From: a virus
Lineage: Duplodnaviria > Caudoviricetes
IMG/VR virus record: IMGVR_UViG_3300025687_000048
Coordinates: 1 to 59,799 of that record
DNA: 59,799 bases
Direction: 5' to 3' (one strand)
The notes under the pieces: model-generated
The model's database searches: none
Told to the model about the DNA's origin: nothing
What the model saw: the letters and a program-made list of their open reading frames with translations, nothing else
Made by a program: the position numbers and the translations under genes
Part shown: positions 1 through 59,799 of the stretch, in pieces
Numbering within the stretch: position 1 is the stretch's first letter
Layout of the letters: every line of letters starts with the position of its first letter

Positions 1-2
1 AG

Positions 3-482
3 GGCGAGGCGTGCGGCATGACCTGGGAGAACCTCGATGGCGAGGGCTACGAGGTGACGCACCAGATGGTCCGCAACGGCTCCCTCGAGGCTCCGAAGGA
101 CGATTCCCACGGCTACGTGGTCCTCTCGCCCCGGACCCTTGAGGCCATCGAAACGTACCACGTCACCTGGAAGCAGGAGAACTGGGTTCCTCACCACCCG
201 AAGAAGGGGCTGATCTGGCTGCACGAAGGCGACAGGCCGGTGATGCACTGGGTCGCCCTCCAGCGGCACAACAAGGCCCTGAAGGCGGCGAAGCTGGCTC
301 CGCGGCGATTCCACGACCTGCGGCACACCACCGCCTCGCTCATGGCCAACGACGGCGCGACGAGCCTGCAAGTCTCCCGGCAGCTGCGGCACTCGGACCC
401 GTCCATCACGCAGAAGGTCTACTCGCACCTGTTCGAGGAGCAGAGGCGGGGGGGGCTGCGATTGGATAACAGGATCGGATAA
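3..482 (+). CDS. int: Tyrosine integrase, C-terminal part (truncated by window edge)
   Basis: FHDLRH...LRH...VYSH catalytic motifs; two aa differences from the copy at 56365-57489. Confidence 0.93.
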   Translation, partial: GEACGMTWENLDGEGYEVTHQMVRNGSLEAPKDDSHGYVVLSPRTLEAIETYHVTWKQENWVPHHPKKGLIWLHEGDRPVMHWVALQRHNKALKAAKLAPRRFHDLRHTTASLMANDGATSLQVSRQLRHSDPSITQKVYSHLFEEQRRGGLRLDNRIG

Positions 483-673
483 CGGTTGGATAACAACGAA
501 CCCAGAGCGAGCAGCCAGAGCCGGGAGAATCCCACTCCTGTAGAGCCCCTATGATCCGAGGTGAACCGTCACGTCCTACATCATGCAGATTTGCAGGTGT
601 TCACTACTACCCCCATAGGGCTGCAACAACTTATGGCGATGACACCTGCACATCAGATAACGGTTGGATAACA
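462..673. promoter_or_regulatory. attP-like region with arm-type repeats
   Basis: RGATAAC at 464, 477, 488, 655 and 666; exact gataacggttggataaca at 478 and 656; directly downstream of int. Confidence 0.7.
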
Positions 674-730
674 GCGGCGGCGGATTGCTCAATGCCCGGA
701 GTAGAAATACTCAATCACGATCGGTCAGCG

Positions 731-871
731 ATGCCCCGGTGGTTCATTCTCACCCTCTGGGTGACCTGTGTTGTGATCTGGCCCTGGCCCCCGCTGTGGC
801 TGGGGGCGCTGCTGATGATGCAGCTGGGTCGGTGGTGCATCTCGCTCCTCCTCTGGTGGGAGGAACTGTAG
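731..871 (+). CDS. Small hydrophobic membrane protein (46 aa)
   Basis: MPRWFILTLWVTCVVIWPWPPLWLGALLMM; absent from copy B. Confidence 0.4.
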   Translation: MPRWFILTLWVTCVVIWPWPPLWLGALLMMQLGRWCISLLLWWEEL

Positions 872-1195
872 CTACGCCACCTTGATTTCGTCGATCTCTT
901 CCTGAGACATCGGTGTTGCTTCCAGAATCATCTCCCAGTTGCGGGCGTAGCCTGCGATGTCAACGAGGCTATCGAGGTGGTCGGGCGTGTTGGCGAGGCG
1001 GGATAGCTTCTGGATGATGTTGAAGGCGCACACGTCGATGGCGTCGAAGTCTGTCTCTCCAAAGGGCGCGCCGTACCTGCGCTGACGCCACTGGCGGAAC
1101 ATCTCGGCGGTCGTGCCGTGGTTCGCTGCCGGGTGGCCGTAGTCTCGGGCGCGGGCTCCATCGACGGCTTCCTGCGCGTCGGTCAGGATGGACAT
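872..1195 (-). CDS. DUF6378-like phage protein
   Basis: MSILTDAQEAVDGARARDYGHP...KLSR...DSLVDIAGYA pattern. Confidence 0.75.
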   Translation of the reverse strand: MSILTDAQEAVDGARARDYGHPAANHGTTAEMFRQWRQRRYGAPFGETDFDAIDVCAFNIIQKLSRLANTPDHLDSLVDIAGYARNWEMILEATPMSQEEIDEIKVA

Positions 1196-1494
1196 GGGAT
1201 GTCTCCGATGCTGTAGTAGACAGGGATTCCGATGTGTTCGGCGCGGGCCACCTCTCGGTCTGCGCCGCTTGACTGCCCCGGCAGGCGCAGCACGGCGTCT
1301 GCCACCTCCACCCATGCAAGGTCGATCCGCAACCAATCCTCGTAGGGGCGCGGGTAGGCGAGATCCTGAAACAGCGTCCAGTGCGGGCACAGGGGCGCAT
1401 GGCCCATGTCCATGAGCGCGGCGGTGGCCTGCATGGCTGTGCGCGTTCCGGCGACGGGATCGCTGCTGTAGGGGCCGCTGACGTAGATCCTCAC
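1183..1494 (-). CDS. Nucleoside 2-deoxyribosyltransferase-like protein (DUF4406/DUF1937 type)
   Basis: RIYVSGPY...PH...DAVLRLPGQSSGADRE; GTG start overlaps the upstream stop. Confidence 0.75.
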   Translation of the reverse strand: MRIYVSGPYSSDPVAGTRTAMQATAALMDMGHAPLCPHWTLFQDLAYPRPYEDWLRIDLAWVEVADAVLRLPGQSSGADREVARAEHIGIPVYYSIGDIPCPS

Positions 1495-1715
1495 AGGTCC
1501 GGCTCCTCTTCTTCTTCCTCCACCTCTTCTTCGACCCACTCCAGATCGTTCAGCCCGGCGATCACTTCCCGGGTTACGCCCTCTCCTGCTTCGGCACAGA
1601 GAGCGATACACACCGCCGCGATCTCCTCGGGCGAGCTCTGGCCGATCTCCTGAAGCACCGCTTCCAGATCAATGGTGCTGACGATACGGAGCGTGCGGGT
1701 CGTGACGACGCTCAC
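1491..1715 (-). CDS. Small acidic protein (74 aa)
   Basis: Coupled to the phosphoesterase stop; poly-Glu tail; conserved in copy B (58069-58302). Confidence 0.8.
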   Translation of the reverse strand: MSVVTTRTLRIVSTIDLEAVLQEIGQSSPEEIAAVCIALCAEAGEGVTREVIAGLNDLEWVEEEVEEEEEEPDL

Positions 1716-3187
1716 GCCGCCTCCCCGTAGTTCCAGTGCTTCCGCAGATCCTCGGCCATGCGCTCGGTGTAGTCCTGCCCCTCGAGGATGCTCCCGTGCA
1801 GCACGCAGCGCCCGTCCTGAATGTGGACGGTGTCGATGGAGCGGAAGGGGCTGTCGGGATCGTAGTAGATGACGCCGACGCCGTTCTGCCAATTGTGCGT
1901 CGGAGAGTTGCCCGGGATGGGACCGGGGATCAGCACACCGCACCCGAAGGACGCCGCGGTGTAGTAGGCCGGACCGTCGAACTCATGGGACGTGCGGGTG
2001 GCGCTCTCCACCCGGTGGATGTGCCCGTAGCCCTCCGAGTGCGCCTTGCCCTCCGCGAGCGTCTTGCCGGTCGTGCTGCCGCTCTTGGCCCCGACCTCGT
2101 TGCCGTGCCGCAGAGCCAGCCACCGATTCAGCCACACCTTGCCTTTCGGGTAGTCCTCATGCTCGGTGATCTTGAGCCGGTGCAGGCCGAGAAGGTTGGT
2201 CAGGCTCAGCACCTCCGGCGCGTCGGGCGGCTGGTTGGCCGGGCGGATCTTGTAGAGGCTCATCGTGTGGGAGATGACGGCCTTGCGGATGCGATCGTCG
2301 TGGTTGCCCGGCAGAAAGTCGATCTCTGCCTCGGGCGCAGCTGCGCGGATCTGGCTGAGAATCCACCCCGCCTCATAGAGCGTCGGCTGGAAGGTGTGAT
2401 AGAACTCCGGCGAGCAGAGGTACTTGTCGCTGAAGTCGGGCAGATCCAGAAGGTCGCCCAGGATGACCACCCGATGCGGGCGCACCTGGCGGATCGTCTG
2501 TAGGTAGACATCCACCACCCGCCTGTCGTGGAACGGGCTGTGCGCGCCTGACCCGAAGTCTCGAGCGAACCCTACATGGATGTCGGGGACGACGACGCAC
2601 CGCCGCATCCCCTCGGCTTCCAGGGGCTTCGTCTTGTGGGGCTTGACGTTGATGTGCGCCGGCTGGAGAGGTGGGATCTCCGTGACGATCGCACGGGCCA
2701 CCTTGCGGACGAGCTTCGCCTTGACTTGATACAGCGGCATGGCGACGAGTTGCTGCGAGTCGCTGTCGCCCACCTTCGCGCCGACCTCCCAGACGTTGGC
2801 TGTCCACGACTCAACGTGCCACTCCTCCGGGTCGATGTTGCAGGCTTGCAGAAGATCATCGAGGCTGCGCGGCTCTCGGTCGATGACGGTCGCCAGCTGC
2901 GCGGTGTTGCCGTCCTCGCTGTAGCTACGCTCCGGCTGCGGGCCGGGCTTGCTGGTGGGGGTCGTCTGATCGGGCCGGTTTGCGCCGGGCTTCCTTGGCG
3001 GGACCAGGGGCTTGCCCGATTCGTCGTAGGTCCGGCGCAGCATCTTCAGGCACGATCCGACCGTGCCCTTCTTGATGCCGGTGTCCTTGGCGATGTCCGA
3101 CTGACCCCACTCCTGACCCTTCGCCATTCCTTTCCAGTAGGAGTCGAAGACGGCTCTCTGATTGGGCGTCAGGTCGTCGAGGATCAT
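1712..3187 (-). CDS. Calcineurin-like metallophosphoesterase with N-terminal HTH
   Basis: DIH, GDLLD, GNHD, RHG and GHIH motifs; N-terminal QSDIAKDTGIKKGTV HTH. Confidence 0.88.
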   Translation of the reverse strand: MILDDLTPNQRAVFDSYWKGMAKGQEWGQSDIAKDTGIKKGTVGSCLKMLRRTYDESGKPLVPPRKPGANRPDQTTPTSKPGPQPERSYSEDGNTAQLATVIDREPRSLDDLLQACNIDPEEWHVESWTANVWEVGAKVGDSDSQQLVAMPLYQVKAKLVRKVARAIVTEIPPLQPAHINVKPHKTKPLEAEGMRRCVVVPDIHVGFARDFGSGAHSPFHDRRVVDVYLQTIRQVRPHRVVILGDLLDLPDFSDKYLCSPEFYHTFQPTLYEAGWILSQIRAAAPEAEIDFLPGNHDDRIRKAVISHTMSLYKIRPANQPPDAPEVLSLTNLLGLHRLKITEHEDYPKGKVWLNRWLALRHGNEVGAKSGSTTGKTLAEGKAHSEGYGHIHRVESATRTSHEFDGPAYYTAASFGCGVLIPGPIPGNSPTHNWQNGVGVIYYDPDSPFRSIDTVHIQDGRCVLHGSILEGQDYTERMAEDLRKHWNYGEAA

Positions 3188-3208
3188 GCAGGCCCCCCTA
3201 CGCGACGA

Positions 3209-3421
3209 TCATTTCGTGAGTAGGCCCCCGACAATGGCGATGGCCGTGCCGGCGATGGTCCCTCCGAGAGTGCCGTAAAGCGCCAACTTCACCTCGGCGG
3301 CTGTGAAGCGCATCTTCAGCTCCGTCAGTTCTTGGCGAACCGCCACAAGTTCCGCGTTCAGGCGTTCCAGTTCTTTCAGCACGTGGCGGCTCCACTCGTT
3401 CCAGCCATTCGGCTCGTTCAT
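3209..3421 (-). CDS. Coiled-coil + C-terminal TM protein (70 aa), holin/XhlA-like architecture
   Basis: MNEPNGWNEWSRHVLKELERL...LYGTLGGTIAGTAIAIVGGLL; ATGA overlap with the PAS gene. Confidence 0.65.
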   Translation of the reverse strand: MNEPNGWNEWSRHVLKELERLNAELVAVRQELTELKMRFTAAEVKLALYGTLGGTIAGTAIAIVGGLLTK

Positions 3422-3849
3422 CGGGGCCTCGTCCCCATGATCTTCAGCCCCTCTTGTGGCGAGTCCTGTATGAGACACACAGCGATGGGGTCGTGCCCCG
3501 CGATGTCTACCCGCTCGGCGTTGAGGTAGATCCACAGATACTCCCCGTCTGCCTTCCGGTATCGCTTGCGGATCTGGTAGTAGAAGAACTCCCCCGCAGC
3601 GAGCCTTTCAGCATACTCCATGTCCAACGCGAGGTCGTCGGGGTGCGTGAGGTTCATCCACCCCACCGCCCGCAACTCGTCCTCGCTGAAGCCCAACAGA
3701 TCCTCAAGCGCCCGATTCGCCAGAACGATGTTCCCGTCGAACGTAGAGATCAGTTTCGGGAACTGGCTCAACTCGTAACTCGCCCACAGCACGTCAGACG
3801 GGCGCATCCCGAGTTCTTCGGTCAGTTGGCGAAGGGCGGTCAGTGGCAT
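3418..3849 (-). CDS. Stand-alone PAS/PAC domain protein
   Basis: DGNIVLANRALEDLLGFSEDEL...LTHPDD...KRYRKADGEYLWI, a classic PAS+PAC pattern. Confidence 0.88.
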   Translation of the reverse strand: MPLTALRQLTEELGMRPSDVLWASYELSQFPKLISTFDGNIVLANRALEDLLGFSEDELRAVGWMNLTHPDDLALDMEYAERLAAGEFFYYQIRKRYRKADGEYLWIYLNAERVDIAGHDPIAVCLIQDSPQEGLKIMGTRPR

Positions 3850-3882
3850 CTCAGCGGCAGTCCATCGCAGGGTAGACGGCCA

Positions 3883-4290
3883 TCAGTCTATCACCGCATC
3901 CAGCGCATCGGCCACGCGCCGCAGTCGCGTCCGATGCACCGCGTAGGTCGCTCCGCTGATCTTCACCATCGGGACGTTGGCCTCCTTCACGGCCACCAGT
4001 GCCTCTCGCCAGACCAGCTTCATCGAATCGCTGGCCGCACCATAGGGAACACTGAGGCGCACGTAGAGAGAGTCAGCGGGGTGAACCGAGAGCGTCACGC
4101 CAGCCGCCGCGAGGTCGGGATACTCCGACGCCATGACCGTCATGTAGGTCTGCACGTTGACGACCGAGCCGAGCGAGTCAGCCAGCGTGCGGAGACTGTC
4201 AATCTGCGACCGAACCGCGTCGAGTTGCTGCTGTGCCGTCTGCGCCGACAGAGGCATCGCCAGCGCGAAAATGAGAATGAGGTTACGCAT
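3883..4290 (-). CDS. Signal-peptide protein downstream of tail fibre (135 aa)
   Basis: MRNLILIFALAMPLSA|Q signal; GGAGG RBS. Confidence 0.75.
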   Translation of the reverse strand: MRNLILIFALAMPLSAQTAQQQLDAVRSQIDSLRTLADSLGSVVNVQTYMTVMASEYPDLAAAGVTLSVHPADSLYVRLSVPYGAASDSMKLVWREALVAVKEANVPMVKISGATYAVHRTRLRRVADALDAVID

Positions 4291-4303
4291 GGATGATCCT
4301 CCG

Positions 4304-7300
4304 TTAGAACGCAGTGCTGTTGTTGCTGGTGGCCTGTCCGGTGCCCGAGTTGTCGGTCGGCGCTCCGTCGAAGCGGTTGGCGTTATAGAGCACGTTCTCA
4401 CAGTTGGTGTCGATCAGCAATGGCCCGTTGGTGGGGTCTTTCACCGTGTTGCCGACGACCAGTGAATTGTCAGCCAGCCCGTCGAGATACATGGAGTAGC
4501 TGCCCGTCCCGTAGAACACATTTCCGAGGAAGTTGTTGGCAAATCCGTTCGTGTAGATACCGTAGACATCTGTGTCGTAGAACTTGCTGTTGCGGACCTG
4601 CACGTAGTTGCCGTTTTCGGCAATGAAGATGCCCTGATTGTCGCACCCGTAAACACTAATGTTGTCGATCTGCGTGAGGTAGCCGTTGGCCTGAATGTGG
4701 ATTCCGTTGTTCTGCTGCCCGCCGCCCGGTGTCGTGCGAACCACCAAATCGCGGATGGTCGCCGCTTGGCCCGTAGAGAGGTCAATGGCATGATCTGTGG
4801 TGCCTCCGTCGATCAGCGTGTAGGGGCGGGTGTGGTCGGTCCAGTTCGATCCCGACCCTCGGATGTTCATGTAGTCCACGGTGACATCGAAGGGCAGATA
4901 CGTGCCCGGCATGATGTGGACGCTGTTCACATTCGCGTTGCCGCCCGCGTCGATGGCGTCCTCGACATGCCAGAACAGCCCGTTTGCGCCAGTCGAATCG
5001 ACCACCACCTCTGCGCCCACCATCGGCTGCACGAACGGATAGCGCCGATGCTGCGCGAGGTCCGCCACCTTCGGGTCGGGCTGCACAACTTGGAAGGCCG
5101 TCGAGTCCGCAATCGCCAATCCGAACGAATCAGCCATCGCCCAGATGGCGACATCGCGGATCTTGGCACCCGGCGCGGGATAGACGCTGTGCGGAATCAG
5201 GTGCACGCCAACCTTGGCCCACACCTTTACACTGTCGGCGTCTGCCGTGGCGACCCAGTTTCCCCCGCCGGGGATCGTGGCGACGGCGACGACGTTGGAA
5301 TCGGGGAGCGTGGGATCGGACAGGGGGGCGTTCATGGAAGCGACGAAGGCCCTGTGCCGCTCCTTGGCGTCCTCTGCCGACCATTTCGACTTCTGCACGG
5401 TTAGCATGGCAAGCTGGCCGTCAAAGTGAAATCCAGCCGCGAGGTTGGTCGCACCGACATACGCCGTGTCGGCTTCCACTTGGTTTGTGCTGGCTGCGCT
5501 CACGTCGCTGGCGTGCAGTTCCCCATCGACATAAAGGTAGACCGCCCCGATGTCACGGTCGGCCACCATCACGTAGTCGTGCCACGCACCGTCATAGAGA
5601 TCCGTCGCACCCGCCGCGATGTCGGACGACTGAGCCGCGTCATCGACAAAAGCGTTCATGTGGCCGTCGCTGTCGAAGTAGGCACCCCATGAGTCCGCTG
5701 TGCCGTTGTCCGGCATATAGACGATCCACTGATTGCCTGACGGATTCGTCGCGGATGCAGACTTGGCAGAGAAGGCCAGCGTAACACTGTTCCCGCTGGT
5801 CGAGCCACCCATCGTGAAGCCGTCAACTTCAGTGGCCCACATTAACGAGCCCACGGTCGAACTGTAGGCGTTGGAGAACGGGATGCTGACCTGTCCGCGT
5901 AGGAAGCCGGGACTACCGACAGTCGTCAGGTCATTGCCGTAGACAGAGGCATCTACTGTGTCGTAAAGAGCCCACGCGCCGTGTGTGTCACCTTTCTCTG
6001 CCGGTCCCTGATAGTCGTCGTGGAAACGCACTTTGATCCCGTCGGTGTTGACGGACGGCTTCGTCTGCATGCCGTAGAGCCCATAATCCGACGCCAGAAG
6101 GATGTAGGGCGCGTTCTCAATGGAGCCGTGTTCGATGGCGGCGATGTCGGAATAGACCGCCGCGTCGGGCCACGCGAGGTCCTCTGATCCGCTTCCACCG
6201 TTGTAGATCGCCTCGTTGTTTTGCCAGCCGTCTGCGGTTACAGAGAAGATGCTGCGCCTATAGACAGCAACGTCGTCGGATGTGCCATCTCCTATAGCAA
6301 ACCACCCTCCCCCCGGTAGAAGCAGGGAGCCGTTCTCGTCAGCATCTCCACTCCAGATGTTGGCATCGTAGATGGCGTTAGCATGGGGATTGAACGTGCT
6401 GCTATGATTCTCCGTCGATACGTGCCACCACTGTGCCGGCCAATCCCCGTCCTTCAGCCCGAACGGATCGCGGATCGCGGAAACGGCGTTAATATCGTCG
6501 TCGATGGTCCCGATGTTGGTGACTGCGTAGACGCCAACCCCGTTGTTGCGCCCAGCGATGTCATCTTTGAACCGCTGAATCGTCGTCGTGTAAACCAAGT
6601 CGATTACGTCGCTGCGGTAGTCTGCAATCGTCAGGCCCCAACCGCCCGGCTGGCCCATATACAGCTTGCCGTCCAGCCGCCAGACGCTCCCCACTGCGTC
6701 ACCGACAGCCGCCCTATTGTCGTTGGTTGTGCCAGCGACCTTGTAGACCTGCCACGGCGTCGTCATCGTGCGGCGATCCCACACCGCAACGGTGTCCTGC
6801 CCCTCGCTGATCGTCACGCACCACTCGTCGGGCCAGTAGCCGTCCGATGCGACGTAGCTGTTGTCGGCCTGTTCGGCGCGAAATAGGTCGAGATCCCACA
6901 TCCAGTAGGGGTTATAGTCGCTGCCGCAGATGACCTTTCTCGCGCTGTAGGTCGTCTTAGTGCAGTCGGGGTAGGAGATATTGGTGGAGAGGGTGGTGCC
7001 CGTCGGCAATCCGGTGATCGCTGATCCATCGCCGGCCAGGGCGCCCGCCGTCAGTGTGCCGCTGACCGTTGCGGGGCCGATCACCGTCAGACTGTCGGTG
7101 TTCAGCGTGTCGACCGAGGCGTATTCGAGGTCGGTCTGCTGACCGGCAGGCTGCGTCAGGTGCCCGTTGACAGAGGCCGTCGATCCTACAGAGAACGCAC
7201 CAGAGACAGTGGCGTCACCGATGACTGTGAGACTGTCGGTGGACAGGGTGTCGACCGAGGCGTATTCGAGGTCAGTCTGCGCCCCCGCTGGCTGCGTGAC

Positions 7301-7900
7301 CTGTCCGTTGAACGTCGCCGTCGAGCCGACCGAGAAGGCTCCGGTCACCGTCCCATCGCCGGCTACGGTCATCGAGTCGGCGCGGACGGTGTCCATATCC
7401 GCGATACCGTGGATCGTCAATGTGGCACCGGGAAGGAACGTCGCCGGGCCACCCACCGTGAGGCTGTCGGTGTTGAAGGTGTCCGTGTTGGCGTACGAGT
7501 AGAACGCCCGCTTGCCAGCACTCACACCTGTCACGAAGCCGACGATCGGTGTTCCCCCGAGGTAGAGAGAGTCGACGTTGGCTCGCCCGATGTTGGCTAT
7601 GTGAAACTCGAGAGAGTCCTCCGCGGCCAGGGACGCGATCTTGTGTTTCGTGATGATCTGGCCGATGGATCGAGAGACGAGTGTGTCGTGAGCTCCGAAC
7701 ACCGTCTTCGTCGAGTCGCCCGGATGGAGCGCGATGAGATTGTTGACCCACCCAACCGTCTCAGATCGGTCGGCGTTGTAGTCGCTGGCGGTGAAGAGTT
7801 CTCCGGCAGAGTAGCTCTTCCGCGCACTGACAGACGACAGGGCCGACAGGCCCGTGGTTGTGGCGAGTAGGACTGAGAGGGCGAGTAGGTAGCGTCTCAT
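4304..7900 (-). CDS. Tail fibre/spike (1198 aa): signal peptide, beta repeats, LamG-like domain, C-terminal parallel beta-helix
   Basis: GAGGAG RBS before MRRYLLALSVLL; DGAWHDYVMV...LYVDG LamG pattern; IMPGTY and GIxI repeats of pectin-lyase-like helix. Confidence 0.8.
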   Translation of the reverse strand: MRRYLLALSVLLATTTGLSALSSVSARKSYSAGELFTASDYNADRSETVGWVNNLIALHPGDSTKTVFGAHDTLVSRSIGQIITKHKIASLAAEDSLEFHIANIGRANVDSLYLGGTPIVGFVTGVSAGKRAFYSYANTDTFNTDSLTVGGPATFLPGATLTIHGIADMDTVRADSMTVAGDGTVTGAFSVGSTATFNGQVTQPAGAQTDLEYASVDTLSTDSLTVIGDATVSGAFSVGSTASVNGHLTQPAGQQTDLEYASVDTLNTDSLTVIGPATVSGTLTAGALAGDGSAITGLPTGTTLSTNISYPDCTKTTYSARKVICGSDYNPYWMWDLDLFRAEQADNSYVASDGYWPDEWCVTISEGQDTVAVWDRRTMTTPWQVYKVAGTTNDNRAAVGDAVGSVWRLDGKLYMGQPGGWGLTIADYRSDVIDLVYTTTIQRFKDDIAGRNNGVGVYAVTNIGTIDDDINAVSAIRDPFGLKDGDWPAQWWHVSTENHSSTFNPHANAIYDANIWSGDADENGSLLLPGGGWFAIGDGTSDDVAVYRRSIFSVTADGWQNNEAIYNGGSGSEDLAWPDAAVYSDIAAIEHGSIENAPYILLASDYGLYGMQTKPSVNTDGIKVRFHDDYQGPAEKGDTHGAWALYDTVDASVYGNDLTTVGSPGFLRGQVSIPFSNAYSSTVGSLMWATEVDGFTMGGSTSGNSVTLAFSAKSASATNPSGNQWIVYMPDNGTADSWGAYFDSDGHMNAFVDDAAQSSDIAAGATDLYDGAWHDYVMVADRDIGAVYLYVDGELHASDVSAASTNQVEADTAYVGATNLAAGFHFDGQLAMLTVQKSKWSAEDAKERHRAFVASMNAPLSDPTLPDSNVVAVATIPGGGNWVATADADSVKVWAKVGVHLIPHSVYPAPGAKIRDVAIWAMADSFGLAIADSTAFQVVQPDPKVADLAQHRRYPFVQPMVGAEVVVDSTGANGLFWHVEDAIDAGGNANVNSVHIMPGTYLPFDVTVDYMNIRGSGSNWTDHTRPYTLIDGGTTDHAIDLSTGQAATIRDLVVRTTPGGGQQNNGIHIQANGYLTQIDNISVYGCDNQGIFIAENGNYVQVRNSKFYDTDVYGIYTNGFANNFLGNVFYGTGSYSMYLDGLADNSLVVGNTVKDPTNGPLLIDTNCENVLYNANRFDGAPTDNSGTGQATSNNSTAF
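7060..7490 (-). repeat. 47-aa (141-nt) tandem repeats in fibre shaft
   Basis: gtgtcgaccgaggcgtattcgaggtc at 7107 and 7248; TDLEYASVDTL.TDSLTVIG twice, plus degenerate copies. Confidence 0.9.
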
Positions 7901-7908
7901 GGCTCCTC

Positions 7909-8307
7909 TTACGTCAGCGTCGAGCGGATGTTGTCGCGGGTTTCCGCGAATCGTTTGACCACGTCCCGGATGGCCTTCGCTCCGCCGCCGAGAACGATGC
8001 CCGTAATCACCACGTCGACATCGACAACACCCTCCCCGATGGGAGAGACGTCGACCAGATCCTTCAGGTCGATGCCCAGTCCTTCGATCAGAGCCGTCAG
8101 GGAGAAGGAGTAGGCCACGAAGACACCGACGATCATGGCGATCCAGGGGCGGAACTCGAAGTGGGTGAACCACCGGGAACCGGCGCCGTCAGGCCCCCTC
8201 CCGAGGTAGTACTGATAGGCCCGAGTGCGGAAGATGACCTCCAGAGCGGCAGTCATCAGAGCAGAGACGAAAGCCAGCTGCGTGAAGGTGAGGACGACGT
8301 CGCCCAT
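7909..8307 (-). CDS. Putative holin (132 aa)
   Basis: 2-3 hydrophobic segments, ITGIVLGGGA motif, charged C-terminus; adjacent to the spanin-like gene. Confidence 0.65.
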   Translation of the reverse strand: MGDVVLTFTQLAFVSALMTAALEVIFRTRAYQYYLGRGPDGAGSRWFTHFEFRPWIAMIVGVFVAYSFSLTALIEGLGIDLKDLVDVSPIGEGVVDVDVVITGIVLGGGAKAIRDVVKRFAETRDNIRSTLT

Positions 8308-8308
8308 G

Positions 8309-8914
8309 TCAGGCCACCTTCCTCTTGCGAGCACCGACGAGGTAGGCGATCAGAGCGAGGATGACACTCACGATCCCGCCTCCCCCGAGGGCCTGCTCGA
8401 TGGGGATGTTCTCCCCCTGTAGAAGGGCGATGGTCGCCTGGGCCTGTCGCAGGCGTTCCTGCACGTCGACAGACCTGTCCTGTAGGGAGCGCACCCGTTC
8501 CTGGAACTCGCGCACGCGCTTCTCAAGGAGGGTCTCGCGTTCGCTGATGTCCTGTGTAGCGACGGGCGCATCGACGGGGCGATTGCGGAGTTCCTCGAGT
8601 TCAGCACTGGCCGCGGCGAGATCCTTCTCGGCGCCGGCCTTCTGCGCCCGGATCTTGGCCAGATGATGGCGGGTCGTCGTGAGGACTGCGTCCGTCTCGT
8701 TGAGGCGGGACGTCAGGGATGCGACGGTGCTGTTCAGATCACCGATCTGGCGCGAACTCTCAGAGGCGAGGCTCTGTGCCTTCGACTCGAAGGTTCGCGC
8801 TTCCTCTTTCTTGGCCTCGTACTGGGCTTGCAGCTCCCCGAGTCGGTCGTTGACCTGGGCAGACCCACAGCCAATGGAGAGCGTGAGGAGGACGGCGAGG
8901 GGCATGAACTTCAT
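8309..8914 (-). CDS. Lipoprotein with coiled coil and C-terminal TM (unimolecular spanin-like)
   Basis: MKFMPLAVLLTLSIG-C lipobox; C-terminal IVSVILALIAYLVG followed by RKRK. Confidence 0.7.
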   Translation of the reverse strand: MKFMPLAVLLTLSIGCGSAQVNDRLGELQAQYEAKKEEARTFESKAQSLASESSRQIGDLNSTVASLTSRLNETDAVLTTTRHHLAKIRAQKAGAEKDLAAASAELEELRNRPVDAPVATQDISERETLLEKRVREFQERVRSLQDRSVDVQERLRQAQATIALLQGENIPIEQALGGGGIVSVILALIAYLVGARKRKVA

Positions 8915-8932
8915 GGATGAGCCTCCCAGAAC

Positions 8933-8977
8933 GACAAAAGGCGCATGGTGGACGAATCCTACCATGCGCCTTTTGTC
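8933..8977 (-). terminator. Intrinsic terminator hairpin upstream of the lysis/fibre module
   Basis: 17-bp inverted repeat gacaaaaggcgcatggt/accatgcgccttttgtc with a UUCG-capped loop on the - strand. Confidence 0.8.
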
Positions 8978-9026
8978 TGATGTTTTGTTGTCGCCGGGAG
9001 GCTCTACCTACATCCCGGCAGCGTTG

Positions 9027-9055
9027 AATCTACTACTCCTGCAATACCTTTGCTA
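9027..9055 (-). promoter_or_regulatory. Sigma70-like promoter
   Basis: TAGCAA-17 bp-TAGATT on the - strand. Confidence 0.5.
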
Positions 9056-9056
9056 C

Positions 9057-12000
9057 CTACATGCTGGACACCTTCACCAGCCTCTGGTACGGGCTGTCCG
9101 CAGCGTCCAGCCGCTTGCGGAGTTCCTTGATTGTCTTCGAGCGCCATCTGGACGTGCCGGAGGTCACCAGTTTGCGATCCTTGGCCGGCAGGGACTGGAG
9201 GAGACCTCTCATCCCCCCGAACTCTTCGAGGAGGGCGTTCGCCTTCGCGTCGAGTTCGTCGGCCTTCTCTGTGTGTCCCATGCGCCGGTAGCCCTGAGCC
9301 TGTCCTCGGAACCGGGCCAGTAGCAGTCGACGGTCCTCCATCGACATCTCGGGGTCGAAGCCATCGGGCGCGATCGCGGCGCGGAGCTTGCCCTGCGCGT
9401 TCTCTATCTGACTGCGCAGCTTCGTCGCCTCCTCTTCGTCCATCGCCCCGCGTGCGACAGCCCTTCCCAGAGCCGCGTTGAAGCGGGTCAGCTGGTCGTC
9501 ACCGATCAGCGTGTTGCCCGATCGCTTCACGATCTCCCGAGCCGTCTTGGCAGGCGTCCATTCACGCGGAGCCTTAAGCATCTGGCGGAGCATCGGCACG
9601 GAGTTGATCTCAGGAACGTCCCCCTTGGAGAGGGTGCGACCCGTAGCGATGCTGTTGCCGATGAACTTGCCCAGGCCCGACCCGAACTGATCGAGGAAGT
9701 GGTCCACCATCTCCGGGTTGATGTCGACGGTGTAGGGCGCGTTGATGTAGACCTCCTTGCCGTCCCATGTCTCCCCGACCTCGCCTCCCGTCATGCGGTA
9801 GAGCCAGCGGGTGAACTCCTTGGACGGCTCTCTCACAGAAGAGAAGGCCAGCTGCTGGTTCGATTTGTCGTTGCCGTAGACGACCTCCTTGCGGAGCGGT
9901 CGACCGGCGAAGTCCTTGTTCTCCCACCACTGCACGAATGGATCGACGGCAGACGGGGCCAAGAACTGGTTGAATGAACCGCCCCCGAGGGGGTTGAAGG
10001 CGTCATCGAAGGATGAGAGCACGCGCCCGGCAAGCTCCGGCAGGGTCACGTTCTGCGGAGTCCACTGACGGTCCACGGCTCCCCCGGCGAGGTCTCCGAT
10101 CACCGAGTCGGCCAGCACGTTCCCGAGGACGTGGAAGACGTTGTAGCCCCACGGCAGCTTCCAGCTGACGAACTTGCCCTCACCAGTCGGGACGAGGAAG
10201 TAGTTGTCCTTCGTCCAGTCATCGGTGTCGTCCCAGTCTTCCGGGTCGATCAACCGGTTGGCGATGCTCTGGAGGAAGCTCAATCCCACCAGTCCCGCGG
10301 CGATTCCCCGGACCTTTGGATACTTCAGCAGGGCGTGGAAGATGCGGAACGAGCCCTGGATGCCGGCGTTCGAGAAGAGCCACAGGCTGTTGAGCAGCTG
10401 CCCCAGTTCGCCCTTCTTGTTGAAGTTGACCGTCAGTTCCTTGGCAGCTGCCGCAGCATCCTTCTTCGATACGCCCTCTTCCACCAAGGTCCGATAGGTC
10501 GCCAGTCGGATGCCCGACTCCACCATCTCGTTGACGTCTGCGATGTAGTCGACCACAGCTCGGCCCGCGTTGAGCAGGTTCGGCTTCGCCATGCGGCCCA
10601 TGCGCTTCTGGAGATCCTCGGCCTTCTCGTCCAGGGACGCGACGTCGTACCAGCCCGTCTTGCCTCCCATGTCCTTGAACTCTTGATACCACTCCGACCA
10701 CTCGTTGGATCGCCCGTCCCGGATGTTGCGCCAGATGCCCTTGTAGGCGCCCCCCTTGAGAACGCGACCAACCACCTTCGCAGCGATCGCCCCCGACCGC
10801 TCGCCGGCCAGATGGATGCCCGCCGTCTGAAGGTCTCGCTCGAGGTTGGTGAGGATGAACTCCGGGTTCCAGATCGTCGCCATGCCTCGGAGGAACGAGT
10901 TGACCCCGTTGAGCCACTTGATCCCTCGCTCCATCCCGAGGTTCTTCATGCCCGACGCCAGAGCCGGATCGTGGATCGTGATGACGTGCTTCTTCCCGTC
11001 GACCCACGTCGAGAGGACGTTGTCGGCGTCCCGCACCTTCGGGTCCATGAACAGCAGGTTGCCGTCTTGGTCGTAGCGCGGGAGAAAGGTCTGCACCTGG
11101 GCCTCCCATGACTCGGACGGATGTAACTCGACGAGGTTCAGGAAGTGCTGGCCCACCTTGTTCTTCTCCGCGGCGATGATCGCCTCGGTGTGATCCGCGA
11201 TGGCCTGCGTGAAGGGGTTGTCCGCGACGGATCGACGCCCGTAGGCGCTGCGGATGCCGCGGCTCGGCACACTGAACCCCTTGCCCGTCACCGGGTGGTT
11301 CTCTGTGCCCGCCTTGCCCTTCAGGGGGACGTATCGCTCGAACTGGCCACGGAGACCGTCATACGCCTCCTGCGTCAGGAAGCCGGCCTCGAAGCGGAGA
11401 CGGAGCGTCTCCCGCGTCACACGGTCAAGGAACTCGTCAGCCAAGGACTGGGCCGCGAGGTTGTCGCCGTAGCGAGCGAGGATCTCGTCGGCCTCCTCGT
11501 CTGTCATACCGGACCCGCCGTCCTCGAAGTCAGGGTTCTTCGTGGCGATGTGCGCGTTGCGCTCCTTCGCGTGGCCTGCGTAGAGCAGCCAGCCCATATC
11601 GTCGATCGACAGGTCAGCCTCGACGGCACGCTTCAGGAAGTCTTCCTCCAGCCACTTGTCGAACTGCTCGATCTGCTCCGAGGCGCGACCGATGAACAGA
11701 GTGGCCTCGCGGTAGGTCTTGGCGTCCTCCTCGACATCCCCGATGATGTCCTCGACCTGCTCGAGGCGGTTGAGTTTGTCCTGCACGTAGCGACGGATCA
11801 GCTGGGAGGTCTTCTCCGGGGGAATCTCCAGGGGACGGTGGATGACCACGTCGCCATCCTCCTCCTCTGCGATGTGCCCCGGGGGGACTGCCTCGCGGAA
11901 CTGAGAGGAGTTCTCCATGCGGGAGATGATCTCCTCGACCTTCGCCTCTCCGAGCTTCTCGCGCAGCTGCGCTCCGCTGATCTTCGCGGCGCCGGGCTGG

Positions 12001-15000
12001 TTGCTCAGACGATCCGCGAGTTCCCGTAAGACGTCGTCGCCGCGCTGGAAGCGGGGAGTCTGGTCGCGGAAGAATCGTTGGAGTTCGCCGATGGAGTTGA
12101 AGCGATGATACCCACCGCCGTATTCGAGATTGATGCCCATCGAGCGATAGTCGCGGGCAACCGTAGCGATGGAGCGGATCTGCGCCGGAGTCGGAGTCCC
12201 CTCGGCCTGGACCTCCAGGGCGTCGCCAAGGCTTTGGACGACCCGCATGGCGCCGGTTTCCTCCATGAAAGGGGTGAGGGCGTCTTCTCCGCCCCTCCCG
12301 TCCATAGCAGCGGCAGCCATGGTGTGATGGTCTTCGGGCCGGGCGGTCACTGTGCCGTCTGCCAGAATGAATCCGGCATCAGAAGACCCATCGTATTCTC
12401 CTCCGGCCACCTCCAGCATCCGCTGCTCCAGCGGGTGGAGCCCCTTTCTCTGGAAGCGGATGTCCGGGTTCTCCGCGTCGAAGGTGCCGCGGTTGCCGGT
12501 GGCGCTCTTGATCTGGGTGGGATTGAAGGCGACGTAGACGGTCGAGCGACCTTGGCGCTCGACGCGCACCCTGTTGGGATCGTCGGCGTAGGCGTCCCGA
12601 ATCTCGGTCCACGTATCCACTTCGATCTCCGCGTCCCGCAGAAGATCCTCCAGATACTCGAACTGTCGATGTGCGGGGAGCGCGTTCTGCTCTTCCTCCG
12701 ACAGGGATTCCCAGGTTCGGATCTCCCTCCGGTAGTAGTCGACCTCCTCTTGATACCCATTGACCACATCGGTCAACATCTTGAGGGGGTTCTCCCGGCC
12801 CGAGGGGTTCTTCTGGAACTCCTCGATGTCGAGGAACATTTCTGACCGGTGGTCGATCGGCAGATCCTTGCCGTCGAGAGTCATCTTCGGAGGAGATGGA
12901 CTGTCGTAGGTGTTCTCCACGATCAATCCATCGTGCCCGCCACTCTCTGCCTGAGTGACAGCGTCGATCATGCTGAACTCGTAGCCCTCTCCATCGAGCA
13001 CAAGGGGATTGCGGAACGCCAGATACACCGGAAGGATGGACACGCCCCGCTCGTCCGAGTCAGCTTCGTTCCGCCCCCATGCCTTCGTCTTGGACAGGCG
13101 CCCAAAGTTCTCTGCGACGTCAGGAACGGACGTGAAGAAGTGGCCTTTCTTGGCAGAGGCTGTCCCCGTGGACTCCCCCAGCTTCTCCGCACTGAAGGCG
13201 TCGATCGGCTTCCTCTCCGATGTCCCATGGAACGCCTCGACGGCCACCGGCTTTCCAGTCTCGAAGGCGGCTTTGCCCTGGGCAACGTCGTCACGGGTGT
13301 AGATGGTGGCGTCCTTGCCAGCCCACCGTCTGAACCACCGGCTGTCGGTGCCTTTCTCCTGCCACTCCTTCTTCGCCTGCTCCTCGCGGCTCGGGGGAGC
13401 TCCAGCAGCTTCAGCGGGGGCGAACAGGTCGTTCTGCGCCTTGGCGCGTGCCGAGGCGCCTGCGGCCTCGAATAGGCCCGTGCCTTCCAGTCCCTTGCCG
13501 TCGCTGGCGCGGGCGCCTGTGGGCAGCTGCCGCTGATCTCCGAAGGAGAAGCCTGTCTGGTCCGGGTCGAAGGCGGGGTTGTACCGCTTCTTCCTCTGGA
13601 ACCTCACCGGCTTGATGGCGTCCTCCGGGGAGGACTGGCTGACGATCTCCTGAATCGCTCCCTCGGGGTAGAGCCGGTTCTTGACCTCGGGCTGGTCCAG
13701 TTCCTTGACGTCGCGGTGGCCCCACGGCTCCCAACCGACATCGGGGCGGTTGAAGAACTGCGTGACACGCCACGGCTTCTCGGTGCGATTGGGCATCGGG
13801 TTCTTGCTGATGACGTAGCGGTTCTTTCCGATCTCCACCGCGCCCCCGTTCGGGCCGATGACATCGCGGATCGCCTGCTGACGTCGAGCGTCCTGCGTCT
13901 CGATCTCCGCGAGCCACTGGTCCATCGTCAGATCGCTCGATGGACGCACGGCCTTCTCTCCTGTCCAGGTGGCCTTCCGCTGAAAGCGGGGCGCCCGGAA
14001 CTTCTGCACCTTCTTCGCCCGGTCATCTTGGTCCCCAGGCTTGTAGGTCAGGATGCGCTTGACGCCGTTCTGCTTGAGGATGTCCAGCACGTCCTCGTCG
14101 GTGCCACGCGGCACGACGGCGCCGGCCCACTCGCTCAGATCGACGGCCCGCTGCGGCTTCGCCTCGAAGTAGGCCGTGGGCGTCCTCTCCAGCTTCTCGG
14201 CCACCTCGAGGAAGTCTGACACCAGCCGCTCGGGCACGCCTCGGTAGCCGTTCTTCGACAGGGCTCGCATCGCGCCCCGGACACCTTTCGGTCCGTTCTT
14301 CAGGTAGTCGCCCATCGCCTTCGACGCATCGTCGAAACGGTCGAAGGACATCGCTCCCGGGTCGGCCCACTCGTAGTGTTCCCGCAGGCGATCGACCAGC
14401 GGGAAGAACTCGGACTCCTGCAACTCCTTCGTGGCGGCGTCAACCTCGTCCTTCGTCACGATGCCGCCCGCTTCGGAGCGCATCTGCTCGACAGACGTGA
14501 ACGGCTTGGCCGCTGCCGCCCTCGACTGGCCCAGCCCGTAGACCAGCCCACCCTCCTGTCCACTGGTGCCCCGCCGCGTCATTTCGGCAAGGATCTCCTG
14601 TAGACGGTAGGGCTGCTTGCGGCCCGCGTCGGTCGTGAAGAACTCACCCCCCTGCACGACCCCGAACGTCTCCCGCACCCACTTCTCGACGGCCTCGTTG
14701 CCGCCGGCCTTCTTCACGGCCCGGTCGATGCGCTTGTCGAAAAGATCGTTGTTGGGCTCTCGCTCTCGTGAAGCGATGGCGCGGAGATCCTCGGCGAACT
14801 TGTCGACGGCGTTGAATCCCAGCAGGTCGGTGTCGGCGCTGAACAGATCCTCACGGAAGTCGGCCCGCAATTCGCTCACCTCGCCGGTGAGTGACTCGTC
14901 CAGCAGGGCCAGCGCCACCTCCGACAGCTCGCGGTGGTCGTCGCCGCCGAACTCGATTCCGCTGGGGATCTTCCGCCCCTTCGCCGCGATGAAGTCGCGG

Positions 15001-18000
15001 ATCACCTTGGACTTGGGACTGACGCCGGGGATGCGACTGCGCGGCTTGCGCGGCTTCGTCGGCGTCTCGATCTCCACGCCCTGCTCTTTCAGGAACCACA
15101 GGCGCAGCCTCCGGTGAGAGTCGCCGTATCCCTCCGTCGCTTCGTAGATCGCGTTCTCGAGGCCGCGATCCAGATTCATTTGCTCCAGGTCGTTGTGGGC
15201 GTCCCAGTCGGCCCTCCACAGGCCCGTCTTCGCCATCCGCGACGCCAACTTCTCCATCTCATCGTCCTGTAGATGGTATTCGCGGCGCGGCTGGCGACGG
15301 GTGTAGGCGTCAGCTGGGTAGGTCTTGTTCGTCGAAATCTCCGGGTCGACCAGATCCTTCGTGCCGATCAGTGTGATGTCACCGTAGCGCAGGGCGTCCT
15401 TCACCTTGTCTGGCGTCGTGATCGCCAGCGACGGGACCGGCAGGCCACCGAGCTCCACCTGATTGCGGATGCCCTCGGCGGTCGTGCCGTGGACGGCGAT
15501 CAGCGGCGGGCCGCCCTCGGCGCCACGCTTCTTCTGGAAGCGGGCAACCTCTTCGATGCTGATGGCGTTCTCGTCGAAGACGACGTAGTTGTGGCCGTCT
15601 CCTGGGCCAGCCGCGCTCAACGAACTGGTCGGATAGCGGATGCCGTCGATGCCAGCACGCAACAGGAAGAGAGATGCGGCCCTGTCCGACCGGATGGGCT
15701 TGATCGGACTGAAGGCCCGGTCTTCCTCCCACATCTTCTCGTTGTGCTCCAGTGCCGCCAGTCGCGCATCGTCCCAGTTGTCGACGTAGTCCGCGATGAC
15801 CTCGCCATTTGTGGAGACTCGGTATCCCTGAAACTGATTGCCAACGATGCGATACTCTTCCTCCGTCATCTCATTGAAGGCAGTCCACTCATACTCTTGG
15901 TTTTCGATGGCGTCGTCATAGGCGCGGCTCTGTGCCACTTCCTCTGCCCGCTCTTCGAGAGCGTCCTCGTCGACCTCACCATCCTCCCCGATGAACTCGT
16001 CTCGCAGTTCCTCCTTGACCTCGGGGAGCATCTCCTTGGCCTGCTCGTCGGCGTAGCTGTGATCCAAGGGGATAGGCTCGCCGTTCGCCTCGTATAAGTA
16101 TATCTCTGGCGCCTCCTCATTGTCGTAGGTGTCCCATGCGCCCGTGATGACTTCGCCGCGTGTGTATCCTTCCTCGACGTCGGCGGTCTCAAGCGGGGGT
16201 GTGGCGTACCATGTGTCGGTGTAGAAGCCGGCGTCGAGCGTTCCCTCGATGGCGTCGAGGGCTTCCTGCTTGGAGTCGTAGAGCACCCCGCCACCCATGT
16301 ATTTGATGATGCTCGGGTGACGGACCCGCCAGAGCTCCTTGTCGGGAACCTTGTCGATCTCGAACCCGGAACGGGCTTCGTCTTTCATCTCGCCCGCCGT
16401 CTTGAACTCCACCTTCCACCCCGGAGGGGGATCGAGTTTCTCCGCAGCGTGATACTGTAGGTTGACCTCGAGGACGTTGCGGTAGATGAAGCTGAACGAT
16501 CCTTGGCGGATCTCCTCCTCGTCCAGGAACAGACCCTCCTCGCCGCCCTGACGGAGGATCTTGTCGGCCTGCTCGTTGGTCAGTTCCTCGTACCAGTCGA
16601 CGTAGTCATACTCGCTGGGGTCTTTGCCCTTGTGAAGCGCGACCTTGTAGCCATATGCGCCGGGCTTCTCGGGGATGACGAAGTCTTCGAGGTCGGCATC
16701 CTTGAGAGTCTCCTCCCAGAAATCGGCCAGCCTCTGCATGTCGTCCTTGGCAGCCCCATCCGCGGCATGACTCAGCCGAGCCGGAATGACCTCCGCCAGA
16801 TGGCCCATCATGTAGTCGAACATCGACCGACCACCGTCCGGGTGGAAGGCGTTTCTCGCGTAGTCGAGGAGGGCGTCGAGATCCGACACAGTGTCTTGCG
16901 CTCCGACTCCTGACCACCACGTCGTATGCCCGGGCGTCGGGAACCGAATGATGCCGCCGTGGGCTTTGATACCGGGCTGCTCATGGTTCCGTCGCTTGAA
17001 CTGTTCCAGATAGGAGTGGAACACCCCGTCTGTGTCGGTGAAGTAGCCGCCCCATCCGAACGCTTGGGCTCCCTCTCCTGTGCCCACCTGTGAGAGGGCG
17101 AAGTTCGAGAACTTGTGCGGCGAGGCGTGCTTCACCATCAGCTGATAGCGTGGATCGTCCTTCGACAGACCCGCGACATACTCTCGGTGCGCCCATTCGC
17201 CCATGACCTGGGCAACGGAGTTTCGCACTGCCTCGACGTCCTTCAGGTAGGCGTCTTGGTTGTACGACTGGTTGAAGGCGAGGCGGATCTTCGTGAGCAG
17301 CTGCTTGAGGTAGTTGTAGACCTGACGCACCACGTCGGGCGCCTGCTCTTGCAGGTTGACCCAGAACTCGCGCTCTGTCATGCGAGCGCCCACGACGTCG
17401 GCAGCGAGCTCCTCGACGGCCAGGGATGTGTTGTCACCGAACTGCCGTCCCCCCTTGTGGCGGAGCCAGCGGCGGGTGGCCCCGTCCTCCTTCAGGGTGG
17501 TGACGAGCTTGTCGAAGAGGTCTGGCTGATCGTCGGCCAGCAGATGGGTCAGTTCGTGCCCAACGACAGCGACGTGGTGGTTGTCGGTGTCGACGTTGAG
17601 GAAGACGGAGCCTTCAAAGGTGACCCCGTTGAACGACCCGGCGCTCGGGTTGGTGGCCTTGATCCAGACGAGGTTCTTGCCGAAGACCTTGGCGATCTTC
17701 GCTGCCGCCTCGGCGCTACGGTGGCCGGGCTGGTCTACTCGTTGAAGGGAACCGCTCGGGAAGTCAGGGAACCCGTCCCGCTGGTTCGCTTCGCGGACTG
17801 CGCTCTCAAGACGAGCAACAGCCTGTTCCTCCATATGGCGAGCATCTGCCGCTGACGTTCCTCGAACGTCATTCCCTGGAACCCGTTGAGGCAGTTCACT
17901 CGCGTCTGCATCGCTCTTCCGCTGGAAGGGAGTGATGTCTCCAAAGAAATCGCCTCGCCGCTTCACCGTGTCAAGGATCTGGTTCAGGCGGTCTCCGAAT

Positions 18001-21000
18001 CGCTCCGAGTTCTCCCAGATCCATCGCTCCATTGCCTTCAGAGAGTCGATGTCCTTCGTCTCGGAGATGTCTTGGACGATGCGGTCGGGGTCATACTGCG
18101 ACGCCATCTGCTCTTGCTCGGCCATCGCCGGGCTGTCACTGGGCCTCGTCGGATACCTCTGCGACAGGCCATCCTTGCGAACGACGTCCGCGAACGACTG
18201 GAAGTCCTCGACGCCCGCCGCTCGCAGAACTTCTGCGTATTCCGGCGTCTGCATGGCGTTGTCGATGATCGTCTCGACGTCCGTCCCCGGGGCGCCCGGG
18301 ACGATGGCGTCTTGAACTCGCTTGGTGCCCTTCAGGATCTGTCGCTGATCCCGGTCGGAGATGGAGCTTGCCCGCAGCAGGCGCTGCATGGCGCCCTTCT
18401 CCAGTGTGCCCGTGGCGTCCAGCACGCGCTGCACTTCCCACGCAGGGAGAGTGCCGGCCCGCTTGCCGACGATCGACCCCACCGTGAGGCTGATCGGGAT
18501 TTGCCCCTTGTTGGGATTGGTCTTCCGCTTCGGTGCCTGGACGACGTCGACATCCGTCTCCGGTGCGACGTCAAGCTCGACCTCTTCGCCCTGCTCGTTG
18601 GTGACGTTGAGACGCTCGACCTGTCCCCGAACCGTGGCGCCCAGGTGGCGCATCTTGGCTGCGATGATGTCGCGGTTCCACTGATCGACCTCGGTGTTGG
18701 CGAACAGGTAGCGGATCTTGAAATCGGATTTGGTCGTCAGGCGCCATCCGCGCCCCGCGGCCTGCACGTTCCCCACGGCATCGAAGGGAGCCGTGGCGAC
18801 GATCATGGTTCGGGGGGCATCCCCCACGGTGTCGTCGAGGTTGATCCCTGTTCCGCCGCTCTCGATGGTCGCCAGCACCACCCGGGCCTTCCCAGACTGG
18901 AACTTCTCCATCGCGTCCGCGGCCTTCGTCTCCGCCCCGCCGTGCAGTTCGGCCAGATCGGTGATGCCTCGGTTGGCCAGTTCCTCACGAAGCGCCTTGG
19001 CAGTTCCCTCGGATTCGGCGTAGACCTCTCGTCCGACAACCTCCCACTCGCCGGAGATGGCGTTCTGGACCTTGATGTCCTGACCGGCCTCCGAGTAGTT
19101 GACTCGGGAGACGAAGATGATGGGACGGCGCCCCGCGGCGAGTTCCTCTTCGACGGAGTCAGCGATCCGCTGGATCTTGTAGGGCTCCTGCTGGCGCCGA
19201 AGGTGCATGAGCACCCGGGCCTTCTGGAGACCTTGCAGCGAGTCGGGGTGTCCGAAGCCGGTGTAGATGGATGCCTCGACGTCCTTCCACTGGGGCGGAA
19301 GGTCGACCGTCTCCATCTGCACATCGACGCCCTGGAAGCTGATCTCCCGCTTCACCATGCGCCCCTGTGCCGTCATGCGATCGAACAGCCACCCCATGCG
19401 GGTCAGGGCGAGGGTCTCCCCTACCTCATCCTTCACAGCCCAGAACTCGCGCCCGTTGATGTTCCGCTTCTCGAGGCCCAGAAACTCCATCTGGTCCTCC
19501 ATGTCCTTCCCTTCGAGCACGCCCACCCGGGCCATATAGGGAAGGTGAACCGGCTTGTCGGCGGGAGTCGCGGTGGCGTAGAGGACCGAGCGGGCCTTCT
19601 CGCTCATGCGATTGCCAACCTCGGCGCGAGACGTGCCCGAGAGGAGGTTCTTCAGGCCGTGCGCTTCGTCCCACACAAGCACCGTGTTCTCGTCCACGGA
19701 GGCGGCGAGCCGCCCCATGCGCGTGTAGGTGGTGACGTAGACCTTCCCCGGCTCGAACGCCGTCTTGTCCTTGACGAGCTCGATGTCGAGGCCCATCGCC
19801 TCGGCGTCTTTCGCGTAGGAGCCGGTGATCTTGCCCTTGTTGGAGAAGGGCTTGCCCAGCACTTCGTTCGGCGCCACGATGAGCACCGGCTGGCCGCGGT
19901 CAGCGTAGATGCGGGAGACGGCCAGGATCTGGCGCGTCTTGCCGACGCCGGTCCCATCCGCGAGGAGGAAGCCGCCCGGGTCGCTGTCCATTGCGGCGAC
20001 CGCCTTGGCGACTCCCTGCTGCTGGTGGTCGGTCAGGCTTTCTCGGAGTCCTGCGGGGATGCCGGAGACGTCTGCGTCTGCGGTGAACTCCCATCGCCCG
20101 ACCCGGATTCGCCCTTCAGGCTCCGCATCTGATCGTACTGGCTCAGGGCGCTCATCTCCTCTCGATTCAAACTGTCCGGGAGCTGTCGCGGCGAGGCCGC
20201 TTTCCTTGAGCTGTTCTGCGATTGCCGCCGTTGGGTCATAGCGATACCTCCATGTCTTCGAGCGTCGATCGAAGCTGCCCTGAAGTTCGCCGGCAACCTC
20301 TCCGAGGGTGCGCCTGTGCGGGAACGTCTTGCCGTCCACCACCCAGGCGTCGTCGTCCTGTGAAACCGTCAGGTCCGCGTTGTGCAGGATCTCCCGGTCC
20401 TCGTCCGTCGCCTCTACCACTGCAACATCGGGAGGCGGGAACTTTGCGTCTACCGCGGCCCGGAGGGCGGCGATGAAGTCGTGACTGATCTTCCGGCTCG
20501 GGGACAGGTTGCCCGCCGCCCACTGCGCGTAGTCGGGAAACTCCTCCAGCACCTGGGCGATAGTCTTGCCGGCGTGCTTGCCGATCGGGAAGACCTCAGT
20601 GGAGATGCGCCCGATGGTGCGCAGGTCGTCGTCCGTCGCACCGGAGACGCGGACCCCGCTCTCCTGCTCCCAGCGATTGATCGCCTCCCGCGCCGCCTCG
20701 GCGGTGTTGCCGAGGTTCTTGACGAAGATGTCGCTGCGATTCCCCGGCTCGATGCCCTTCGCCCGTAGCGTGAACATCGCACCGGTCTCACCGATGCCCA
20801 CGTAGTAACGGAGGCCATCCTTCGCGTCGACCAGTTCCTGGCTGGAGGTAGACGCCGGAACAGGTGCCGCGGCGGGAGTAGCCTCCTGCTTGGGCGGAGG
20901 CGGAGCAGGCTCCGGTTCCGCCTTCGGCAGGGCGTAAGGCTCCGGCGTGCCCCAGTCTGCGTCGGGCGGGCCGAGACGCCATCCGACCCTCTCGTCGTTC

Positions 21001-24000
21001 AGATCCTCGGGCGCACCATATCCATCATACTCATCCCACCAGTCGTCGGAACGCTCGGGGATCATCTCGCTCTTGTTCGCCTCGTAGAACGCACGGGCGA
21101 ACCCTCGAGGCGTGATGCTGCGAAGTTCCTTCGTCTTCTCGCTCTTGCCGCCGAGCTTCATGATCGGGCTCTCGCCCGGTTCGACCTCGTTGCGCGGCAG
21201 GTCCTTGTTGAAGCGGCCCCAGAGACCCGTCTTCTTCGAGTATTCGTTGCCGAACCAGAACGGTTGAACGTAGGTGGGGCCGTAGTCGGCCAGTTCCGGC
21301 ACCAGCTTGTTCAGGCGCCCGACCGGGTTCTCCAGTGCCCAGACGTCAGGCTTCAGGAAGCCGATGGCGCGGAGCGTCTGGTGGACAAGCTCCACTGCCT
21401 CCTGAGTCCTGCCATCCGCGTCCTTCGCCTTCCAGTACTGTGCCCCGCTCACCGTGAAGTGCGTGCAGGGACATGCCGCGAGAACGACGTCCACGTCGCC
21501 GCTGGGTGAGAAGTCCTCAAGGAACTCCATGAGCTTCGCGGCGGTGAAGTCGTTGATGTCGGTGACCCAGCTGACGTTGGGGCCTTCCTTCATATCGACC
21601 GTGAAGACGTTGTGCCCCGCCTCGGCGTAGGGGCTGGCCCACTCGCCGCTGTGGTCGAAGAGGGACAGGACCGTCAGCGTCTTGCCGGTGTGCGGCTCGA
21701 CGGGAGGCCAGCCGGCCTCATCCAGGCCCTGCTCATCCTGACTCTCGAGACGCTCTTTTCCTACACCTGTGATGTCGACATACTGGCCGATCTCAGAATC
21801 CTTGCCCTCTTGCTGGGCTTTCTGGCCAGCGCGTCTTTCTTGTTCGGCTTCCACTTCAGCAATGCGTTCCACTTCGCGCACCCGGGGCGCACCGGGCTCA
21901 TCCTCGACCCGATCCAACGCGATACGTACGGCCTCCAACTTATCGTCAGAGAGCTTGGTGACATCCGCGTCGAGCTTGTCGCCCCATGAGAGGGTGCCAG
22001 CCTGTCCCTGTGGAGTGTCGAAGAGATCCGGGTAGTCGCGCAGAATCCCCTGGAAGATCATCCGCCCATCCGCAAACTCCTGCCGTACCTGCTCTTCATG
22101 GTAGGCTTTTGCTTGGGCGTCGAGAGTCTCGAAGTCTCCAGACTCGCGCAGCGCCTCCAGAGGAGTCTCCGTCTCGAAGTCTCTTCCGGCCCTCACTTGC
22201 TCGACGAACTCGTCCCGGGAGACGGTCCATACGTCGTTTGCCATGCGAGCACCGACGCCGCCAGACTGTAGACCCGTCCTTCCCATATACTCCTCGAAGT
22301 CGGGATCTTTGATGCCCATTCGGGAGAGGAGATGCTCGTTCTCCTGCGTATTGGGAGCCGTCCACACTCCCTTCTTCTCGCTGTACTTCCACCCCTTCAG
22401 CTCGAGCAGGTTGCGGCTTGCAGCTGGAGTCTCTCCGGGAAACTTCACTTCCAGCTTTGTGCGGTTCTTGTTGGCGTGTCGGAACGTCCCCTCGGACTGG
22501 GGAATACCAACTTCCCGTCTCGGCGCACCGGGCTCGGCCAGGGACGACAGGTCGCCTTCCTCTGCATCGGCGTTCTCGCGGGCTACAACGGTCCCGGCGT
22601 CTGCCTCTGCGATGCTGGGGACCAGCTTCAGGTGCTGCCAGTCGTCGCCATCTGCTTCGAGGAGACCCTTGTTCTCCAGCGACTGGTCGAGCTTGAACCG
22701 CCGCGCCTCATCCTTGCTCTGTTCGTAATCGGCACCGGTCTCGAAGTTGTGCCCAGGCACAAACCCTGCGGTGTCCCCCGTGTTCTCATCCCACTCCCGG
22801 AGACGCTCGAACTCAGCCGGGGACAGGCTGTCGATCAGTTCCTTCGGCGTGCGGGAATCGAGCAGGTTCTCCTGCCGTTCCTTCGTCCACAGAGGGAAGG
22901 CGGAATCCGCGGAGTCGGCCCGCATCCGCATGGCCTCCAGCAGTTTCCGCTTCGTGCCGGCGCGGGCGTAGTGGAGTTTCTTGCCGACCTCATGGGCTTG
23001 GGATGCCAGTAGCGGCCCCCATTTCTCCTTGAACGCCTCGTCGCCGCCGAGGAAGATGCCGTCGACCCGATCGTCCAGTAGCAGTTCGTGCCACTTGGTG
23101 TCGTCTTGCAGGTCCATTCCGGGCTGGGCGGCGATGTAGAAGGGGACATCGAGGTCACCAACCCGCTCCAGTGCCTGCGTGGTGAACGCGAAGCTCTCCT
23201 CGCCCCCGTTCATCACGTCGGGGAGGACGACCATGAAGGGCTTGTTGTTGCGCTTCTCGCCCACCTTCACGCCACGTCGGACCCACTTCTCCCACTTGTC
23301 GAGGTCGATCTTCTTCCCTGGCTTGCCCGTCTTGGCCGACTCGGCGTCGAACGCGCCGTTGTCCATCGCCCACGGCTCATCGGCCTCCGGGGTGGGCGTG
23401 CGGCCCTCGTTGGGCGTCCACAGGCGCCCCCAGCCAGCGTCTCGCACGTTGTCGGGGCGCTTCCCGCCCTTCCCTCGCGTGTCGCCCGTGATGAACTGGG
23501 TGTGCGGCGTGGTGGTGCCCCCGGGACCGTCACTGTCGTCCGTGGACGTTCCAGTAGGTCCAGTCTGGTTCGTGCTGCCCGTCGAGATACCCCTACCCGT
23601 AGGGATATTCAGCAACTCCCACTGCTCCGAGTCGTCGTCCGCGAACCGCACCTTCATGCGGTCGGACTCGACCTCGATGACCTCCGCATCCCTGTCACCG
23701 ATGGTGAGAGCGTCACCGACGCTTATCTCGGCCCGCTCCCGGTCGTACAAGTCGACGGGGGTTCCGGTCTGTGTCTCCGGGGCAGTAGGCGTCGGGTCGG
23801 CCTTGGGCTGGGCGTCGATGTCGCGCCCGCTGAGTTTCGTCCACTCCTCCGACTGATCGTCGAGGAAGCGGACCAGCGTTTCGTCCTTGTAGTTGCGGAC
23901 GACCTCGGCCTCTCGCCCATCGAGGACCAGGGCGTCTCCCGTGCGCACCGCCTTCCCGGGCTTGCCGGCGTCGTCCTTCTTGCGGAGATCGACGTCCACC

Positions 24001-25730
24001 GTGGGTCGCCGCGGCTCCTCCCCGAACTGCTGCTTGACGAGGTAGTTGAACCGCTTGTTGTCCTCGTCCGTCCGGGCCTGCGACTCCTCCGTCTCCTCTT
24101 CGGTCTCCTGAAGGGGCGTGAAGTCTCCCGTGATCGGGTTGTGACGCATCCCCCGCTTGTTGAACAGTTCCTGTGCCGCGTCGAAGTAGTCGACGTTGCT
24201 CTCGTCGTAGAGACGGAGGACGTCGGCAATTTCCTCCTGCTGGTCGCGCTCCATGAGGGCGACCTCGTTGGGCGGCAGCACCTGGGCCAGTCGATCGAGG
24301 GTGGCCGTGCGCTCGGGCTCGCCTACCGGCGACGGAGACTCATCCTCCGCCTCCACCACTTGCTCTTCCACCACTTCCTCGACGGACTGCTGCTCATTCG
24401 AGACCTCCCGGGCTGCGGCTTGGACATCGGGATCGTTGAGGATGTCGTCGAGTTCGTCTCCATCGGTCGTGGTTCGACCACGACGACGGGACAGGGCCTG
24501 CTTGACGTGGTCGGGAAGCACCTGCTCGACCGCCTGCTGCTGCTCGGGGGACATCTCCTCCAGTTCCCCTTCGAGCGTGTCGAGTGCCTCCCTGACCTCC
24601 TTGCGGCCCTCGCGCAGTTCCACGGCTCGCTGGTCGCGGGCGCGGCGGGTGCCGACCTCTGTCGCTGTGCGGACAGCCCTCCCGGGCATCATCAGCACCG
24701 CCAGGGCCGGTCCCGCCTCCTCGGCTACCTTCAGCAGCGAGAACTCTCTCTCGCCTGTCTCCGGGTCCACAGGGAAGAGCGCGTCCTTCAGAGACCCCTC
24801 GACGGCGGTCCCCTCGAACTCGTTGGAGTAGATGCGGGCGGATTCCTTGGCGGCGATCTGGACCGCCTCCTGCATCATCTCCTCGGTGGTCTCCTTGGCC
24901 ACGTCCGTCACCATGCCCACCCCAGCCCGGGCCAGCACGCGAGGCACGGTGCGTGCCACCTTCTGGGCGGCTTCGCGCATGATCTTGTCGCCCAGTGGGC
25001 CAAGGATGCGACGAACCTGCATGAACTCGAGGGCAGCGTAGGGAACAGCGGCTCCCTGGGCGACGATCGACGCGACGGTGGGATCGACTCCCTGCCGGAT
25101 CATGTCGCGGCCCATCGACCCGGCGCCCTGCCGGTACCACATCTGGGCCGAGCCAAGCATGTTGGCTACAGGGAAGGTGATGAGTTCGTCCGGGCCAGGG
25201 ATGGCGAGACTCACCGCACCCACCGCGGCGCCCGTGGCAAGGCCCTGTGCCGTGCCCTGTGCCATCGGGCCGGCCATCTCCGCCGCGGCGAGAGCAGCTT
25301 CTGTGAGCGGATCGTCTCCCTCGGCGGGATTCAGGCGGCGTTCCTGCTCCAAGGCCACCTGTTCCGAGATGAGCTCCTGCATCTTCCGGGGCTTGTCGTC
25401 GTCCCCAAACATGCCGGCGACCTTGGACGTGACGTCGTCCCACCCTACGAGAGCGTCGTAGGACCGGAGGTCGAGGTCGAGAGACCGCATCCCGCGTTCG
25501 GTGCGCGTGCGCACCTTGGCGGGGTCGGGGGCAGGACGGGCCGGCTGGGGCTGTGGGGCGAATGTCGACTCAGCCTGGGCGGCTTGGGTCGGGATGGCAC
25601 TGGGAGCCGGGTCGACGGGGTCGAAGGAGTCGATTTCCGCCAGCAGGCCAGCGTAGGGATCGTTCTCCTCCTCCTCGTCAGCGTCCGGTAACGACTGGAT
25701 GCTGGCGAGGAGGCGGTTGTATTCCGTCAC
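9057..25730 (-). CDS. Giant polyvalent (DarB-like) injected virion protein, 5557 aa
   Basis: TGT-like domain, C5-MTase (PC, ENP), Strawberry-notch-type SF2 helicase (DGTGVGKT, DEAH), HExxH zincin, ART-like domains, C-terminal LPD38-like region (LTVNFNKKG). Confidence 0.88.
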   Translation of the reverse strand: MTEYNRLLASIQSLPDADEEEENDPYAGLLAEIDSFDPVDPAPSAIPTQAAQAESTFAPQPQPARPAPDPAKVRTRTERGMRSLDLDLRSYDALVGWDDVTSKVAGMFGDDDKPRKMQELISEQVALEQERRLNPAEGDDPLTEAALAAAEMAGPMAQGTAQGLATGAAVGAVSLAIPGPDELITFPVANMLGSAQMWYRQGAGSMGRDMIRQGVDPTVASIVAQGAAVPYAALEFMQVRRILGPLGDKIMREAAQKVARTVPRVLARAGVGMVTDVAKETTEEMMQEAVQIAAKESARIYSNEFEGTAVEGSLKDALFPVDPETGEREFSLLKVAEEAGPALAVLMMPGRAVRTATEVGTRRARDQRAVELREGRKEVREALDTLEGELEEMSPEQQQAVEQVLPDHVKQALSRRRGRTTTDGDELDDILNDPDVQAAAREVSNEQQSVEEVVEEQVVEAEDESPSPVGEPERTATLDRLAQVLPPNEVALMERDQQEEIADVLRLYDESNVDYFDAAQELFNKRGMRHNPITGDFTPLQETEEETEESQARTDEDNKRFNYLVKQQFGEEPRRPTVDVDLRKKDDAGKPGKAVRTGDALVLDGREAEVVRNYKDETLVRFLDDQSEEWTKLSGRDIDAQPKADPTPTAPETQTGTPVDLYDRERAEISVGDALTIGDRDAEVIEVESDRMKVRFADDDSEQWELLNIPTGRGISTGSTNQTGPTGTSTDDSDGPGGTTTPHTQFITGDTRGKGGKRPDNVRDAGWGRLWTPNEGRTPTPEADEPWAMDNGAFDAESAKTGKPGKKIDLDKWEKWVRRGVKVGEKRNNKPFMVVLPDVMNGGEESFAFTTQALERVGDLDVPFYIAAQPGMDLQDDTKWHELLLDDRVDGIFLGGDEAFKEKWGPLLASQAHEVGKKLHYARAGTKRKLLEAMRMRADSADSAFPLWTKERQENLLDSRTPKELIDSLSPAEFERLREWDENTGDTAGFVPGHNFETGADYEQSKDEARRFKLDQSLENKGLLEADGDDWQHLKLVPSIAEADAGTVVARENADAEEGDLSSLAEPGAPRREVGIPQSEGTFRHANKNRTKLEVKFPGETPAASRNLLELKGWKYSEKKGVWTAPNTQENEHLLSRMGIKDPDFEEYMGRTGLQSGGVGARMANDVWTVSRDEFVEQVRAGRDFETETPLEALRESGDFETLDAQAKAYHEEQVRQEFADGRMIFQGILRDYPDLFDTPQGQAGTLSWGDKLDADVTKLSDDKLEAVRIALDRVEDEPGAPRVREVERIAEVEAEQERRAGQKAQQEGKDSEIGQYVDITGVGKERLESQDEQGLDEAGWPPVEPHTGKTLTVLSLFDHSGEWASPYAEAGHNVFTVDMKEGPNVSWVTDINDFTAAKLMEFLEDFSPSGDVDVVLAACPCTHFTVSGAQYWKAKDADGRTQEAVELVHQTLRAIGFLKPDVWALENPVGRLNKLVPELADYGPTYVQPFWFGNEYSKKTGLWGRFNKDLPRNEVEPGESPIMKLGGKSEKTKELRSITPRGFARAFYEANKSEMIPERSDDWWDEYDGYGAPEDLNDERVGWRLGPPDADWGTPEPYALPKAEPEPAPPPPKQEATPAAAPVPASTSSQELVDAKDGLRYYVGIGETGAMFTLRAKGIEPGNRSDIFVKNLGNTAEAAREAINRWEQESGVRVSGATDDDLRTIGRISTEVFPIGKHAGKTIAQVLEEFPDYAQWAAGNLSPSRKISHDFIAALRAAVDAKFPPPDVAVVEATDEDREILHNADLTVSQDDDAWVVDGKTFPHRRTLGEVAGELQGSFDRRSKTWRYRYDPTAAIAEQLKESGLAATAPGQFESRGDERPEPVRSDAEPEGRIRVGRWEFTADADVSGIPAGLRESLTDHQQQGVAKAVAAMDSDPGGFLLADGTGVGKTRQILAVSRIYADRGQPVLIVAPNEVLGKPFSNKGKITGSYAKDAEAMGLDIELVKDKTAFEPGKVYVTTYTRMGRLAASVDENTVLVWDEAHGLKNLLSGTSRAEVGNRMSEKARSVLYATATPADKPVHLPYMARVGVLEGKDMEDQMEFLGLEKRNINGREFWAVKDEVGETLALTRMGWLFDRMTAQGRMVKREISFQGVDVQMETVDLPPQWKDVEASIYTGFGHPDSLQGLQKARVLMHLRRQQEPYKIQRIADSVEEELAAGRRPIIFVSRVNYSEAGQDIKVQNAISGEWEVVGREVYAESEGTAKALREELANRGITDLAELHGGAETKAADAMEKFQSGKARVVLATIESGGTGINLDDTVGDAPRTMIVATAPFDAVGNVQAAGRGWRLTTKSDFKIRYLFANTEVDQWNRDIIAAKMRHLGATVRGQVERLNVTNEQGEEVELDVAPETDVDVVQAPKRKTNPNKGQIPISLTVGSIVGKRAGTLPAWEVQRVLDATGTLEKGAMQRLLRASSISDRDQRQILKGTKRVQDAIVPGAPGTDVETIIDNAMQTPEYAEVLRAAGVEDFQSFADVVRKDGLSQRYPTRPSDSPAMAEQEQMASQYDPDRIVQDISETKDIDSLKAMERWIWENSERFGDRLNQILDTVKRRGDFFGDITPFQRKSDADASELPQRVPGNDVRGTSAADARHMEEQAVARLESAVREANQRDGFPDFPSGSLQRVDQPGHRSAEAAAKIAKVFGKNLVWIKATNPSAGSFNGVTFEGSVFLNVDTDNHHVAVVGHELTHLLADDQPDLFDKLVTTLKEDGATRRWLRHKGGRQFGDNTSLAVEELAADVVGARMTEREFWVNLQEQAPDVVRQVYNYLKQLLTKIRLAFNQSYNQDAYLKDVEAVRNSVAQVMGEWAHREYVAGLSKDDPRYQLMVKHASPHKFSNFALSQVGTGEGAQAFGWGGYFTDTDGVFHSYLEQFKRRNHEQPGIKAHGGIIRFPTPGHTTWWSGVGAQDTVSDLDALLDYARNAFHPDGGRSMFDYMMGHLAEVIPARLSHAADGAAKDDMQRLADFWEETLKDADLEDFVIPEKPGAYGYKVALHKGKDPSEYDYVDWYEELTNEQADKILRQGGEEGLFLDEEEIRQGSFSFIYRNVLEVNLQYHAAEKLDPPPGWKVEFKTAGEMKDEARSGFEIDKVPDKELWRVRHPSIIKYMGGGVLYDSKQEALDAIEGTLDAGFYTDTWYATPPLETADVEEGYTRGEVITGAWDTYDNEEAPEIYLYEANGEPIPLDHSYADEQAKEMLPEVKEELRDEFIGEDGEVDEDALEERAEEVAQSRAYDDAIENQEYEWTAFNEMTEEEYRIVGNQFQGYRVSTNGEVIADYVDNWDDARLAALEHNEKMWEEDRAFSPIKPIRSDRAASLFLLRAGIDGIRYPTSSLSAAGPGDGHNYVVFDENAISIEEVARFQKKRGAEGGPPLIAVHGTTAEGIRNQVELGGLPVPSLAITTPDKVKDALRYGDITLIGTKDLVDPEISTNKTYPADAYTRRQPRREYHLQDDEMEKLASRMAKTGLWRADWDAHNDLEQMNLDRGLENAIYEATEGYGDSHRRLRLWFLKEQGVEIETPTKPRKPRSRIPGVSPKSKVIRDFIAAKGRKIPSGIEFGGDDHRELSEVALALLDESLTGEVSELRADFREDLFSADTDLLGFNAVDKFAEDLRAIASREREPNNDLFDKRIDRAVKKAGGNEAVEKWVRETFGVVQGGEFFTTDAGRKQPYRLQEILAEMTRRGTSGQEGGLVYGLGQSRAAAAKPFTSVEQMRSEAGGIVTKDEVDAATKELQESEFFPLVDRLREHYEWADPGAMSFDRFDDASKAMGDYLKNGPKGVRGAMRALSKNGYRGVPERLVSDFLEVAEKLERTPTAYFEAKPQRAVDLSEWAGAVVPRGTDEDVLDILKQNGVKRILTYKPGDQDDRAKKVQKFRAPRFQRKATWTGEKAVRPSSDLTMDQWLAEIETQDARRQQAIRDVIGPNGGAVEIGKNRYVISKNPMPNRTEKPWRVTQFFNRPDVGWEPWGHRDVKELDQPEVKNRLYPEGAIQEIVSQSSPEDAIKPVRFQRKKRYNPAFDPDQTGFSFGDQRQLPTGARASDGKGLEGTGLFEAAGASARAKAQNDLFAPAEAAGAPPSREEQAKKEWQEKGTDSRWFRRWAGKDATIYTRDDVAQGKAAFETGKPVAVEAFHGTSERKPIDAFSAEKLGESTGTASAKKGHFFTSVPDVAENFGRLSKTKAWGRNEADSDERGVSILPVYLAFRNPLVLDGEGYEFSMIDAVTQAESGGHDGLIVENTYDSPSPPKMTLDGKDLPIDHRSEMFLDIEEFQKNPSGRENPLKMLTDVVNGYQEEVDYYRREIRTWESLSEEEQNALPAHRQFEYLEDLLRDAEIEVDTWTEIRDAYADDPNRVRVERQGRSTVYVAFNPTQIKSATGNRGTFDAENPDIRFQRKGLHPLEQRMLEVAGGEYDGSSDAGFILADGTVTARPEDHHTMAAAAMDGRGGEDALTPFMEETGAMRVVQSLGDALEVQAEGTPTPAQIRSIATVARDYRSMGINLEYGGGYHRFNSIGELQRFFRDQTPRFQRGDDVLRELADRLSNQPGAAKISGAQLREKLGEAKVEEIISRMENSSQFREAVPPGHIAEEEDGDVVIHRPLEIPPEKTSQLIRRYVQDKLNRLEQVEDIIGDVEEDAKTYREATLFIGRASEQIEQFDKWLEEDFLKRAVEADLSIDDMGWLLYAGHAKERNAHIATKNPDFEDGGSGMTDEEADEILARYGDNLAAQSLADEFLDRVTRETLRLRFEAGFLTQEAYDGLRGQFERYVPLKGKAGTENHPVTGKGFSVPSRGIRSAYGRRSVADNPFTQAIADHTEAIIAAEKNKVGQHFLNLVELHPSESWEAQVQTFLPRYDQDGNLLFMDPKVRDADNVLSTWVDGKKHVITIHDPALASGMKNLGMERGIKWLNGVNSFLRGMATIWNPEFILTNLERDLQTAGIHLAGERSGAIAAKVVGRVLKGGAYKGIWRNIRDGRSNEWSEWYQEFKDMGGKTGWYDVASLDEKAEDLQKRMGRMAKPNLLNAGRAVVDYIADVNEMVESGIRLATYRTLVEEGVSKKDAAAAAKELTVNFNKKGELGQLLNSLWLFSNAGIQGSFRIFHALLKYPKVRGIAAGLVGLSFLQSIANRLIDPEDWDDTDDWTKDNYFLVPTGEGKFVSWKLPWGYNVFHVLGNVLADSVIGDLAGGAVDRQWTPQNVTLPELAGRVLSSFDDAFNPLGGGSFNQFLAPSAVDPFVQWWENKDFAGRPLRKEVVYGNDKSNQQLAFSSVREPSKEFTRWLYRMTGGEVGETWDGKEVYINAPYTVDINPEMVDHFLDQFGSGLGKFIGNSIATGRTLSKGDVPEINSVPMLRQMLKAPREWTPAKTAREIVKRSGNTLIGDDQLTRFNAALGRAVARGAMDEEEATKLRSQIENAQGKLRAAIAPDGFDPEMSMEDRRLLLARFRGQAQGYRRMGHTEKADELDAKANALLEEFGGMRGLLQSLPAKDRKLVTSGTSRWRSKTIKELRKRLDAADSPYQRLVKVSSM

Positions 25731-26965
25731 TGGATGCGGCTCCTCACGAAGGCTTCGGCTTCCTTGCGGGTGAAGGCAGCGTTGGTCTCGGGGTTCTTCT
25801 TCTTCATCAGCGACAGGATCGCCCGCTCGATGGGACTGACGTTCTCGGGGATCGTGTCGGAGACGTTGGAATCACCGATGTCTACATAGTGTGTATCGGG
25901 CCTGCGTGTCTCTGGCAAGGCCAAAGAGTCGGGGAGGTTCCGCTGCGGCAGGGCGTTGGGGTTCTCGTCAGCCACCGCGGCCCCGGTCCCCGGAGGCGTG
26001 CCAGTCGCACCGCTCTGCTGCTGTTGACGGGCCAGGAACTGCTGCTGTTCCGGGGATAGGTTGCCGCCCGCAGCTGCGAGCATCGACGTCGTCTGCTGGG
26101 CGTTCTGCTGGGCGCCCTGCACGAAGTCGTCAGCGAAGGACTGTGGCGGCTCGTAGGGATCGCGGTAGTCCTTCAGGAGATCGCCCTTCTCCTCGGGCTG
26201 GAACCCTCCGTTGATGAGGGCGATGTTGCGCTGCTGGTGATCGTCCTCTCGGGACTGGAGGGTGCGGGAGAAGTAGCCGAACACCGGACCTGTCGTGATC
26301 TTGTTGTCCGCAGCGAACTCGACAAGCTCGCGCCAAGGTGTCCCGCCGCGCACCATTTCGATGAAGCGACTCTCCGCCTGTTCCCTGGCTTCGGTCTCCT
26401 GTCTCTCAGACTTGGTCGATTTGGCGATGCTCAGGTGCTGCTCGGCCCGTTCCACCAGCAGCTGGCGGTTCTCGTCTCCCTCCGGGAACATCTCCTCGAC
26501 GGATCTCTGGAAGGCGCTCAGTTCCGCCGCCTTCGCCTCCGGGTCGTCGATGTCGAGGATGTTGGTCAGCTTCGCATCGAACCCCTCGCGGAGCTTGCGC
26601 GAGAACTCGGTCTGGTACCGCTGCTCTCGCGTGTTGGCCGTCTCGGTGTAGGAGCCTCCGGGCAGGTTGTTCTCCGCCCGGTAGGCGTCGATGCCCTCAC
26701 CAGCGGCCCGGGCGCCCTCGAAGTCTCCGGCGTCGACGAGGTCGTTGAAGCGGTCGATCTCCCCTTGGAAGTTCGTGCGGTCCAGTTCCTGCCGATGGCG
26801 TGTGTCCCGATCGGCCATCCGCATCTGTTCCTGGTAGCGCATCTTGCCGAAATCCTCGGCAAATGCCTGCCGCTTCTCGTCCTTCTTTCGACGTCGATCG
26901 AGGTTGCGATCGACCCCCGCGAGGAGACCCGTCGCCGCGGCCATCGCCAGCATGTTGCGTCCCAT
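25727..26965 (-). CDS. Putative internal virion/ejection protein (412 aa)
   Basis: Helical and Q/E-rich; lies between the other ejection-type genes. Confidence 0.6.
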   Translation of the reverse strand: MGRNMLAMAAATGLLAGVDRNLDRRRKKDEKRQAFAEDFGKMRYQEQMRMADRDTRHRQELDRTNFQGEIDRFNDLVDAGDFEGARAAGEGIDAYRAENNLPGGSYTETANTREQRYQTEFSRKLREGFDAKLTNILDIDDPEAKAAELSAFQRSVEEMFPEGDENRQLLVERAEQHLSIAKSTKSERQETEAREQAESRFIEMVRGGTPWRELVEFAADNKITTGPVFGYFSRTLQSREDDHQQRNIALINGGFQPEEKGDLLKDYRDPYEPPQSFADDFVQGAQQNAQQTTSMLAAAGGNLSPEQQQFLARQQQQSGATGTPPGTGAAVADENPNALPQRNLPDSLALPETRRPDTHYVDIGDSNVSDTIPENVSPIERAILSLMKKKNPETNAAFTRKEAEAFVRSRIQ

Positions 26966-26970
26966 CCGTC

Positions 26971-29900
26971 TTACCTCAACCTGTTGAAGACGTCTTTTTC
27001 CACTTCACCGATGATGTTCCCGTTCTTGCGGAACACCCACGTCCCTCCGTTGTCCAGCTGCTCCACGATCCCCATTGCGATCTCTGCGCCGATGTTGGAC
27101 GGGAGGCCCGCCTCGGCGAAGGTCGTGGGCTGGATCTCCACGTCACCCTTCGGCACCACAGCGACGTTGGCGCCCGTGACGGAGTGTCGGTAGACCCACT
27201 CGCCGCCGTTATCGAGACGGACCAGTTCTCCGCTGGCAACGCGGGTCTCGTAGTCCTCTGGCGTTCCACCGGTCTCCACGGGGGGAGGCGGCTCTTCCGC
27301 GACAGGCGGTGGGGGCGGCGCTTCCTCGGCAGGAGGCGGGTCATCGTCCTCGGGTGGAGGTTCTTCTTCGGCAGGCGGCGGCGGCGGGTCGACCGTCTCG
27401 ACCACCGAATCCTCCCCGGTCAACCCCGCCATCGTCTCCGCGTAGCCAGGGGGCGGCGGCTCGACGCCGATCTCTTCCCAGAACGAGTCGTTCACATTGA
27501 GAGATTGCAGAACCTTGGCCCGGTCTTCGATGGTCTCCTCACCGAGCAGGTTCCGCTCGAAGGCGCGGAGGAGTTCGTCGTCACTGCCGAACTTCTGGTC
27601 CAGTTCGGCAGCAGATCCGATGCGGATGGCTCCCTTGTCATGGGTGTCGATGTTGCCGCGGATGTCTTGCAGTCGATCGTTGCCTTCGATGACAGCGTAG
27701 AGTTGTCCGTCGATCTCCTCGAGTCTGGTGATCTCTCCATGTCCGTTGCGCACGACGGTTGCCCAGTCGTTCCAGCTATAGTCGGAGCGCCCGGCCCGCC
27801 CAACATTTCCGCTGTCGTTGACGTTTCGGACATCCCCCGAACTCTTGTCGTATCTCTCGACCGTGCCCAGTTCCTGGAAGAGGCCATCCATCGTCGCAAA
27901 GCCCATCTGCTCGTAGACACTGTCGATCCGAGACCGTTCGGCCCGGGTCATCTGGTCTGGTGTCTTGGAGAGGATCGGGGCGATCTCCTCCCACTCGTCG
28001 ACCATCTCCTCGCTGCTCTTGGCGCCGATGGCCTCTCCGAAGGCTCGCACGTCGTTGAGGACGTCCTCGAATCCAACTCCGTCCCCGCGGGCTGATCCCG
28101 GCATCCGCTCCCAGATGTCCATGACCATCCGCTCCTCCTGAATGGTCATCTCGCCCGGGGCCTTGGTGAACGTGGCGCCGTCGAGGAGCGTGCGGAACGT
28201 CCCCCAGTTGCGCTTCGTGTTGTACTCCTCTTGCCGGAGGAACCGGTCCCGAAGACTGGCGAAGTGCACCCCCCAGTGGGCGTTGGTCCTCTCCATGTCG
28301 GTGCCGTGCTCGCCGCCGCGATCGGTGGCGAAGTTGGCGACGTATCCCGAGAAATCTCCCTCCGACCACGCCTGATCCTCGTTGTCGCCGGTAGGCGTGG
28401 AGGAGAACTCGGCGTGCATCGCCTCCATGAGCTTCGCCTGCCCCTCCTTCGAGAGGCTGTTGTAGAGCGTGTCGATCTGTCCGGTGGCGGATTCCTGGTC
28501 GACAGCCGCGGCGCCGACACCCATCGGCTGATTGACCAGTGCTTTCACGCCGCGGTAGGTGCCGTAGGTCACCAGAGCCGTGATGCCCAGCTTCGCCGGG
28601 GTGAAGGCGACCTCTCCCTGGGGCAGACCCCAGTCCATGTTGGACCGGAGGGCAGACGCGGCATCGGAGTTCTCGCTGATGTTGAACGCCGGCAGCAGCT
28701 TCTTGACCTGTTCGTGGGTGAGGGTGATTCCCCGTGCTTGGGCGATGGAGACGACATCCTCGGCGGTCAGTTTCCCCCCTTCCCCGCTGCCGTGGTTCGT
28801 CAGGAACGCGCTGGTGAGGTCGTTGAAGAGAGACTCCCCGTCCTCGTCGGGCATGAGGAAGTCGGTGAGCAGATCGCCGCCGATGGTGAGGCCACTGGTC
28901 AGTAGAGCAGCTTGGAACTGGACCGCCGACTCGGCATCGAACAGTTCCTTGCGTCCCTCCAGACGCAGCCGCTCCAGAGCCATCTGAAGCGGCTCTCCGA
29001 AGGTGTCAGCGACACCCTCCCAGTCTGCGGAGGCCGCGGCCTCCGCTTCCTCGGGGGACATTCCCTCGACGTTCTCGTAGTGCCACTTCCGCTCCGTCAT
29101 ATAGGTCTGCTGGAGGTACCCCTTGTCCTGAACGGACATGGAGCGGATGTAGCGTGCCGCTTCGACAGCGTCTTCGTGTGCCCACCCCTCGCGCTCGAAC
29201 TCCTGCTGGAGCTCCAGCAGCGACTCGCTGTGCTCTTGGTCTCCGGCGACCCATTCCGTTCTCGGGCCGCTCGGCGTCATCACCGTGCGGAATCCGCCCC
29301 ACGTCTGCATCTGGTCGGCCTCGATGCGTGCCTGCTGCATGGCGGCATCGTGCGACCATCCCTGCCTGACCAGAGCGTCTCGCTTGTTCTGCATCCGCTC
29401 CTCGAAGGTCTGCGTGCCGGCGACGTAGCGTCGGACGTATGACCCGGAGCCAGGGGGGAACTCGACGACCTCTTCGTAGCCGGTGCGGGTCTTCTCCTCC
29501 AGCCGCCATGTAGCTTCGTCCCGGTCGATCCCCAGCTGGTTCTGCAAGGTGAGGATGTGGGACTCCCAGTCCTGCGTGCCCATGACGAAGTTCCACTCGC
29601 CCGTCTTCTGGTCTCTCGACCAGTAGCCTTCGCGGAGCTTGTCCTGGTAGTTCTCGTTGGCGATCCGCTCGGCGGTGTCGTGCTCAAAGCCGTTCTGCTG
29701 GAGCGTCTCCTGTAGATCGAGCTTGGCCTGCTCGAGACCCGCGGTTCCCGGCACCCAGTCGACGACAGGTGCTCCGTTCTCGTCACGGATGGCGACCGGC
29801 TTCCCTCGGAGAAGGGCTGTGAGATCCTCCATTGTGGGATCTCGACCGATCGCCGCCTTGAGGCGGTCGCCTGCCTCGGCGCCCTCACCATCGGCCCACT

Positions 29901-31311
29901 GGAAGAAGGCGTCGATGTCGATGTTGCCTTCGGCGTCGACGAAGTTCTCGTAGGGGACGTCCAGACCCAGATCATCGAAGGAGACAGAGCGCAGCTGGTG
30001 GTATCCTTCGTATCGCCGCTGCTCCCACTCGAAGAGTGCCGTGCGGTGGGCCTCGTCGAGGTTCATGCCCTTCTCTTGCAGGTCGAGTTCTCGACCCTGA
30101 ATCCGCGCCTGGAACTCCTGCGTGCCCTCGACGTGCATCATCACCGGGTTGCCATCGGCGTCGAGCATGGCTTGCCCTGTGTTCGGATCGGTCATCACGC
30201 GATCATAGCCGACGCGCTGGCGTTCCATCCACTCGCGCTCGTCCTCGATCTTCTCCTGCGCCCCCATGACATACCGCTTCTCCCCGCTCTCGGGGTCGGT
30301 ATACCAGAAACCCGCCTCCATCATCTGGTCGAACTGCTGCTTGTCGTTCTGGAGCACCCACGGAAGTTCGTTGGTCCCGTAGATGTGGTTGCCGTCCTCG
30401 TCGTCGAAGCCGAATACGGCCTTGTCGCGGTGCTGCTGCTCCCACAACTGCATCTTCGCTGCGAGGGTCGGCGTGCCGTCGTTGAGTTCTCCGCTCAGTC
30501 CCGCCTCGTCCAGCTGGAGTCGCCACTTGTCCAGCGTGTCGACCGACAGGCCGGTGTCGGGGTCGATGAAGGTTCCGGTAGCGGAGGCACGCGCCAGGGC
30601 ATCGGTGATTCCCTGCGACGTCTTGTCGAGGTCGAACTGCGACCCCCCGAGCGTGCGCACCGTCGTCCCGTCGAGGGTGAGATCGCCCGTGCGGTCAGCC
30701 ACACCAAACGCCTTCTCGATCGCCAGCTTCTGTGCTTCCAGCGTCATCTTGTCGTCGAGGCGACCGGTGAGTTCCGCCTCCTTGATGCGCTGATCCAAGT
30801 CGAGCAGCTTCTGGTCGAGGGTCTTCTGGTCTCCGAACTGCCCGGTGATCTCCGACTGGCGGGCCGCTTCGTCGAACTCCTGCCCGCGGAGCTTCGAGTA
30901 GTTGTCGACGGCCTGCTGTCCGACGTCCTGACTGAGCTTGATGTTCTCGCGCTCGGACTCGTCCTGAAGACGCAGCTGCTCCAGCGTCAGTGGGACAGTG
31001 ACGTTGTCCGCGATCTGCGATTCCGTGTCCGCGAAGTCCTGCTCCAGACGTGCCCCGAGCCGGCCCGAGTCGAACTGTCCCCTGGCTCGCAACTGGTCGC
31101 GCAGCTGCTTCTGTCGCTGCTCCGCGGCGTCGAGATAGGGCTTCGTGTAGTGATCCTTGATCTCGTCGAAGCGACCATCCGAGTAGACAGAGCCTTGATA
31201 GAGCCTCTGGAGCGCCGTGTTCTGGGCCGCGGACAGGTTGGGGGCGACGGAGGCGAGCTTCTTCTTGTGCTTCTCCAGATCGTAGTTCCACCCCGTGTTG
31301 CTGGTAGCCAT
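26971..31311 (-). CDS. Putative internal virion/ejection protein (1446 aa) with internal repeats
   Basis: xxTG...TL and V.GTQ.F repeats; follows the nozzle gene as in podoviruses. Confidence 0.65.
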   Translation of the reverse strand: MATSNTGWNYDLEKHKKKLASVAPNLSAAQNTALQRLYQGSVYSDGRFDEIKDHYTKPYLDAAEQRQKQLRDQLRARGQFDSGRLGARLEQDFADTESQIADNVTVPLTLEQLRLQDESERENIKLSQDVGQQAVDNYSKLRGQEFDEAARQSEITGQFGDQKTLDQKLLDLDQRIKEAELTGRLDDKMTLEAQKLAIEKAFGVADRTGDLTLDGTTVRTLGGSQFDLDKTSQGITDALARASATGTFIDPDTGLSVDTLDKWRLQLDEAGLSGELNDGTPTLAAKMQLWEQQHRDKAVFGFDDEDGNHIYGTNELPWVLQNDKQQFDQMMEAGFWYTDPESGEKRYVMGAQEKIEDEREWMERQRVGYDRVMTDPNTGQAMLDADGNPVMMHVEGTQEFQARIQGRELDLQEKGMNLDEAHRTALFEWEQRRYEGYHQLRSVSFDDLGLDVPYENFVDAEGNIDIDAFFQWADGEGAEAGDRLKAAIGRDPTMEDLTALLRGKPVAIRDENGAPVVDWVPGTAGLEQAKLDLQETLQQNGFEHDTAERIANENYQDKLREGYWSRDQKTGEWNFVMGTQDWESHILTLQNQLGIDRDEATWRLEEKTRTGYEEVVEFPPGSGSYVRRYVAGTQTFEERMQNKRDALVRQGWSHDAAMQQARIEADQMQTWGGFRTVMTPSGPRTEWVAGDQEHSESLLELQQEFEREGWAHEDAVEAARYIRSMSVQDKGYLQQTYMTERKWHYENVEGMSPEEAEAAASADWEGVADTFGEPLQMALERLRLEGRKELFDAESAVQFQAALLTSGLTIGGDLLTDFLMPDEDGESLFNDLTSAFLTNHGSGEGGKLTAEDVVSIAQARGITLTHEQVKKLLPAFNISENSDAASALRSNMDWGLPQGEVAFTPAKLGITALVTYGTYRGVKALVNQPMGVGAAAVDQESATGQIDTLYNSLSKEGQAKLMEAMHAEFSSTPTGDNEDQAWSEGDFSGYVANFATDRGGEHGTDMERTNAHWGVHFASLRDRFLRQEEYNTKRNWGTFRTLLDGATFTKAPGEMTIQEERMVMDIWERMPGSARGDGVGFEDVLNDVRAFGEAIGAKSSEEMVDEWEEIAPILSKTPDQMTRAERSRIDSVYEQMGFATMDGLFQELGTVERYDKSSGDVRNVNDSGNVGRAGRSDYSWNDWATVVRNGHGEITRLEEIDGQLYAVIEGNDRLQDIRGNIDTHDKGAIRIGSAAELDQKFGSDDELLRAFERNLLGEETIEDRAKVLQSLNVNDSFWEEIGVEPPPPGYAETMAGLTGEDSVVETVDPPPPPAEEEPPPEDDDPPPAEEAPPPPPVAEEPPPPVETGGTPEDYETRVASGELVRLDNGGEWVYRHSVTGANVAVVPKGDVEIQPTTFAEAGLPSNIGAEIAMGIVEQLDNGGTWVFRKNGNIIGEVEKDVFNRLR

Positions 31312-31312
31312 C

Positions 31313-32947
31313 TCAGGTATTCCCTCGGAATCGCATCGACCTGTCTTTCGACAGCCAGATCGAAGAGTTCACGACGTGCGGTCGATCTTCGTTGTTCTCA
31401 ATCAGTGAGCACTGGAAGTACCGGCTCTTCGCGTTGATGTTCCATTCGTTCCCGTCGCCATCGGTCCCTCGGGCAATCCGCAGACCTCCGGGGCTCTCCG
31501 CAGCCAGCACGGACTGGTCGAAGAAGAACGAGACCGACAGGGCGCTCCCAGCCACGCCCATTGCGATGTCAGCCTGTGAGAGGGTGGGATCTTCTTCGAG
31601 TCCGATGATCTGGACATCGAAGTATTTGCCGTTGTAGGCGAGGATGTCCCACCAGATTTCGCGCAGACGGCTCAACCCCTCGTAGCCCAGGTTCAGCAGG
31701 CCGGTCTTCAGTTCCGACTGAACCGCCGCGCCGTCTGTCCCGCCGTCGAGGTAGCCTGCCGAGTTGTTGTTGTCCCCCCATGCCTCTGCGAGCATGGAGT
31801 CGTATCCGCCAAGGATCGTCGTGTGGTCGTTGTTGGCGTCTCGGTAGGTGATTCCGCGGGAGAACTTGATCGCCCCGGAGGGCGAGTCGAAGATGCTGAA
31901 GGCTCCAAGCTCCGTCTGGAGCACGATGTACTTGTTGTGCTGCGTCTCGCCGGCTGTGGTGACGTGGAAGATGATCTCGTTCCAGGGCTCTCCCCGCTCG
32001 AAGGCGGTGATGTGCTGGATGCGCTCCTTGTTCAGCTGCCCCCAGAAGTCCTCAATCGGGGCGGAGATGTATTCCGCCTTCTGCTGCGGATTCGAGATCA
32101 TGTAGATTCCGTCGTCGTAGACGAAGTAGGTGCGTCCCTTGCTGTGGACGACGCCCTCCTTGGCCGCAAGACCGACCGTCTCATCCGTGGGGAAGAACGC
32201 GAAGCTCTCTCCAGCTTCCGGGATGAAGCGCATGTGGTGGATGCTGTGCCGGTGGAAGACGAGCAGGGCCTGCTCTCCGTGGAGTGACAGGGCCATCCCG
32301 TGCGACCGCCTCGAGCAGTGCTGGATGTTGCGAGCATCCCAGTTGTCGAGGACGCCGTTGTTCGGCCCCCATTCGAGCGCCGTGGGACCGTTGTCTTGAT
32401 CGCCGCCGCTGGTGTTCAGGCAGACGACGTAGTCGTAGAAGACGGCGATGTCCTGAGCGGTCGACGGGGCATCCACCACGTTCTGCATCCACGGGACGAA
32501 GGTGTCCGTGCCTGGGACGCACTTGGCGATCGGGTTTGTGCCGTCCGTCGCCAGCAGGTAGAGATTGCTCCCTTGGTTGTATTGTTCGAAGCGAATCCCA
32601 TTCTCGGCGCCACTGGCGAAGGTGGCGGCACCCGTCAGATCCGTTGGTGTGGTCCCGTCGATGTACTTGATCGACCCACCCGCGGCGGCGATGAGGTATC
32701 TCGCCGTTTGCGAGTCCCACTCGAACAGACCGTTGATCGGATTGCTGCCGTTGATCGCGGAGGAGATGTGTTCCTTCCACCCCTCGCGCTTCTGAAGGCG
32801 CCCTCGCCCCACCAGATGGTAGTTCCGGCACCGGGCAAGGAAGCCGGACTGGAACTTCTCGTCGGTGAGACCCTCCGTAGAGTCCTCCCCCCGGAAGCCG
32901 TATCCCCGGCGCGGGAACCTGAACGGTCTCCGGCGAGGGCCGGCCAT
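31313..32947 (-). CDS. Tail nozzle / tubular protein B (P22 gp10-like beta-propeller)
   Basis: 544 aa, beta-rich; GRLQKREG near N-terminus and KSRYFQ near C-terminus; follows the adaptor. Confidence 0.7.
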   Translation of the reverse strand: MAGPRRRPFRFPRRGYGFRGEDSTEGLTDEKFQSGFLARCRNYHLVGRGRLQKREGWKEHISSAINGSNPINGLFEWDSQTARYLIAAAGGSIKYIDGTTPTDLTGAATFASGAENGIRFEQYNQGSNLYLLATDGTNPIAKCVPGTDTFVPWMQNVVDAPSTAQDIAVFYDYVVCLNTSGGDQDNGPTALEWGPNNGVLDNWDARNIQHCSRRSHGMALSLHGEQALLVFHRHSIHHMRFIPEAGESFAFFPTDETVGLAAKEGVVHSKGRTYFVYDDGIYMISNPQQKAEYISAPIEDFWGQLNKERIQHITAFERGEPWNEIIFHVTTAGETQHNKYIVLQTELGAFSIFDSPSGAIKFSRGITYRDANNDHTTILGGYDSMLAEAWGDNNNSAGYLDGGTDGAAVQSELKTGLLNLGYEGLSRLREIWWDILAYNGKYFDVQIIGLEEDPTLSQADIAMGVAGSALSVSFFFDQSVLAAESPGGLRIARGTDGDGNEWNINAKSRYFQCSLIENNEDRPHVVNSSIWLSKDRSMRFRGNT

Positions 32948-33699
32948 CAGTAGTCTCCCTGCGTGTACTCGCTGTAGCCGCGAGAGGACAGTTGGTCGTA
33001 GTCCTCGATGGCCCACGTCGGGCGGAAGGCGGCGTGCGCCTCACCGAGGTCCAGTTGCGTGTCCATCTCCGGGAGCCAGACCTGACGCCAGTGCGCCAGT
33101 TTCATCTGCTCGCGGTCGTCCTCTTCCTGGTAGGCCCCGTAGGCGAGAGACGCCTCGACGGCGTGCGGGCGGAACATATCCGGCAACAGGAGGACGTTGT
33201 CGTCGTCTGACGTATCCTCGCTGACCGTGCAGTAGAAGTAGATGCTCGGGTAGTCGTCGATGAACTCCTGAGACGGCTTCCGGGCCACCCACAGCTGCCG
33301 TCCTACGCGGCAGATGAACTTGGGCCTGCCATTGGCTGTAGCGGCGTCCTTCCACTGCGGCCCGAGGTTGGTGTCGATGGAGCGGGCGCCGAAGGGCGCC
33401 CACTCCAGCTTCTGGTTGTCGCTTCCGTATCTCATCCCCCGCGTGTCGATCCGGTCGATGGCCGTGCCGTCACGTCCCCCGCTCGTCTGAATCGGGTTGC
33501 TCGCCGTCGCCGCCATGTTGTAGGCATAGACCCCCGCGGACAGGCTCAGGGTGCAGTAGTCCCGCAGCCACGGCCATGCTCCGTGAGCCGCGATGATGGA
33601 CAGACCACCCCGTGCCCACCGTCGAGCGGTCGCCTCCTCGTCCGAGGAGTGCAGCCCGCCGAGCGCCTCGACGTCGTCGATGAGATCCTGAAAGGTCAC
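32947..33699 (-). CDS. Head-tail adaptor / tubular protein A (250 aa)
   Basis: GTG start MTFQDLIDDV; WPWLR...LSAGVYAY and GRPKF patterns; gene position. Confidence 0.65.
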   Translation of the reverse strand: MTFQDLIDDVEALGGLHSSDEEATARRWARGGLSIIAAHGAWPWLRDYCTLSLSAGVYAYNMAATASNPIQTSGGRDGTAIDRIDTRGMRYGSDNQKLEWAPFGARSIDTNLGPQWKDAATANGRPKFICRVGRQLWVARKPSQEFIDDYPSIYFYCTVSEDTSDDDNVLLLPDMFRPHAVEASLAYGAYQEEDDREQMKLAHWRQVWLPEMDTQLDLGEAHAAFRPTWAIEDYDQLSSRGYSEYTQGDY

Positions 33700-33700
33700 C

Positions 33701-34195
33701 CTACTCGCCAGCCTGTCCGTTGGTGCTGGCGACGTGGTTCTCGACGTCCTGCTTCGAGATCGTGCCGTCCTCGCCGGATGGCGTGACATCGGCCAGGGAC
33801 ACCCCGAGTTCCTCCGCCAGCTTCCGGGCGTGGTGCGATGCCTTGACCTCGTCCTCCGTTGCCGGGGGTTCCTCCGAGGTCTGCTTGGCCGCGTCCTCCG
33901 GCTTGATGAGACCGAAGCCGACGAGCGTCTCGACGACCGTCGACTGGACGACCCCCTTGAGAACCTCCAGCTGCTGCCGGTTGAGGATGTCGTATCGGAT
34001 CTGGAACAGGGTCTGCTGACGGTTGTACTGCTCGCAGATGGCCTCCGCGATGCGCAGAGGCACAAACTCCAGCCTCGCTCCGCCGAAGTCTTCCCGCGGC
34101 GGGAAGGAGAGACGCGGAACACCCGGCTTGGAGATGTTGGGGTTGTGACCGTCAGGACCGAGATACTCGAGCGGTGCTTCTCCGCTGAAGTTCAT
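33701..34195 (-). CDS. Protein with C-terminal E3-binding (PSBD) domain
   Basis: VKASHHARKLAEELGVSLADVTPSGEDGTISKQDV. Confidence 0.8.
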   Translation of the reverse strand: MNFSGEAPLEYLGPDGHNPNISKPGVPRLSFPPREDFGGARLEFVPLRIAEAICEQYNRQQTLFQIRYDILNRQQLEVLKGVVQSTVVETLVGFGLIKPEDAAKQTSEEPPATEDEVKASHHARKLAEELGVSLADVTPSGEDGTISKQDVENHVASTNGQAGE

Positions 34196-34225
34196 GGCGT
34201 CCTTGTGAGGCTCAGGTGGTAGGAA

Positions 34226-34256
34226 TGGGCCGGGAGAGACGTGCCCTCCCGGCCCA
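34226..34256 (-). terminator. GC-rich hairpin after the capsid/decoration genes
   Basis: tgggccgggag...ctcccggccca inverted repeat; weak U tract. Confidence 0.5.
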
Positions 34257-34261
34257 CGGGT

Positions 34262-34825
34262 TCATCGAGGCAGCGGGTTGTAGCTCCAGCCCGCGATCAC
34301 GGTGGAGATTACCGTGTCCGCGGCGCCGCCCGCCGTCTCGATCTTCAGCCGTCCGAAGCGTGCAGACCCGATTCGGGCCATGTCATACGCTCCGACGTCG
34401 GAGGTATCCGCGAACGGATGGAACACCGTCTTGTAGCCGGTGAAATCCGCCGAGGACGCCGTCGAGAACACCGGTTCGACCGACACCCAGTTCAGCTTGT
34501 CGATCGACACCTGGAGAGAACAGATGACCGACTGAGTTCCGCCTGCCGTGCCCTGGCGCTGGTCCACATCCCAGTAGAACGAGAGGGTGCGCAGGTTGGC
34601 GAGCGTGATCTCGGTGGTCGTCGTGTCCTTCCCGGCAGTACCGATGATCGTGTCGAGCTCGGTCCCGACAGTGGTCAGACCGTCGCCGTTCGACCAGTTG
34701 AGCGTGTCGGCGTAGGTCCGCGTGCCAGAATCGAGGTCGGTGCTTCGCAGCTTGGCGTCGGCGTCCGTCACCGCCCCGAGGGCGACGATGAACGCCAGAG
34801 CCAGACCGCAGAGGATGCGCTTCAT
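34262..34825 (-). CDS. Signal-peptide protein right after the major capsid gene (decoration-like, 187 aa)
   Basis: GAGGAGG RBS; MKRILCGLALAFIVALGAVTDADA|K; LQVSIDKLNW beta-sandwich-like motif. Confidence 0.75.
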   Translation of the reverse strand: MKRILCGLALAFIVALGAVTDADAKLRSTDLDSGTRTYADTLNWSNGDGLTTVGTELDTIIGTAGKDTTTTEITLANLRTLSFYWDVDQRQGTAGGTQSVICSLQVSIDKLNWVSVEPVFSTASSADFTGYKTVFHPFADTSDVGAYDMARIGSARFGRLKIETAGGAADTVISTVIAGWSYNPLPR

Positions 34826-34845
34826 CTCTCTCCTCCTCGCCCCCA

Positions 34846-35946
34846 TTAGGAGGCGAACTCGTCGCGCTCGGCAAAGACGACCCACTCCGCCGACGACTGG
34901 TTGAGGGTGGTGGAGTCGTCCGAGGCGTCCCAGTCGCACCGGGAGGCACCCCAGACCTGACGAATCGCCCGACCCCAGCGATCGCCGTAGGCGTTCTCCG
35001 AGCGGGGCACGATCCGGGGTTCGCTGCCGAAGACGGCGGCGATGGCGTCGGCGCCGAGCACCATGAGGCGCTCCTTGTCGGCGTCACCCGTCAGCGTGCG
35101 GGTCCGCATGTACTCGTGGACGTACATGTTGTGGTAGTGGCCCACCGCGCCGGAGATCAGCGGGTTGTCGCTACCGCGGTCGTTCGAGCCCTGGTGCTGC
35201 TTGAAGTCCGGGTCGGCGTCCAGGTTGTTGCAGCTGTAGACCGAGCCGAGGAGCGCGTAGCACTGCTTCGCGCCCATCTTGATCGGGTTCAGCTTCTTCT
35301 CCAGACAGAAGGCCCGGATGCGGCGGATCTCGTTGTGGTTCAGGACGTCGGTGTTGCCGATCGACCCGTTGTCCAGCGCACCGTTCGCCCGGTAGAGGTT
35401 CGGATGCGCCGTCGAACTGACCGCCGCCACCGACTGCTGGGCGAAGTACGGCGCCGACTCCAGCAGCGTGTCGATCATCGCCTCTTCGATGTTCTCGACG
35501 AGCCACTCGCGCAGCCCCTGCTCGGAGTCGCCCTCGAGGTCGATCGAGGACCGGTGGTTGTACAGATCCGGCGTGTCGTGGCCGACCGCGTTCTTCAGCA
35601 GCGCGAGCCAGACCGCCATGTCGTCGTACGTCATCCGCTGCTCGTTGCCGAGCAGCGAAGCGTTGCCGTACGTGTTGCTGTCGGTGCGGGGGGTGTTGGT
35701 GAGCTGCTTCCGCATCCGCATACGCACCTGCTCACCCGGCGCCTTCCCGAGCTCGTCTTTGACGATGATCGGGACACCCGGACGCCTGCGGTGAGACTGC
35801 TCACCGCCCTCGTCCTTGGCCTGGAGCCCGTGCTCATTGAACCACGTCAGGTCTTGGACCTCGACGTGCTCAGTGCGGGACCAGGCAATTTCTGCCAGGG
35901 GATCGGACGCGCCAATCGGATAGGGAAGGCTATCGAACTCAGCCAT
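34846..35946 (-). CDS. Major capsid protein (N4-gp56/DUF4043-like)
   Basis: ELGKAPGEQVRM...LLGNEQRM...NPLISGAVG...LGADA pattern; follows the scaffold. Confidence 0.85.
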   Translation of the reverse strand: MAEFDSLPYPIGASDPLAEIAWSRTEHVEVQDLTWFNEHGLQAKDEGGEQSHRRRPGVPIIVKDELGKAPGEQVRMRMRKQLTNTPRTDSNTYGNASLLGNEQRMTYDDMAVWLALLKNAVGHDTPDLYNHRSSIDLEGDSEQGLREWLVENIEEAMIDTLLESAPYFAQQSVAAVSSTAHPNLYRANGALDNGSIGNTDVLNHNEIRRIRAFCLEKKLNPIKMGAKQCYALLGSVYSCNNLDADPDFKQHQGSNDRGSDNPLISGAVGHYHNMYVHEYMRTRTLTGDADKERLMVLGADAIAAVFGSEPRIVPRSENAYGDRWGRAIRQVWGASRCDWDASDDSTTLNQSSAEWVVFAERDEFAS

Positions 35947-35990
35947 CGGTTTCCTCTCAGCCTGTTATCAGCGATCCCCGCACCACGCGC

Positions 35991-36917
35991 CTACCGTCTC
36001 CCGGAGTGCGTGTCGCGGGAACCGCGTCTCTCTGTGGTGATACGCCGGAGTTCGTCGGGGGTGAACCGCGCAGCGGCCTCCGCCTCGGTGATGACCCCGG
36101 CTTCGAGTTCGCGGTTGGTGTTTTCGTACCTCTGGTAGAACGCCTCGTCACCCGTGCGTGCCTGACGCCTCGACCTCCCCGTGGAGCGGGAGGCTTCTTC
36201 GCCTCGCAGTCGAGCCTGCAAGCCGTCGTTCCGGGACTTGGCCGAGTTGACCGTCTGGATCTTGTCGAACATCTCCGACCGGAACGCATCGACGACGGAC
36301 TTCTTGTCGTAGATCCAGTTGCCGGCGCGATCCATCTTCCCGTAGTCCTGGCCGATCTTCTGCTTCGAGATGCGGATGACGCGCTCCTTCTCGTCCTTGG
36401 AGAGTTCGATACCGAACTGCTCCTCGAGATCCGAGATGGTGGTGTCGCGCATCAGATCGTTCCGCTTCTCGACCTGATCGGTGCGCTCTCGCGCTGTGAG
36501 TCGGCCTTCCAGCGACCGCTCCAGCTGCTTCAGCTGGGCCTGCTGGTCCTGCCGCAGCGAGTCGAACGCCTCTCTCAGGTCGCCGGCCAGCTTCTTCGCT
36601 GCCTGCTCGTCGCCCACGATGTCCAAGTTCTCCAACTGCGAGAGCTTGTCGTCGAGGGCCTTGCTCCTCTCGGGCGGAGGAGGGGTCTCCTCCCGTGCCG
36701 GAGTCCGGGACTCCGCGATGCGAGCGAGACGGTCGATCTGCTCGTCTCGCGCACGCTCGGCCTCGGCCTTCGCCCGCCCGATCTCGGCCTTCTGGTCGTT
36801 GATCTCCTTCCACGCCGCTTCGCGGTCTTCCGGGGACCAGTCTTCCGGTGGAGCTTCTGCGACTGCACCACCCTCCTCATCGGGGGCGTAGGTGATGTAG
36901 CGATCTTCTTTCTTCAC
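35991..36917 (-). CDS. Capsid scaffolding protein
   Basis: Charged and helical; directly upstream of the capsid gene. Confidence 0.7.
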   Translation of the reverse strand: MKKEDRYITYAPDEEGGAVAEAPPEDWSPEDREAAWKEINDQKAEIGRAKAEAERARDEQIDRLARIAESRTPAREETPPPPERSKALDDKLSQLENLDIVGDEQAAKKLAGDLREAFDSLRQDQQAQLKQLERSLEGRLTARERTDQVEKRNDLMRDTTISDLEEQFGIELSKDEKERVIRISKQKIGQDYGKMDRAGNWIYDKKSVVDAFRSEMFDKIQTVNSAKSRNDGLQARLRGEEASRSTGRSRRQARTGDEAFYQRYENTNRELEAGVITEAEAAARFTPDELRRITTERRGSRDTHSGRR

Positions 36918-37089
36918 TCTGAGCCTTCCATCCGAGCCGTCTACCGCGGTTCGGGGTCGCCCGCAGGCGAGCCTCCGCGGTTCCGTTCACTGTTCAGGTC
37001 TGGCAGGGGCGTTTCCCCTCCAAACTGCTCCCTGGCTTGCCGGGCCTCGATCATGTGTGTGGCGTGTCTCTCCATCATGGTTGCGGTTT

Positions 37090-37608
37090 TCAGTAGCTGG
37101 CGATGTCGCCCTTCTGCTGTTTCAGTTCGTAGTCGAGCTTGGCGCCACCCATCGCGCCGAAGAGGCGGTCTCGGTCTGTGGCGCGTGCGACGGCCTCCAC
37201 GGCGTCTCGGTGGAGGTCGGCGGGCTGCACGATCCGGCCTCGCCAGTCCGTGCGCATGTCGGTGTAGGGCGGGATGAGCGCGATCGGCACGTCTTTGAAG
37301 CGGACAGCGATGTGGTGCGGGGGAATCCCGTCCCTCTCCTGCGTTGTCCAGTTGACGGTAGCGGCCCAGCCGCCGAATCGACCGGTGAACACACCGACGT
37401 CCCGCTGCTTGTTCTCCTGCTCGATCGTCATGGACTGGTCGAGGTAGAGCCTGCGGCGCTTCAGGGCAGGGGAGGTCTGGAGGATGGCCTGGAGGACGTC
37501 CGCACAGAGTCGGTTGAGAGGACGAGGCTTGCGGTATTCGTGCTCGTTCTCCTCCGTGACCATCGTCGCCGGATTGTCAGGCGACCGGTTCACCAGCATG
37601 GTCGACAT
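37090..37608 (-). CDS. Hypothetical protein (172 aa)
   Basis: ATG overlaps the upstream stop. Confidence 0.6.
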   Translation of the reverse strand: MSTMLVNRSPDNPATMVTEENEHEYRKPRPLNRLCADVLQAILQTSPALKRRRLYLDQSMTIEQENKQRDVGVFTGRFGGWAATVNWTTQERDGIPPHHIAVRFKDVPIALIPPYTDMRTDWRGRIVQPADLHRDAVEAVARATDRDRLFGAMGGAKLDYELKQQKGDIASY

Positions 37609-37772
37609 CAGCAGCAGCCCCCCTTCTTCGTGGTCTTCTTGGGACTCACGTTGGGGTTGCCGGGGCCGCGCTTGACCGACTGGTGGAAGGGCATCCGCCC
37701 CATGTTCTGCGACTCTTCCTGCGAGCAGACCTTCACGTTCTGTCCCTTGAACGAGGACTTGCCCTTGTGCAT
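37608..37772 (-). CDS. Small basic protein (54 aa)
   Basis: MHKGKSS...KKTTKKGGCC; coupled to both neighbours. Confidence 0.55.
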   Translation of the reverse strand: MHKGKSSFKGQNVKVCSQEESQNMGRMPFHQSVKRGPGNPNVSPKKTTKKGGCC

Positions 37773-38533
37773 CAGTATGCCCTCCGTCGACCGATGAGTG
37801 TGGCTGAGATGCTCTGGTCGACGGCGCCTCCCTTGGCCACCACGGCGATCGCACTCTTCTGTGGGAGTTGCTTGCCAATTGCCCACTGGTGCGGTTCACC
37901 ACCGTTGGCGATCGTGCCGCTGACGATCACGTCGTAGTCGGCACTGAAAGACCAGAAGGGGCCTGTCTGCGGGTAGAGGCGGAGTTCGTACGAGGTCGAG
38001 TTGCCGCCGCCGTTGTTCTCGATGATGAAGTAGTCCAGGACCGGTCTGTCGGGTTTGCCAAAGACGACGAGGGCCTGTGGTTCCCAGAAGACGCCCGCGG
38101 CGATCGTCCCCAGCTGCACAGCCGATCCCTTGGTGTGGAACACCTTGAACGTGCCGGCCATCGTGGAGTCGAGGTAGGCGGATTCATACCAGTGGATCGC
38201 AGAGTCGGTGACGGCGGTGTCGCCGCCCGCGATGGCCAGCTGCTGTTCGATGCGCCTGCCGCTGACAGAGAGGCCCGTCACGGTGACGTAGGCCGTGTCG
38301 GTGACCGTTCCCGCTGACGTCGTGTCGTGTGCGACGTAGATGACCGAGTCCTTGGCCGTCGCCGCGAACTGCGCATCCCCGGTGACAAGCTCGAACGAGC
38401 CGTCGATGTCGGTGTCGGTGACGTGGATGTAGAACCCGTCACCGGAGGACGCTCCGGCGCCCGGGTTGTAGTTGAGCGGCTCTGCGAAGGAAGCGCCCGC
38501 AAGGAGGGCGATCAGTGCGATGTAGCGGATCAT
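37772..38533 (-). CDS. Signal-peptide, beta-rich protein right after the portal (253 aa)
   Basis: MIRYIALIALLAGASFA|E; ATGA overlap with the portal stop. Confidence 0.78.
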   Translation of the reverse strand: MIRYIALIALLAGASFAEPLNYNPGAGASSGDGFYIHVTDTDIDGSFELVTGDAQFAATAKDSVIYVAHDTTSAGTVTDTAYVTVTGLSVSGRRIEQQLAIAGGDTAVTDSAIHWYESAYLDSTMAGTFKVFHTKGSAVQLGTIAAGVFWEPQALVVFGKPDRPVLDYFIIENNGGGNSTSYELRLYPQTGPFWSFSADYDVIVSGTIANGGEPHQWAIGKQLPQKSAIAVVAKGGAVDQSISATLIGRRRAY

Positions 38534-40698
38534 GCTGCGACTCCTGCTGCGGGTGGGGGCGGGGGCGCTCCAGGCGCGGGCGGTCCCGGCTGCGGTTGAG
38601 GTTGTCCCGGAGGTACCGGTCCCGGAGTGACCCCGCCTTGCACACTGGCGGTGAGCATCTCGATCAGCTGTGGCGCCGGGATACCGGACGCCTTCGACAC
38701 TTCTTCGAGTTGCGCGGCCAACTGCTGCGCCATGTCGTGCTTCTCGATGGCTTCGACGAGTTCGTCGGCGTTGTTCCAGTCCTGCTCCTTGGCGACCCAC
38801 GGGATGGCGGCGGGACCAACCGCGTTCAGGACCATCTCCGACTGCTCGATCTTCTCGAGCTTGCTCGCCTCGCGGGAGGTATCGAGGGTCAGGCGGATCT
38901 TGTTGAAGACCACGTCGCGGGTGGTCTCGTCGTTCAGGACGAGGATCTCCGCAGGCTTGCCGGCCTCGGTGACCCACTCCATCTCCTGCTCCATGTCGGG
39001 CATCTGCCCGGGCACAGGGGCTTCCTGTGGGGCGTCTCCTGCCGGCTGCTGCTGGAGACTGAAGACGGACGCCACTTCCTCCTCGGAGAAACCGATGAAC
39101 AAGACCTTCTCGCGGTCGTCGTTCGGGTCGGTGATCTCTCCGAGGTAGCGATTGCCTCGCATGAACTGGGCGATGTTGTGCAGGCGCAGGAGCGTCTGGC
39201 GCTCCAAACCGGATTCGATGTGCCGGCGCACCTTCGTCCCCAGCTGATTCTGGCGGGCCATGAGAGCGCGGATGGCGCGGCCCGACTGTACCTGCCCAGG
39301 CACTTCCGCCCGGGCGACGTCGTCGATACCAGAGATGTCGCTGGCGATGTCCTTCAGCAGCGGGAGCGTGCTGGAGAACAGTTGAGCTCCGGTGGGGTTG
39401 TATCCCTGGAACGTGGGCGGCTCGATCCCCTGCATCGTCTCGATGAGGGTCAGAGGGTCTCGCCCGATGCGGGGGATCTTCTCCTTCTGGTCCTGTGGGA
39501 CGGAGCCGCGGAAGGAGTGGATGTAGCCGATGTTCGCAATGAACATCTGGTCGAGCATGGCCGAGATGGCTTCGTTGCGAACGTCTTGGAAGCCGATCAT
39601 GTAGCTGATCTCGCCCCGGGCGCGGCTCTCGTCGCGCAGGCGGATGCAGGGGAACCAGCAGAAGGGAAAGCGTCCGTGTCCGTTCTTGCTCTTGTCGAAC
39701 GGACTCAAGCGGTGCTCGACCACCATATCCGAGACCACGACCGACTCCCACATCTCCACCGTGGGATGCTGCGTCTCGACGACTTGGTCCTTCATCTCGT
39801 CTTCGAGCTGATCGTAGTTCTCCTCGGTGACCATGACCTCTTCGCCGGTCTCATCGAGGATCGTGGCCGGCGAGGCGTCGTCGGACCACCAGTAGCGTTT
39901 CTCGACGATCTGCTTCTTGTGCCACATGCGCTTGATCCACACGCGGTCCTCGCTGTGGGCCATCTTGCGCTGGGCGCCCGCCTTGCCCCCCTTGCCGCGC
40001 ATATAGGAGCGCAGATGGGGGTGCAGGTAGTTCGTCGGATTCTCGTAGTTCAGGTCCACGTCCTTGAGGACGGGATACATCGACTTGACCTCGGAGGTCT
40101 TGCGGTCCTCCAGCCAGATCATCCACTCGCCATCGTCTCGCTGGAACTCCCGGGCGCCAGGGTCCGGGATGACGTAGCGAGAATCGACCCACAGTCCACG
40201 GGGCAGGCCGCGGCCCTCGTCGGCGTCCTGGTCCCAGCCCTCGAACCAGCATCCCTCCCCGATGTGGAAGCAGTCGGTGATGCAGTCTTCCGAGTTCTCC
40301 TCGTAGTTCTCCTCCTCGTCCCGGGTCCATTCCAGAACGTGGAGGAGCAGGCGAGCGAAATCGGTGTGCTTCGGGTGGCGGGCGCTCGGGTTGATGACGG
40401 GATCGCCGTCGAGCACCTCGTTGACCATGCGGTCGATGTCGCGGCGGATGAAGTTGGCGACCACGCGGATGCGGTCGCGGTCCTTGCGGCGGAGGTTGCG
40501 CCGATACTGGTCAGAGCGGTAGTAGCGGAGGGAGGTCGACGCCTCCAGCAGCCATGTGCCGTTCTCCGCGATGCCGAACTGGACGCGGCTGTTCGTGAGT
40601 TCAGCGAGGTCGTCGCCTTCCCACTCCACTCGCGTCTGCGGCGGGCGCTCGTCCTCCCCGGGATCGACCGGAGAGAGGCGGTTCGTGATGGCTACCAC
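38530..40698 (-). CDS. Portal protein (P22-like)
   Basis: 722 aa; VANFIR, GEGC, HGRFPF, SGRAI motifs; Pro/Gln-rich tail. Confidence 0.85.
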   Translation of the reverse strand: MVAITNRLSPVDPGEDERPPQTRVEWEGDDLAELTNSRVQFGIAENGTWLLEASTSLRYYRSDQYRRNLRRKDRDRIRVVANFIRRDIDRMVNEVLDGDPVINPSARHPKHTDFARLLLHVLEWTRDEEENYEENSEDCITDCFHIGEGCWFEGWDQDADEGRGLPRGLWVDSRYVIPDPGAREFQRDDGEWMIWLEDRKTSEVKSMYPVLKDVDLNYENPTNYLHPHLRSYMRGKGGKAGAQRKMAHSEDRVWIKRMWHKKQIVEKRYWWSDDASPATILDETGEEVMVTEENYDQLEDEMKDQVVETQHPTVEMWESVVVSDMVVEHRLSPFDKSKNGHGRFPFCWFPCIRLRDESRARGEISYMIGFQDVRNEAISAMLDQMFIANIGYIHSFRGSVPQDQKEKIPRIGRDPLTLIETMQGIEPPTFQGYNPTGAQLFSSTLPLLKDIASDISGIDDVARAEVPGQVQSGRAIRALMARQNQLGTKVRRHIESGLERQTLLRLHNIAQFMRGNRYLGEITDPNDDREKVLFIGFSEEEVASVFSLQQQPAGDAPQEAPVPGQMPDMEQEMEWVTEAGKPAEILVLNDETTRDVVFNKIRLTLDTSREASKLEKIEQSEMVLNAVGPAAIPWVAKEQDWNNADELVEAIEKHDMAQQLAAQLEEVSKASGIPAPQLIEMLTASVQGGVTPGPVPPGQPQPQPGPPAPGAPPPPPAAGVAA

Positions 40699-40724
40699 CA
40701 GAGAGAACCTCGATCTACTGCCAA

Positions 40725-40763
40725 CAAAAAAGGCGCACGGTAGGAGAACCCTACCGTGCGCCT
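40725..40763 (-). terminator. Intrinsic terminator just upstream of the portal gene
   Basis: Perfect 14-bp stem aggcgcacggtagg/cctaccgtgcgcct followed by a U run on the - strand. Confidence 0.85.
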
Positions 40764-40839
40764 CGGAAGACAGTATGTGGACTCCCCCGAAGGGGAATCG
40801 TTGTGAGTTTTCTGTGGAGCGTGTAGCTCCCCAGCAGCG

Positions 40840-40868
40840 AACCTACGCGGCCTGTTTGCCTTCGGCAA
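40840..40868 (-). promoter_or_regulatory. Sigma70-like promoter
   Basis: TTGCCG-17 bp-TAGGTT on the - strand. Confidence 0.55.
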
Positions 40869-41187
40869 GCCCGAAGACGATGTCGGCGGCGGCGACCCGT
40901 CCCTTCTCAGTCAGGCGCCACATCTTCTTGACGATCTCTTGATTGTCCTTCAGGGGCGCCCTGTGACGGTAGACCTCGACGAGACCGTGCTTCTCGAGGT
41001 TGTGGAGAATCCCCTCCGCGATGGTGCGCGTCGTGCCGATCATCCGGCCCAGGTGCGACACCGTCATGCCCATCGTCGCCCGACTGAGAACCGCCTGGAC
41101 CCGGTCACCCAGCGGGAGAATCCGGGTGCTGTCGATGAACTCCCAGTAGCGGTTGACCCGCTCCATCTGCCGTTCCTTCATGCCCAT
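40843..41187 (-). CDS. Winged-HTH DNA-binding protein
   Basis: MTVSHLGRMIG...ILHNLEKHGLVE...WRLTEKG. Confidence 0.75.
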   Translation of the reverse strand: MGMKERQMERVNRYWEFIDSTRILPLGDRVQAVLSRATMGMTVSHLGRMIGTTRTIAEGILHNLEKHGLVEVYRHRAPLKDNQEIVKKMWRLTEKGRVAAADIVFGLAEGKQAA

Positions 41188-41188
41188 G

Positions 41189-42046
41189 CTACGCAGCCTC
41201 CGTGTTGAATAGGTCGATGATGGTCTGAGCTACCTCTGAGCGGTAGATGTCGTTGTCCTGCTGCTCCTCCGTGGGCCGCGGCTCCCTCTCGTAGCCGTCC
41301 GACTCCTGCCATGTGCGGATCTCGTAGGTCATGTCGTAGACCTGCATCCGCTCCAGCACCATCCCCAGAGCCCGGTTGGGCGTGCTGATCGGCTCGTTCG
41401 AGCCGTCGTAGCCGTGCATCCTCTCCCAGATGTCGCAGTCGAGGTTGACCAGCATGTCCCGGTGAAAGAGCGCGTTGGCGATGCGCAGGTTGGTCAGCGG
41501 GTCTTCGTAGGGCGTCTCGACCACAGGGACCGTCCGGTGCTCCGTCTTGAAGCAGGGCCACCATGTCTCGACGTGATGGCCGAGGTAGTGCTGATCGTAG
41601 TCTTGCAGGCCGTCGATGTTGCGGATCGACCGGGTGAACCCCTGCTTCGTGTCGGGCGGCACCCAGAGCAGTTCGGGCCACCAGATGTCCTTCAGGGCTA
41701 CGAGAACGCGGCCCAGTGTGAACAGCGAGGGATACTCGACATCCTTCTCGCGGATCTGGTACTTGATCTGCTCCTCCGGGCTGAAGTCTCTCGCGTCGAG
41801 GGCCACGCCTTCGTCGAGGATGACTCGCTGGCGGTCCTTCTGCCGAGGGTCGCCGTCGTAGAGCTCCCCCACCACCACGGCGTAGGGCGGGTAGTTCCCC
41901 TCCCCGTTGACCGCCGCCATCCAGATCCGCGTGAACTCCCAGTCGTGCGGCTCTATGTCGAGGTTGGCATCGGGGGGCGGGGCCTCCCAGACGCGCACAG
42001 TCGGCGGTCCCTCCTGCCTCCTCCTGACGACGACGTCCCGCTTCAC
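41189..42046 (-). CDS. Hypothetical protein (285 aa), possibly RNase H-like fold
   Basis: GTGA overlap with the upstream gene; PYAVVVGE...VILDE. Confidence 0.6.
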   Translation of the reverse strand: MKRDVVVRRRQEGPPTVRVWEAPPPDANLDIEPHDWEFTRIWMAAVNGEGNYPPYAVVVGELYDGDPRQKDRQRVILDEGVALDARDFSPEEQIKYQIREKDVEYPSLFTLGRVLVALKDIWWPELLWVPPDTKQGFTRSIRNIDGLQDYDQHYLGHHVETWWPCFKTEHRTVPVVETPYEDPLTNLRIANALFHRDMLVNLDCDIWERMHGYDGSNEPISTPNRALGMVLERMQVYDMTYEIRTWQESDGYEREPRPTEEQQDNDIYRSEVAQTIIDLFNTEAA

Positions 42047-42342
42047 TCGGGATACCCGTCCCCTTTCGATTCGTCCATCTGGGCGAGGAGCTTCTTCTCC
42101 GCCTCCTGAATCGCCTTGATCGCCCGGAGCAGGTAGACCTGGGCGTCGTGCAGCCACGCCAGCCGGTCAGAGGCGGGGGCGTTGCCGTAGAGGTTGAGGT
42201 TCGAGTGAACCTTCAGGTTGACCTTGTCGCGGTCCTCTTCGTCCTGCTGGAGGGCGACGAGGAACCAGACGTCGCTCCGCTTCAGGAGCCACAGGCCGAA
42301 CTTCTCCGCGTAGGTGAGGCGCTGCTTCTTCTTCTTGCTCAC
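42043..42342 (-). CDS. Hypothetical protein (99 aa)
   Basis: Coupled ORF in the late operon. Confidence 0.6.
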   Translation of the reverse strand: MSKKKKQRLTYAEKFGLWLLKRSDVWFLVALQQDEEDRDKVNLKVHSNLNLYGNAPASDRLAWLHDAQVYLLRAIKAIQEAEKKLLAQMDESKGDGYPE

Positions 42343-42421
42343 GACAACACCGCCAGTAGGAGTCCAGTGAAGAGGGCGAGGCCGGCCCAGGTGACCACGA
42401 TCATCGCAGCGATCGACCGTT

Positions 42422-42943
42422 TCATCCGATCTCTTCTTGCGACTTCGCCACGGAGGTCAGCGTCCGGGGAATGTCAGAGACGCAGTGCCGGTGAGAGTTG
42501 AACCGGCTGGCGAGGTCGACGAACTGATCCTCCAGAGAGGCGATCCGCTCGAAGATGTTGCCGCCCGGGATGTCGTCGTTGAGTTGCTGGTGGGCAGCAC
42601 GTCCCGCTTCGGCATCTTTCAGTGCCTCCTGAACGTCCGGGTGGACGGGACCGGGTTCATCGAGGCTACTCTCCAGTGCACGGATCTTGCGGAGGACGAC
42701 CTCGAACGAGGCTCGGACCCGAGTTCGATACTCCCGCTCGTCGGGTGCCATGACGTCCTTGAGATCGAACGTCTCGTCGTCGTGGGTAGTGTCGAGAGTC
42801 ACTCCGCTGACGTGATCGTGCTCCGCCGTCACGTTCGGCATCCACTTCGCCATCCAGTGCGGCGACGACAGGGTCCGGGCATCGGAGATCGCCTGGGTGA
42901 GGACGTTCAGCTGCTCGTCTGTCAGGCCGAACTGACCACTCAC
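42422..42943 (-). CDS. Hypothetical protein (173 aa)
   Basis: GTG start with GGGAGG RBS, overlapping the upstream stop. Confidence 0.55.
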   Translation of the reverse strand: MSGQFGLTDEQLNVLTQAISDARTLSSPHWMAKWMPNVTAEHDHVSGVTLDTTHDDETFDLKDVMAPDEREYRTRVRASFEVVLRKIRALESSLDEPGPVHPDVQEALKDAEAGRAAHQQLNDDIPGGNIFERIASLEDQFVDLASRFNSHRHCVSDIPRTLTSVAKSQEEIG

Positions 42944-43059
42944 AGCGGCCTCCCCTCTTCGTCGCACATCGGGGCGTTCTTCATCTCCCACCAGAGCCAG
43001 AGCCCCCCGACGACCGCGGCGGCGAGCCACACGCCAGTGATGAACCACAGCCACGTCAT
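42940..43059 (-). CDS. Small TM protein (39 aa)
   Basis: MTWLWFITGVWLAAAVVGGLWLWW. Confidence 0.5.
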   Translation of the reverse strand: MTWLWFITGVWLAAAVVGGLWLWWEMKNAPMCDEEGRPL

Positions 43060-43225
43060 CGACGGGCCTCCATCGCCTCGACGTGGTCCCACCGGGGCGG
43101 AACGGGTGTCACCCTCGATCCGAGGATGCGGTTCACCGTCGCTATCTCTCTGAGATGGCGGGTGCAGGCATCGCACGGATCGTCCAGCACGACGCCATGC
43201 ACGCACGTCCCCTTCGATACTCCGC

Positions 43226-43471
43226 TCACTGCACCATCCTCGGGGTCAGGGGCTGGGCCACTCGCTTCACGACGACGTCGACCATGACGGTCGTGGTGTC
43301 GTCGAAGGCCATCTCGACCGGGATGGTCGTGAAGGAGTCGGTCAGGGCTGTGGAGACGGCGGCGCCGTTCTCCAGTCGTGAGATCCGAGTGTCAATGTCG
43401 TCGACCGTGTTCAGTGCCAGACCGGCGACGATGAGCCCGATAACAGCAGCTCCGATCAACTTGGAATCCAT
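43226..43471 (-). CDS. Small protein with N-terminal TM/signal (81 aa)
   Basis: MDSKLIGAAVIGLIVAGLAL; AGGAGG RBS. Confidence 0.55.
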   Translation of the reverse strand: MDSKLIGAAVIGLIVAGLALNTVDDIDTRISRLENGAAVSTALTDSFTTIPVEMAFDDTTTVMVDVVVKRVAQPLTPRMVQ

Positions 43472-43571
43472 CCTGCTCCTCCTATCCATGAAAGTGCGGT
43501 GAGCACACCAGCCAGGGCGCCCGCAAGGAACCCGACGAGGAACGCCTTAGTGACGGTCCACTCGTCGTCTC

Positions 43572-43775
43572 TCAGGTCGAGCGACATTTCTCACACTCCT
43601 GCCAGTTGAGAGCGATGAGGGCTTCTCCGGTGTTCAGGTTCCGCTGCACGTCCCCCTGTGGCATAGGCTCGTCGCATTGCAGTGTCTCCGCCGCCATGAC
43701 GGCGGTTCTCTGGACGGCGTGCGCCAGTAGCGTCTGGGCGACTTCCTGCGACGTCATGTGGACGGTGACCTTCAA
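43572..43775 (-). CDS. Hypothetical protein (67 aa)
   Basis: TTG start overlapping the TerL stop; GAGGAG RBS. Confidence 0.45.
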   Translation of the reverse strand: MKVTVHMTSQEVAQTLLAHAVQRTAVMAAETLQCDEPMPQGDVQRNLNTGEALIALNWQECEKCRST

Positions 43776-45175
43776 CCGGGTCTCCTCTTGGCTTGGCGAC
43801 GGTGTTTGTTCGGGTCGTAGTGGGTGAGCATCTCGGGGGCCAGGAACAGGGCCGTCATGCACCAGACGAGGGCGTCCCCGCGGTCGAACGGGAGCTTGGG
43901 GTTGCCGTCGTAGTTGGTCATCTGGTCTTCGAGTTCCGCGAAGGTGCCGACGTGGTGGATCTTCCTCTGGGGGATATAGAGCAGCGAGACCGGCTCGGCC
44001 CGGGTGATCTTCCCCCGAGAGGCGGTGACCAGCCGGATCGGGATGGTCGGGTCGACGACGTGGATGGCCGCTCGGACCATGTCGCCTCCCTGGTTCTTCT
44101 CCGCCACGATCCAGTCGGCTTCGAGTTCTCGGTATAGTCCGACCGCCGTCTCCGCCCACTCCTCGGTGAGGTAGTGACCCGAGCGGTCTCGTAGGACGTA
44201 GCCCTCGTCATCTACGCCGACGCCTCCAGCGATGATCCCTGTCTCAGAGAGACCGGCTTCGTTGATTCCCTCGGTGGCGGAGTCTTGCCCGCCTGCGCCA
44301 GGGTCGATCGCAACAACGATGCGGCGAAGGTCGGGATGCTCCCGCACGCGCAGACTGTGGATCTGGTCGAGACTCCAGAGGGCGCCGGGGACATCCGCGA
44401 GGATCTCGCCGTAGACCTCCTGTCGCCCGATCCGGGAGCCCTCGTACTGCTGGAGGCGCTCGATGAAGTTCGGGGCGAGGTTGGAGGCGTTCTCATAACT
44501 GGAGCCGGTGGTGACGTGACAGCGTGGGTCAACTACCAGTTCCTTGATCTTGCTGATGGGCCGCGGTGTCGTGGTGACGACGCAGCGAGGGTCCGTCCCG
44601 AGGCGGAGCGTGAACTCGAGGTTGTCCCACGTCTCGGTGGGGTATTCATACTTGGCGAGTTCGTCGACCCAGGCGCTGTCGAACTGGGGTCCGCGCAGCT
44701 GATCCGGCTCATCGCCTGCGTAGGTCGATGCGACGGCGCCTGTGTGGAAGGTGATCCGCCGCTTGGATGGCTCGTATTTGGGCGTCTCATGGGGCGGGAA
44801 GACGGACATGATCCCCGACTCCCCTTCGACCATGACATCGCGGGCATCGCCGGCAGTCTGTGCGACCAGTGCCAGTCGGCGCGAGCCTTCATACACCCTC
44901 TTCCGCACCCACTCCGCCCCCGTCCGCGTCTTGCCGAAGCCTCGCCCGCTCAGGAGCAGCCATACCCTCCACTGGCCCTGGGGCGGCAGCTGATTCGGTC
45001 TGGCCCACAGGTTCCAGTCGAACATCAGAGCCCGCTGCTCCTCCAGACTCATCTCCCGCAGCAGTGAACTCAGCGTCGACCGGGCCGCTTCTGGTCCCAG
45101 TGAGTCGGTCAACGAGCGCAGAGAGGCGAGCAAAGGCGACTCGCCCGTAGTCGGTGTCTTCTCCATCGCCGTCAT
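43772..45175 (-). CDS. terL: Terminase large subunit (start uncertain)
   Basis: GRGFGKT Walker A, WVDE Walker B, VTTTP, VAIDP nuclease motif, DRGDAL. Confidence 0.93.
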   Translation of the reverse strand: MTAMEKTPTTGESPLLASLRSLTDSLGPEAARSTLSSLLREMSLEEQRALMFDWNLWARPNQLPPQGQWRVWLLLSGRGFGKTRTGAEWVRKRVYEGSRRLALVAQTAGDARDVMVEGESGIMSVFPPHETPKYEPSKRRITFHTGAVASTYAGDEPDQLRGPQFDSAWVDELAKYEYPTETWDNLEFTLRLGTDPRCVVTTTPRPISKIKELVVDPRCHVTTGSSYENASNLAPNFIERLQQYEGSRIGRQEVYGEILADVPGALWSLDQIHSLRVREHPDLRRIVVAIDPGAGGQDSATEGINEAGLSETGIIAGGVGVDDEGYVLRDRSGHYLTEEWAETAVGLYRELEADWIVAEKNQGGDMVRAAIHVVDPTIPIRLVTASRGKITRAEPVSLLYIPQRKIHHVGTFAELEDQMTNYDGNPKLPFDRGDALVWCMTALFLAPEMLTHYDPNKHRRQAKRRPG

Positions 45176-45533
45176 CGGTCTCGAGGGACTCCATCTCCTT
45201 GCGGATCTGATCCAGCAGAGCCGCCCGGTCGCGCACCAGATAGGTGCGCCCCTTCTCCCCGTCCTCGAAGAGAGGCGTGGCCTCGACCATCCGCTCCAGT
45301 TCCCGCAGGCGTGCCGCCTTGTGGATGAAGCGCAGATCGTCCATCCGCGAGAGATACTCCCGCCGCTTCTCGTCGAGAGCCTTCTTGAAGAGCGGATCGG
45401 CCTTCCACTGCGAGACCCGCACGGGCCTGACACCGACCTGCTCGGCAATGGAGACCTGGGTCTCGGTGCCCTCGGCCAGCAGTTGGATGCACTGGAGATG
45501 CCTCGCTGAGAGACTCTGGAGCGGTCGTGGCAC
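44889..45533 (-). CDS. terS: Terminase small subunit
   Basis: N-terminal HTH (QVSIAEQVGV...VSQWKADPLF), RLRELE, LDQIRKE; upstream of TerL. Confidence 0.75.
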   Translation of the reverse strand: MPRPLQSLSARHLQCIQLLAEGTETQVSIAEQVGVRPVRVSQWKADPLFKKALDEKRREYLSRMDDLRFIHKAARLRELERMVEATPLFEDGEKGRTYLVRDRAALLDQIRKEMESLETDDGDGEDTDYGRVAFARLSALVDRLTGTRSGPVDAEFTAAGDESGGAAGSDVRLEPVGQTESAAAPGPVEGMAAPERARLRQDADGGGVGAEEGV

Positions 45534-45552
45534 TACTTAGCATACCTTTCCA

Positions 45553-46125
45553 TTACATCTGACCGCGGCGGGCCTTCTCCAGCATGTCTTCGAGGTCTGC
45601 GATGAGCACTCCCTGCCACCGGCCCGGGACCGTGGCGCCGGGTTCGGACCACTTCTTGACCCACTTGTCGCGCACCTTGCCGCGCAGGTCACCGAACTCG
45701 GAGGGAATCCGCTGGGCGTCGAGGAACTGGTCGATCATCTGGATGATCTTGTCGTCGAGTCCGTTGGAAGCGGTGGTGGTCTCCTCCTCTGAGGCCGGTG
45801 GGGCGCCCGGGGCGGGCGGCTGGTCGAGCAGGGCGGAGACGGCGCCGGCGATGGTGTTGACCGACTCCAGTGTCGCCTGGACGATGTCGAGGATGGCGTT
45901 GGTCCGGTGGTGGAGTTCCGCCACCTTGACGTCGAGGACGTCGATGGCGTCCACCAGGGTATGCGTATCGACGGTGCCCGGGGTTGCCTCGGTGGCTTCC
46001 TCGAACCGCATGAGCGCGAACAGGATGCGCAGGCGGTTCTGCTCAGTCATCTCCTTGGATTCGGGGATGAAGGGGCGATACTTCTCGGGGAACTCGTTGT
46101 TCGGGATGCTCTTGGGCGGGGCCAT
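45553..46125 (-). CDS. Hypothetical protein (190 aa)
   Basis: GGAGG RBS; coiled-coil-like middle. Confidence 0.65.
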   Translation of the reverse strand: MAPPKSIPNNEFPEKYRPFIPESKEMTEQNRLRILFALMRFEEATEATPGTVDTHTLVDAIDVLDVKVAELHHRTNAILDIVQATLESVNTIAGAVSALLDQPPAPGAPPASEEETTTASNGLDDKIIQMIDQFLDAQRIPSEFGDLRGKVRDKWVKKWSEPGATVPGRWQGVLIADLEDMLEKARRGQM

Positions 46126-46126
46126 C

Positions 46127-46468
46127 CTACCTCCAGAGGTTCAGGATCTGGGTGAGTTTGCCGGGCCACGGCTTGCCCGATATGCGCTTGATGCCGGTCC
46201 ATGCAGCCTGCCAGCCGGCGACAGCTGCGGCCCACCATCTCCAGTCGGTGTCCCATGCGAGGTAGCAGACCCAGAAGACCGCAGGCCACATCGCCGCGGA
46301 GAAGACGTGGAACCAGTCGGTGATCTGGAGACCGGGAATCAGAGGGCGGTGTGCCCACGGTGCTTCCTCATGCCGGTACCAGACGTGGGTCGAGACCTTG
46401 CCCGCTTCGTGGAGCAGGACCAGAGCGAGGGTGATCTCGAGGGCGTAGGTGTCGAGCAAGGATCTCAC
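46127..46468 (-). CDS. Trp-rich membrane protein (113 aa)
   Basis: GTGA overlap; about three hydrophobic segments. Confidence 0.55.
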   Translation of the reverse strand: MRSLLDTYALEITLALVLLHEAGKVSTHVWYRHEEAPWAHRPLIPGLQITDWFHVFSAAMWPAVFWVCYLAWDTDWRWWAAAVAGWQAAWTGIKRISGKPWPGKLTQILNLWR

Positions 46469-46695
46469 TTGCGCATGAGCCTCGGAAACTCGACCGGGTC
46501 GAACAGGAGCTTGCCGTCCTTGGGCATGTTCCAGGTGGTGCAGACCTCGTTGCGGATAGGCATGACCTCCCTGCCGTGGTGGATCGCCTGCCTCACTCGA
46601 CGACGTAGGCGCCTGTGTGCGTTGCGCTTGTCCCACTTCTCGCTGTCGGCACAGGTCACCCCACAGATGGGTGTCTTCCGGCGTGACCGGGACAT
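46465..46695 (-). CDS. Small Arg-rich protein (76 aa)
   Basis: MSRSRRKTPI...SEKWDK...WNMPKDGK. Confidence 0.7.
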   Translation of the reverse strand: MSRSRRKTPICGVTCADSEKWDKRNAHRRLRRRVRQAIHHGREVMPIRNEVCTTWNMPKDGKLLFDPVEFPRLMRK

Positions 46696-47033
46696 CACGC
46701 GGCACGCCTCTGGCGGGTCTCGAAGAACCCGTCCAGTTCCGGCTCGTCGTCCATGAGCCTGCGGGCGTAGAGCGCACGGTAGGAGTTGTTCAGCTTCCAC
46801 TCCTCCCCGGTGGTGGCCAGGGACGACCACCGGAGAACCTCGAACATCTGATTGATCGAGCCTCTGTCTTTGCCGGCGCGGCTCTGTCCGAGGGCCATGT
46901 GGGCCAGCGCCTTGTAGACGTGGGGGTTCGCCGCATGGAAGGCGAGGAACGCCTGCTCGACGGAGTCGGTGGGGTTCCGCCGCACGTCGTTGAGAGGAAG
47001 CCCCAGCTGCTCCAGAGGGAGGGTCTGGTTCAC
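46695..47033 (-). CDS. Conserved phage hypothetical protein (112 aa)
   Basis: FHAANPHVY...FEVLRW...KLNNSYRALYAR pattern. Confidence 0.7.
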   Translation of the reverse strand: MNQTLPLEQLGLPLNDVRRNPTDSVEQAFLAFHAANPHVYKALAHMALGQSRAGKDRGSINQMFEVLRWSSLATTGEEWKLNNSYRALYARRLMDDEPELDGFFETRQRRAA

Positions 47034-47623
47034 GCGAACGGCTCCCTCTCCTGCTCCTTCCACTGGGCAGAGCGGAGATCCCAGTAGGCAGGCGTGAGGC
47101 GCGGGTCGACGTGGATGTGGCCGTCGTAGAGGCCGATGCCGCGGAAGCCGACCTCCTTGGCCATCTCGCCGAGGATGCGGATTTGCTGCGGCAGGGGTGT
47201 CCGGGGGGAGATGCGGGGCGATCGCTGTGACGGGGTCAGGTCGAGCGCGAAGCGATTGCTCTCAGGGTGACCGGTGTCCAGCAGTAGGTGTTGGGAGTCC
47301 TCGGCGCCCATGTCGACCTCGGGGCCGAACTCCTCGATCATGCGCTCCCGTAGTTCCTCGGCGGTCCACCGCTGGCCGCGTGCCCTGGCGAGGATGGGGC
47401 CGCGCTCCTCGACGGGGAGGCCGACGACCACGTTGTAGAGCGGATGGCGAAACCCGGAGGTCGCCTGAAGAGGAGCTCCCCACTTCGAGCGCAGCTGCTG
47501 CGCCTTCTCCATTCCCTCGAGGAAGGCGGGACAGACGAGCACATGCCCTGTCAGAGGATCGACGAACTGATCCTCTGACTTCCACTCGAAGTTGGGCGTA
47601 CGCGGCGTGACCGGAAACAGCAT
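47030..47623 (-). CDS. Peptidase M15A-family endolysin
   Basis: TSGFR, SQH, ALD, GIGLY and HIHVD zinc peptidase motifs. Confidence 0.85.
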   Translation of the reverse strand: MLFPVTPRTPNFEWKSEDQFVDPLTGHVLVCPAFLEGMEKAQQLRSKWGAPLQATSGFRHPLYNVVVGLPVEERGPILARARGQRWTAEELRERMIEEFGPEVDMGAEDSQHLLLDTGHPESNRFALDLTPSQRSPRISPRTPLPQQIRILGEMAKEVGFRGIGLYDGHIHVDPRLTPAYWDLRSAQWKEQEREPFA

Positions 47624-47805
47624 GACAACCCCCTTCTGCGACTGGGCCACACCAGACGCCGGATGGGTAGGCACCCGGCGCCCGGTGGACCCGTGAAGGA
47701 CAGAGCAGTCGCTTGGGGAAGGGGTAGGGTGGGTAGAGTCACCCGGGGCCTCCTCACCTGCTCCGTCCTGTGCTGGACCCGCGGGGCCTTCACCTCCCAC
47801 AGATC

Positions 47806-47869
47806 CAGAACGACAAACTGGCGGATACCTCGATCACCCGTGTCCAGGTGGTGAAGGCACCCGCCAGCG
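47806..47869 (-). terminator. Terminator-like hairpin in the late leader
   Basis: ctggcgggtgcct...aggtatccgccag followed by UUUGUCGUU on the - strand. Confidence 0.55.
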
Positions 47870-47937
47870 TTCAGCGCGGGACTCGAATGGTCCCGTATGT
47901 CGTTGTTGGAGAGCGTTCTTCCTCTCCCATGACACTG

Positions 47938-47966
47938 AAGGTCTCGGGCCTACATGCCCATGTCAA
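47938..47966 (-). promoter_or_regulatory. Leftward (late) sigma70-like promoter
   Basis: TTGACA-17 bp-GACCTT. Confidence 0.55.
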
Positions 47967-48146
47967 GCACGATCCTCTTGCATAATCCCCACAAAGAAAT
48001 GCGTGGCTCCCGCAAAAAACATATCATGTGGTATACCTCTGAGGATGCAAGAAACCCATGACCCCTATCACGCGCCTATTGTGATGATCGTGGTTGCATT
48101 AGTCATGTAACTTCGCCATGTTGCCCCACACCGAACGCAGGTTGAG

Positions 48147-48434
48147 ATGATCGAGTCCTTGGTGAAGGCGATCGTGTTCTCTGGTGGGATGTTCTGGGTT
48201 GGGTTACGGCTCAACACTACGTTGGGACCGCAGATCCTCGCCGGCTTGGTCGCGGGGGTGGTGATCGGTATTTTTCGAGGCTTCTCGGTCTTTCTGGTAT
48301 TCGGGTTTACCCTTGCCCCCCTGCTATACTGGAGACTCCGGGCCAATGCGAACTGGAAGGCCCTCTACTTCGTAGCCCTGGTGTTCGCCTTTCTCGTCGA
48401 GGGCGCCATCGCTATTGCTGAGTCGGGACAGTGA
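48147..48434 (+). CDS. Membrane protein (95 aa), possible superinfection exclusion
   Basis: 3-4 hydrophobic segments; in the immunity region. Confidence 0.55.
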   Translation: MIESLVKAIVFSGGMFWVGLRLNTTLGPQILAGLVAGVVIGIFRGFSVFLVFGFTLAPLLYWRLRANANWKALYFVALVFAFLVEGAIAIAESGQ

Positions 48435-48438
48435 CTAC

Positions 48439-48702
48439 ATGGAACAGCAGAATACCATCCGATACAAACTCCGCTTGAGGGTGGAAAAGATCGAGCGGTC
48501 CAGGAAGACAGCCGGCCTCACGCAGGAGGAGTTCGCGGAGCGATGTGGGACGTTCGGTGTCAGCTGGTACCGGGAGGTCTTGCGCGAGACGCGAGCAGGG
48601 CGATCCCCCAACGTGACCCTTGAGTTCGTGGCGGGCGTCCTGAGTGCTCTCGGATGGACGCTCGATCAGGTGGTCGAGCAAATTGCATCCAAACCGGCGT
48701 AG
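48439..48702 (+). CDS. XRE/Cro-CI HTH regulator (87 aa)
   Basis: RKTAGLTQEEFAERCG...NVTLEFVAGVLSALG. Confidence 0.8.
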   Translation: MEQQNTIRYKLRLRVEKIERSRKTAGLTQEEFAERCGTFGVSWYREVLRETRAGRSPNVTLEFVAGVLSALGWTLDQVVEQIASKPA

Positions 48703-48709
48703 TTTTTCC

Positions 48710-48737
48710 TTGCATTTCCTACGCCAGTGTGTATCTT
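48710..48737 (+). promoter_or_regulatory. Rightward early promoter
   Basis: TTGCAT-16 bp-TATCTT in an AT-richer intergenic region. Confidence 0.55.
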
Positions 48738-48880
48738 GCATTGCATAGAGCGTTGCACCGGTCCCAGCCCCCGATGAAGCGGCTGGCCTTGAACACTGGC
48801 GGGAGCACCGCACTTGCGTAGGTCTGTGATGTAGGTACAAAAAGAGGCCGACCATCGGGGTTTCTCTTGGCGGAGACCCG

Positions 48881-49408
48881 ATGGCCGACCCGGTCGCAGA
48901 GCAAGTCGGGTTCCCCAAGCGATGGAGGCCCTCGTTGTCTACTGACGTTCAACGTACCCGAGGAAGTGTAACTCCGCAACGGGTTTTTTCCGTTGTCTCG
49001 GACGACATGGCGTGTCGTCCGACGAACCTGTCGAAGCATCTGATCCGCTCCGAGGCGCTCGAGAAGGGCGCGGAGCTGGTCCGCGAAGTGTTCCAGGTTC
49101 TGCTGCCCGGGCAGTCCCGTCCGGTCGGCGTGTTCGTCACGGCGCTCGGCTACCCCGCTCACCTGAGCGGTCAGGGCGAGGGCGCCGAGCCCGCTCACAT
49201 CGACATCGAGTCCGCTGTGCTGGCTGACGGGGATCTCACCCCCGTCGACGTGGACGAGTCCGTGCGCCTGCTGCTGGAGGAGGTCGTGGCTGACTTCCTC
49301 GCTGCTCAGGAGGAGCGCCGGATGATGGTCGCTGCACTGGAGGCGGAGGATCGCCTGCTGGAGCAGCAAGAGCACGCAGACTTCGCTGATGACGGCGAGG
49401 TCTGGTGA
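48881..49408 (+). CDS. Hypothetical early protein (start uncertain)
   Basis: Stop coupled to the next ATG; acidic C-terminus. Confidence 0.55.
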   Translation: MADPVAEQVGFPKRWRPSLSTDVQRTRGSVTPQRVFSVVSDDMACRPTNLSKHLIRSEALEKGAELVREVFQVLLPGQSRPVGVFVTALGYPAHLSGQGEGAEPAHIDIESAVLADGDLTPVDVDESVRLLLEEVVADFLAAQEERRMMVAALEAEDRLLEQQEHADFADDGEVW

Positions 49409-49812
49409 TGCGCACGATCAACGTCGCCGGCCTCTACCCTGGCCTGACTGTTCAGGACGGGAGCGTCACTCACGTCGTCACCGATGTCGTCCACTCTCGG
49501 CGTCGAATCGACGTCGAGTTCGACGATGGCGACATCGAGAGCTACTTCCCCTACGAGCAGGTGGACGTCCTCCAGATCGAGGCACGCGAGTTCGTCGCCA
49601 ACCCGCGTGAGCACCTACTTCCGTTCGACCACGGCTACCCGTTCCAGCCCAACGAGAGCATCGCCGAGGGCGCGGGCCGGCAGCGCCTCGAAATGGAAGC
49701 GAGCTACATCGCCAAGACGCGGTCTACCTGCTGCGCCGCGGAGTTGCGGGCAGAGAGGGAGTACGGCCACACCTCGTTCCACTGCACCGCGTGCGGGGAG
49801 CGCCATCCATGA
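49408..49812 (+). CDS. Hypothetical protein with C-terminal Zn ribbon
   Basis: STCC...CTACG. Confidence 0.6.
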   Translation: MRTINVAGLYPGLTVQDGSVTHVVTDVVHSRRRIDVEFDDGDIESYFPYEQVDVLQIEAREFVANPREHLLPFDHGYPFQPNESIAEGAGRQRLEMEASYIAKTRSTCCAAELRAEREYGHTSFHCTACGERHP

Positions 49813-50121
49813 ACACTGCCGATCCCACGGAGCAGGAGATGATCGACGCCGAGGAGCGGGCCATCTCTGAGGAGGTCGCCATGAAGAGATGGCGCGTCAC
49901 CGCCCTCCTCCTCATGGCCGAGATGGTCGAGAGCGGGGACGCATGACTGCCGCGAACCGCCACCGGATCGACCGGGCTCGCCTTGAACAAGCGAAGCGTT
50001 CGTGGAAGCCGGGTGGGGTGGGACGCCCCACCCGGCAGGACTTCACCCACTGCCTGCTCCTCAAAGCGACGATTCTCGCTACGGGCTACTGGGTCATTCG
50101 CGTTCTGCAAGGAGTGCTGTG

Positions 50122-50724
50122 ATGGAAGCGTTGAAGCTGTACGAGGGCTACCTCCTCGATGAGGAGACGGTAGCTGAGATCGAAGAAGCGTTCCCTGGGC
50201 ATGAGTCAGACCCTGTTTTTACCGAGATGGTTGTGCCCGGGGAGTGGATGCCCAGCGACGAGGACGAGGCCACCGTCGACCGCTATCTGCGTGCCCTGCG
50301 CTACTTCCGCGGCGAGAGGGATCGCGTGCAAACCGCAGTGAAGGAAGAGCGGGAGCGCCTCCAGGCCGCGATGATGGCCGAGGAGGAGCGACTCGTAGAG
50401 TGGGAGACCAAGCACTCCCGCAAGGCCGTCAGAGGCATTGCCTTCTTGGAATACAGACTGCGTCTGTTCTCCGAGTCCGTGGGCAGGACGAAGCGCGTCT
50501 CCCCCGCGGGCACCCTGTCGTGGCGGAAGGGGTCGCATAGCGTCGAGATCGCGGACCCGGAGGCGTTCTGCGAGAAGCACGCCGGCACCGAACTGGTGCG
50601 CGTGAAGGCCGAGCCCAACAGGACGGCGATCAAGCAGCACGCCACCGCCACCGGAGAGATCCCCGAGGGCGCCGACATCGTCCGCGGCCCGGACACCTTC
50701 AAGATCACGACGGAAGGAAGCTGA
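50122..50724 (+). CDS. Mu Gam-like / Gp157-like DNA end-binding protein
   Basis: GTLSWRK...VRVKAEPNRTAIK...IPEGA; adjacent to ERF. Confidence 0.75.
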   Translation: MEALKLYEGYLLDEETVAEIEEAFPGHESDPVFTEMVVPGEWMPSDEDEATVDRYLRALRYFRGERDRVQTAVKEERERLQAAMMAEEERLVEWETKHSRKAVRGIAFLEYRLRLFSESVGRTKRVSPAGTLSWRKGSHSVEIADPEAFCEKHAGTELVRVKAEPNRTAIKQHATATGEIPEGADIVRGPDTFKITTEGS

Positions 50725-50729
50725 ACGCG

Positions 50730-51425
50730 ATGATGACCACTGAGCAGTCCCCCGACATCGGCAACCTCGCTGCGGCGCTGGCCAAGGTGCAGGGAGCCCT
50801 CCAGCCGGCCAAGCGCGACAGCACGGGGCAGATCGGCCAAACCAAGCGCAAGTACGCCGACCTGGAGTCGGTCGTCGCGGCCTGCCGCGAGATCCTCTCA
50901 ACGAACGAGGTCGCGGTGATGCAGACCGGCGAGACGATGGACGGTCAGCCCTACCTCGCCACTACCCTCGCGCACAGCAGCGGCGAGTGGATCAGGGGCC
51001 GCATCCCGATCCTGTTCAGCGAGGAGCGCCAGCTGTCCGACGCGCAGACGATGGGCAAGGCCATGACCTACTGCCGGCGCTACGGCTTGGCTGCTCTGGT
51101 CGGCGTCACCGTCGAGGACGACGACGGCGCCAGTGCCGGACAGGGGGGCCGACGATCGGAGCGCCAGCAGACAGCACCCCAGATCAACGGCAACGAGCCC
51201 AACCCTGCCCGCGAGCCCGACGGCAAGGTCTGTTTGCAGTTCAATGTCGAGAGAACGGACGACTGGAAGAAGGCTCTGCACGACGCCGGGTTCAGGTGGG
51301 ACGCCGACAAGAACTCCTACCGGGCGCCCGTCACCGACAAGTCGGTAGCCTTCGCTCAGAACTGCGTGACCGACTGCGGCGAGCAGCTGCGGTGGCACCG
51401 AATCCCCGAACCGGAGGCAGCATGA
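50730..51425 (+). CDS. erf: ERF-family ssDNA annealing protein
   Basis: [36 protein letters not shown]. Confidence 0.9.
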
Positions 51426-51850
51426 GTCGCGGCGTCAACAAGGTCATCCTCATCGGAAATCTCGGGAGCGATCCCGAGGTCAAGTACACCCAGAGCAACA
51501 CGGCGGTCGCCAACGTCAGTCTGGCAACGAACGAGTCATGGAAGGACCGCGAGGGCCAGAAGCAGGAGCGCACCGAGTGGCACCGTCTGGTGCTGTGGAG
51601 CAAGCTGGCCGACATCGCCGCCCAGTATCTGAAGAAGGGCGACCCGGTCTACATCGAAGGCAAGCTCCAGACACGCAGTTACGACAAGGAGGGGGTGACG
51701 GTCTACACCACGGAGATCGTGGTCTCGGACCTGAAGATGCTGGGAAGCGGCGGAGAGAAGAGCAGCACCCCGCCCCCACGGGCATCCACGCCTCCTCTCT
51801 CCGGCCCGCCGCCGTCGAGCAACATCGACGACGACGACCTGCCCTTCTGA
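51422..51850 (+). CDS. ssb: Single-stranded DNA-binding protein
   Basis: [31 protein letters not shown] tail. Confidence 0.97.
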
Positions 51851-51950
51851 TCGGTATGACGTGCGATGGCGGTGTGCGACCCATGTCCGGTTGGGAGAAC
51901 TGGGCAACGGGGAGCGCGGGGCACTGTCATCGCACGTCAACCGAGTTCCT

Positions 51951-52367
51951 ATGCAGCTGAAGAAGGTGAAACGGAGTCGCGTGGATAAGCGGCGGCGGAA
52001 GACCCTCGAGGACAACCTCGATGCCGCTGCCAGTCTGTATGCACGCGACCGAGATGGTTGGAAGTGTCGCAAGTGCGGTGCCCAGAAGACGCGCTACAAC
52101 CTTCACGCGCACCACATCTGCAAGCGGTCCCGCCTGCCGACCCGGTGGGCACCTGAGAACCTCGTCTCGCTGTGTGTGTCCTGTCACCAGTGGGCAGAGG
52201 ATCATCCAGACGACGCCAGGGAATGGGCCGCGCATCTGCTCGGAGAACGGGACTACGACCGCATCGTCCGTGCGTCGATGGGATTGGCGCGGTTCACCGT
52301 CGAGGATCTCGAAGACATGCTCGCAGAGTTTCACAACGGAACACCGAGGGGGGTGATGGATGGCTGA
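51951..52367 (+). CDS. NinG/Rap-like HNH endonuclease
   Basis: RDGWKCRKCG...HAHH...RWAPENLVSLCVSCH. Confidence 0.8.
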   Translation: MQLKKVKRSRVDKRRRKTLEDNLDAAASLYARDRDGWKCRKCGAQKTRYNLHAHHICKRSRLPTRWAPENLVSLCVSCHQWAEDHPDDAREWAAHLLGERDYDRIVRASMGLARFTVEDLEDMLAEFHNGTPRGVMDG

Positions 52368-53376
52368 TTCCCGGTGGCTCCGGCTCGACGCAGGCTGGAT
52401 GGACTCTGAGTGGCTCGCCGTGCTGTCCCCGGGCGCCCGCCTGTCGTGGGTGTCCCTGCTCTCCTACACGAAGCTGGCCGGCACCAAGGGGTCTGTGAAG
52501 GCCCTCTCGCCTGCCGTCGCCGCGAAGCGGTGGGACATCCCGGAAGAGGACGTGCAGGAGATGCTTGACGCGGCACAGAGCGACGGCGCGTTGAGCGTGG
52601 ACGAGGACGGGGATTGGATCGTGACCGCTTGGTCCCGATACCAGGAACCTGACTCTACTGCGAATCGCCGCCAGCGAGATAGACGAAGGCGGCTAAAGAC
52701 CGGCGAGGGATGGGCGGACGGAAAGTCCTGCGAAGCATGCGGGGCGACCGACGATCTAACCCGAGATCACATAGTCCCGCACAGCAAAGGCGGGACAGAC
52801 GATGACAGCAACATTCGAGTTCTCTGCCGCTCATGCAATAGCCGACGTAAGAACGACCCATCATGGGACGATACACACGTCACGCGCGTGACACAAAAGA
52901 CTCGCGTGACATCCGTGACAGGAGGTGTGACCCGTCACGCGACAGAGACAGAGACAGAGACAGAGACAGGTACTACCTCCCCCCTACCCCCCACGGGGGG
53001 GATTGGGGTGGGGGTCTCTTTTCAGAGGCAGGACGAACACATCGGCCAGAAGACAGTCGAACTGTGGAAGGAACTCGATCTCGAAGCTCCGCGGGTCTAC
53101 GACTGGCTACAGGCCGCGGTGAAGGTGTCGAGCCTGTCGGAGCACTTCGAGGACACGGAGATCCTCGATGCGGTGCGCAAGATCGCCCGCATCCCGGATC
53201 TGAGAGCCTGGGCGGGCCGCAGGGGGCCGTCATACCTGTGCGAGTCCGTGAAGGGACGGTTGGTCATCGAGGCGGTGATCGACTGGTCTGACGACCGCAC
53301 GCGAGGCCCATCTGCTGGCCCGCCCAGACAGGAATCCGCCCGGGAGCGGGCAGAGAGGTTGGTGCGAGGGGCATGA
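52360..53376 (+). CDS. Replication initiator with internal HNH domain
   Basis: WLRLD N-terminus, WSRYQ...RQRDRR, iteron linker, ETETET, PLPP; HNH at ~52720-52855. Confidence 0.75.
   Translation: MADSRWLRLDAGWMDSEWLAVLSPGARLSWVSLLSYTKLAGTKGSVKALSPAVAAKRWDIPEEDVQEMLDAAQSDGALSVDEDGDWIVTAWSRYQEPDSTANRRQRDRRRRLKTGEGWADGKSCEACGATDDLTRDHIVPHSKGGTDDDSNIRVLCRSCNSRRKNDPSWDDTHVTRVTQKTRVTSVTGGVTRHATETETETETGTTSPLPPTGGIGVGVSFQRQDEHIGQKTVELWKELDLEAPRVYDWLQAAVKVSSLSEHFEDTEILDAVRKIARIPDLRAWAGRRGPSYLCESVKGRLVIEAVIDWSDDRTRGPSAGPPRQESARERAERLVRGA
52879..52969. repeat. Probable origin iterons
   Basis: Six GTGAC/GTCAC units including the palindrome gtcacgcgcgtgac, then (GACAGA)n. Confidence 0.7.
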
Positions 53377-54008
53377 AGATCAAAGACGACGCCGAGGGAC
53401 GCATCGGCCTGACATCGGTGCTGGCCGGCAACTACACACGCATCACCGATGACCAGATCAATGAACTGTGGCGCCTGCTGGGGAACTGTGAGGTCGACGA
53501 CGTCGCCCAGGCACTTGATGCGCACATCCTGAGCGAGGAAGGTCGGTTCTCCCCGCAGGCGGGTCAGCTGCTCGAGCAGATTCGGCGCACCGAACTGAAG
53601 TCACGCACAAACCCGATGGAGCGAGATCCCTTCAAGGGGCGCTCGAAGAAGGGGCGCCAGAAGGCGCCGATGCCCGACAAGTACCAAGATCCCGAGGGCC
53701 GCAAGCATCTGCTGGTCTGGCCGGTGGACTGTCAGGAGTGCGGGGATACAGGGATCGCCCGGTTCTACCACGACGACCGGAAGAGAGTATGGCTCGCGTC
53801 CGAGGCACTGGAACTGCCGCAGGCCATGTTCGACCGGCTCAAGCGTGCCACGGCGGTCTGTGACTGCGACGAGGGCCGCGGACGCAGTGAGAGGATGTTG
53901 TCGACCGAACACAAGGGACGCACGATGGCCGTCTATCCTCGCCTGGAACACATCCGACAGATGTCCTCACACCGCCGAGATGAACAGATGAGGGAGGTAG
54001 CTGTCTGA
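53373..54008 (+). CDS. Replication accessory / helicase loader-like protein with Cys motifs
   Basis: HILSEEGRFSPQAGQL, CQECGDTG, CDC; follows the initiator. Confidence 0.6.
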   Translation: MKIKDDAEGRIGLTSVLAGNYTRITDDQINELWRLLGNCEVDDVAQALDAHILSEEGRFSPQAGQLLEQIRRTELKSRTNPMERDPFKGRSKKGRQKAPMPDKYQDPEGRKHLLVWPVDCQECGDTGIARFYHDDRKRVWLASEALELPQAMFDRLKRATAVCDCDEGRGRSERMLSTEHKGRTMAVYPRLEHIRQMSSHRRDEQMREVAV

Positions 54009-54238
54009 TGGCACGATCACGCCGCCAACAAGAGGAACGGAAGTCCACCGAGAACCTCCGAGGCCGCGAATCGGGACTGACCCGGGAGCGGATGGAGCTC
54101 CTCACGCGCATCTACCACTCCGCTTCCTACGCCAGTGAGGCAACCGGGTGCGCACCCAACAACCTGACCAGAGCGGCACGGAGATACGGGCTGGAGTTCC
54201 GCCACAGTCGCTATCGAAAGGAGGATCAAGATGGCTGA
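54008..54238 (+). CDS. Small Fis-like HTH protein
   Basis: RIYHSASYASEATGCAPNNLTRAARRYGL. Confidence 0.6.
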   Translation: MARSRRQQEERKSTENLRGRESGLTRERMELLTRIYHSASYASEATGCAPNNLTRAARRYGLEFRHSRYRKEDQDG

Positions 54239-54674
54239 ACTCAGCCTACAGGCTCGTCGCATCGAACTCGTCGAGGACGTCGAGAAACTGGAACGGCAGA
54301 TCGCCCGGGCGGAGAAGAACCTCCGCTTCATGGATCGAGGTCTCCAGCAGCTGGAGACTGAGATCAAGGCCACGAAAGGCCCGACGCACGCCCTGCTGCG
54401 CAACAAGAAGAAGATGCGCGTGACGACCCGAGTCGACGAACAGACTCGGATCGACGGTCTCTACAGCGACCTACGACAGGCACGCAGGCACATCGCCTCG
54501 CTGGAGGCTGAGATCCAGAGACAGACCGCGTCGATGGTGGCCGACCGAGTCGATACCGACATCCGAGAGCGGGCCGGGAACCTCCTCAAGGCCCTGAGCA
54601 GTGTGCGATCCCACGGATACCACTACCCCGAGAACGTCCAGGTAGCAGAAGAGAGACTGAGGGAGGTCGTCTGA
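54231..54674 (+). CDS. Coiled-coil hypothetical protein
   Basis: GGAGG RBS; heptad pattern. Confidence 0.6.
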   Translation: MAELSLQARRIELVEDVEKLERQIARAEKNLRFMDRGLQQLETEIKATKGPTHALLRNKKKMRVTTRVDEQTRIDGLYSDLRQARRHIASLEAEIQRQTASMVADRVDTDIRERAGNLLKALSSVRSHGYHYPENVQVAEERLREVV

Positions 54675-54844
54675 TGGCAAGCGAGTATACGAAGGAACGG
54701 ATCGAGCGAGCAGCACGCATCTACGCTACGAATCGGGACGCAGCTGCGGCACTCGGTTGCACACCCAGTTCGTTCGGGCGGCTCTGCAAGCGACTCGGCG
54801 TCGAGACACCGCGTGCTCGGATGCAGAGGAAGGCCAAGGCATGA
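54674..54844 (+). CDS. Small Fis-like HTH protein (56 aa; not in ORF track)
   Basis: MASEYTKERIERAARIYATNRDAAAALGCTPSSFGRLCKRLGVETP; GGAGG RBS. Confidence 0.7.
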   Translation: MASEYTKERIERAARIYATNRDAAAALGCTPSSFGRLCKRLGVETPRARMQRKAKA

Positions 54845-55077
54845 GCCACTTCACACTCGACAGAGCCATCGGTGGGACACTGGGGCACGGGGAGCGAGAC
54901 TCCTACGTGAAGGACAACTGCTGCGACTGCCCTCCCAGGGGAACGCCACCCTCCCAAGTGTGGGTGTGCGAGGACGGCAAGAAGCGATGCGTGAACCACT
55001 ACGCCAAGCTCCGATGGCAGCGACGGCATGACATTCCGCGCTTCACCGAGTCGGTACAACTGGAGTTGGGAGTATGA
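54841..55077 (+). CDS. Cys-rich hypothetical protein
   Basis: ATGA overlap; CCDC...C...C. Confidence 0.5.
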   Translation: MSHFTLDRAIGGTLGHGERDSYVKDNCCDCPPRGTPPSQVWVCEDGKKRCVNHYAKLRWQRRHDIPRFTESVQLELGV

Positions 55078-55376
55078 CAGATGGAGATGAGGCTGTGACC
55101 AAGACGCCTGACATAGCAGAACTGCGGCGGAAACTCGAAGGGCTTGAGCCGCACAAGGATGAGATCATTGTCGATGCGGTGCGCCGTGGCGTGCCGGGGT
55201 GGGACGACATCGCCGCGCTGCTCGACTCCTACCCCGCCCTGCTGGACCGATGGGAAGCGGCAGAGCGGGTGGCGAAGAAGTTGGAGAGCATGGTCGAGTT
55301 CGGGGATTTGATCGAGGAGTTCGATGACATGCTTGAGATCGCCGCCCTTCTGCGCGGCAAGGAGAACGAAGCGTGA
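55074..55376 (+). CDS. Hypothetical protein
   Basis: Coupled ORF. Confidence 0.55.
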   Translation: MTDGDEAVTKTPDIAELRRKLEGLEPHKDEIIVDAVRRGVPGWDDIAALLDSYPALLDRWEAAERVAKKLESMVEFGDLIEEFDDMLEIAALLRGKENEA

Positions 55377-55999
55377 GCGACCTCCTGACAAACGAGCAGA
55401 TCGACGCGCTGGATAAATACGGCGACGAACCAGAAATCTTCGCACACGCCCGAGCCGCCAACGCCGAGATCAAGCGGCTGCAAGAGTTCCACGAAGACGA
55501 CGCGGTGACCATCAACAACTGCAACGCCGAGATCGCCCGCCTCACGTCCCGACTGGAAGAGGCGCAGCGGGCATGGCAGATCATGCGGCACATCAAAGAA
55601 GCTGCATCGACATCGACGTGGGCGACTCCTTGGGGAGACGAAGTTCAAGCAGTCCTCGCCACGGATACCGAGCAGAGCAAGGGGGAGACGGCCCAGCCCC
55701 CCGACAGCGCCTCCGAAGAGCAAGACGAGGGCACGCCCGATCAGTCATGGATCGTGGCTCTGCACAACCTCCGCATCTGCGCGGACGAACTGCACCGCAT
55801 CGGACATGGCGGTGAGGCGCGAATGATCGAAGATGCAGTGAACCGGATCGTCGCTTTCCGGCAGCACATCGCCGTCCGAGCCCGTGCCGAGGTGGTGGAG
55901 CGGATCATCGACGAGTTTGGTAACGGGACAACTCTGCAAGGGAACATCCACTATGCGGACATCCGCGCCCTTGTCTCCCCTACTACCGAGGAAGCGTAG
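55373..55999 (+). CDS. Hypothetical protein (208 aa)
   Basis: GTGA overlap; AAGGAG RBS. Confidence 0.55.
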   Translation: MSDLLTNEQIDALDKYGDEPEIFAHARAANAEIKRLQEFHEDDAVTINNCNAEIARLTSRLEEAQRAWQIMRHIKEAASTSTWATPWGDEVQAVLATDTEQSKGETAQPPDSASEEQDEGTPDQSWIVALHNLRICADELHRIGHGGEARMIEDAVNRIVAFRQHIAVRARAEVVERIIDEFGNGTTLQGNIHYADIRALVSPTTEEA

Positions 56000-56001
56000 A
56001 C

Positions 56002-56193
56002 ATGGATCGCCTTTGCACCAACTGCGTCCACGGTAGGGCGTGGAGCGGCCACGGTGGCGGTGCGGTGTGTCGCTACCCACGCGCACAGGTCCCGGCGCTG
56101 CTCCGTCGAGGAAGAAGCGGCATTGGCGAGAAAGAAGCGGCAAAGCACTGCGACCTCTACGAGCCCCGCCCCACTACCGAGGAGGAGAAGTAG
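56002..56193 (+). CDS. Small Cys-containing protein
   Basis: CTNCVH...C...CDLYE. Confidence 0.5.
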   Translation: MDRLCTNCVHGRAWSGHGGGAVCRYPRAQVPALLRRGRSGIGEKEAAKHCDLYEPRPTTEEEK

Positions 56194-56201
56194 CCGTCCC
56201 G

Positions 56202-56393
56202 ATGGAAGCCACCGTCCCCAGGATCTACATTTCGGTTGCCGAGGCTGCCGAGGCGTCTGGCTTGGGCATTGCCACAATCAAGCGCCGTCTGAGTGCAGGA
56301 GACATCCGCTCCTACAAGATCGGGCGCAGGCGGGTCATTCGGCCCGCAGAACTGGAGGCTGACCTTGAGGCGCTACACGACCAAGAGCGGTAG
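56202..56393 (+). CDS. xis: Excisionase (HTH_17/MerR-like)
   Basis: ISVAEAAEASGLGIATIKR...IRSYKIGRRRVI; overlaps the int start. Confidence 0.85.
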   Translation: MEATVPRIYISVAEAAEASGLGIATIKRRLSAGDIRSYKIGRRRVIRPAELEADLEALHDQER

Positions 56394-57489
56394 GCCCGTC
56401 GAGGGCGTCTACTGGAAGGACGCAGCCTCTGGCCCGCAGATGTGGATTGTCTTCGAAGGCCCGAAGGTCGAGGGCAAGAAGCGCAACCAGAAGTGGCGCC
56501 GGGTGCCCTCCGACAAGCTCGAGGACGCCAAGCGACTGCGCGCCGAGCTCCAGAAGCAGGCCCGCCAGGCAGGACCGACGACCGAGGCCACCGTCGTCGA
56601 GGTGCTCGACGACTACCTCGACAACCTCTCCCCCCGCCTGACGCCGCGCACCCGAGAGCAGTACGCCGTACAGGCCATGCACATCCGCAAGCACTTCCGG
56701 GGGCAGTTCGCCGAGGTCACGCCGTTCGATCTGGAAGCGTTCAGGAACGCCCTACAAGAGGAGTTCTCCCCCGCCTACGTTCACAGCGTCATGTCCTGCC
56801 TGAAGCGCGTCTGCCGGCGGGCTATCGCCCGAGACGTGATCGTCGCCAACCCCTTCGACAAGGTGCCCGTCCCTGATCGTCAGAAGACGCAGCGGAAGGG
56901 CAAGCCACTCACGCCCGACGAGGTCGAGCGGTATCTGGGGGCCTGTCGACAGATGGGGTCGCTCTGGTACGCCTTCTTCCTCTGCGTGATCGACGGCGGT
57001 CTGAGGCAGGGCGAGGCGTGCGGCATGACCTGGGAGAACCTCGATGGCGAGGGCTACGAGGTGACGCACCAGATGGTCCGCAACGGCTCCCTCGAGGCTC
57101 CGAAGGACGATTCCCACGGCTACGTGGTCCTCTCACCCCGGACCCTTGAGGCCGTCGAAACGTACCACGTCACCTGGAAGCAGGAGAACTGGGTGCCCAA
57201 CCACCCGAAGAAGGGGCTGATCTGGCTGCACGAAGGCGACAGGCCGGTGATGCACTGGGTGGCCCTCCAGCGGCACAACAAGGCCCTGAAGGCGGCGAAG
57301 CTGGCCCCGCGCCGGTTCCACGACCTGCGACACACCACCGCCTCACTCATGGCCAACGACGGCGCGACGAGCCTGCAAGTCTCCCGGCAGCTGCGGCACT
57401 CCGACCCGTCCATCACGCAGAAGGTCTACTCGCACCTGTTCGAGGAGCAGAGGCGTGGGGGGCTGCGATTGGATAACAGGATCGGATAA
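56365..57489 (+). CDS. int: Tyrosine integrase (probable TTG start)
   Basis: GLRQGE, HDLRH, LRH, VY catalytic set; NPF linker; GGAGG RBS. Confidence 0.93.
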   Translation: MRRYTTKSGRPVEGVYWKDAASGPQMWIVFEGPKVEGKKRNQKWRRVPSDKLEDAKRLRAELQKQARQAGPTTEATVVEVLDDYLDNLSPRLTPRTREQYAVQAMHIRKHFRGQFAEVTPFDLEAFRNALQEEFSPAYVHSVMSCLKRVCRRAIARDVIVANPFDKVPVPDRQKTQRKGKPLTPDEVERYLGACRQMGSLWYAFFLCVIDGGLRQGEACGMTWENLDGEGYEVTHQMVRNGSLEAPKDDSHGYVVLSPRTLEAVETYHVTWKQENWVPNHPKKGLIWLHEGDRPVMHWVALQRHNKALKAAKLAPRRFHDLRHTTASLMANDGATSLQVSRQLRHSDPSITQKVYSHLFEEQRRGGLRLDNRIG

Positions 57490-57680
57490 CGGTTGGATAA
57501 CAACGAGCCCAGAGCGTGCAGCCAGAGCCGAGGGAATCCCGCTCCTACAGAGCCTCTGTGATCCGAGGTGAGCCTTGCCGTCCTACATCATGCAGATTTG
57601 CAGGTGTGCACCTATACCCCCATAGGGCCGCAACGACTTACAGCGGCGATACCTGCACAGTAGATAACGATTAGATAACA
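57469..57680. promoter_or_regulatory. Second attP-like region
   Basis: Same 3+2 arrangement of RGATAAC repeats as 462-673. Confidence 0.7.
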
Positions 57681-57841
57681 GCGGATGACCGACACCGACC
57701 AGCACTACCTCGCCGCCGACATGCGCCGGTGCCTCGAAGAGGGCTCGCCAGAGACAGGGAACCGTACCGGCTCGGGACGTGCGGAGGTGGCTGAAGGTGC
57801 TGGCCGACCCTCCGATTGCTCACCGTCCTGAGCAGAATTAC

Positions 57842-58072
57842 TCAGTCCCTCGTAGCCACCTCGCCTTGATCGACCGCGCACAGACCCCCGTCGATGGGAC
57901 AGGATAGCACCGCCAGGTCGCCGCACTGGTTCAGGTGGTTGAGGATGCCTTCGCGGGCGACGATCTGCTCCACGGTGGCCTGAGCCCGCTTCTCACCATA
58001 CATCCGCGTCAGGGCGACGGCGATCTCTCCGTGGGTCAGAGGCAGGGGCTTGGCGGCTTGCACGCCGTTCAC
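57842..58072 (-). CDS. Hypothetical protein (76 aa) unique to copy B
   Basis: GTGA overlap with the acidic-protein stop. Confidence 0.5.
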   Translation of the reverse strand: MNGVQAAKPLPLTHGEIAVALTRMYGEKRAQATVEQIVAREGILNHLNQCGDLAVLSCPIDGGLCAVDQGEVATRD

Positions 58073-58302
58073 AGTTCGGGCTCCTCCTCCTCGTCTTCTT
58101 CTTCCTCGGGTTCCTCGTCGACCCACTCAAGGCCGTTGAGCATGGCGATCACCTCGCGGGTGACATCCGGCCCGCCCTCGGCGGCGATGGCGACACAGAT
58201 CGCGGCGATCTCGTCGTCCGAACTCTGCCCGATCTCCTGCAGCACCGCCTCGAGGTCGACGGTGCTGACGATTCGCAGCGTGCGGGTCGTGACGACGCTC
58301 AT
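58069..58302 (-). CDS. Small acidic protein, copy B
   Basis: Homologous to 1491-1715. Confidence 0.8.
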   Translation of the reverse strand: MSVVTTRTLRIVSTVDLEAVLQEIGQSSDDEIAAICVAIAAEGGPDVTREVIAMLNGLEWVDEEPEEEEDEEEEPEL

Positions 58303-59777
58303 GCCGCCTCCCCGTAGTTCCAGTGCTTCCGTAGGTCTGCCGCCATCTGCGCGGCGTAGTCCTGCCCCTCAAGGATGCTCCCGTGCAGCACACAGCGCCC
58401 GTCCTGAATGTGGACGGTGTCGATGGATCGAAAGGGGCTGTCGGGCTCGTAGTAGATGACGCCGACGCCGTTCTGCCAGTTGTGGGTCGGAGAGTTGCCC
58501 GGGATGGGGCCGGGGATCAGCACGCCACACCCGAAAGACGCCGCGGTGTAGTAGGCCGGCCCGTCAAACTCGTGGGACGTTCTCGTGGCGCTCTCAACCC
58601 GGTGGATGTGCCCGTAGCCCTCCGAGTGCGCCTTGCCCTCCGCGAGCGTCTTGCCGGTCGTGCTGCCGCTCTTGGCCCCGACCTCGTTGCCGTGCCGCAG
58701 AGCAAGCCACCGATTCAGCCAGACCTTGCCTTTCGGGTAGTCCTCGTGCTCGGTGATCTTGAGTCGGTGCAGGCCGAGCAGGTTCGTCAGGCTCAACACC
58801 TCCGGCGCGTCGGGCGGCTGGTTGGCCGGGCGGATCTTGTAGAGGCTGATCGTGTGCGAGATGACGGCCTTGCGGATGCGATCGTCGTGGTTGCCCGGCA
58901 GGAAGTCGATCTCTGCCTCGGGGGCCGCGGCGCGGATCTGGCTGAGAATCCACCCTGCCTCGTAGAGCGTCGGCTGGAAGGTGTGATAGAACTCCGGCGA
59001 GCAGAGGTATTTGTCGCTGAAGTCGGGCAGGTCCAGAAGGTCGCCCAGAATCACCACCCGATGCGGGCGCACCTGGCGGATCGTCTGCAGGTAGACATCC
59101 ACCACCCGCCTGTCGTGAAACGGGTTGTGCACGCCCGACCCGAAGTCTCGAGCGAACCCTACGTGGATGTCGGGGACGACGACGCACCGCCGCATCCCGT
59201 CGGCCTTCAGGGGCTTCGTCTTGTGAGGCTTGACGTTGATGTGCGCCGGCTGAAGAGGCGGGATCTCGGTGACGATCGCACGGGCCACCTTGCGGACGAG
59301 CTTGGCCTTTACCTGATACAGCGGCATGGCGACGAGCTGCTGCGACTCGCTGTCGCCCACCTTCGCGCCGACCTCCCAGACGTTGGCCGTCCACGACTCG
59401 ACGTGCCACTCCTCGGGGTCGATGTTGCAGGCCTGCAGCAGATCGTCGAGGCTGCGCGGCTCTCGGTCGATGACCGTAGCCAGTTGCGCGGTGTTGCCGT
59501 CCTCGCTGTAACTGCGCTCTGGTTGCGGGCCGGGCTTCTTCGGCGGCTCCTTCAGGCCATCGGGTCGGTTGGCTCCCGGCTTCCTCGGTGGGACGAGCGG
59601 CTTTCCTGATTCGTCGAAGGTCCGGCGCAGCATCTTCAGGCACGATCCGACAGTTCCCTTTTTCAAGCCGGTGTCTCGGGCGATGTCGCCCTGCCCCCAC
59701 TCCTGACCTCGGGCCATGCCCTTCCAGTAGGAGTCATAGGTGGCTCGCTGGCTGGGGGTCAGGGTGTCGAGGATCAT
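58299..59777 (-). CDS. Metallophosphoesterase with N-terminal HTH, copy B
   Basis: Same motifs as 1712-3187; many synonymous differences. Confidence 0.88.
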   Translation of the reverse strand: MILDTLTPSQRATYDSYWKGMARGQEWGQGDIARDTGLKKGTVGSCLKMLRRTFDESGKPLVPPRKPGANRPDGLKEPPKKPGPQPERSYSEDGNTAQLATVIDREPRSLDDLLQACNIDPEEWHVESWTANVWEVGAKVGDSESQQLVAMPLYQVKAKLVRKVARAIVTEIPPLQPAHINVKPHKTKPLKADGMRRCVVVPDIHVGFARDFGSGVHNPFHDRRVVDVYLQTIRQVRPHRVVILGDLLDLPDFSDKYLCSPEFYHTFQPTLYEAGWILSQIRAAAPEAEIDFLPGNHDDRIRKAVISHTISLYKIRPANQPPDAPEVLSLTNLLGLHRLKITEHEDYPKGKVWLNRWLALRHGNEVGAKSGSTTGKTLAEGKAHSEGYGHIHRVESATRTSHEFDGPAYYTAASFGCGVLIPGPIPGNSPTHNWQNGVGVIYYEPDSPFRSIDTVHIQDGRCVLHGSILEGQDYAAQMAADLRKHWNYGEAA

Positions 59778-59799
59778 GGGGGGCCTCTACGCTCGGCGC

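Follow-up and report, generated by a model that had tools for sequence, protein, structure and literature searches.

In a family of uncultured short-tailed phages, a bacterial secretion signal always stands at the start of the tail fibre and of two proteins from the head module. This pattern suggests that the outer parts in question leave the cytoplasm by export, and they may be added to the virus particle only as the cell opens. Textbook assembly of tailed phages is wholly cytoplasmic. If the proposal is true, the assembly of a virion can be divided between the two sides of the inner membrane; the alternative is a conversion of fibre genes and genes next to the capsid gene into envelope factors that are exported. 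Either outcome is new and testable and bears on the annotation of receptor-binding proteins in metagenomic phages, where signal-based filters that discard secreted proteins as "non-structural" could mislead.

The preliminary description of the window (the whole 59,799-nucleotide stretch of DNA analysed here) had quoted signal-like N-termini for four genes, all of which are present in the translations on the minus strand: a tail-fibre-type gene (4304-7900), its neighbour (3883-4290), the gene after the capsid gene (34262-34825, famA) and the gene after the portal gene (37772-38533, famB). These N-termini read as Sec/signal peptidase I signals, and the starts are the best-supported ones. Each is the first ATG within the stretch of its frame where GC3 is high, and is preceded by a ribosome-binding site (GGAGG at 7 nt, AGGA at 3 nt, AGGAGG at 6 nt and AGGAG at 7 nt across the four genes), the next in-frame starts have no such site, and the start of famB is coupled to the portal gene, overlapping its stop codon (ATGA). 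The concern that the true starts lie downstream of the hydrophobic stretch is answered by the ribosome-binding sites and GC3.

All signal calls come from our own heuristic and from reading of alignments, not from SignalP. A strict rule-based test, in which a signal needs a basic n-region, a stretch of 10 or more hydrophobic residues without charge and a small-x-small site, flags 4 of the 55 called genes in the window, namely the fibre, famA, famB and a lipoprotein (8309-8914); as a control, 2 of 150 capsid homologues were flagged. Three of the four genes originally named pass this test, the neighbour 3883-4290 fails it, and a fifth envelope signal, that of the lipoprotein, had been missed. The neighbour has the weakest of the four signals because of a Leu at -3, the sole reason for its failure. 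By the same test the portal, capsid, scaffold, adaptor, nozzle-like and large internal proteins have no signal, as had been described. A tripartite Sec pattern of a basic start, a 10-15-residue hydrophobic core and (A/V)-x-(A/G) is common to four unrelated proteins, and famA, famB and the fibre each show the basic n-region, core of ~7-15 residues and small residues at -3/-1 of Sec/signal peptidase I signals.

Conservation, whose absence the preliminary description had named as a refutation, is found in the homologues of famA, famB and the fibre. The strict test was passed by 21 of 21 famA homologues, by all 7 complete famB homologues and by 4 of 4 fibre homologues; the signal is kept as a feature while its sequence drifts. 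Reading by eye adds the famA copy of L027 and, in a more distant capsid clade, those of L028, L029 (two copies), L031, L032-35 and L036 (hmmsearch E values of 1e-19 to 1e-26 for the distant-clade copies), together with the famB of L029. No homologue without a signal was found among the relatives examined. All 22 famA N-termini that were read end in (A/V)-x-(A/G), and Gln stands at +1 in 6 of them by eye. Lys or Arg occurs within three residues after the site in 7 of the 22, also by eye, which counts against export since such residues just past the site can hinder it.

The fibre gene encodes a 1198-aa tail-fibre-type protein on the minus strand, with its Sec-like signal at the head of a conserved N-terminal module of ~200 aa. 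Pfam gives only a Laminin_G_3 domain (PF13385, 1e-09) and a right-handed beta-helix (Beta_helix, PF13229, 1.8e-07), and there is no PHROG match. Two homologues, P0008 and P0009, are both signal-bearing; P0008 is 55% identical over residues 1-420, the region searched, and P0009 shares the distal part only, behind a different short N-terminus. The counterpart in the relative G001 has a signal-bearing N-terminal module (33% identity over 212 columns, E 3e-13), the alignment being limited to the first ~200 residues, and continues in a body matching Peptidase_S74 (2.5e-06), phrog_9942 (6.4e-17) and phrog_14572. A conserved N-terminal module followed by an exchangeable distal part is thus found in the window fibre and its relatives, and the joining of the module to another body in G001 is RBP-style module swapping. 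The G001 body strengthens the tail-fibre label proposed earlier, the window copy itself being without a PHROG tail-fibre match. No other fibre-like gene was found in the window, where the remaining large late proteins are helix-rich or polyvalent. The fibre gene lies after the genes for internal proteins, and the T7 fibre gene is likewise placed. Directly downstream of it, 3883-4290 (minus strand) encodes a 135-aa protein with a short Sec-like signal, for which there is no Pfam or PHROG match, no usable Atlas match, no counterpart in G001 and no homologue known; at a guess, it could be exported together with the fibre as its partner or chaperone, or could block a receptor.

The post-capsid gene famA (34262-34825, minus strand) encodes a 187-aa protein in which the signal is followed by a jelly-roll/beta-sandwich domain, and it occupies the cement-protein slot in the order capsid, famA, small gene, SU10-like adaptor. 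It directly follows the capsid gene in 27 of the 27 loci that have it, the window included (P0006, a protein without genomic context, is left out of this count). Two relatives, L030 and L039, lack famA, so the protein is dispensable for the capsid. In the AlphaFold model (m51f8a5e15128, pLDDT 70.4) the N-terminus forms a separate helix (residues 3-26), and the model matches XepA best (Z 8.8-8.9) and also aligns with the cement protein of KHP40 (Z 8.6), YomS (Z 8.2) and the cement proteins of KHP30 and Pam1 (Z 7.8 each), a generic fold match in that many jelly-rolls are tied at Z 7-9 and values under 8 are common. The famA sequence profile showed no similarity to solved cement proteins in the PDB and no match to the XepA/YomS structures 6i56 and 6i5o. 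The "decoration" label given to famA earlier keeps synteny and a compatible fold as its two supports. The post-portal protein famB (37772-38533, minus strand, 253 aa) likewise begins with a signal peptide and directly follows the portal gene here, a position that has changed in G001. In most relatives it is longer (~475-496 aa) and contains an inserted domain of the ConA-like type, to which residues ~635-820 of the fibre are related; the structure model of famB is poor (pLDDT 48.9).

The surrounding genes, all on the minus strand up to the terminase gene, are those of a short-tailed phage. The major capsid protein (34846-35946; PF13252, phrog_334) has a profile matching the solved capsids of GP4 (8h89, 1.9e-28), A1002 (26de/44ny, 3.9e-27), Pam1 (7eel, 7.3e-19) and KHP30/KHP40 (~5e-06). 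A P22-like portal protein (38530-40698; PF16510 8.1e-31, phrog_156) and a large terminase subunit (43772-45448; phrog_979, phrog_2) are encoded on one side of it. On the other side, a small protein with a peripheral-subunit-binding (E3_binding) domain (33701-34195; PF02817 2.9e-11) lies between famA and the SU10-like adaptor (32947-33699; PF24175 7.1e-09, homologous to G001 24383-25096); by eye, its counterparts come after famA or, in L030 and L039, directly after the capsid gene. A nozzle-like virion structural protein follows (31313-32947; phrog_3287 8.5e-23, 36% identity to G001 25096-26718), then two helix-rich charged proteins of 1446 and 412 aa (25727-31311), which have no family or PDB match and from their composition are read as internal/ejection proteins rather than fibres, and a polyvalent protein of 5557 aa (9057-25730; Pfam ResIII/SNF2/AAA_34, ART-PolyVal, PBECR5, LPD38) that is presumably packaged and injected. 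A probable full-length integrase of 374 aa is encoded on the plus strand (56365-57489), with a partial diverged copy at 3-482 (phrog_1, 6e-22). As positions 1-677 match 57007-57683 at 94% identity, the window probably wraps a complete genome of ~57 kb, and its gene set is therefore probably complete.

Between the polyvalent gene and the fibre gene lie two candidate lysis genes, both on the minus strand. The first encodes the 201-aa lipoprotein (8309-8914), with a lipobox (LSIGC), an extended helical central part and a transmembrane segment at the C-terminus, a topology like that of a unimolecular spanin; beside a holin candidate, it makes this protein a putative spanin. Its helical middle is unlike T1 gp11. 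The G001 analogue has the same length (201 aa), a lipobox (LVGC), a C-terminal transmembrane segment and the same place after the giant ORF, with no BLAST similarity between the two. The holin candidate (7909-8307, 132 aa) has three predicted transmembrane segments, no Pfam or PHROG family match, and 44% identity to G001 43128-43538. Holin-like and spanin-like genes together imply a periplasm and lysis from within, and the phage is best explained as a temperate podophage whose host is a diderm, possibly one of the Gemmatimonadota on the basis of two small binned MAG contigs.

From these data we tentatively propose, at somewhat less than an even chance, an assembly in two compartments, with outer parts exported and joined to the particle when the cell opens. 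The fibre, the cement-slot jelly-roll protein and the lectin-type head-module protein would be made as Sec pre-proteins together with the products of the late structural genes. After their export, signal peptidase I would cut each of them at (A/V)-x-(A/G), and folding would take place in the periplasm. DNA-filled, fibre-less particles (head, tail core and DNA) would be built in the cytoplasm and would come into contact with the periplasmic pool once the inner membrane is opened by the holin, no later than rupture of the outer membrane by the spanin-like lipoprotein. At that point the particles would acquire their fibres and probably also the head proteins, both virion membership and the timing of docking being inferred; at an earlier stage, while still confined to the periplasm, the exported proteins might remove or hide the receptor glycan from inside. 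Dilution would hamper any docking that takes place after lysis, which counts against this route. We arrive at this proposal because the signals are real and conserved, the starts sound and the genes late and coupled, and because of the tail-fibre homology, the lack of a second fibre-like gene, the slot of famA and the holin-like and spanin-like genes. As a best explanation it is best founded for the fibre and less so for the two proteins of the head module; that the whole clade builds its particle in this way, with all three proteins Sec-exported, is put forward just as tentatively. No tailed phage is known to export virion parts, and none was found in the literature searched.

The proteins might instead be exported without being virion parts and act late on the envelope of the infected cell, a reading that we consider rather unlikely. 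They could, for example, bind or depolymerise glycans, so that receptors are removed or hidden, progeny are protected and superinfection is blocked, or they could assist lysis in the manner of PBSX XepA; the particle would then use another, unrecognised receptor binder. This reading stays alive because XepA, the top structural match of famA, is a late, exported protein of the same fold class that is reported to be absent from particles (PMC6834076). It is further favoured by lambda Lom, described as signal-bearing and encoded among tail genes (PMC12309495), by the adjacency of the fibre gene to the holin-like and spanin-like genes, by the glycan-binding folds that all three families carry or resemble, and by the absence of famA from L030 and L039. 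However, in G001 the fibre carries a canonical tail-fibre body and an intramolecular chaperone domain, the probably complete genome has no other fibre-like gene, and the invariable position of famA after the capsid gene (27/27 loci) is unexpected for an envelope-acting accessory gene.

A further reading, which we regard as improbable, is that the hydrophobic N-termini play no part in export but stay on the protein or are removed by a phage protease. They might briefly tether the protein to the inner membrane or time its assembly, and assembly would take place wholly in the cytoplasm. The separate N-terminal helix of the famA model fits any such role, and for signals on capsid proteins of Porphyromonas phages removal by a prohead protease has been suggested (PMC10367356). 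The occurrence of the full tripartite pattern in four unrelated proteins argues against it, as do cores too short for stable membrane anchors and the lack of a prohead protease among the genes scanned, which were part of the gene set.

The signal genes look like members of the late operon rather than genes for lysogen-expressed surface proteins, an objection that the preliminary description had raised: spacers of 8-20 nt follow the capsid, holin-like and fibre genes, GC3 of the signal genes (0.78-0.85) matches that of their neighbours, and no promoter or terminator consensus flanks them in a scan for intrinsic-terminator patterns and for sigma-70-type promoters, the latter of which may not fit the host. 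An identity as lysogenic-conversion genes (morons), whose products the prophage would supply to the surface or the periplasm of the lysogen, is suggested by the integrase and by Lom-type precedents, but it is very improbable given the absence of such a consensus or of deviant composition, the translational coupling to the portal gene and the conservation of the families across capsid clades at 27-55% identity.

Among known systems, lambda Lom and its relatives Bor, T5 Llp and Cor come from signal-bearing phage genes that lie among tail or receptor-binding genes. These proteins are small, are lipoproteins or reside in the outer membrane, and have a role as morons or in exclusion, whereas in the window the signals stand on a tail-fibre-type protein of 1198 aa and on late genes that are conserved and give no indication of being transcribed separately. 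Sec-exported endolysins (fOg44 type) and spanins are phage late proteins on the host Sec/lipoprotein route; the spanin-like lipoprotein of the window resembles this class, which serves lysis and does not comprise fibre or capsid-module proteins. In phages of Porphyromonas gingivalis, genes without an assigned function have predicted signal peptidase I signals, some exposing an N-terminal Gln, and the accessible portion of that report reads them as host-modifying factors, with no tail-fibre or capsid-adjacent signal family among them (PMC10367356). XepA shares with famA a late gene and a jelly-roll domain and is exported beyond the membrane, as is proposed for famA. It forms pentamers, however, and its gene belongs to the lysis cassette in a defective prophage of a Gram-positive host (PMC6834076), while famA, with no sequence similarity to it, lies between capsid and adaptor genes.

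A parallel in gene order is the GP4 group. GP4 and A1002, whose capsid proteins are homologous to that of the window, have trimeric cement proteins encoded in the same slot (PMC9698820, PMC13730344). The genes for the trimeric cement proteins GP4 gp1, A1002 gp49, KHP30/KHP40 gp15 and Pam1 gp6 lie, like famA, directly beside a homologous capsid gene, the neighbourhood includes an SU10-like adaptor as in the window, and the proteins are small beta-sandwiches, as is the famA model, with no sequence similarity to famA and a fold match that is not specific. Unlike famA, these cement proteins have no signal peptide: GP4 gp1 is traced from Ala2 of its 157 residues (PMC9698820), and the KHP40 cement chain aligns to the famA model from residue 5. 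As modelled, famA is a jelly-roll protein in the slot where its relatives encode signal-less cement proteins.

The preliminary description had singled out four N-termini as Sec signal peptides, and translation of the window returned all four as quoted: those of the tail fibre (4304-7900, minus strand, 1198 aa), the 135-aa product of the gene directly downstream of it (3883-4290, minus strand), the product of the post-capsid gene (34262-34825, minus strand; family famA) and the product of the post-portal gene (37772-38533, minus strand; family famB). The good ribosome-binding sites or coupled starts claimed for them are also present, as every one of the four genes begins at the earliest ATG within the high-GC3 stretch of its frame and has a ribosome-binding site, and the ATG of the post-portal gene overlaps the portal stop. 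The next in-frame starts downstream lack a ribosome-binding site in all four genes, so the doubt that the true starts might lie beyond the hydrophobic stretch was not upheld. Internal starts yielding signal-less isoforms were rejected on the same ground and because the conserved N-terminal module would be lost.

Signals were called with a strict rule-based test together with reading by eye, and starts in relatives were picked by a ribosome-binding-site rule. The strict test, with a control rate of 2 in 150 capsid homologues, flagged 4 of the 55 called window genes: the fibre, post-capsid and post-portal genes, plus one for a lipoprotein (8309-8914) that the preliminary description had not listed as signal-bearing. 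A first, looser heuristic flagged 12 of the 55 and was superseded by the stricter rule. The 3883-4290 product fails the strict test solely on a leucine at -3; family searches, the Atlas and the comparison with the viral relative G001 gave no homologue of it. Two genes downstream of the fibre lies a stand-alone PAS-domain protein of 129 aa (3418-3807, minus strand; PF08447, 3.5e-11); the next gene along (3209-3421) encodes a tail-anchored coiled-coil protein of 70 aa.

Both fibre homologue proteins found, P0008 and P0009, carry N-terminal signals. The G001 fibre, recovered by reading ORFs since a genome search with the whole window fibre did not return it, resembles the window fibre in its signal and over its first ~200 residues (33% identity, E 3e-13), with no similarity beyond. 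Its body contains a Peptidase_S74 intramolecular chaperone domain (2.5e-06) and matches PHROG tail-fibre families (best 6.4e-17), and the window fibre body contains Laminin_G_3 and a right-handed beta-helix. Judged from these comparisons, a single signal-bearing N-terminal module appears to be joined to exchangeable distal bodies, the usual architecture of receptor-binding proteins. The window fibre has no sequence match in the PDB, no other fibre-like gene was seen in the window, and no T9SS-type C-terminal sorting domain was seen on the fibre by eye.

A database search for homologues of the post-capsid protein returned one, P0006, at 39% identity and with its own signal. When viral and metagenome contigs were scanned with the portal, P0006 or a two-sequence famA alignment, no matches came up, and the capsid alignment A7 likewise gave none. 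Relatives, which are metagenomic fragments, were pulled by a capsid alignment built from the representative search and comprised 2 viral loci, 1 Gemmatimonadaceae MAG locus and 17 metagenome loci, 2 of the latter being duplicates; 18 loci were examined for famA. BLAST placed the family in 14 of these and ORF reading in three further loci (L002, L007 and L018); in L017 too little sequence follows the capsid gene to judge. All 21 aligned famA sequences pass the signal test, and L027, from another MAG of that phylum, holds a further copy with a signal by eye. In a capsid clade further removed (27-35% identity to the window capsid), famA again follows the capsid gene in L028, L029, L031, L032-35 and L036, with N-termini that are all signal-like by eye. 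Where copies occur in tandem (L020 678-1842, L023 320-1498, L029 5145-6385), both keep the signal. The family is missing in L030 and L039, where a small protein and the adaptor come directly after the capsid gene, and no signal-less famA was found in any locus examined. By eye, 6 of the 22 copies in the famA alignment and L027 have glutamine at +1 after the predicted cleavage site, a pattern reminiscent of the 'Q rule' of Bacteroidetes that may point to hosts from that superphylum.

For the post-portal protein, a database search returned the protein itself and nothing else. Homologues follow the portal gene in L001, L003, L008, L015 and L016, and the G001 copy is located upstream, at 12562-14052. 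All 7 complete N-termini pass the signal test and an additional copy in L029 has a signal by eye; the copies of L009, L011 and L028 are 5'-truncated, and that of L027 retains only the end of the signal. Conservation of the signals in homologues, on which the preliminary description had made its case depend, was thus borne out for the fibre, post-capsid and post-portal proteins. Long famB forms contain a ConA-like insert matching fibre residues ~635-820, and the structure model is poor (pLDDT 48.9) and unsuitable as a fold-search query. In the famB alignment, the last beta-strand is followed in all seven sequences by a basic C-terminal tail resembling G-[RK]-R-x-x-[RK]. Kinship of famA and famB was considered and rejected, as profile comparison aligned the signal region alone and the mature parts are therefore unrelated.

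The window is a phage genome on a single contig of 59,799 bp (~64% GC), in which family searches identified a P22-like portal, a PF13252 capsid protein, a large terminase and an SU10-like adaptor; it also encodes a nozzle-like protein (phrog_3287 match), two helix-rich large proteins and an integrase. The contig ends form a diverged direct repeat (1-677 vs 57007-57683, 94% identity), with a second block at 1503-3188 vs 58089-59777 (90% identity) and a swapped middle (678-1502 vs 57684-58088). The contig was apparently assembled around the genome through two strain variants, which differ in a short accessory cassette next to the integrase. Two genes within the repeat (1712-3187 and 58299-59777, minus strand) encode 491- and 492-aa proteins that are 95% identical; from the repeats and this pair we conclude that the contig wraps a ~57 kb unit, and the gene set is therefore probably complete. 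Both proteins consist of a body of metallophosphoesterase type (phrog_20266) and an N-terminus that weakly resembles a helix-turn-helix. Cultured-phage searches found no relative with portal or fibre and two distant matches, with no others, with the capsid protein. PDB sequence searches gave no match for the nozzle-like protein or for the 1446-aa helix-rich protein. The giant ORF (9057-25730, minus strand) encodes a 5557-aa polyvalent protein with ResIII/SNF2-type helicase, ART-PolyVal, PBECR5 nuclease and LPD38 domains, and its weakly similar G001 counterpart has 3276 aa. Between famA and the adaptor, 33701-34195 (minus strand) encodes a peripheral-subunit-binding (E3_binding) domain (2.9e-11), unusual for a head-tail joining region. 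In G001 (locus L004), 10061-10432 encodes a 123-aa protein with an N-terminal twin-arginine-like motif, RRSVLKG, and may specify a Tat-exported phage protein. Host assignment is weak, with 2 of 168 genomes of one phylum matched, both on small MAG contigs.

Directly after the giant ORF come two genes, one for the 201-aa lipoprotein (8309-8914, minus strand), whose middle part is helical and whose C-terminus carries a transmembrane segment, and one for a protein with three transmembrane segments (7909-8307, minus strand); G001 has the same pair at the same place (42526-43538). We read the first product as a putative unimolecular-spanin-like protein, sharing the topology of unimolecular spanins but differing by Rz-like helices, and the second as a holin candidate, a reading under which the host would be diderm and lysed from within. 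The sole endolysin candidate seen in the window is a 206-aa protein (47030-47650, minus strand) resembling by eye a zinc D-Ala-D-Ala-type peptidase, with a weak PHROG 'peptidase' match (3.9e-04). At 8933-8977, in the gap that separates the lipoprotein gene from the giant ORF, is a perfect hairpin with a 19-bp stem, likely a terminator or attenuator that sets the genes for internal proteins apart from the lysis/fibre cluster. The post-capsid and post-portal genes are flanked neither by a consensus for an intrinsic terminator nor by one for a sigma-70 promoter, a promoter type that may not fit the host.

The famA model (pLDDT 70.4) consists of an N-terminal helix and a jelly-roll. It matches XepA (Z 8.8-8.9), the KHP40 cement protein (Z 8.6), YomS (Z 8.2) and the KHP30 and Pam1 cement proteins (Z 7.8), as well as viral capsid jelly-rolls and TNF-like lectins; these matches are numerous and tied, and the structure-search tool notes that Z under 8 is common. 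The proposed comparison with decoration proteins thus found cement-protein matches, at Z 7.8-8.6, tied with many other jelly-rolls including XepA. Independent support for a cement slot comes from the window capsid profile, which has matches among solved structures in the capsid proteins of GP4, A1002, Pam1 and KHP30/KHP40. In GP4, A1002 and KHP30 a gene for a trimeric cement protein adjoins that of the capsid (PMC9698820, PMC13730344), with an SU10-like adaptor also in A1002 (PMC13730344). The post-capsid 'structural protein' of Paracoccus phage KLEP18-1 was rejected as a relative, having no signal and no famA profile similarity.

On sequence grounds, the signals look functional, appear ancient in this phage group and lie on what would be late genes in structural positions. 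These features, together with the XepA and Lom precedents, set the weight given to each reading. We tentatively favor two-compartment assembly, at least for the fibre, with export to the periplasm and docking at inner-membrane rupture; the simplest reading of the fibre would be that it is the receptor binder of the particle, exported and joined to it at a late stage. Virion membership of famA and famB is suggested by synteny and by fold compatibility. Against this stands the somewhat unlikely reading that the proteins are exported envelope factors outside the virion. XepA shows that phage jelly-roll proteins exported late in infection can be absent from the particles (PMC6834076), and Lom that signal-bearing genes can occur among tail genes (PMC12309495). 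A role for these N-termini other than export is improbable, and that the signal-bearing genes are morons is very doubtful; GC3 of the four genes (0.78-0.85) is similar to that of their neighbors. We speculate that export could allow periplasmic folding of calcium- or disulfide-dependent extracellular-type domains, the fibre having conserved cysteines in the window copy and in homologues; it might also serve to strip receptors from within before release, or to keep glycan-active domains out of the cytoplasm.

Full-text literature searches, within the text they covered, turned up no tailed phage reported to have Sec signals on its tail fibres or decoration proteins; signal-bearing genes are noted in a Porphyromonas phage paper, which reads them as host-modifying (PMC10367356). 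The GP4 cement protein is described as traced from Ala2 (PMC9698820) and is therefore without a signal, whereas famA is signal-bearing.

Follow-up and report, generated by a model that had tools for sequence, protein, structure and literature searches.

The general O-glycosylation system of Bacteroidota acts on a sequon of non-cytoplasmic proteins which, according to the published account (PMC12871550), has a nearly obligatory D, does not tolerate E, slightly prefers S over T, and takes as its third residue, in order, L, I, V, T, A, S, or M; secretomes contain it more often than expected by chance, and the transferase is described there as undiscovered. The initial annotation had recognized the motif studied here, D-(S/T)-(A/I/L/V/M/T), as this sequon, an identification that agrees with this account, and the phage proteins described below resemble the system in using D and not E, in slightly preferring S over T, in favoring L, I, V, and T, and in that the motif exceeds chance in proteins predicted to be secreted. 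They differ in that the carriers are phage-encoded, that the excess is about threefold, compared with 1.6 to 1.9 times in two small host samples, and that the host apparently uses Shine-Dalgarno sequences; the phage sites, moreover, are known from sequence alone.

Virion glycosylation itself is known from mycobacteriophages, where the phages bring glycosyltransferases of their own, which modify capsid and tail proteins in the cytoplasm. The present proposal has in common with it the sugars on phage structural proteins, but this phage has no transferase gene of its own, and its proteins would first be exported and then modified by the periplasmic system of the host. As the initial annotation had stated, no glycosyltransferase is visible in the phage: none of the corresponding Pfam families is matched by 46 translated queries (30 + 16) covering its ORFs, the 5557-aa protein being scanned as two halves. 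A full-text literature search found no paper describing phage use of host periplasmic general O-glycosylation.

The DNA analyzed here (the window, 59,799 nucleotides in its full length) encodes four proteins with a predicted signal peptide, a fiber-like protein and three small ones. Their genes, the parts of the fiber, and two neighboring genes are as follows:

4304 to 7900, minus strand: fiber-like protein of 1198 aa with N-terminal signal peptide and 17 sequons (translation, Pfam, shuffles)
7823 to 7900, minus strand: signal peptide of the fiber, residues 1–26, MRRYLLALSVLLATTTGLSALSSVSA (own rule; conserved in the related phage G001)
6911 to 7822, minus strand: sequon-rich N-terminal shaft, residues 27–330, with 11 sequons (shuffles)
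7064 to 7345, minus strand: tandem pair of 47-aa (141-nt) shaft repeats, two sequons per copy (DTL, DSL)
5369 to 5797, minus strand: Laminin_G_3 (concanavalin-like lectin) domain, residues 702–844, not sequon-enriched (Pfam, E 1e-9)
4382 to 4795, minus strand: right-handed beta-helix domain (Beta_helix PF13229), residues 1036–1173 (Pfam, E 1.8e-7)
3883 to 4290, minus strand: 135-aa signal-peptide protein directly downstream of the fiber, with 4 sequons (shuffles; GGAGG upstream of the ATG)
34262 to 34825, minus strand: 187-aa signal-peptide protein directly after the major capsid gene, with 4 strict sequons
37772 to 38533, minus strand: 253-aa signal-peptide protein directly after the portal gene, with 6 sequons and a jelly-roll fold
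8309 to 8914, minus strand: unimolecular-spanin-like protein with lipoprotein-type signal and C-terminal membrane helix, 0 sequons (N-terminus MKFMPLAVLLTLSIG/CGS; hydrophobic stretch from residue 172)
7909 to 8334, minus strand: holin-like 141-aa protein with two hydrophobic helices, directly upstream of the fiber gene

The motif is scored strictly as D-[ST]-[AILVMT] (X below stands for the third-residue set A/I/L/V/M/T) and compared with composition-preserving shuffles, 2000 per protein. Signal peptides are assigned not by SignalP but by our own rule, which asks for a basic N-terminus, a hydrophobic core free of charges, and small residues at -3/-1, and genes, too, are called by rules of our own; all four proteins have the basic N-terminus, the hydrophobic core, and the small-residue cleavage site, their export is predicted, and both Shine-Dalgarno sequences and conservation in homologues support their start codons. 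Pooled, the four carry 31 motifs against 11.1 ± 3.1 in shuffled sequences, and 0 of 2000 shuffles reach 31, while the remaining 32 proteins of the window carry 38 against 42.0 ± 6.2. Taken singly, the fiber has 17 in 1198 residues (7.6 ± 2.6 shuffled, p 0.0015), the 135-aa protein 4 (0.7, p 0.001), the 253-aa protein 6 (1.1, p 0.0005), and the 187-aa protein 4 (1.6), which at p 0.058 is not significant alone; the portal has 0 in 722 residues, the nozzle ORF 2, and the capsid 3. These numbers, obtained from the translations, reproduce exactly the hand counts of the initial annotation for the fiber, the three small proteins, portal, nozzle, and capsid. The spanin-like protein has 0 motifs where 0.5 are expected (0 against 0.4–0.5 for the 218-aa ORF at 8309 to 8965).

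Of the control motifs, E-[ST]-X (3 against 2.9), N-[ST]-X (6 against 6.1), and D-[ST]-nonX (11 against 14.9) are not raised in the four proteins, and a residue of the set A/I/L/V/M/T follows D-[ST] in 31 of 42 cases, compared with 38 of 104 in the rest of the window (Fisher p 5e-5). One could still suppose that D/S/T-rich β-proteins simply contain the tripeptide often, by chance or composition, since the four proteins have a higher content of S/T and aliphatic residues than the remaining ones and the 187-aa protein does not reach significance. The shuffles, however, which had been proposed as a check on precisely this point, keep composition and never attain the pooled count; reversed motifs, of identical composition, stand at expectation (14 against 11.0), and the excess reaches z 16 in relatives and 12–29 in the family of the 253-aa protein. 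Shuffles and control motifs thus already refute this explanation, which we consider extremely improbable. The sequon enrichment is confirmed as real; it is specific to the motif and linked to the proteins with a signal peptide.

The same pattern recurs in related phages. These are not retrieved with a single portal protein as query against genome and viral contigs, which yields no related loci, but a portal alignment yields 2, 6, and 21 loci. Across 25 related phage stretches, the window excluded, 23 signal-peptide proteins (12 of them from one family, and the loci L019 and L020 being close kin) carry 138 motifs against 42.7 ± 5.9 (3.2 times; z 16), while 232 other proteins carry 163 against 167. 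The excess is present in 13 of 13 loci that have the family gene of the 253-aa protein after the portal, ranging from 5 against 1.4 up to 15 against 2.6. Control motifs are near or below expectation (reversed 1.05, E-variant 0.81, N-variant 0.72, D-[ST]-nonX 1.04, and G-variant 1.06 times). DS-X (4.1 times) exceeds DT-X (2.45 times), and in third position L (2.8), I (1.8), T (1.7), and V (1.6) are favored, and F, W, Y, K, R, Q, N, E, and P depleted; these preferences (D only, S > T, L > I > T/V, no aromatics) agree with the sequon described in PMC12871550. In three unrelated families, the sites keep their positions, with exchanges of S/T and of the third residue. No relative was found among isolate phages: tblastn with the portal gives no match, the capsid gives a match of only 23%, and nothing in 50,697 records matches either of two members of the 253-aa family. 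Enrichment, motif specificity, the link to signal peptides, and conservation hold across an uncultured phage clade.

Homologues of the same fold that lack the signal peptide provide a control, proposed in the initial annotation, and its outcome is as predicted there. In the family of the 253-aa protein, 133 full-length homologues were classified; the 107 that have a signal peptide by our rule carry 624 motifs against 183 (3.4 times), and the 26 that do not carry 52 against 32.1 (1.6 times). Sites at reference positions 91 (47% against 0%) and 105 (37% against 4%) are nearly exclusive to the signal-peptide forms, whereas the sequon columns at positions 63 and 79 are common to both classes. The 1.6-fold excess in signal-less homologues and the two shared columns show that part of the signal is structural or inherited. 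For the post-capsid family, a homologue search gave 5 proteins, too few for this control.

The tripeptide might be structural altogether, with D-Ser/Thr capping a loop and the aliphatic residue starting the next β-strand, so that its frequency reflects fold and descent. Beyond the signal-less homologues, this is consistent with a predicted model (pLDDT 92), in which the D residues of the sequons are placed where loops pass into strands, the position expected of a strand cap; with the recurrence of the fiber sites inside a repeated shaft unit; with the one control motif that is raised in the four window proteins, G-[ST]-X (23 against 12.8); and with the circumstance that no host having the pathway has been identified. 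Nevertheless, within one fold the excess doubles from signal-less to signal-peptide forms, and several sites belong to the latter only; the third position is poor in aromatic residues, which would start a strand equally well, and neither E nor N replaces D; the all-β distal part of the same fiber is not enriched; the effect is present in three unrelated families; and signal-peptide proteins of two other bacteria, sampled from MAGs, show no excess. We regard a purely structural origin as somewhat unlikely.

The approximately threefold excess suggests that the host sugar-coats these phage proteins, and we take O-glycosylation of the exported proteins by the host to be the best interpretation, with a probability of about 0.5. 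The four proteins would be exported by the Sec pathway, their signal peptides carrying them across the inner membrane; the D-(S/T)-aliphatic tripeptides would be kept by selection as acceptors for general O-glycosylation in the periplasm by a host system of the Bacteroidota kind, a host lipid-linked glycan would be transferred to the S/T of exposed sequons, and the glycosylated proteins would act outside the cytoplasm.

Within the fiber, the sequons are concentrated in the proximal part. The shaft (residues 27–330) has 11 against 2.5 expected (0 of 5000 shuffles), at residues 62, 72, 95, 110, 145, 170, 175, 217, 222, 264, and 269, and the distal ~870 residues (331–1198) have 6 against 4.7 (p 0.33), which is no enrichment. 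Because the two 47-aa repeat copies are not independent, the fiber was recounted with one copy removed, giving 15 against 6.8 (p 0.003). The start ATG has GAGGAG upstream, and the N-terminal 200 residues, including the signal peptide, share 33% identity with the same-position protein of G001, the remainder being unrelated; the cleavage region reads ALA/LS in G001 and LSA/LS in the window fiber, several sequons align between the two with S/T swapped, and residues 21–250 of the G001 fiber have 8 motifs against 2.3. A fiber homologue was sought in five related viral records and not found. The gene order (nozzle, 1446-aa protein, 412-aa protein, 5557-aa polyvalent protein, lysis genes, fiber) recalls T7-type gp17, whose gene likewise comes after nozzle and internal-protein genes and beside lysis genes and whose conserved N-terminus is likewise joined to an exchangeable distal part. 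The fiber is unlike gp17 in its N-terminal Sec-type signal peptide and in having no sequence match to any solved fiber: PDB sequence searches with the fiber, A4, and A2 gave no match. Its position in the tail module, conserved proximal N-terminus, and variable distal part with Laminin_G_3 and Beta_helix domains are those of a tail fiber or tailspike, as judged from genes alone. Its atlas look-alikes are viral Laminin_G_3 proteins, and in the three best-ranking clusters PF26696 PTL_trimer is additionally present in 14–31% of members. A few lower-scoring rows belong to clusters from Archaea, Verrucomicrobiota, or Fidelibacterota.

The likeliest role of the glycosylated proteins would be that of peripheral virion parts, namely the proximal fiber shaft and two jelly-roll, decoration-like proteins. 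Such a role at the virion surface is less certain than host O-glycosylation of the exported proteins. It is favored by the conserved N-terminus of the fiber with its variable distal part containing lectin and beta-helix, and by the 253-aa protein, whose jelly roll resembles capsid coat and cement proteins with middling Z in structure comparison. Known decoration proteins, to our knowledge, have no signal peptide, and we know of no route that places a Sec-exported protein on a tailed-phage particle. That the exported proteins dock onto finished particles only once lysis mixes the compartments is the least certain step, and we offer it tentatively. The likeness to jelly-roll cement and decoration proteins (KHP40 trimeric cement protein, PDB 7dou; HFTV1 turret, 8qpg) is that of a very common fold; Foldseek searches against the PDB give jelly-roll matches only, all of low TM, and structure matches in BFVD are uncharacterized phage proteins. 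The 135-aa protein matches no Pfam or PHROG family.

Two further observations speak against a place on the virion: the family gene of the 253-aa protein lies away from the portal in G001, and both small jelly-roll proteins also resemble an exported prophage protein, XepA of PBSX, and its relative, YomS of SPbeta (PDB 6i56, 6i5o). The proteins might accordingly be exported and glycosylated but serve in the envelope, in lysis or lysogeny, for example as lysis accessories of the XepA type, as receptor maskers, or as secreted proteins that bind or depolymerize glycans; we think this unlikely. Of the host-glycosylated virion surface put forward in the initial annotation, the enrichment and its link to signal peptides thus stand, whereas presence in the virion is inferred only and the distal fiber does not take part in the enrichment.

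The initial annotation had further assumed a host from the FCB group or Bacteroidota, an assumption that no independent observation supports. The integrase matches are 23–30% identical and lie on elements of Firmicutes, Thermus, and Actinobacteria, with no Bacteroidota affinity; integrase relatives of 39% identity lie on contigs of 436 kb and 527 kb. Shine-Dalgarno-like sites precede 22 of 35 window genes, against 12 of 35 in the control, and in relatives 13 of 24 signal-peptide genes, against 4 of 24 in the control; for comparison, the values are 7 of 39 for a Rhodothermus plasmid and 2 of 37 for a Salinibacter phage. Shine-Dalgarno use is atypical of Bacteroidia and thus argues against a host from that class. 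Among genome records, relatives occur only on short contigs of two MAGs, one from Gemmatimonadaceae and one from Phycisphaerae, and secretome samples of these two show no enrichment (21 against 22.5 in 17 signal-peptide proteins, and 36 against 34.2 in 31); in the phyla of the two MAGs, the portal profile matches 1 of 168 and 1 of 301 genomes, each time the center genome only. The same pipeline gives 39 against 24.6 in 18 signal-peptide proteins of a Phocaeicola record and 25 against 13.4 in 7 of the Rhodothermus plasmid, but these positive controls are not clean, as the reversed motif is also raised in both (1.49 and 1.55 times); in Salinibacter phage M1EM-1 no protein passes our signal-peptide rule. 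TerL is uninformative, as its relatives infect many phyla; the atlas look-alikes of the fiber and the 253-aa protein give no indication of a host, being viral for the most part or entirely; and the window has no tRNA or tmRNA gene. The complete scenario, in which an uncultured podophage clade would carry a Sec-exported proximal fiber shaft and two equally exported jelly-roll proteins decorating capsid or neck, all coated with host glycans and docking only at lysis, in a Shine-Dalgarno-using host outside the classical Bacteroidia, is improbable as a whole.

Should the sites be used, the phage would be the first found to rely on the periplasmic general O-glycosylation system of its host instead of its own cytoplasmic transferases, and the sharper question would become how exported proteins reach a tailed-phage particle. 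Were the host indeed a Shine-Dalgarno user outside the classical Bacteroidia, the known range of the D-S/T-aliphatic system would be extended. A sequon excess in exported phage proteins could further serve in host prediction, marking hosts from lineages that have this system, and natural substrates that are small, fold well, and are dense in sequons, the 253-aa jelly roll among them, could help to find the transferase.

The excess of the sequon D-[ST]-[AILVMT] in exported phage proteins is confirmed, and it extends to an entire phage clade. In the window it is seen in four proteins with signal peptides:

3883-4290, minus strand: 135-residue protein
4304-7900, minus strand: fibre-like protein (below, the fibre), with Laminin_G_3 and beta-helix domains
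34262-34825, minus strand: 187-residue protein
37772-38533, minus strand: 253-residue protein

Every sequon count in the initial annotation is reproduced exactly from the translations. Pooled, the four proteins hold 31 sequons, against 11.1±3.1 expected from composition-preserving shuffles (0 of 2000 reach 31); the remaining 32 window proteins hold 38, with 42.0 expected. Among the control motifs in the four proteins, no excess is seen for the reversed sequon (14 vs 11.0), for E-[ST]-X (3 vs 2.9) or N-[ST]-X (6 vs 6.1), or for D-[ST] followed by a residue outside the set X (11 vs 14.9); G-[ST]-X, at 23 vs 12.8, is raised. The 187-residue protein is not significant by itself (p 0.058 in shuffles), and the excess in the fibre comes entirely from residues 27-330 (11 vs 2.5; the other 868 residues, 6 vs 4.7). 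A duplicated 47-residue unit of the fibre carries two sequons in each copy; with one copy deleted, the count is 15 vs 6.8 (p 0.003). Good Shine-Dalgarno sequences precede all four start codons; the hydrophobic N-termini are thus part of the translated proteins.

Metagenomes and uncultured viral contigs are the only sources of portal relatives (37-49% identity). We analysed 25 related stretches, with duplicates removed, using our own ORF caller and signal-peptide rule and excluding proteins with borderline signal scores (2.0-2.5) from both classes. Outside the window, 23 signal-peptide proteins, which are non-independent (a single family supplies 12 of the 23, and L019 is closely related to L020), hold 138 sequons vs 42.7±5.9; the count for 232 other proteins is 163 vs 167.2, and all control motifs are near 1. 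Serine is more strongly enriched (DS-X 4.1-fold) than threonine (DT-X 2.45-fold); at the third position after D-[ST], L, I, T and V are enriched and aromatic, charged and amide residues depleted. The gene after the portal shows the excess in 13 of the 13 loci that hold it. In four of the stretches (G001, L003, L021, L023), the protein encoded after the capsid gene has a signal peptide and 4-5 sequons, where about 1 is expected; L017 likewise encodes a signal-peptide member there, whose sequons were compared by alignment only.

The initial annotation had called for a comparison with signal-less homologous fibres; a comparison of this kind, made in the post-portal family, bears out the association with export. 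A profile of the post-portal family (homologues of the 253-residue protein), run against 1.84 billion proteins, yielded 153 representatives; 149 sequences were new, from which 11 fragments, 3 long fusions and 2 ambiguous cases were left out. For the 107 homologues whose N-terminus is hydrophobic the total is 624 sequons vs 183 (3.9-, 2.7- and 3.4-fold by rank third), and for the 26 without, some of which could be mis-called starts, it is 52 vs 32.1 (1.6-fold). Sequon columns at reference positions 63 and 79 are common to both forms; columns 91, 105, 96, 107, 110, 122, 142 and 178 are nearly confined to signal-peptide forms. The signal is thus partly inherited with the fold, as a purely structural origin of the tripeptides would have it, and its greater share is associated with export; we regard such an origin as rather unlikely.

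In the post-portal alignment, sequon columns are filled in up to 11 of 12 signal-peptide members, with S/T and the third residue interchanging; the signal-less protein of the related stretch G001 (L009), the 13th row, has no sequon at those columns, and the G001 gene for this family is not located next to the portal. Long members carry an inserted lectin-like domain, as judged by eye from the alignment. In the post-capsid family (homologues of the 187-residue protein, 19-41% identity), no more than nine columns are invariant, and these include the sequon residues D40, D58, D67-T68 and T171. Similarity between the window and G001 fibres is limited to the signal peptide and roughly the first 200 residues (33% identity), within which several sequons align, with S/T swaps; the N-terminal part of the G001 fibre has 8 sequons vs 2.3 expected. 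G001 also encodes, at 10061-10432, a 123-residue protein with a twin-arginine-like N-terminus (MQRRSVLKGLGL...).

According to the review PMC12871550, the sequon at which Bacteroidota O-glycosylate their non-cytoplasmic proteins is D-(S/T)-x, with D almost obligatory, a slight preference for S over T, and L, I, V, T, A, S and M, commonest first, at the third position; the enrichment in predicted non-cytoplasmic proteins is described there as 'mainly in Bacteroidota', and the oligosaccharyltransferase as still to be identified. The phage proteins share these preferences, with the exception of A, for which there is no enrichment. The same pipeline gives 1.59-fold for a Phocaeicola record (18 signal-peptide proteins) and 1.87-fold (7 such proteins) for the high-GC Rhodothermia plasmid pRMAR01 of Rhodothermus marinus (L099, 8638-21117), the reversed motif also being at about 1.5-fold in both; on the plasmid, exported proteins hold 25 vs 13.4 and other proteins 12 vs 17.8, so the signature seems to extend to Rhodothermia. 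There is no enrichment in a Gemmatimonadaceae MAG (0.93-fold, 17 signal-peptide proteins) or a Phycisphaerae MAG (1.05-fold, 31). A full-text literature search found no paper describing general O-glycosylation of phage proteins by the host. Among the families matched by the window's translated ORFs there is no phage glycosyltransferase, as the initial annotation had noted.

Bacteroides phage B40-8 (L105), a B. fragilis isolate phage, provides one case with a known host in which the tendency recurs: there are 5 sequons vs 0.8 in its 201-residue signal-anchored protein (15801-16406), encoded next to a putative peptidase, and 8 vs 6.2 in its signal-less tail fibre.

An FCB-like host had been assumed; the relatives' MAGs, integrase, terminase and Shine-Dalgarno use give no independent link between this phage and Bacteroidota. 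Genome records with relatives comprise only short contigs binned into the Gemmatimonadaceae and Phycisphaerae MAGs, and the portal is absent from all other searched genomes of their phyla (167 and 300); integrase and terminase relatives are scattered over many phyla. Shine-Dalgarno sites precede 22/35 window genes (control window 12/35) and 13/24 signal-peptide genes in relatives (control 4/24), compared with 7/39 on the Rhodothermus plasmid and 2/37 in a Salinibacter phage; in Bacteroidia, such sites are largely absent. A deep or unsampled lineage that possesses an O-glycosylation system may be the host, or the O-glycosylation reading may be wrong.

The window, a phage contig of 59.8 kb with 64% GC, makes up the entire record of this genome. 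Its ends are diverged copies of each other (1-677 matches 57008-57684 at 94.1%, 1503-3188 matches 58090-59778 at 89.7%), so the unique genome is about 57 kb, and the integrase 3' end and a 491-residue metallophosphoesterase-like gene are present twice, as variants; this could reflect a circular assembly mixing two strains or a tandem pair of related prophages. Several GGATAAC-type repeats (57470-57690), directly 3' of the integrase stop codon, are candidate arm-type binding sites for the attachment region. By Pfam and PHROGs, the contig encodes a P22-type portal, major capsid protein, large terminase, Erf, Gam, HNH and tyrosine integrase, as well as a virion structural protein in the nozzle position. 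The fibre gene lies past the internal-protein genes, directly after the spanin-like and holin-like genes. Other features are:

3418-3849, minus strand: 143-residue PAS-domain protein, between the exported 135-residue protein and the metallophosphoesterase gene
7909-8334, minus strand: two-helix holin-like protein, just upstream of the fibre gene
8309-8914, minus strand: unimolecular-spanin-like lipobox protein with C-terminal membrane helix, just upstream of the fibre gene
9057-25730, minus strand: 5557-residue polyvalent protein in a single ORF, with ResIII/SNF2 helicase, PBECR5 nuclease, ADP-ribosyltransferase of polyvalent proteins and LPD38
47030-47800: M15 peptidase (Pfam and PHROGs), 39 kb from the spanin-like and holin-like genes

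The best reading, to which we give a probability of about one half, is that these tripeptides are retained as acceptors for O-glycosylation in proteins that the phage exports; the four proteins themselves fit equally well as peripheral, possibly glycan-binding, virion decorations or as exported non-virion proteins.

Follow-up and report, generated by a model that had tools for sequence, protein, structure and literature searches.

Predicted terminator gates head the three late modules of an uncultured freshwater phage

The late arm of the phage analysed here lies entirely on the minus strand and is divided into blocks by strong intrinsic terminators, three of which stand at the heads of the three late modules. 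The phage is uncultured, from freshwater, and temperate; the window, i.e. the whole stretch of DNA that was analysed, comprises 59.8 kb. The terminator gates are real, as the predicted stops, their placement and their positional conservation show. Judged from the predicted features, the late-block terminator layout is lambda-like, and RNA polymerase would have to read through the stops. The gates appear to vary a known late-switch theme, with multiple gates and no recognised antiterminator encoded. Polymerase most likely gets past them by antitermination that depends on a factor, a reading to which, for placement, anatomy and mechanism jointly, we give about an even chance; antitermination itself we infer.

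Terminators at the heads of the late modules

The window represents a podovirus-like phage. Transcription is probably by the host RNA polymerase, because the giant gene encodes a polyvalent protein without an RNA polymerase domain (Pfam/PHROGs scans). The late modules and the gates ahead of them are as follows.

47805..47966, minus strand: gate L3, ahead of the M15 endolysin/packaging block
47030..47622, minus strand: M15-type peptidase (endolysin-like), first gene past gate L3
L3 block, minus strand: M15 endolysin and packaging
40699..40868, minus strand: gate L2, ahead of the portal gene (GTG 40698)
38530..40698, minus strand: P22-type portal, first gene past gate L2
L2 block, minus strand: portal, head and giant injected protein
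8915..9062, minus strand: gate L1, from the giant polyvalent-protein gene (stop 9059-57) to the spanin-like gene (ATG 8914)
8309..8914, minus strand: spanin-like gene, first gene past gate L1
7909-8334: holin-like membrane protein, downstream of the spanin-like gene
4304-8173: tail fibre, after the spanin-like and holin-like genes
L1 block, minus strand: spanin-like gene, holin-like gene and tail fibre
48838..48979, minus strand: fourth cassette, L4, in the gap between an XRE gene and the next plus-strand early gene

The product of 8309..8914 is called spanin-like on account of its lipoprotein signal (LSIGC), its coiled coil and a membrane helix at the C-terminus.

The entire minus strand of the window was scanned for hairpins followed by a T-run at a dG of −24 kcal/mol or lower. 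Only four sites pass, all of them in non-coding gaps: 8972-38 (−24.3), 40764-30 (−30.1), 47868-17 (−37.0) and 48891-45 (−32.0). In a second terminator-prediction scan, 40764-30 is assigned to the minus strand and the 8977-33 hairpin to the plus strand. The leaders also fold more stably than shuffled sequences, with z values of −6.6, −5.5 and −4.6 for L1, L2 and L3 (0/200 shuffles equal). The stops would presumably be efficient.

The distance from the end of the terminator to the start codon is ~24 nt at L1 and ~31 nt at L2. This leaves no room for a promoter, and the genes past these two gates therefore need read-through. At L3, the next gene most likely starts only at ATG 47622, not right behind the hairpin but after a structured 5′-UTR of ~180 nt, and the U-tract is only UUUG. 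In a metatranscriptome library, a contig of 376 nt spans 47948-47573 without mismatch, crossing the L3 hairpin and its U-run and reaching into the M15 gene; it is compatible with read-through, and DNA in the library could give the same result.

Leader anatomy and the ACAACRA element

All strings that had been quoted for three leaders were found in place on the minus strand, including CGCTGC just after the −10 element in leaders 1 and 2. Three promoter-leader-terminator sets had been described and three were found, but a fourth, L4 (48979-48838, with ACAACGA), had been missed. Each gate has a weak sigma-70-like site 50-125 nt upstream of the terminator and a short leader between them. The leaders contain a 5′ hairpin and then a single-stranded ACAACRA; a second small hairpin occurs only in L2 and L3. 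The parts, all on the minus strand, are listed below.

9055-50 and 9032-27: L1 promoter-like site, TAGCAA, 17 nt, TAGATT
9019-13 and 8999-93: L1 5′ hairpin, GCCGGGA/TCCCGGC
8991-85: L1 ACAACAA
8977-33: L1 terminator, then TTTGTCGTTCTGG (8938-26) and the SD GGGAGG (8927-22)
40868-63 and 40845-40: L2 promoter-like site, TTGCCG, 17 nt, TAGGTT; TAGGTT overlaps the stop of a 114-aa winged-helix (wHTH) gene
40830-26 and 40820-16: L2 5′ hairpin, GGAGC/GCTCC
40804-798: L2 ACAACGA
40795-84: L2 second hairpin, CCCC-UUCG-GGGG
40764-30: L2 terminator, with a T6 run
47966-61 and 47943-38: L3 promoter-like site, TTGACA, 17 nt, GACCTT
47927-22 and 47913-08: L3 5′ hairpin, GGAGAG/CTCTCC
47906-00: L3 ACAACGA
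47894-90 and 47882-78: L3 second hairpin, GGGAC/GTCCC
47868-17: L3 long hairpin, then TTTGTCGTTCTGG (47817-05)
L4: weak site TTGCGG, 17 nt, TACGTT; ACAACGA (48938-32); terminator (48891-45, dG −32) with a T5 run

The sequence-only reading had called the sites late promoters. The hexamers and the 17-nt spacing are present, but the sites are weak, with 7/12, 7/12 and 8/12 matches for L1, L2 and L3, and none is above the promoter-prediction threshold. Sites with at least 7/12 matches number 53 on the minus strand, about one per 1.1 kb, so that each promoter is at chance level when taken alone. Such sites lie upstream of three of the four terminators, and a promoter-like site next to all three of the terminators first described appears to be more than expected. 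The sites may be active as promoters.

Above-chance sequence similarity among the leaders, as estimated by local alignment against shuffles, is confined to the terminators. The stems of L1 and L2 align with a score of 45, compared with a shuffle maximum of 27 (0/500 shuffles equal), and include one U-A to C-G change that preserves a base pair (alignment reading). For L1 and L3 the score is 27, compared with a maximum of 24 (0/500), and the match consists of the stem end and an exact 13-mer. This 13-mer is the identical leader end reported before; its exact matches in the window are only those at 8938-26 and 47817-05. The length common to the cassettes is only 22-37 nt, and no other viral_contigs record carries the stem pattern.

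The hairpin plus ACAACRA part, which had been proposed as a shared element gating all three late modules, fared less well than the stops. The strong stops at the module heads and the need for read-through at L1 and L2 stand, but this part shows no above-chance sequence similarity among the leaders and is a pattern match only. ACAACRA is the sole 7-mer pattern common to the three 5′ leaders (79/3000 shuffles share any such pattern), and L4, which was detected independently, has it as well (again 79/3000 shuffles). These values give the hairpin and ACAACRA modest backing as a putative element within the phage. The window has 25 occurrences of ACAACRA, mostly within genes, and 21 of the 25 lie on the minus strand. 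Conservation of the motif in related phages was not borne out, ACAACRA being present in 0 of 11 leaders of relatives. The 5′ hairpin and ACAACRA might nevertheless serve as a loading or pause site.

The term “attenuator-like” finds no support in the sense of competing folds. In all four cassettes, pairing of the leader with the 5′ arm of the terminator is no better than in shuffles. Leaders without a competing fold argue that the switch would be a trans-acting factor or a polymerase-modifying RNA, and not a cis attenuator.

Relatives and candidate read-through factors

We scanned 16 loci of relatives, 15 of them distinct, over the interval from a conserved upstream nuclease-fold gene to the head module. 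A strong terminator precedes the head module in 13 of the 15 distinct relatives (dG −17.6 to −30.7), often behind a good promoter. Four loci have a promoter with at least 9/12 matches upstream of the terminator, and seven have a weaker match (visual reading); in five of these seven the −10 element is TATCTT or TATTCT. In several relatives a near-consensus promoter lies 25-190 nt upstream of the terminator, and some leaders comprise only 25-40 nt. Two loci have an additional terminator after the capsid genes. One 56.7-kb relative, with a portal identity of 42%, has terminators at all three matching positions: directly before the M15 gene (dG −26.6), before the portal gene (−17.6) and, after a gene for a 3276-aa giant protein, before a spanin-like lipoprotein gene (−30.8).

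Known antiterminator families are absent from Pfam and PHROGs scans of ~55 ORFs, and the Q families PF06530, PF03589 and PF06323 gave 0 matches in six frames at E values up to 1, confirming that no lambda Q homologue is recognisable; no member of the N family was found. Two proteins were considered as candidates.

40843..41187, minus strand: 114-aa winged-helix protein (MarR/IclR-like), directly upstream of gate L2
54674..54844, plus strand: 56-aa helix-turn-helix (HTH) protein, with a 76-aa paralogue at 54008-54238

The 114-aa protein is a candidate regulator of the gates. Among 5.8 billion database proteins it is an orphan, and the relatives that also carry gates encode no homologue. The 56-aa HTH protein is a weak candidate for the read-through factor; leaving aside virion, packaging and lysis proteins and the conserved nuclease-fold gene, no other protein is common to this phage and the 56.7-kb relative. 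As a separate observation, the N-terminus of the 76-aa paralogue is arginine-rich.

Known systems and possible mechanisms

In the mechanism that we favour, the gates would keep lysis and virion genes from being expressed while yielding short leader RNAs that stop at the terminators. A phage factor, possibly the 114-aa wHTH protein upstream of L2 or the conserved 56-aa HTH protein, would then render RNA polymerase terminator-resistant, in a form of processive antitermination like that of lambda Q, lambda N or GafZ.

The nut sites of lambda consist of boxA and a boxB hairpin in the RNA and are used by N, an arginine-rich protein. Similarly, the L2 and L3 transcripts hold a single-stranded box and a small hairpin upstream of the terminators, one arm has several putative loading sites, and L3 adjoins the immunity region, as nutL does. 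In contrast, the box is ACAACRA and not boxA, L1 is without a second hairpin, no N-like protein was identified, and the sites precede late, not early, genes. The put RNA of HK022 has two stem-loops side by side and needs no protein for its action in cis; L2 and L3 also have two hairpins, but these are 13-20 unpaired nt apart, and L1 has only one.

The promoter of the lambdoid late switch is strong and constitutive, and there is a single gate. The arrangement here is alike in that a terminator lies ~50-130 nt after a (predicted) promoter and directly before lysis, packaging and virion genes, that late expression needs read-through, and that a short terminated leader RNA is expected. It is unlike the lambdoid switch in having three or four gates, weak promoters, no Q-family protein (six-frame search) and no gene of a known antiterminator family upstream. 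The lambdoid switch comprises Q, the PR′ promoter, the qut site/pause, the tR′ terminator and the 6S RNA (for the structure of Q-lambda see PMC9388147, for StxS PMC7547250). GafZ, which together with GafY brings about anti-termination in the gene transfer agent cluster of Caulobacter, is reported as a small non-Q factor that lets polymerase pass terminators within a phage-derived structural cluster, which is the likeness to the gates, and as having a binding element between −35 and −10; unlike here, it works from one promoter (PMC11150451).

The foremost alternative, which we regard as unlikely though worth weighing, is that the gates are passive attenuators or insulators, i.e. partly leaky inter-operon stops without a dedicated antiterminator, with functionless promoter-like sites and ACAACRA. 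The terminators would fix how strongly the blocks are expressed relative to one another and protect the prophage lysis and virion genes from stray read-through. The empty searches for antiterminator families, the chance level of the single promoters, the unconserved leader sequences in relatives and the post-capsid terminators of two relatives, a classic stoichiometry device, all fit this explanation. However, G+C-rich stems of 15-17 bp with T4-T6 runs before portal and capsid genes would throttle the most-needed products, the near-consensus promoters of several relatives are hard to fit to an operon end, and the common motif, with its modest statistical support, also speaks for function.

It is rather improbable that the cassettes mainly yield terminated RNAs of ~90-125 nt, like lambda 6S, StxS or OOP. 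ACAACGA would then be a seed for UCGUUGU-like targets, including the GUCGUU/UUGUUG tails near the ribosome sites of read-through mRNAs, and L4, which is antisense to the rightward early leader and precedes no late gene that it could gate, would be an OOP-like antisense RNA. ACAACRA is indeed unpaired in the minimum-energy folds of L1-L3, and the L3 fold contains a pairing of AACGACA with UGUCGUU. A CA-rich box is, however, easily complementary to a U-rich terminator tail by chance. In L1, GAGCCTCCCGG (9004-8994) is able to pair with TCTGGGAGGCTC (8930-19), and this duplex, which would mask the SD, has an energy of −31.0 compared with −20.4 ± 3.6 in shuffles (6/500 equal); the outer helix is insignificant against shuffles in L2-L4 and in 13 relatives. 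StxS is reported as a precedent for a terminated late leader acting in trans (PMC7547250). Production of such RNAs is compatible with gating.

Both ideas can be combined, with comparably small probability, in a multi-site antitermination unrelated to Q and N. Each block would have a weak promoter and a nut-like site (5′ hairpin, ACAACRA, second hairpin), read by a small, unnamed protein that binds DNA or RNA (with the 114-aa wHTH protein or the 56-aa HTH family as candidates), and the four terminated leaders would form a small-RNA family with ACAACGA as the seed for the tails mentioned above. If true, transcription read-through would be coupled to translation of the lysis genes.

We consider it quite improbable that the cassettes are mobile promoter-terminator units that mark module borders and mainly provide recombination points for module exchange. 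The PeSLs of T4-type phages, composite promoter-terminator motifs, are a precedent: they are repeated promoter plus stem-loop units at module borders with partly homologous copies, but they reportedly lie next to variable early genes and in far greater numbers, whereas the units here head core late blocks (PMC2839356, PMC4122927). The homology is partial and mosaic, with the stem common to L1 and L2 and the tail common to L1 and L3, and in a strain ~97% alike the contigs listed break off to either side of L2 and of L3/the immunity region. Against this, the shared length is short, the stem pattern is confined to this record among the viral_contigs, and contig breaks in assemblies are weak evidence.

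A cis attenuator or riboswitch, in which an antiterminator helix competes with the terminator on a ligand, leader-peptide or temperature signal, would fit structured leaders ahead of terminators, but it is largely refuted and very improbable, as no competing helix was found in any of the four cassettes, no Rfam family matches the leaders (E up to 5), and no SD-bearing leader ORF is seen in L1-L3 (visual reading).

The timing of late genes outside the lambdoid phages is poorly understood. Strong stops before the lysis, head and tail blocks keep their positions in the relative with 42% portal identity, and together with the lack of a Q, N or other recognised antiterminator this points to an unnamed read-through factor, which would belong to a widespread group of freshwater and groundwater phages. 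The phage is present in 19 public runs from 12 studies, two of them metatranscriptomes, and its transcript ends are therefore mappable without cultivation.

Strong terminators on the late strand

The late arm of the phage lies on the minus strand and runs from 47.6 kb to 1.7 kb of the window (59,799 bases, i.e. the whole IMG/VR virus record; G+C content about 64%). The genes are arranged as follows:

minus strand: M15-type peptidase
minus strand: large terminase
41189-42046, minus strand: conserved 285-aa gene (g42157)
minus strand: 114-aa winged-helix gene
minus strand: P22-type portal
minus strand: major capsid protein, then SU10-type adaptor
9057-25730, minus strand: giant ORF (5557 aa), polyvalent protein
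minus strand, after the giant ORF: spanin-like lipoprotein, then holin-like membrane protein
minus strand, after the holin-like gene: beta-helix tail fibre
from 48.1 kb, plus strand: XRE regulator, Gam, Erf, HNH nucleases, replication protein and integrase

The plus-strand set shows that the phage is temperate and should be transcribed by the host RNA polymerase. The domain scan of the giant ORF revealed an SNF2 helicase, ART-PolyVal, PBECR5 (nuclease) and LPD38, and no RNA polymerase domain.

The sequence-only reading had described three gates, each with a promoter-like site, a leader hairpin, an ACAACRA box and a terminator, and all of the strings it quoted were found in their places. A fourth cassette, which it had missed, is included here:

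L1, 8915..9062, minus strand: before the spanin-like gene
L2, 40699..40868, minus strand: before the portal gene
L3, 47805..47966, minus strand: before the M15 endolysin and packaging genes
L4, 48838..48979, minus strand: between the XRE gene and the next plus-strand early gene

When the minus strand of the whole window was scanned for single hairpins followed by a T-run, only four sites had a dG of −24 kcal/mol or lower, i.e. the terminators of L1 to L3 and a further one at 48891-48845 (L4), whose stem is preceded by an ACAACGA at a distance of 41 nt. The leaders of L1, L2 and L3 are folded much more stably than their dinucleotide-shuffled versions, the z scores being −6.6, −5.5 and −4.6, respectively. 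L1 and L2 have canonical terminators, whose G+C-rich stems of 15-17 pairs precede T4-T6 runs; that of L3 is an imperfect 52-nt hairpin with no more than UUUGUCGUU after it. For the next gene, the most likely start is the ATG at 47622, which has a GGGGG ribosome site upstream, so that L3 would head a highly structured 5′-UTR of about 320 nt.

The motifs of the three proposed promoters are present, but they match the consensus at only 7, 7 and 8 of 12 positions, below the prediction threshold. The minus strand of the window has 53 sites with a 17-nt spacer and at least 7/12 matches, and each promoter-like site taken alone is unremarkable. Three of the four terminators have such a site at a distance of 50-125 nt on their 5′ side, more than expected by chance.

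Gate positions in related phages

The portal has relatives at 49% identity or less only, and none in the phage collection searched. Scans of viral, metagenome and genome contigs with a portal alignment yielded 22 loci, 16 of them with upstream sequence, of which 15 are distinct. In 13 of these 15, the head module is separated from the conserved gene upstream of it by a terminator (dG −17.6 to −30.7). Four of the 13 have a promoter with at least 9/12 matches upstream of the terminator, and seven more loci have a weaker sigma-70-like site, recognized by eye on the sequence, with TATCTT or TATTCT as the −10 element in five cases. Two loci (L003 and L016) have near-perfect promoters and no terminator. 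The relatives' leaders are 25-187 nt long and have no motif in common with those of the window.

The best single piece of evidence for the gate layout is a 56.7-kb relative, G002 (portal identity 42%), which has strong terminators directly before three genes:

3990-4032, dG −26.6: before the M15 peptidase gene
dG −17.6: before the portal gene
42469-42502, dG −30.8: 23 nt 5′ of the ATG of a gene for a 201-aa lipoprotein

The lipoprotein has a C-terminal membrane helix, and its gene comes after a giant gene of 3276 aa. These terminators are at matching places, and therefore the three gate positions have been kept and the sequences have not. The terminator gates are real and conserved in position.

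The 3276-aa protein of G002 is a counterpart of the giant ORF and has the same position. In several relatives (L006, L007, L008, L005, L019, L009, L010/L011 and L018), a second stable hairpin follows at once after the pre-head terminator, before the ribosome site. The relative L014 has two copies of a TTGACA-17-TATATT promoter unit, at 1616 and 9861 (8.2 kb apart), and their likeness extends past the −10 element for about 30 nt.

Likeness between the cassettes

Local alignments of the cassettes were scored against 500 dinucleotide shuffles. For L1 and L2, 37 stem columns were aligned (score 45, shuffle maximum 27), including one exchange of U-A for C-G that keeps the pair. For L1 and L3, the stem end and TTTGTCGTTCTGG were aligned (score 27, shuffle maximum 24). 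The leaders had been called similar, and this is true of the terminators of these two pairs, but the 5′ halves, with hairpin and ACAACRA, are no more similar between the cassettes than expected by chance in the same analysis.

If one R/Y position is allowed, ACAACRA is the sole 7-mer pattern that the 5′ leaders of L1, L2 and L3 share; 79 of 3000 shuffled leader sets shared any such pattern, and the motif occurred in 79 of 3000 shuffles of the independently found L4 leader. The box stays single-stranded in the minimum-energy folds of L1, L2 and L3, and is separated from the −10 element by 35, 35 and 31 nt, respectively. Against a role as gate signal, the box is frequent in the coding strand anyway (21 of 25 copies are on the minus strand). 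Conservation of the motif in related phages, a prediction of the earlier proposal, was not found, as ACAACRA is present in 0 of 11 relatives' leaders. Hairpin and box together remain a candidate signal of this phage, modestly supported.

The L1/L2 stem pattern had no match in viral_contigs. The pattern TTTGTCGTTCTGG..GAGG matched 36 loci there, three distinct ones with a terminator hairpin just 5′ of it; these were rejected as relatives' gates because tblastx shows no kinship to this phage, and they are treated as chance or host style. Exact copies of ATGTAGGTA occur three times in the window (9062-9054 and 9013-9005 on the minus strand, 48829-48837 on the plus strand), all within or beside cassettes. 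With one mismatch allowed, there are seven matches versus 1.55 expected, a number reached by no shuffle. Its placement with respect to the promoter-like sites follows no consistent pattern, and it was set aside. The L3 promoter-like site has ATGTAGGCC in its spacer.

Passage of the gates

Antitermination at all three late modules by a shared hairpin and ACAACRA element had been proposed. The gates stand, and are kept in position, but the element is a candidate signal of this phage only. We give about even chances to factor-dependent processive antitermination as the way in which the gates are passed. The main rival, passive attenuation, appears rather unlikely. A competing antiterminator fold was found in none of the four cassettes, pairing between leader and terminator 5′ arm being no better than for shuffled leaders, and no Rfam family matched the leaders (E up to 5). 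In L1, a long-range helix of GAGCCUCCCGG with UCUGGGAGGCUC is predicted to enclose the terminator and to mask the Shine-Dalgarno sequence of the spanin-like gene (−31.0 versus −20.4 ± 3.6 kcal/mol for shuffles; 6 of 500 as good). This helix and the 5′ hairpin are mutually exclusive. As a general gate feature it was rejected, because it is significant in L1 only, and neither in L2-L4 nor in 13 relatives.

Nineteen runs contain the phage, among them two metatranscriptomes; they come from 12 studies of freshwater, aquatic and marsh samples. Variant strains are present in runs X8-X11 (about 97% alike) and X12-X15. The RNA evidence consists of contigs only, from which starts, ends and strand are not readable. 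A 376-nt RNA-library contig covers 47948-47573 with 0 mismatches, and so extends across the L3 hairpin and U-run and reaches into the M15 gene. This is compatible with read-through at L3, but the contig may also stem from DNA carried in the library. Neither of the two RNA runs has contig depth over 40888-43543, and the L2 leader is covered by none of the RNA contigs shown, gaps in cover proving nothing in either case. In run X17, a contig (40503-40719) begins just past the L2 T-run, although contig ends likewise prove nothing.

Searches with Q families bore out that no lambda Q homologue is encoded, and no antiterminator family was found in any scan of the window ORFs. A weak candidate for the factor is a 56-aa HTH protein with a 76-aa paralogue in the window. 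It has a 47% identity match in G002 (E 2e-12), the sole clear one between window and G002 besides virion, packaging and lysis proteins and g42157. Its family comprises 488 representative clusters (E up to 0.001), and Pfam yielded generic HTH matches only, with no informative name. Two scans of viral_contigs led to G002 only, and a local HMM found no copy in the other relatives' loci examined; a single relative thus has both the protein and gates, and the protein may be linked to the gates.

Nearly all relatives have kept the gene g42157 upstream of the portal. The model predicted for its product (pLDDT 78.6) has an RNase H-like nuclease fold, and the protein was therefore rejected as an antiterminator or regulator. 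Structure searching with the model gave matches to terminase nucleases, Ydc2 and RuvC (best E 2.7e-4), and profile searching of the PDB gave none. The nuclease-like fold is present although the large terminase already has a nuclease part of its own. Neither the relatives' loci, nor three relatives' records, nor viral_contigs contain a homologue of the 114-aa protein encoded abutting L2, a MarR/IclR-like winged helix. It is also an orphan in a large protein database, and was set aside for these reasons. Its single-sequence AlphaFold model (pLDDT 47.4) was too low for inclusion in the structure search. A 211-aa CxxC protein (53373-54008) was set aside as it has no match in three relatives' records.

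Several further features of the record were observed. A PAS-domain protein of 143 aa (3418-3849, minus strand) is encoded at the end of the late arm, and the tail-fibre gene contains a tandem 141-nt repeat (7064-7345, 77% identity). The record ends, 1-3200 and 57008-59799, are mutually repeated (80-98% identity), spanning the 3′ part of the integrase gene, GGATAAC repeats, a 77-aa gene and a 491/492-aa metallophosphoesterase. Two readings are suggested by this: a circular genome assembled from two strains with wrap-around, or related elements in tandem. The GGATAAC-containing 25-nt repeats (474-676 and 57481-57683) adjoin the integrase gene and may be arm-type integrase sites or attP. Hexamers ATGCAA/TTGCAT, likely operators, are clustered at about 47978-48105 and at 48680-48750, flanking the gene pair for a membrane protein and the XRE regulator; in a strain variant, part of this motif is repeated by 12 nt inserted at 48745.
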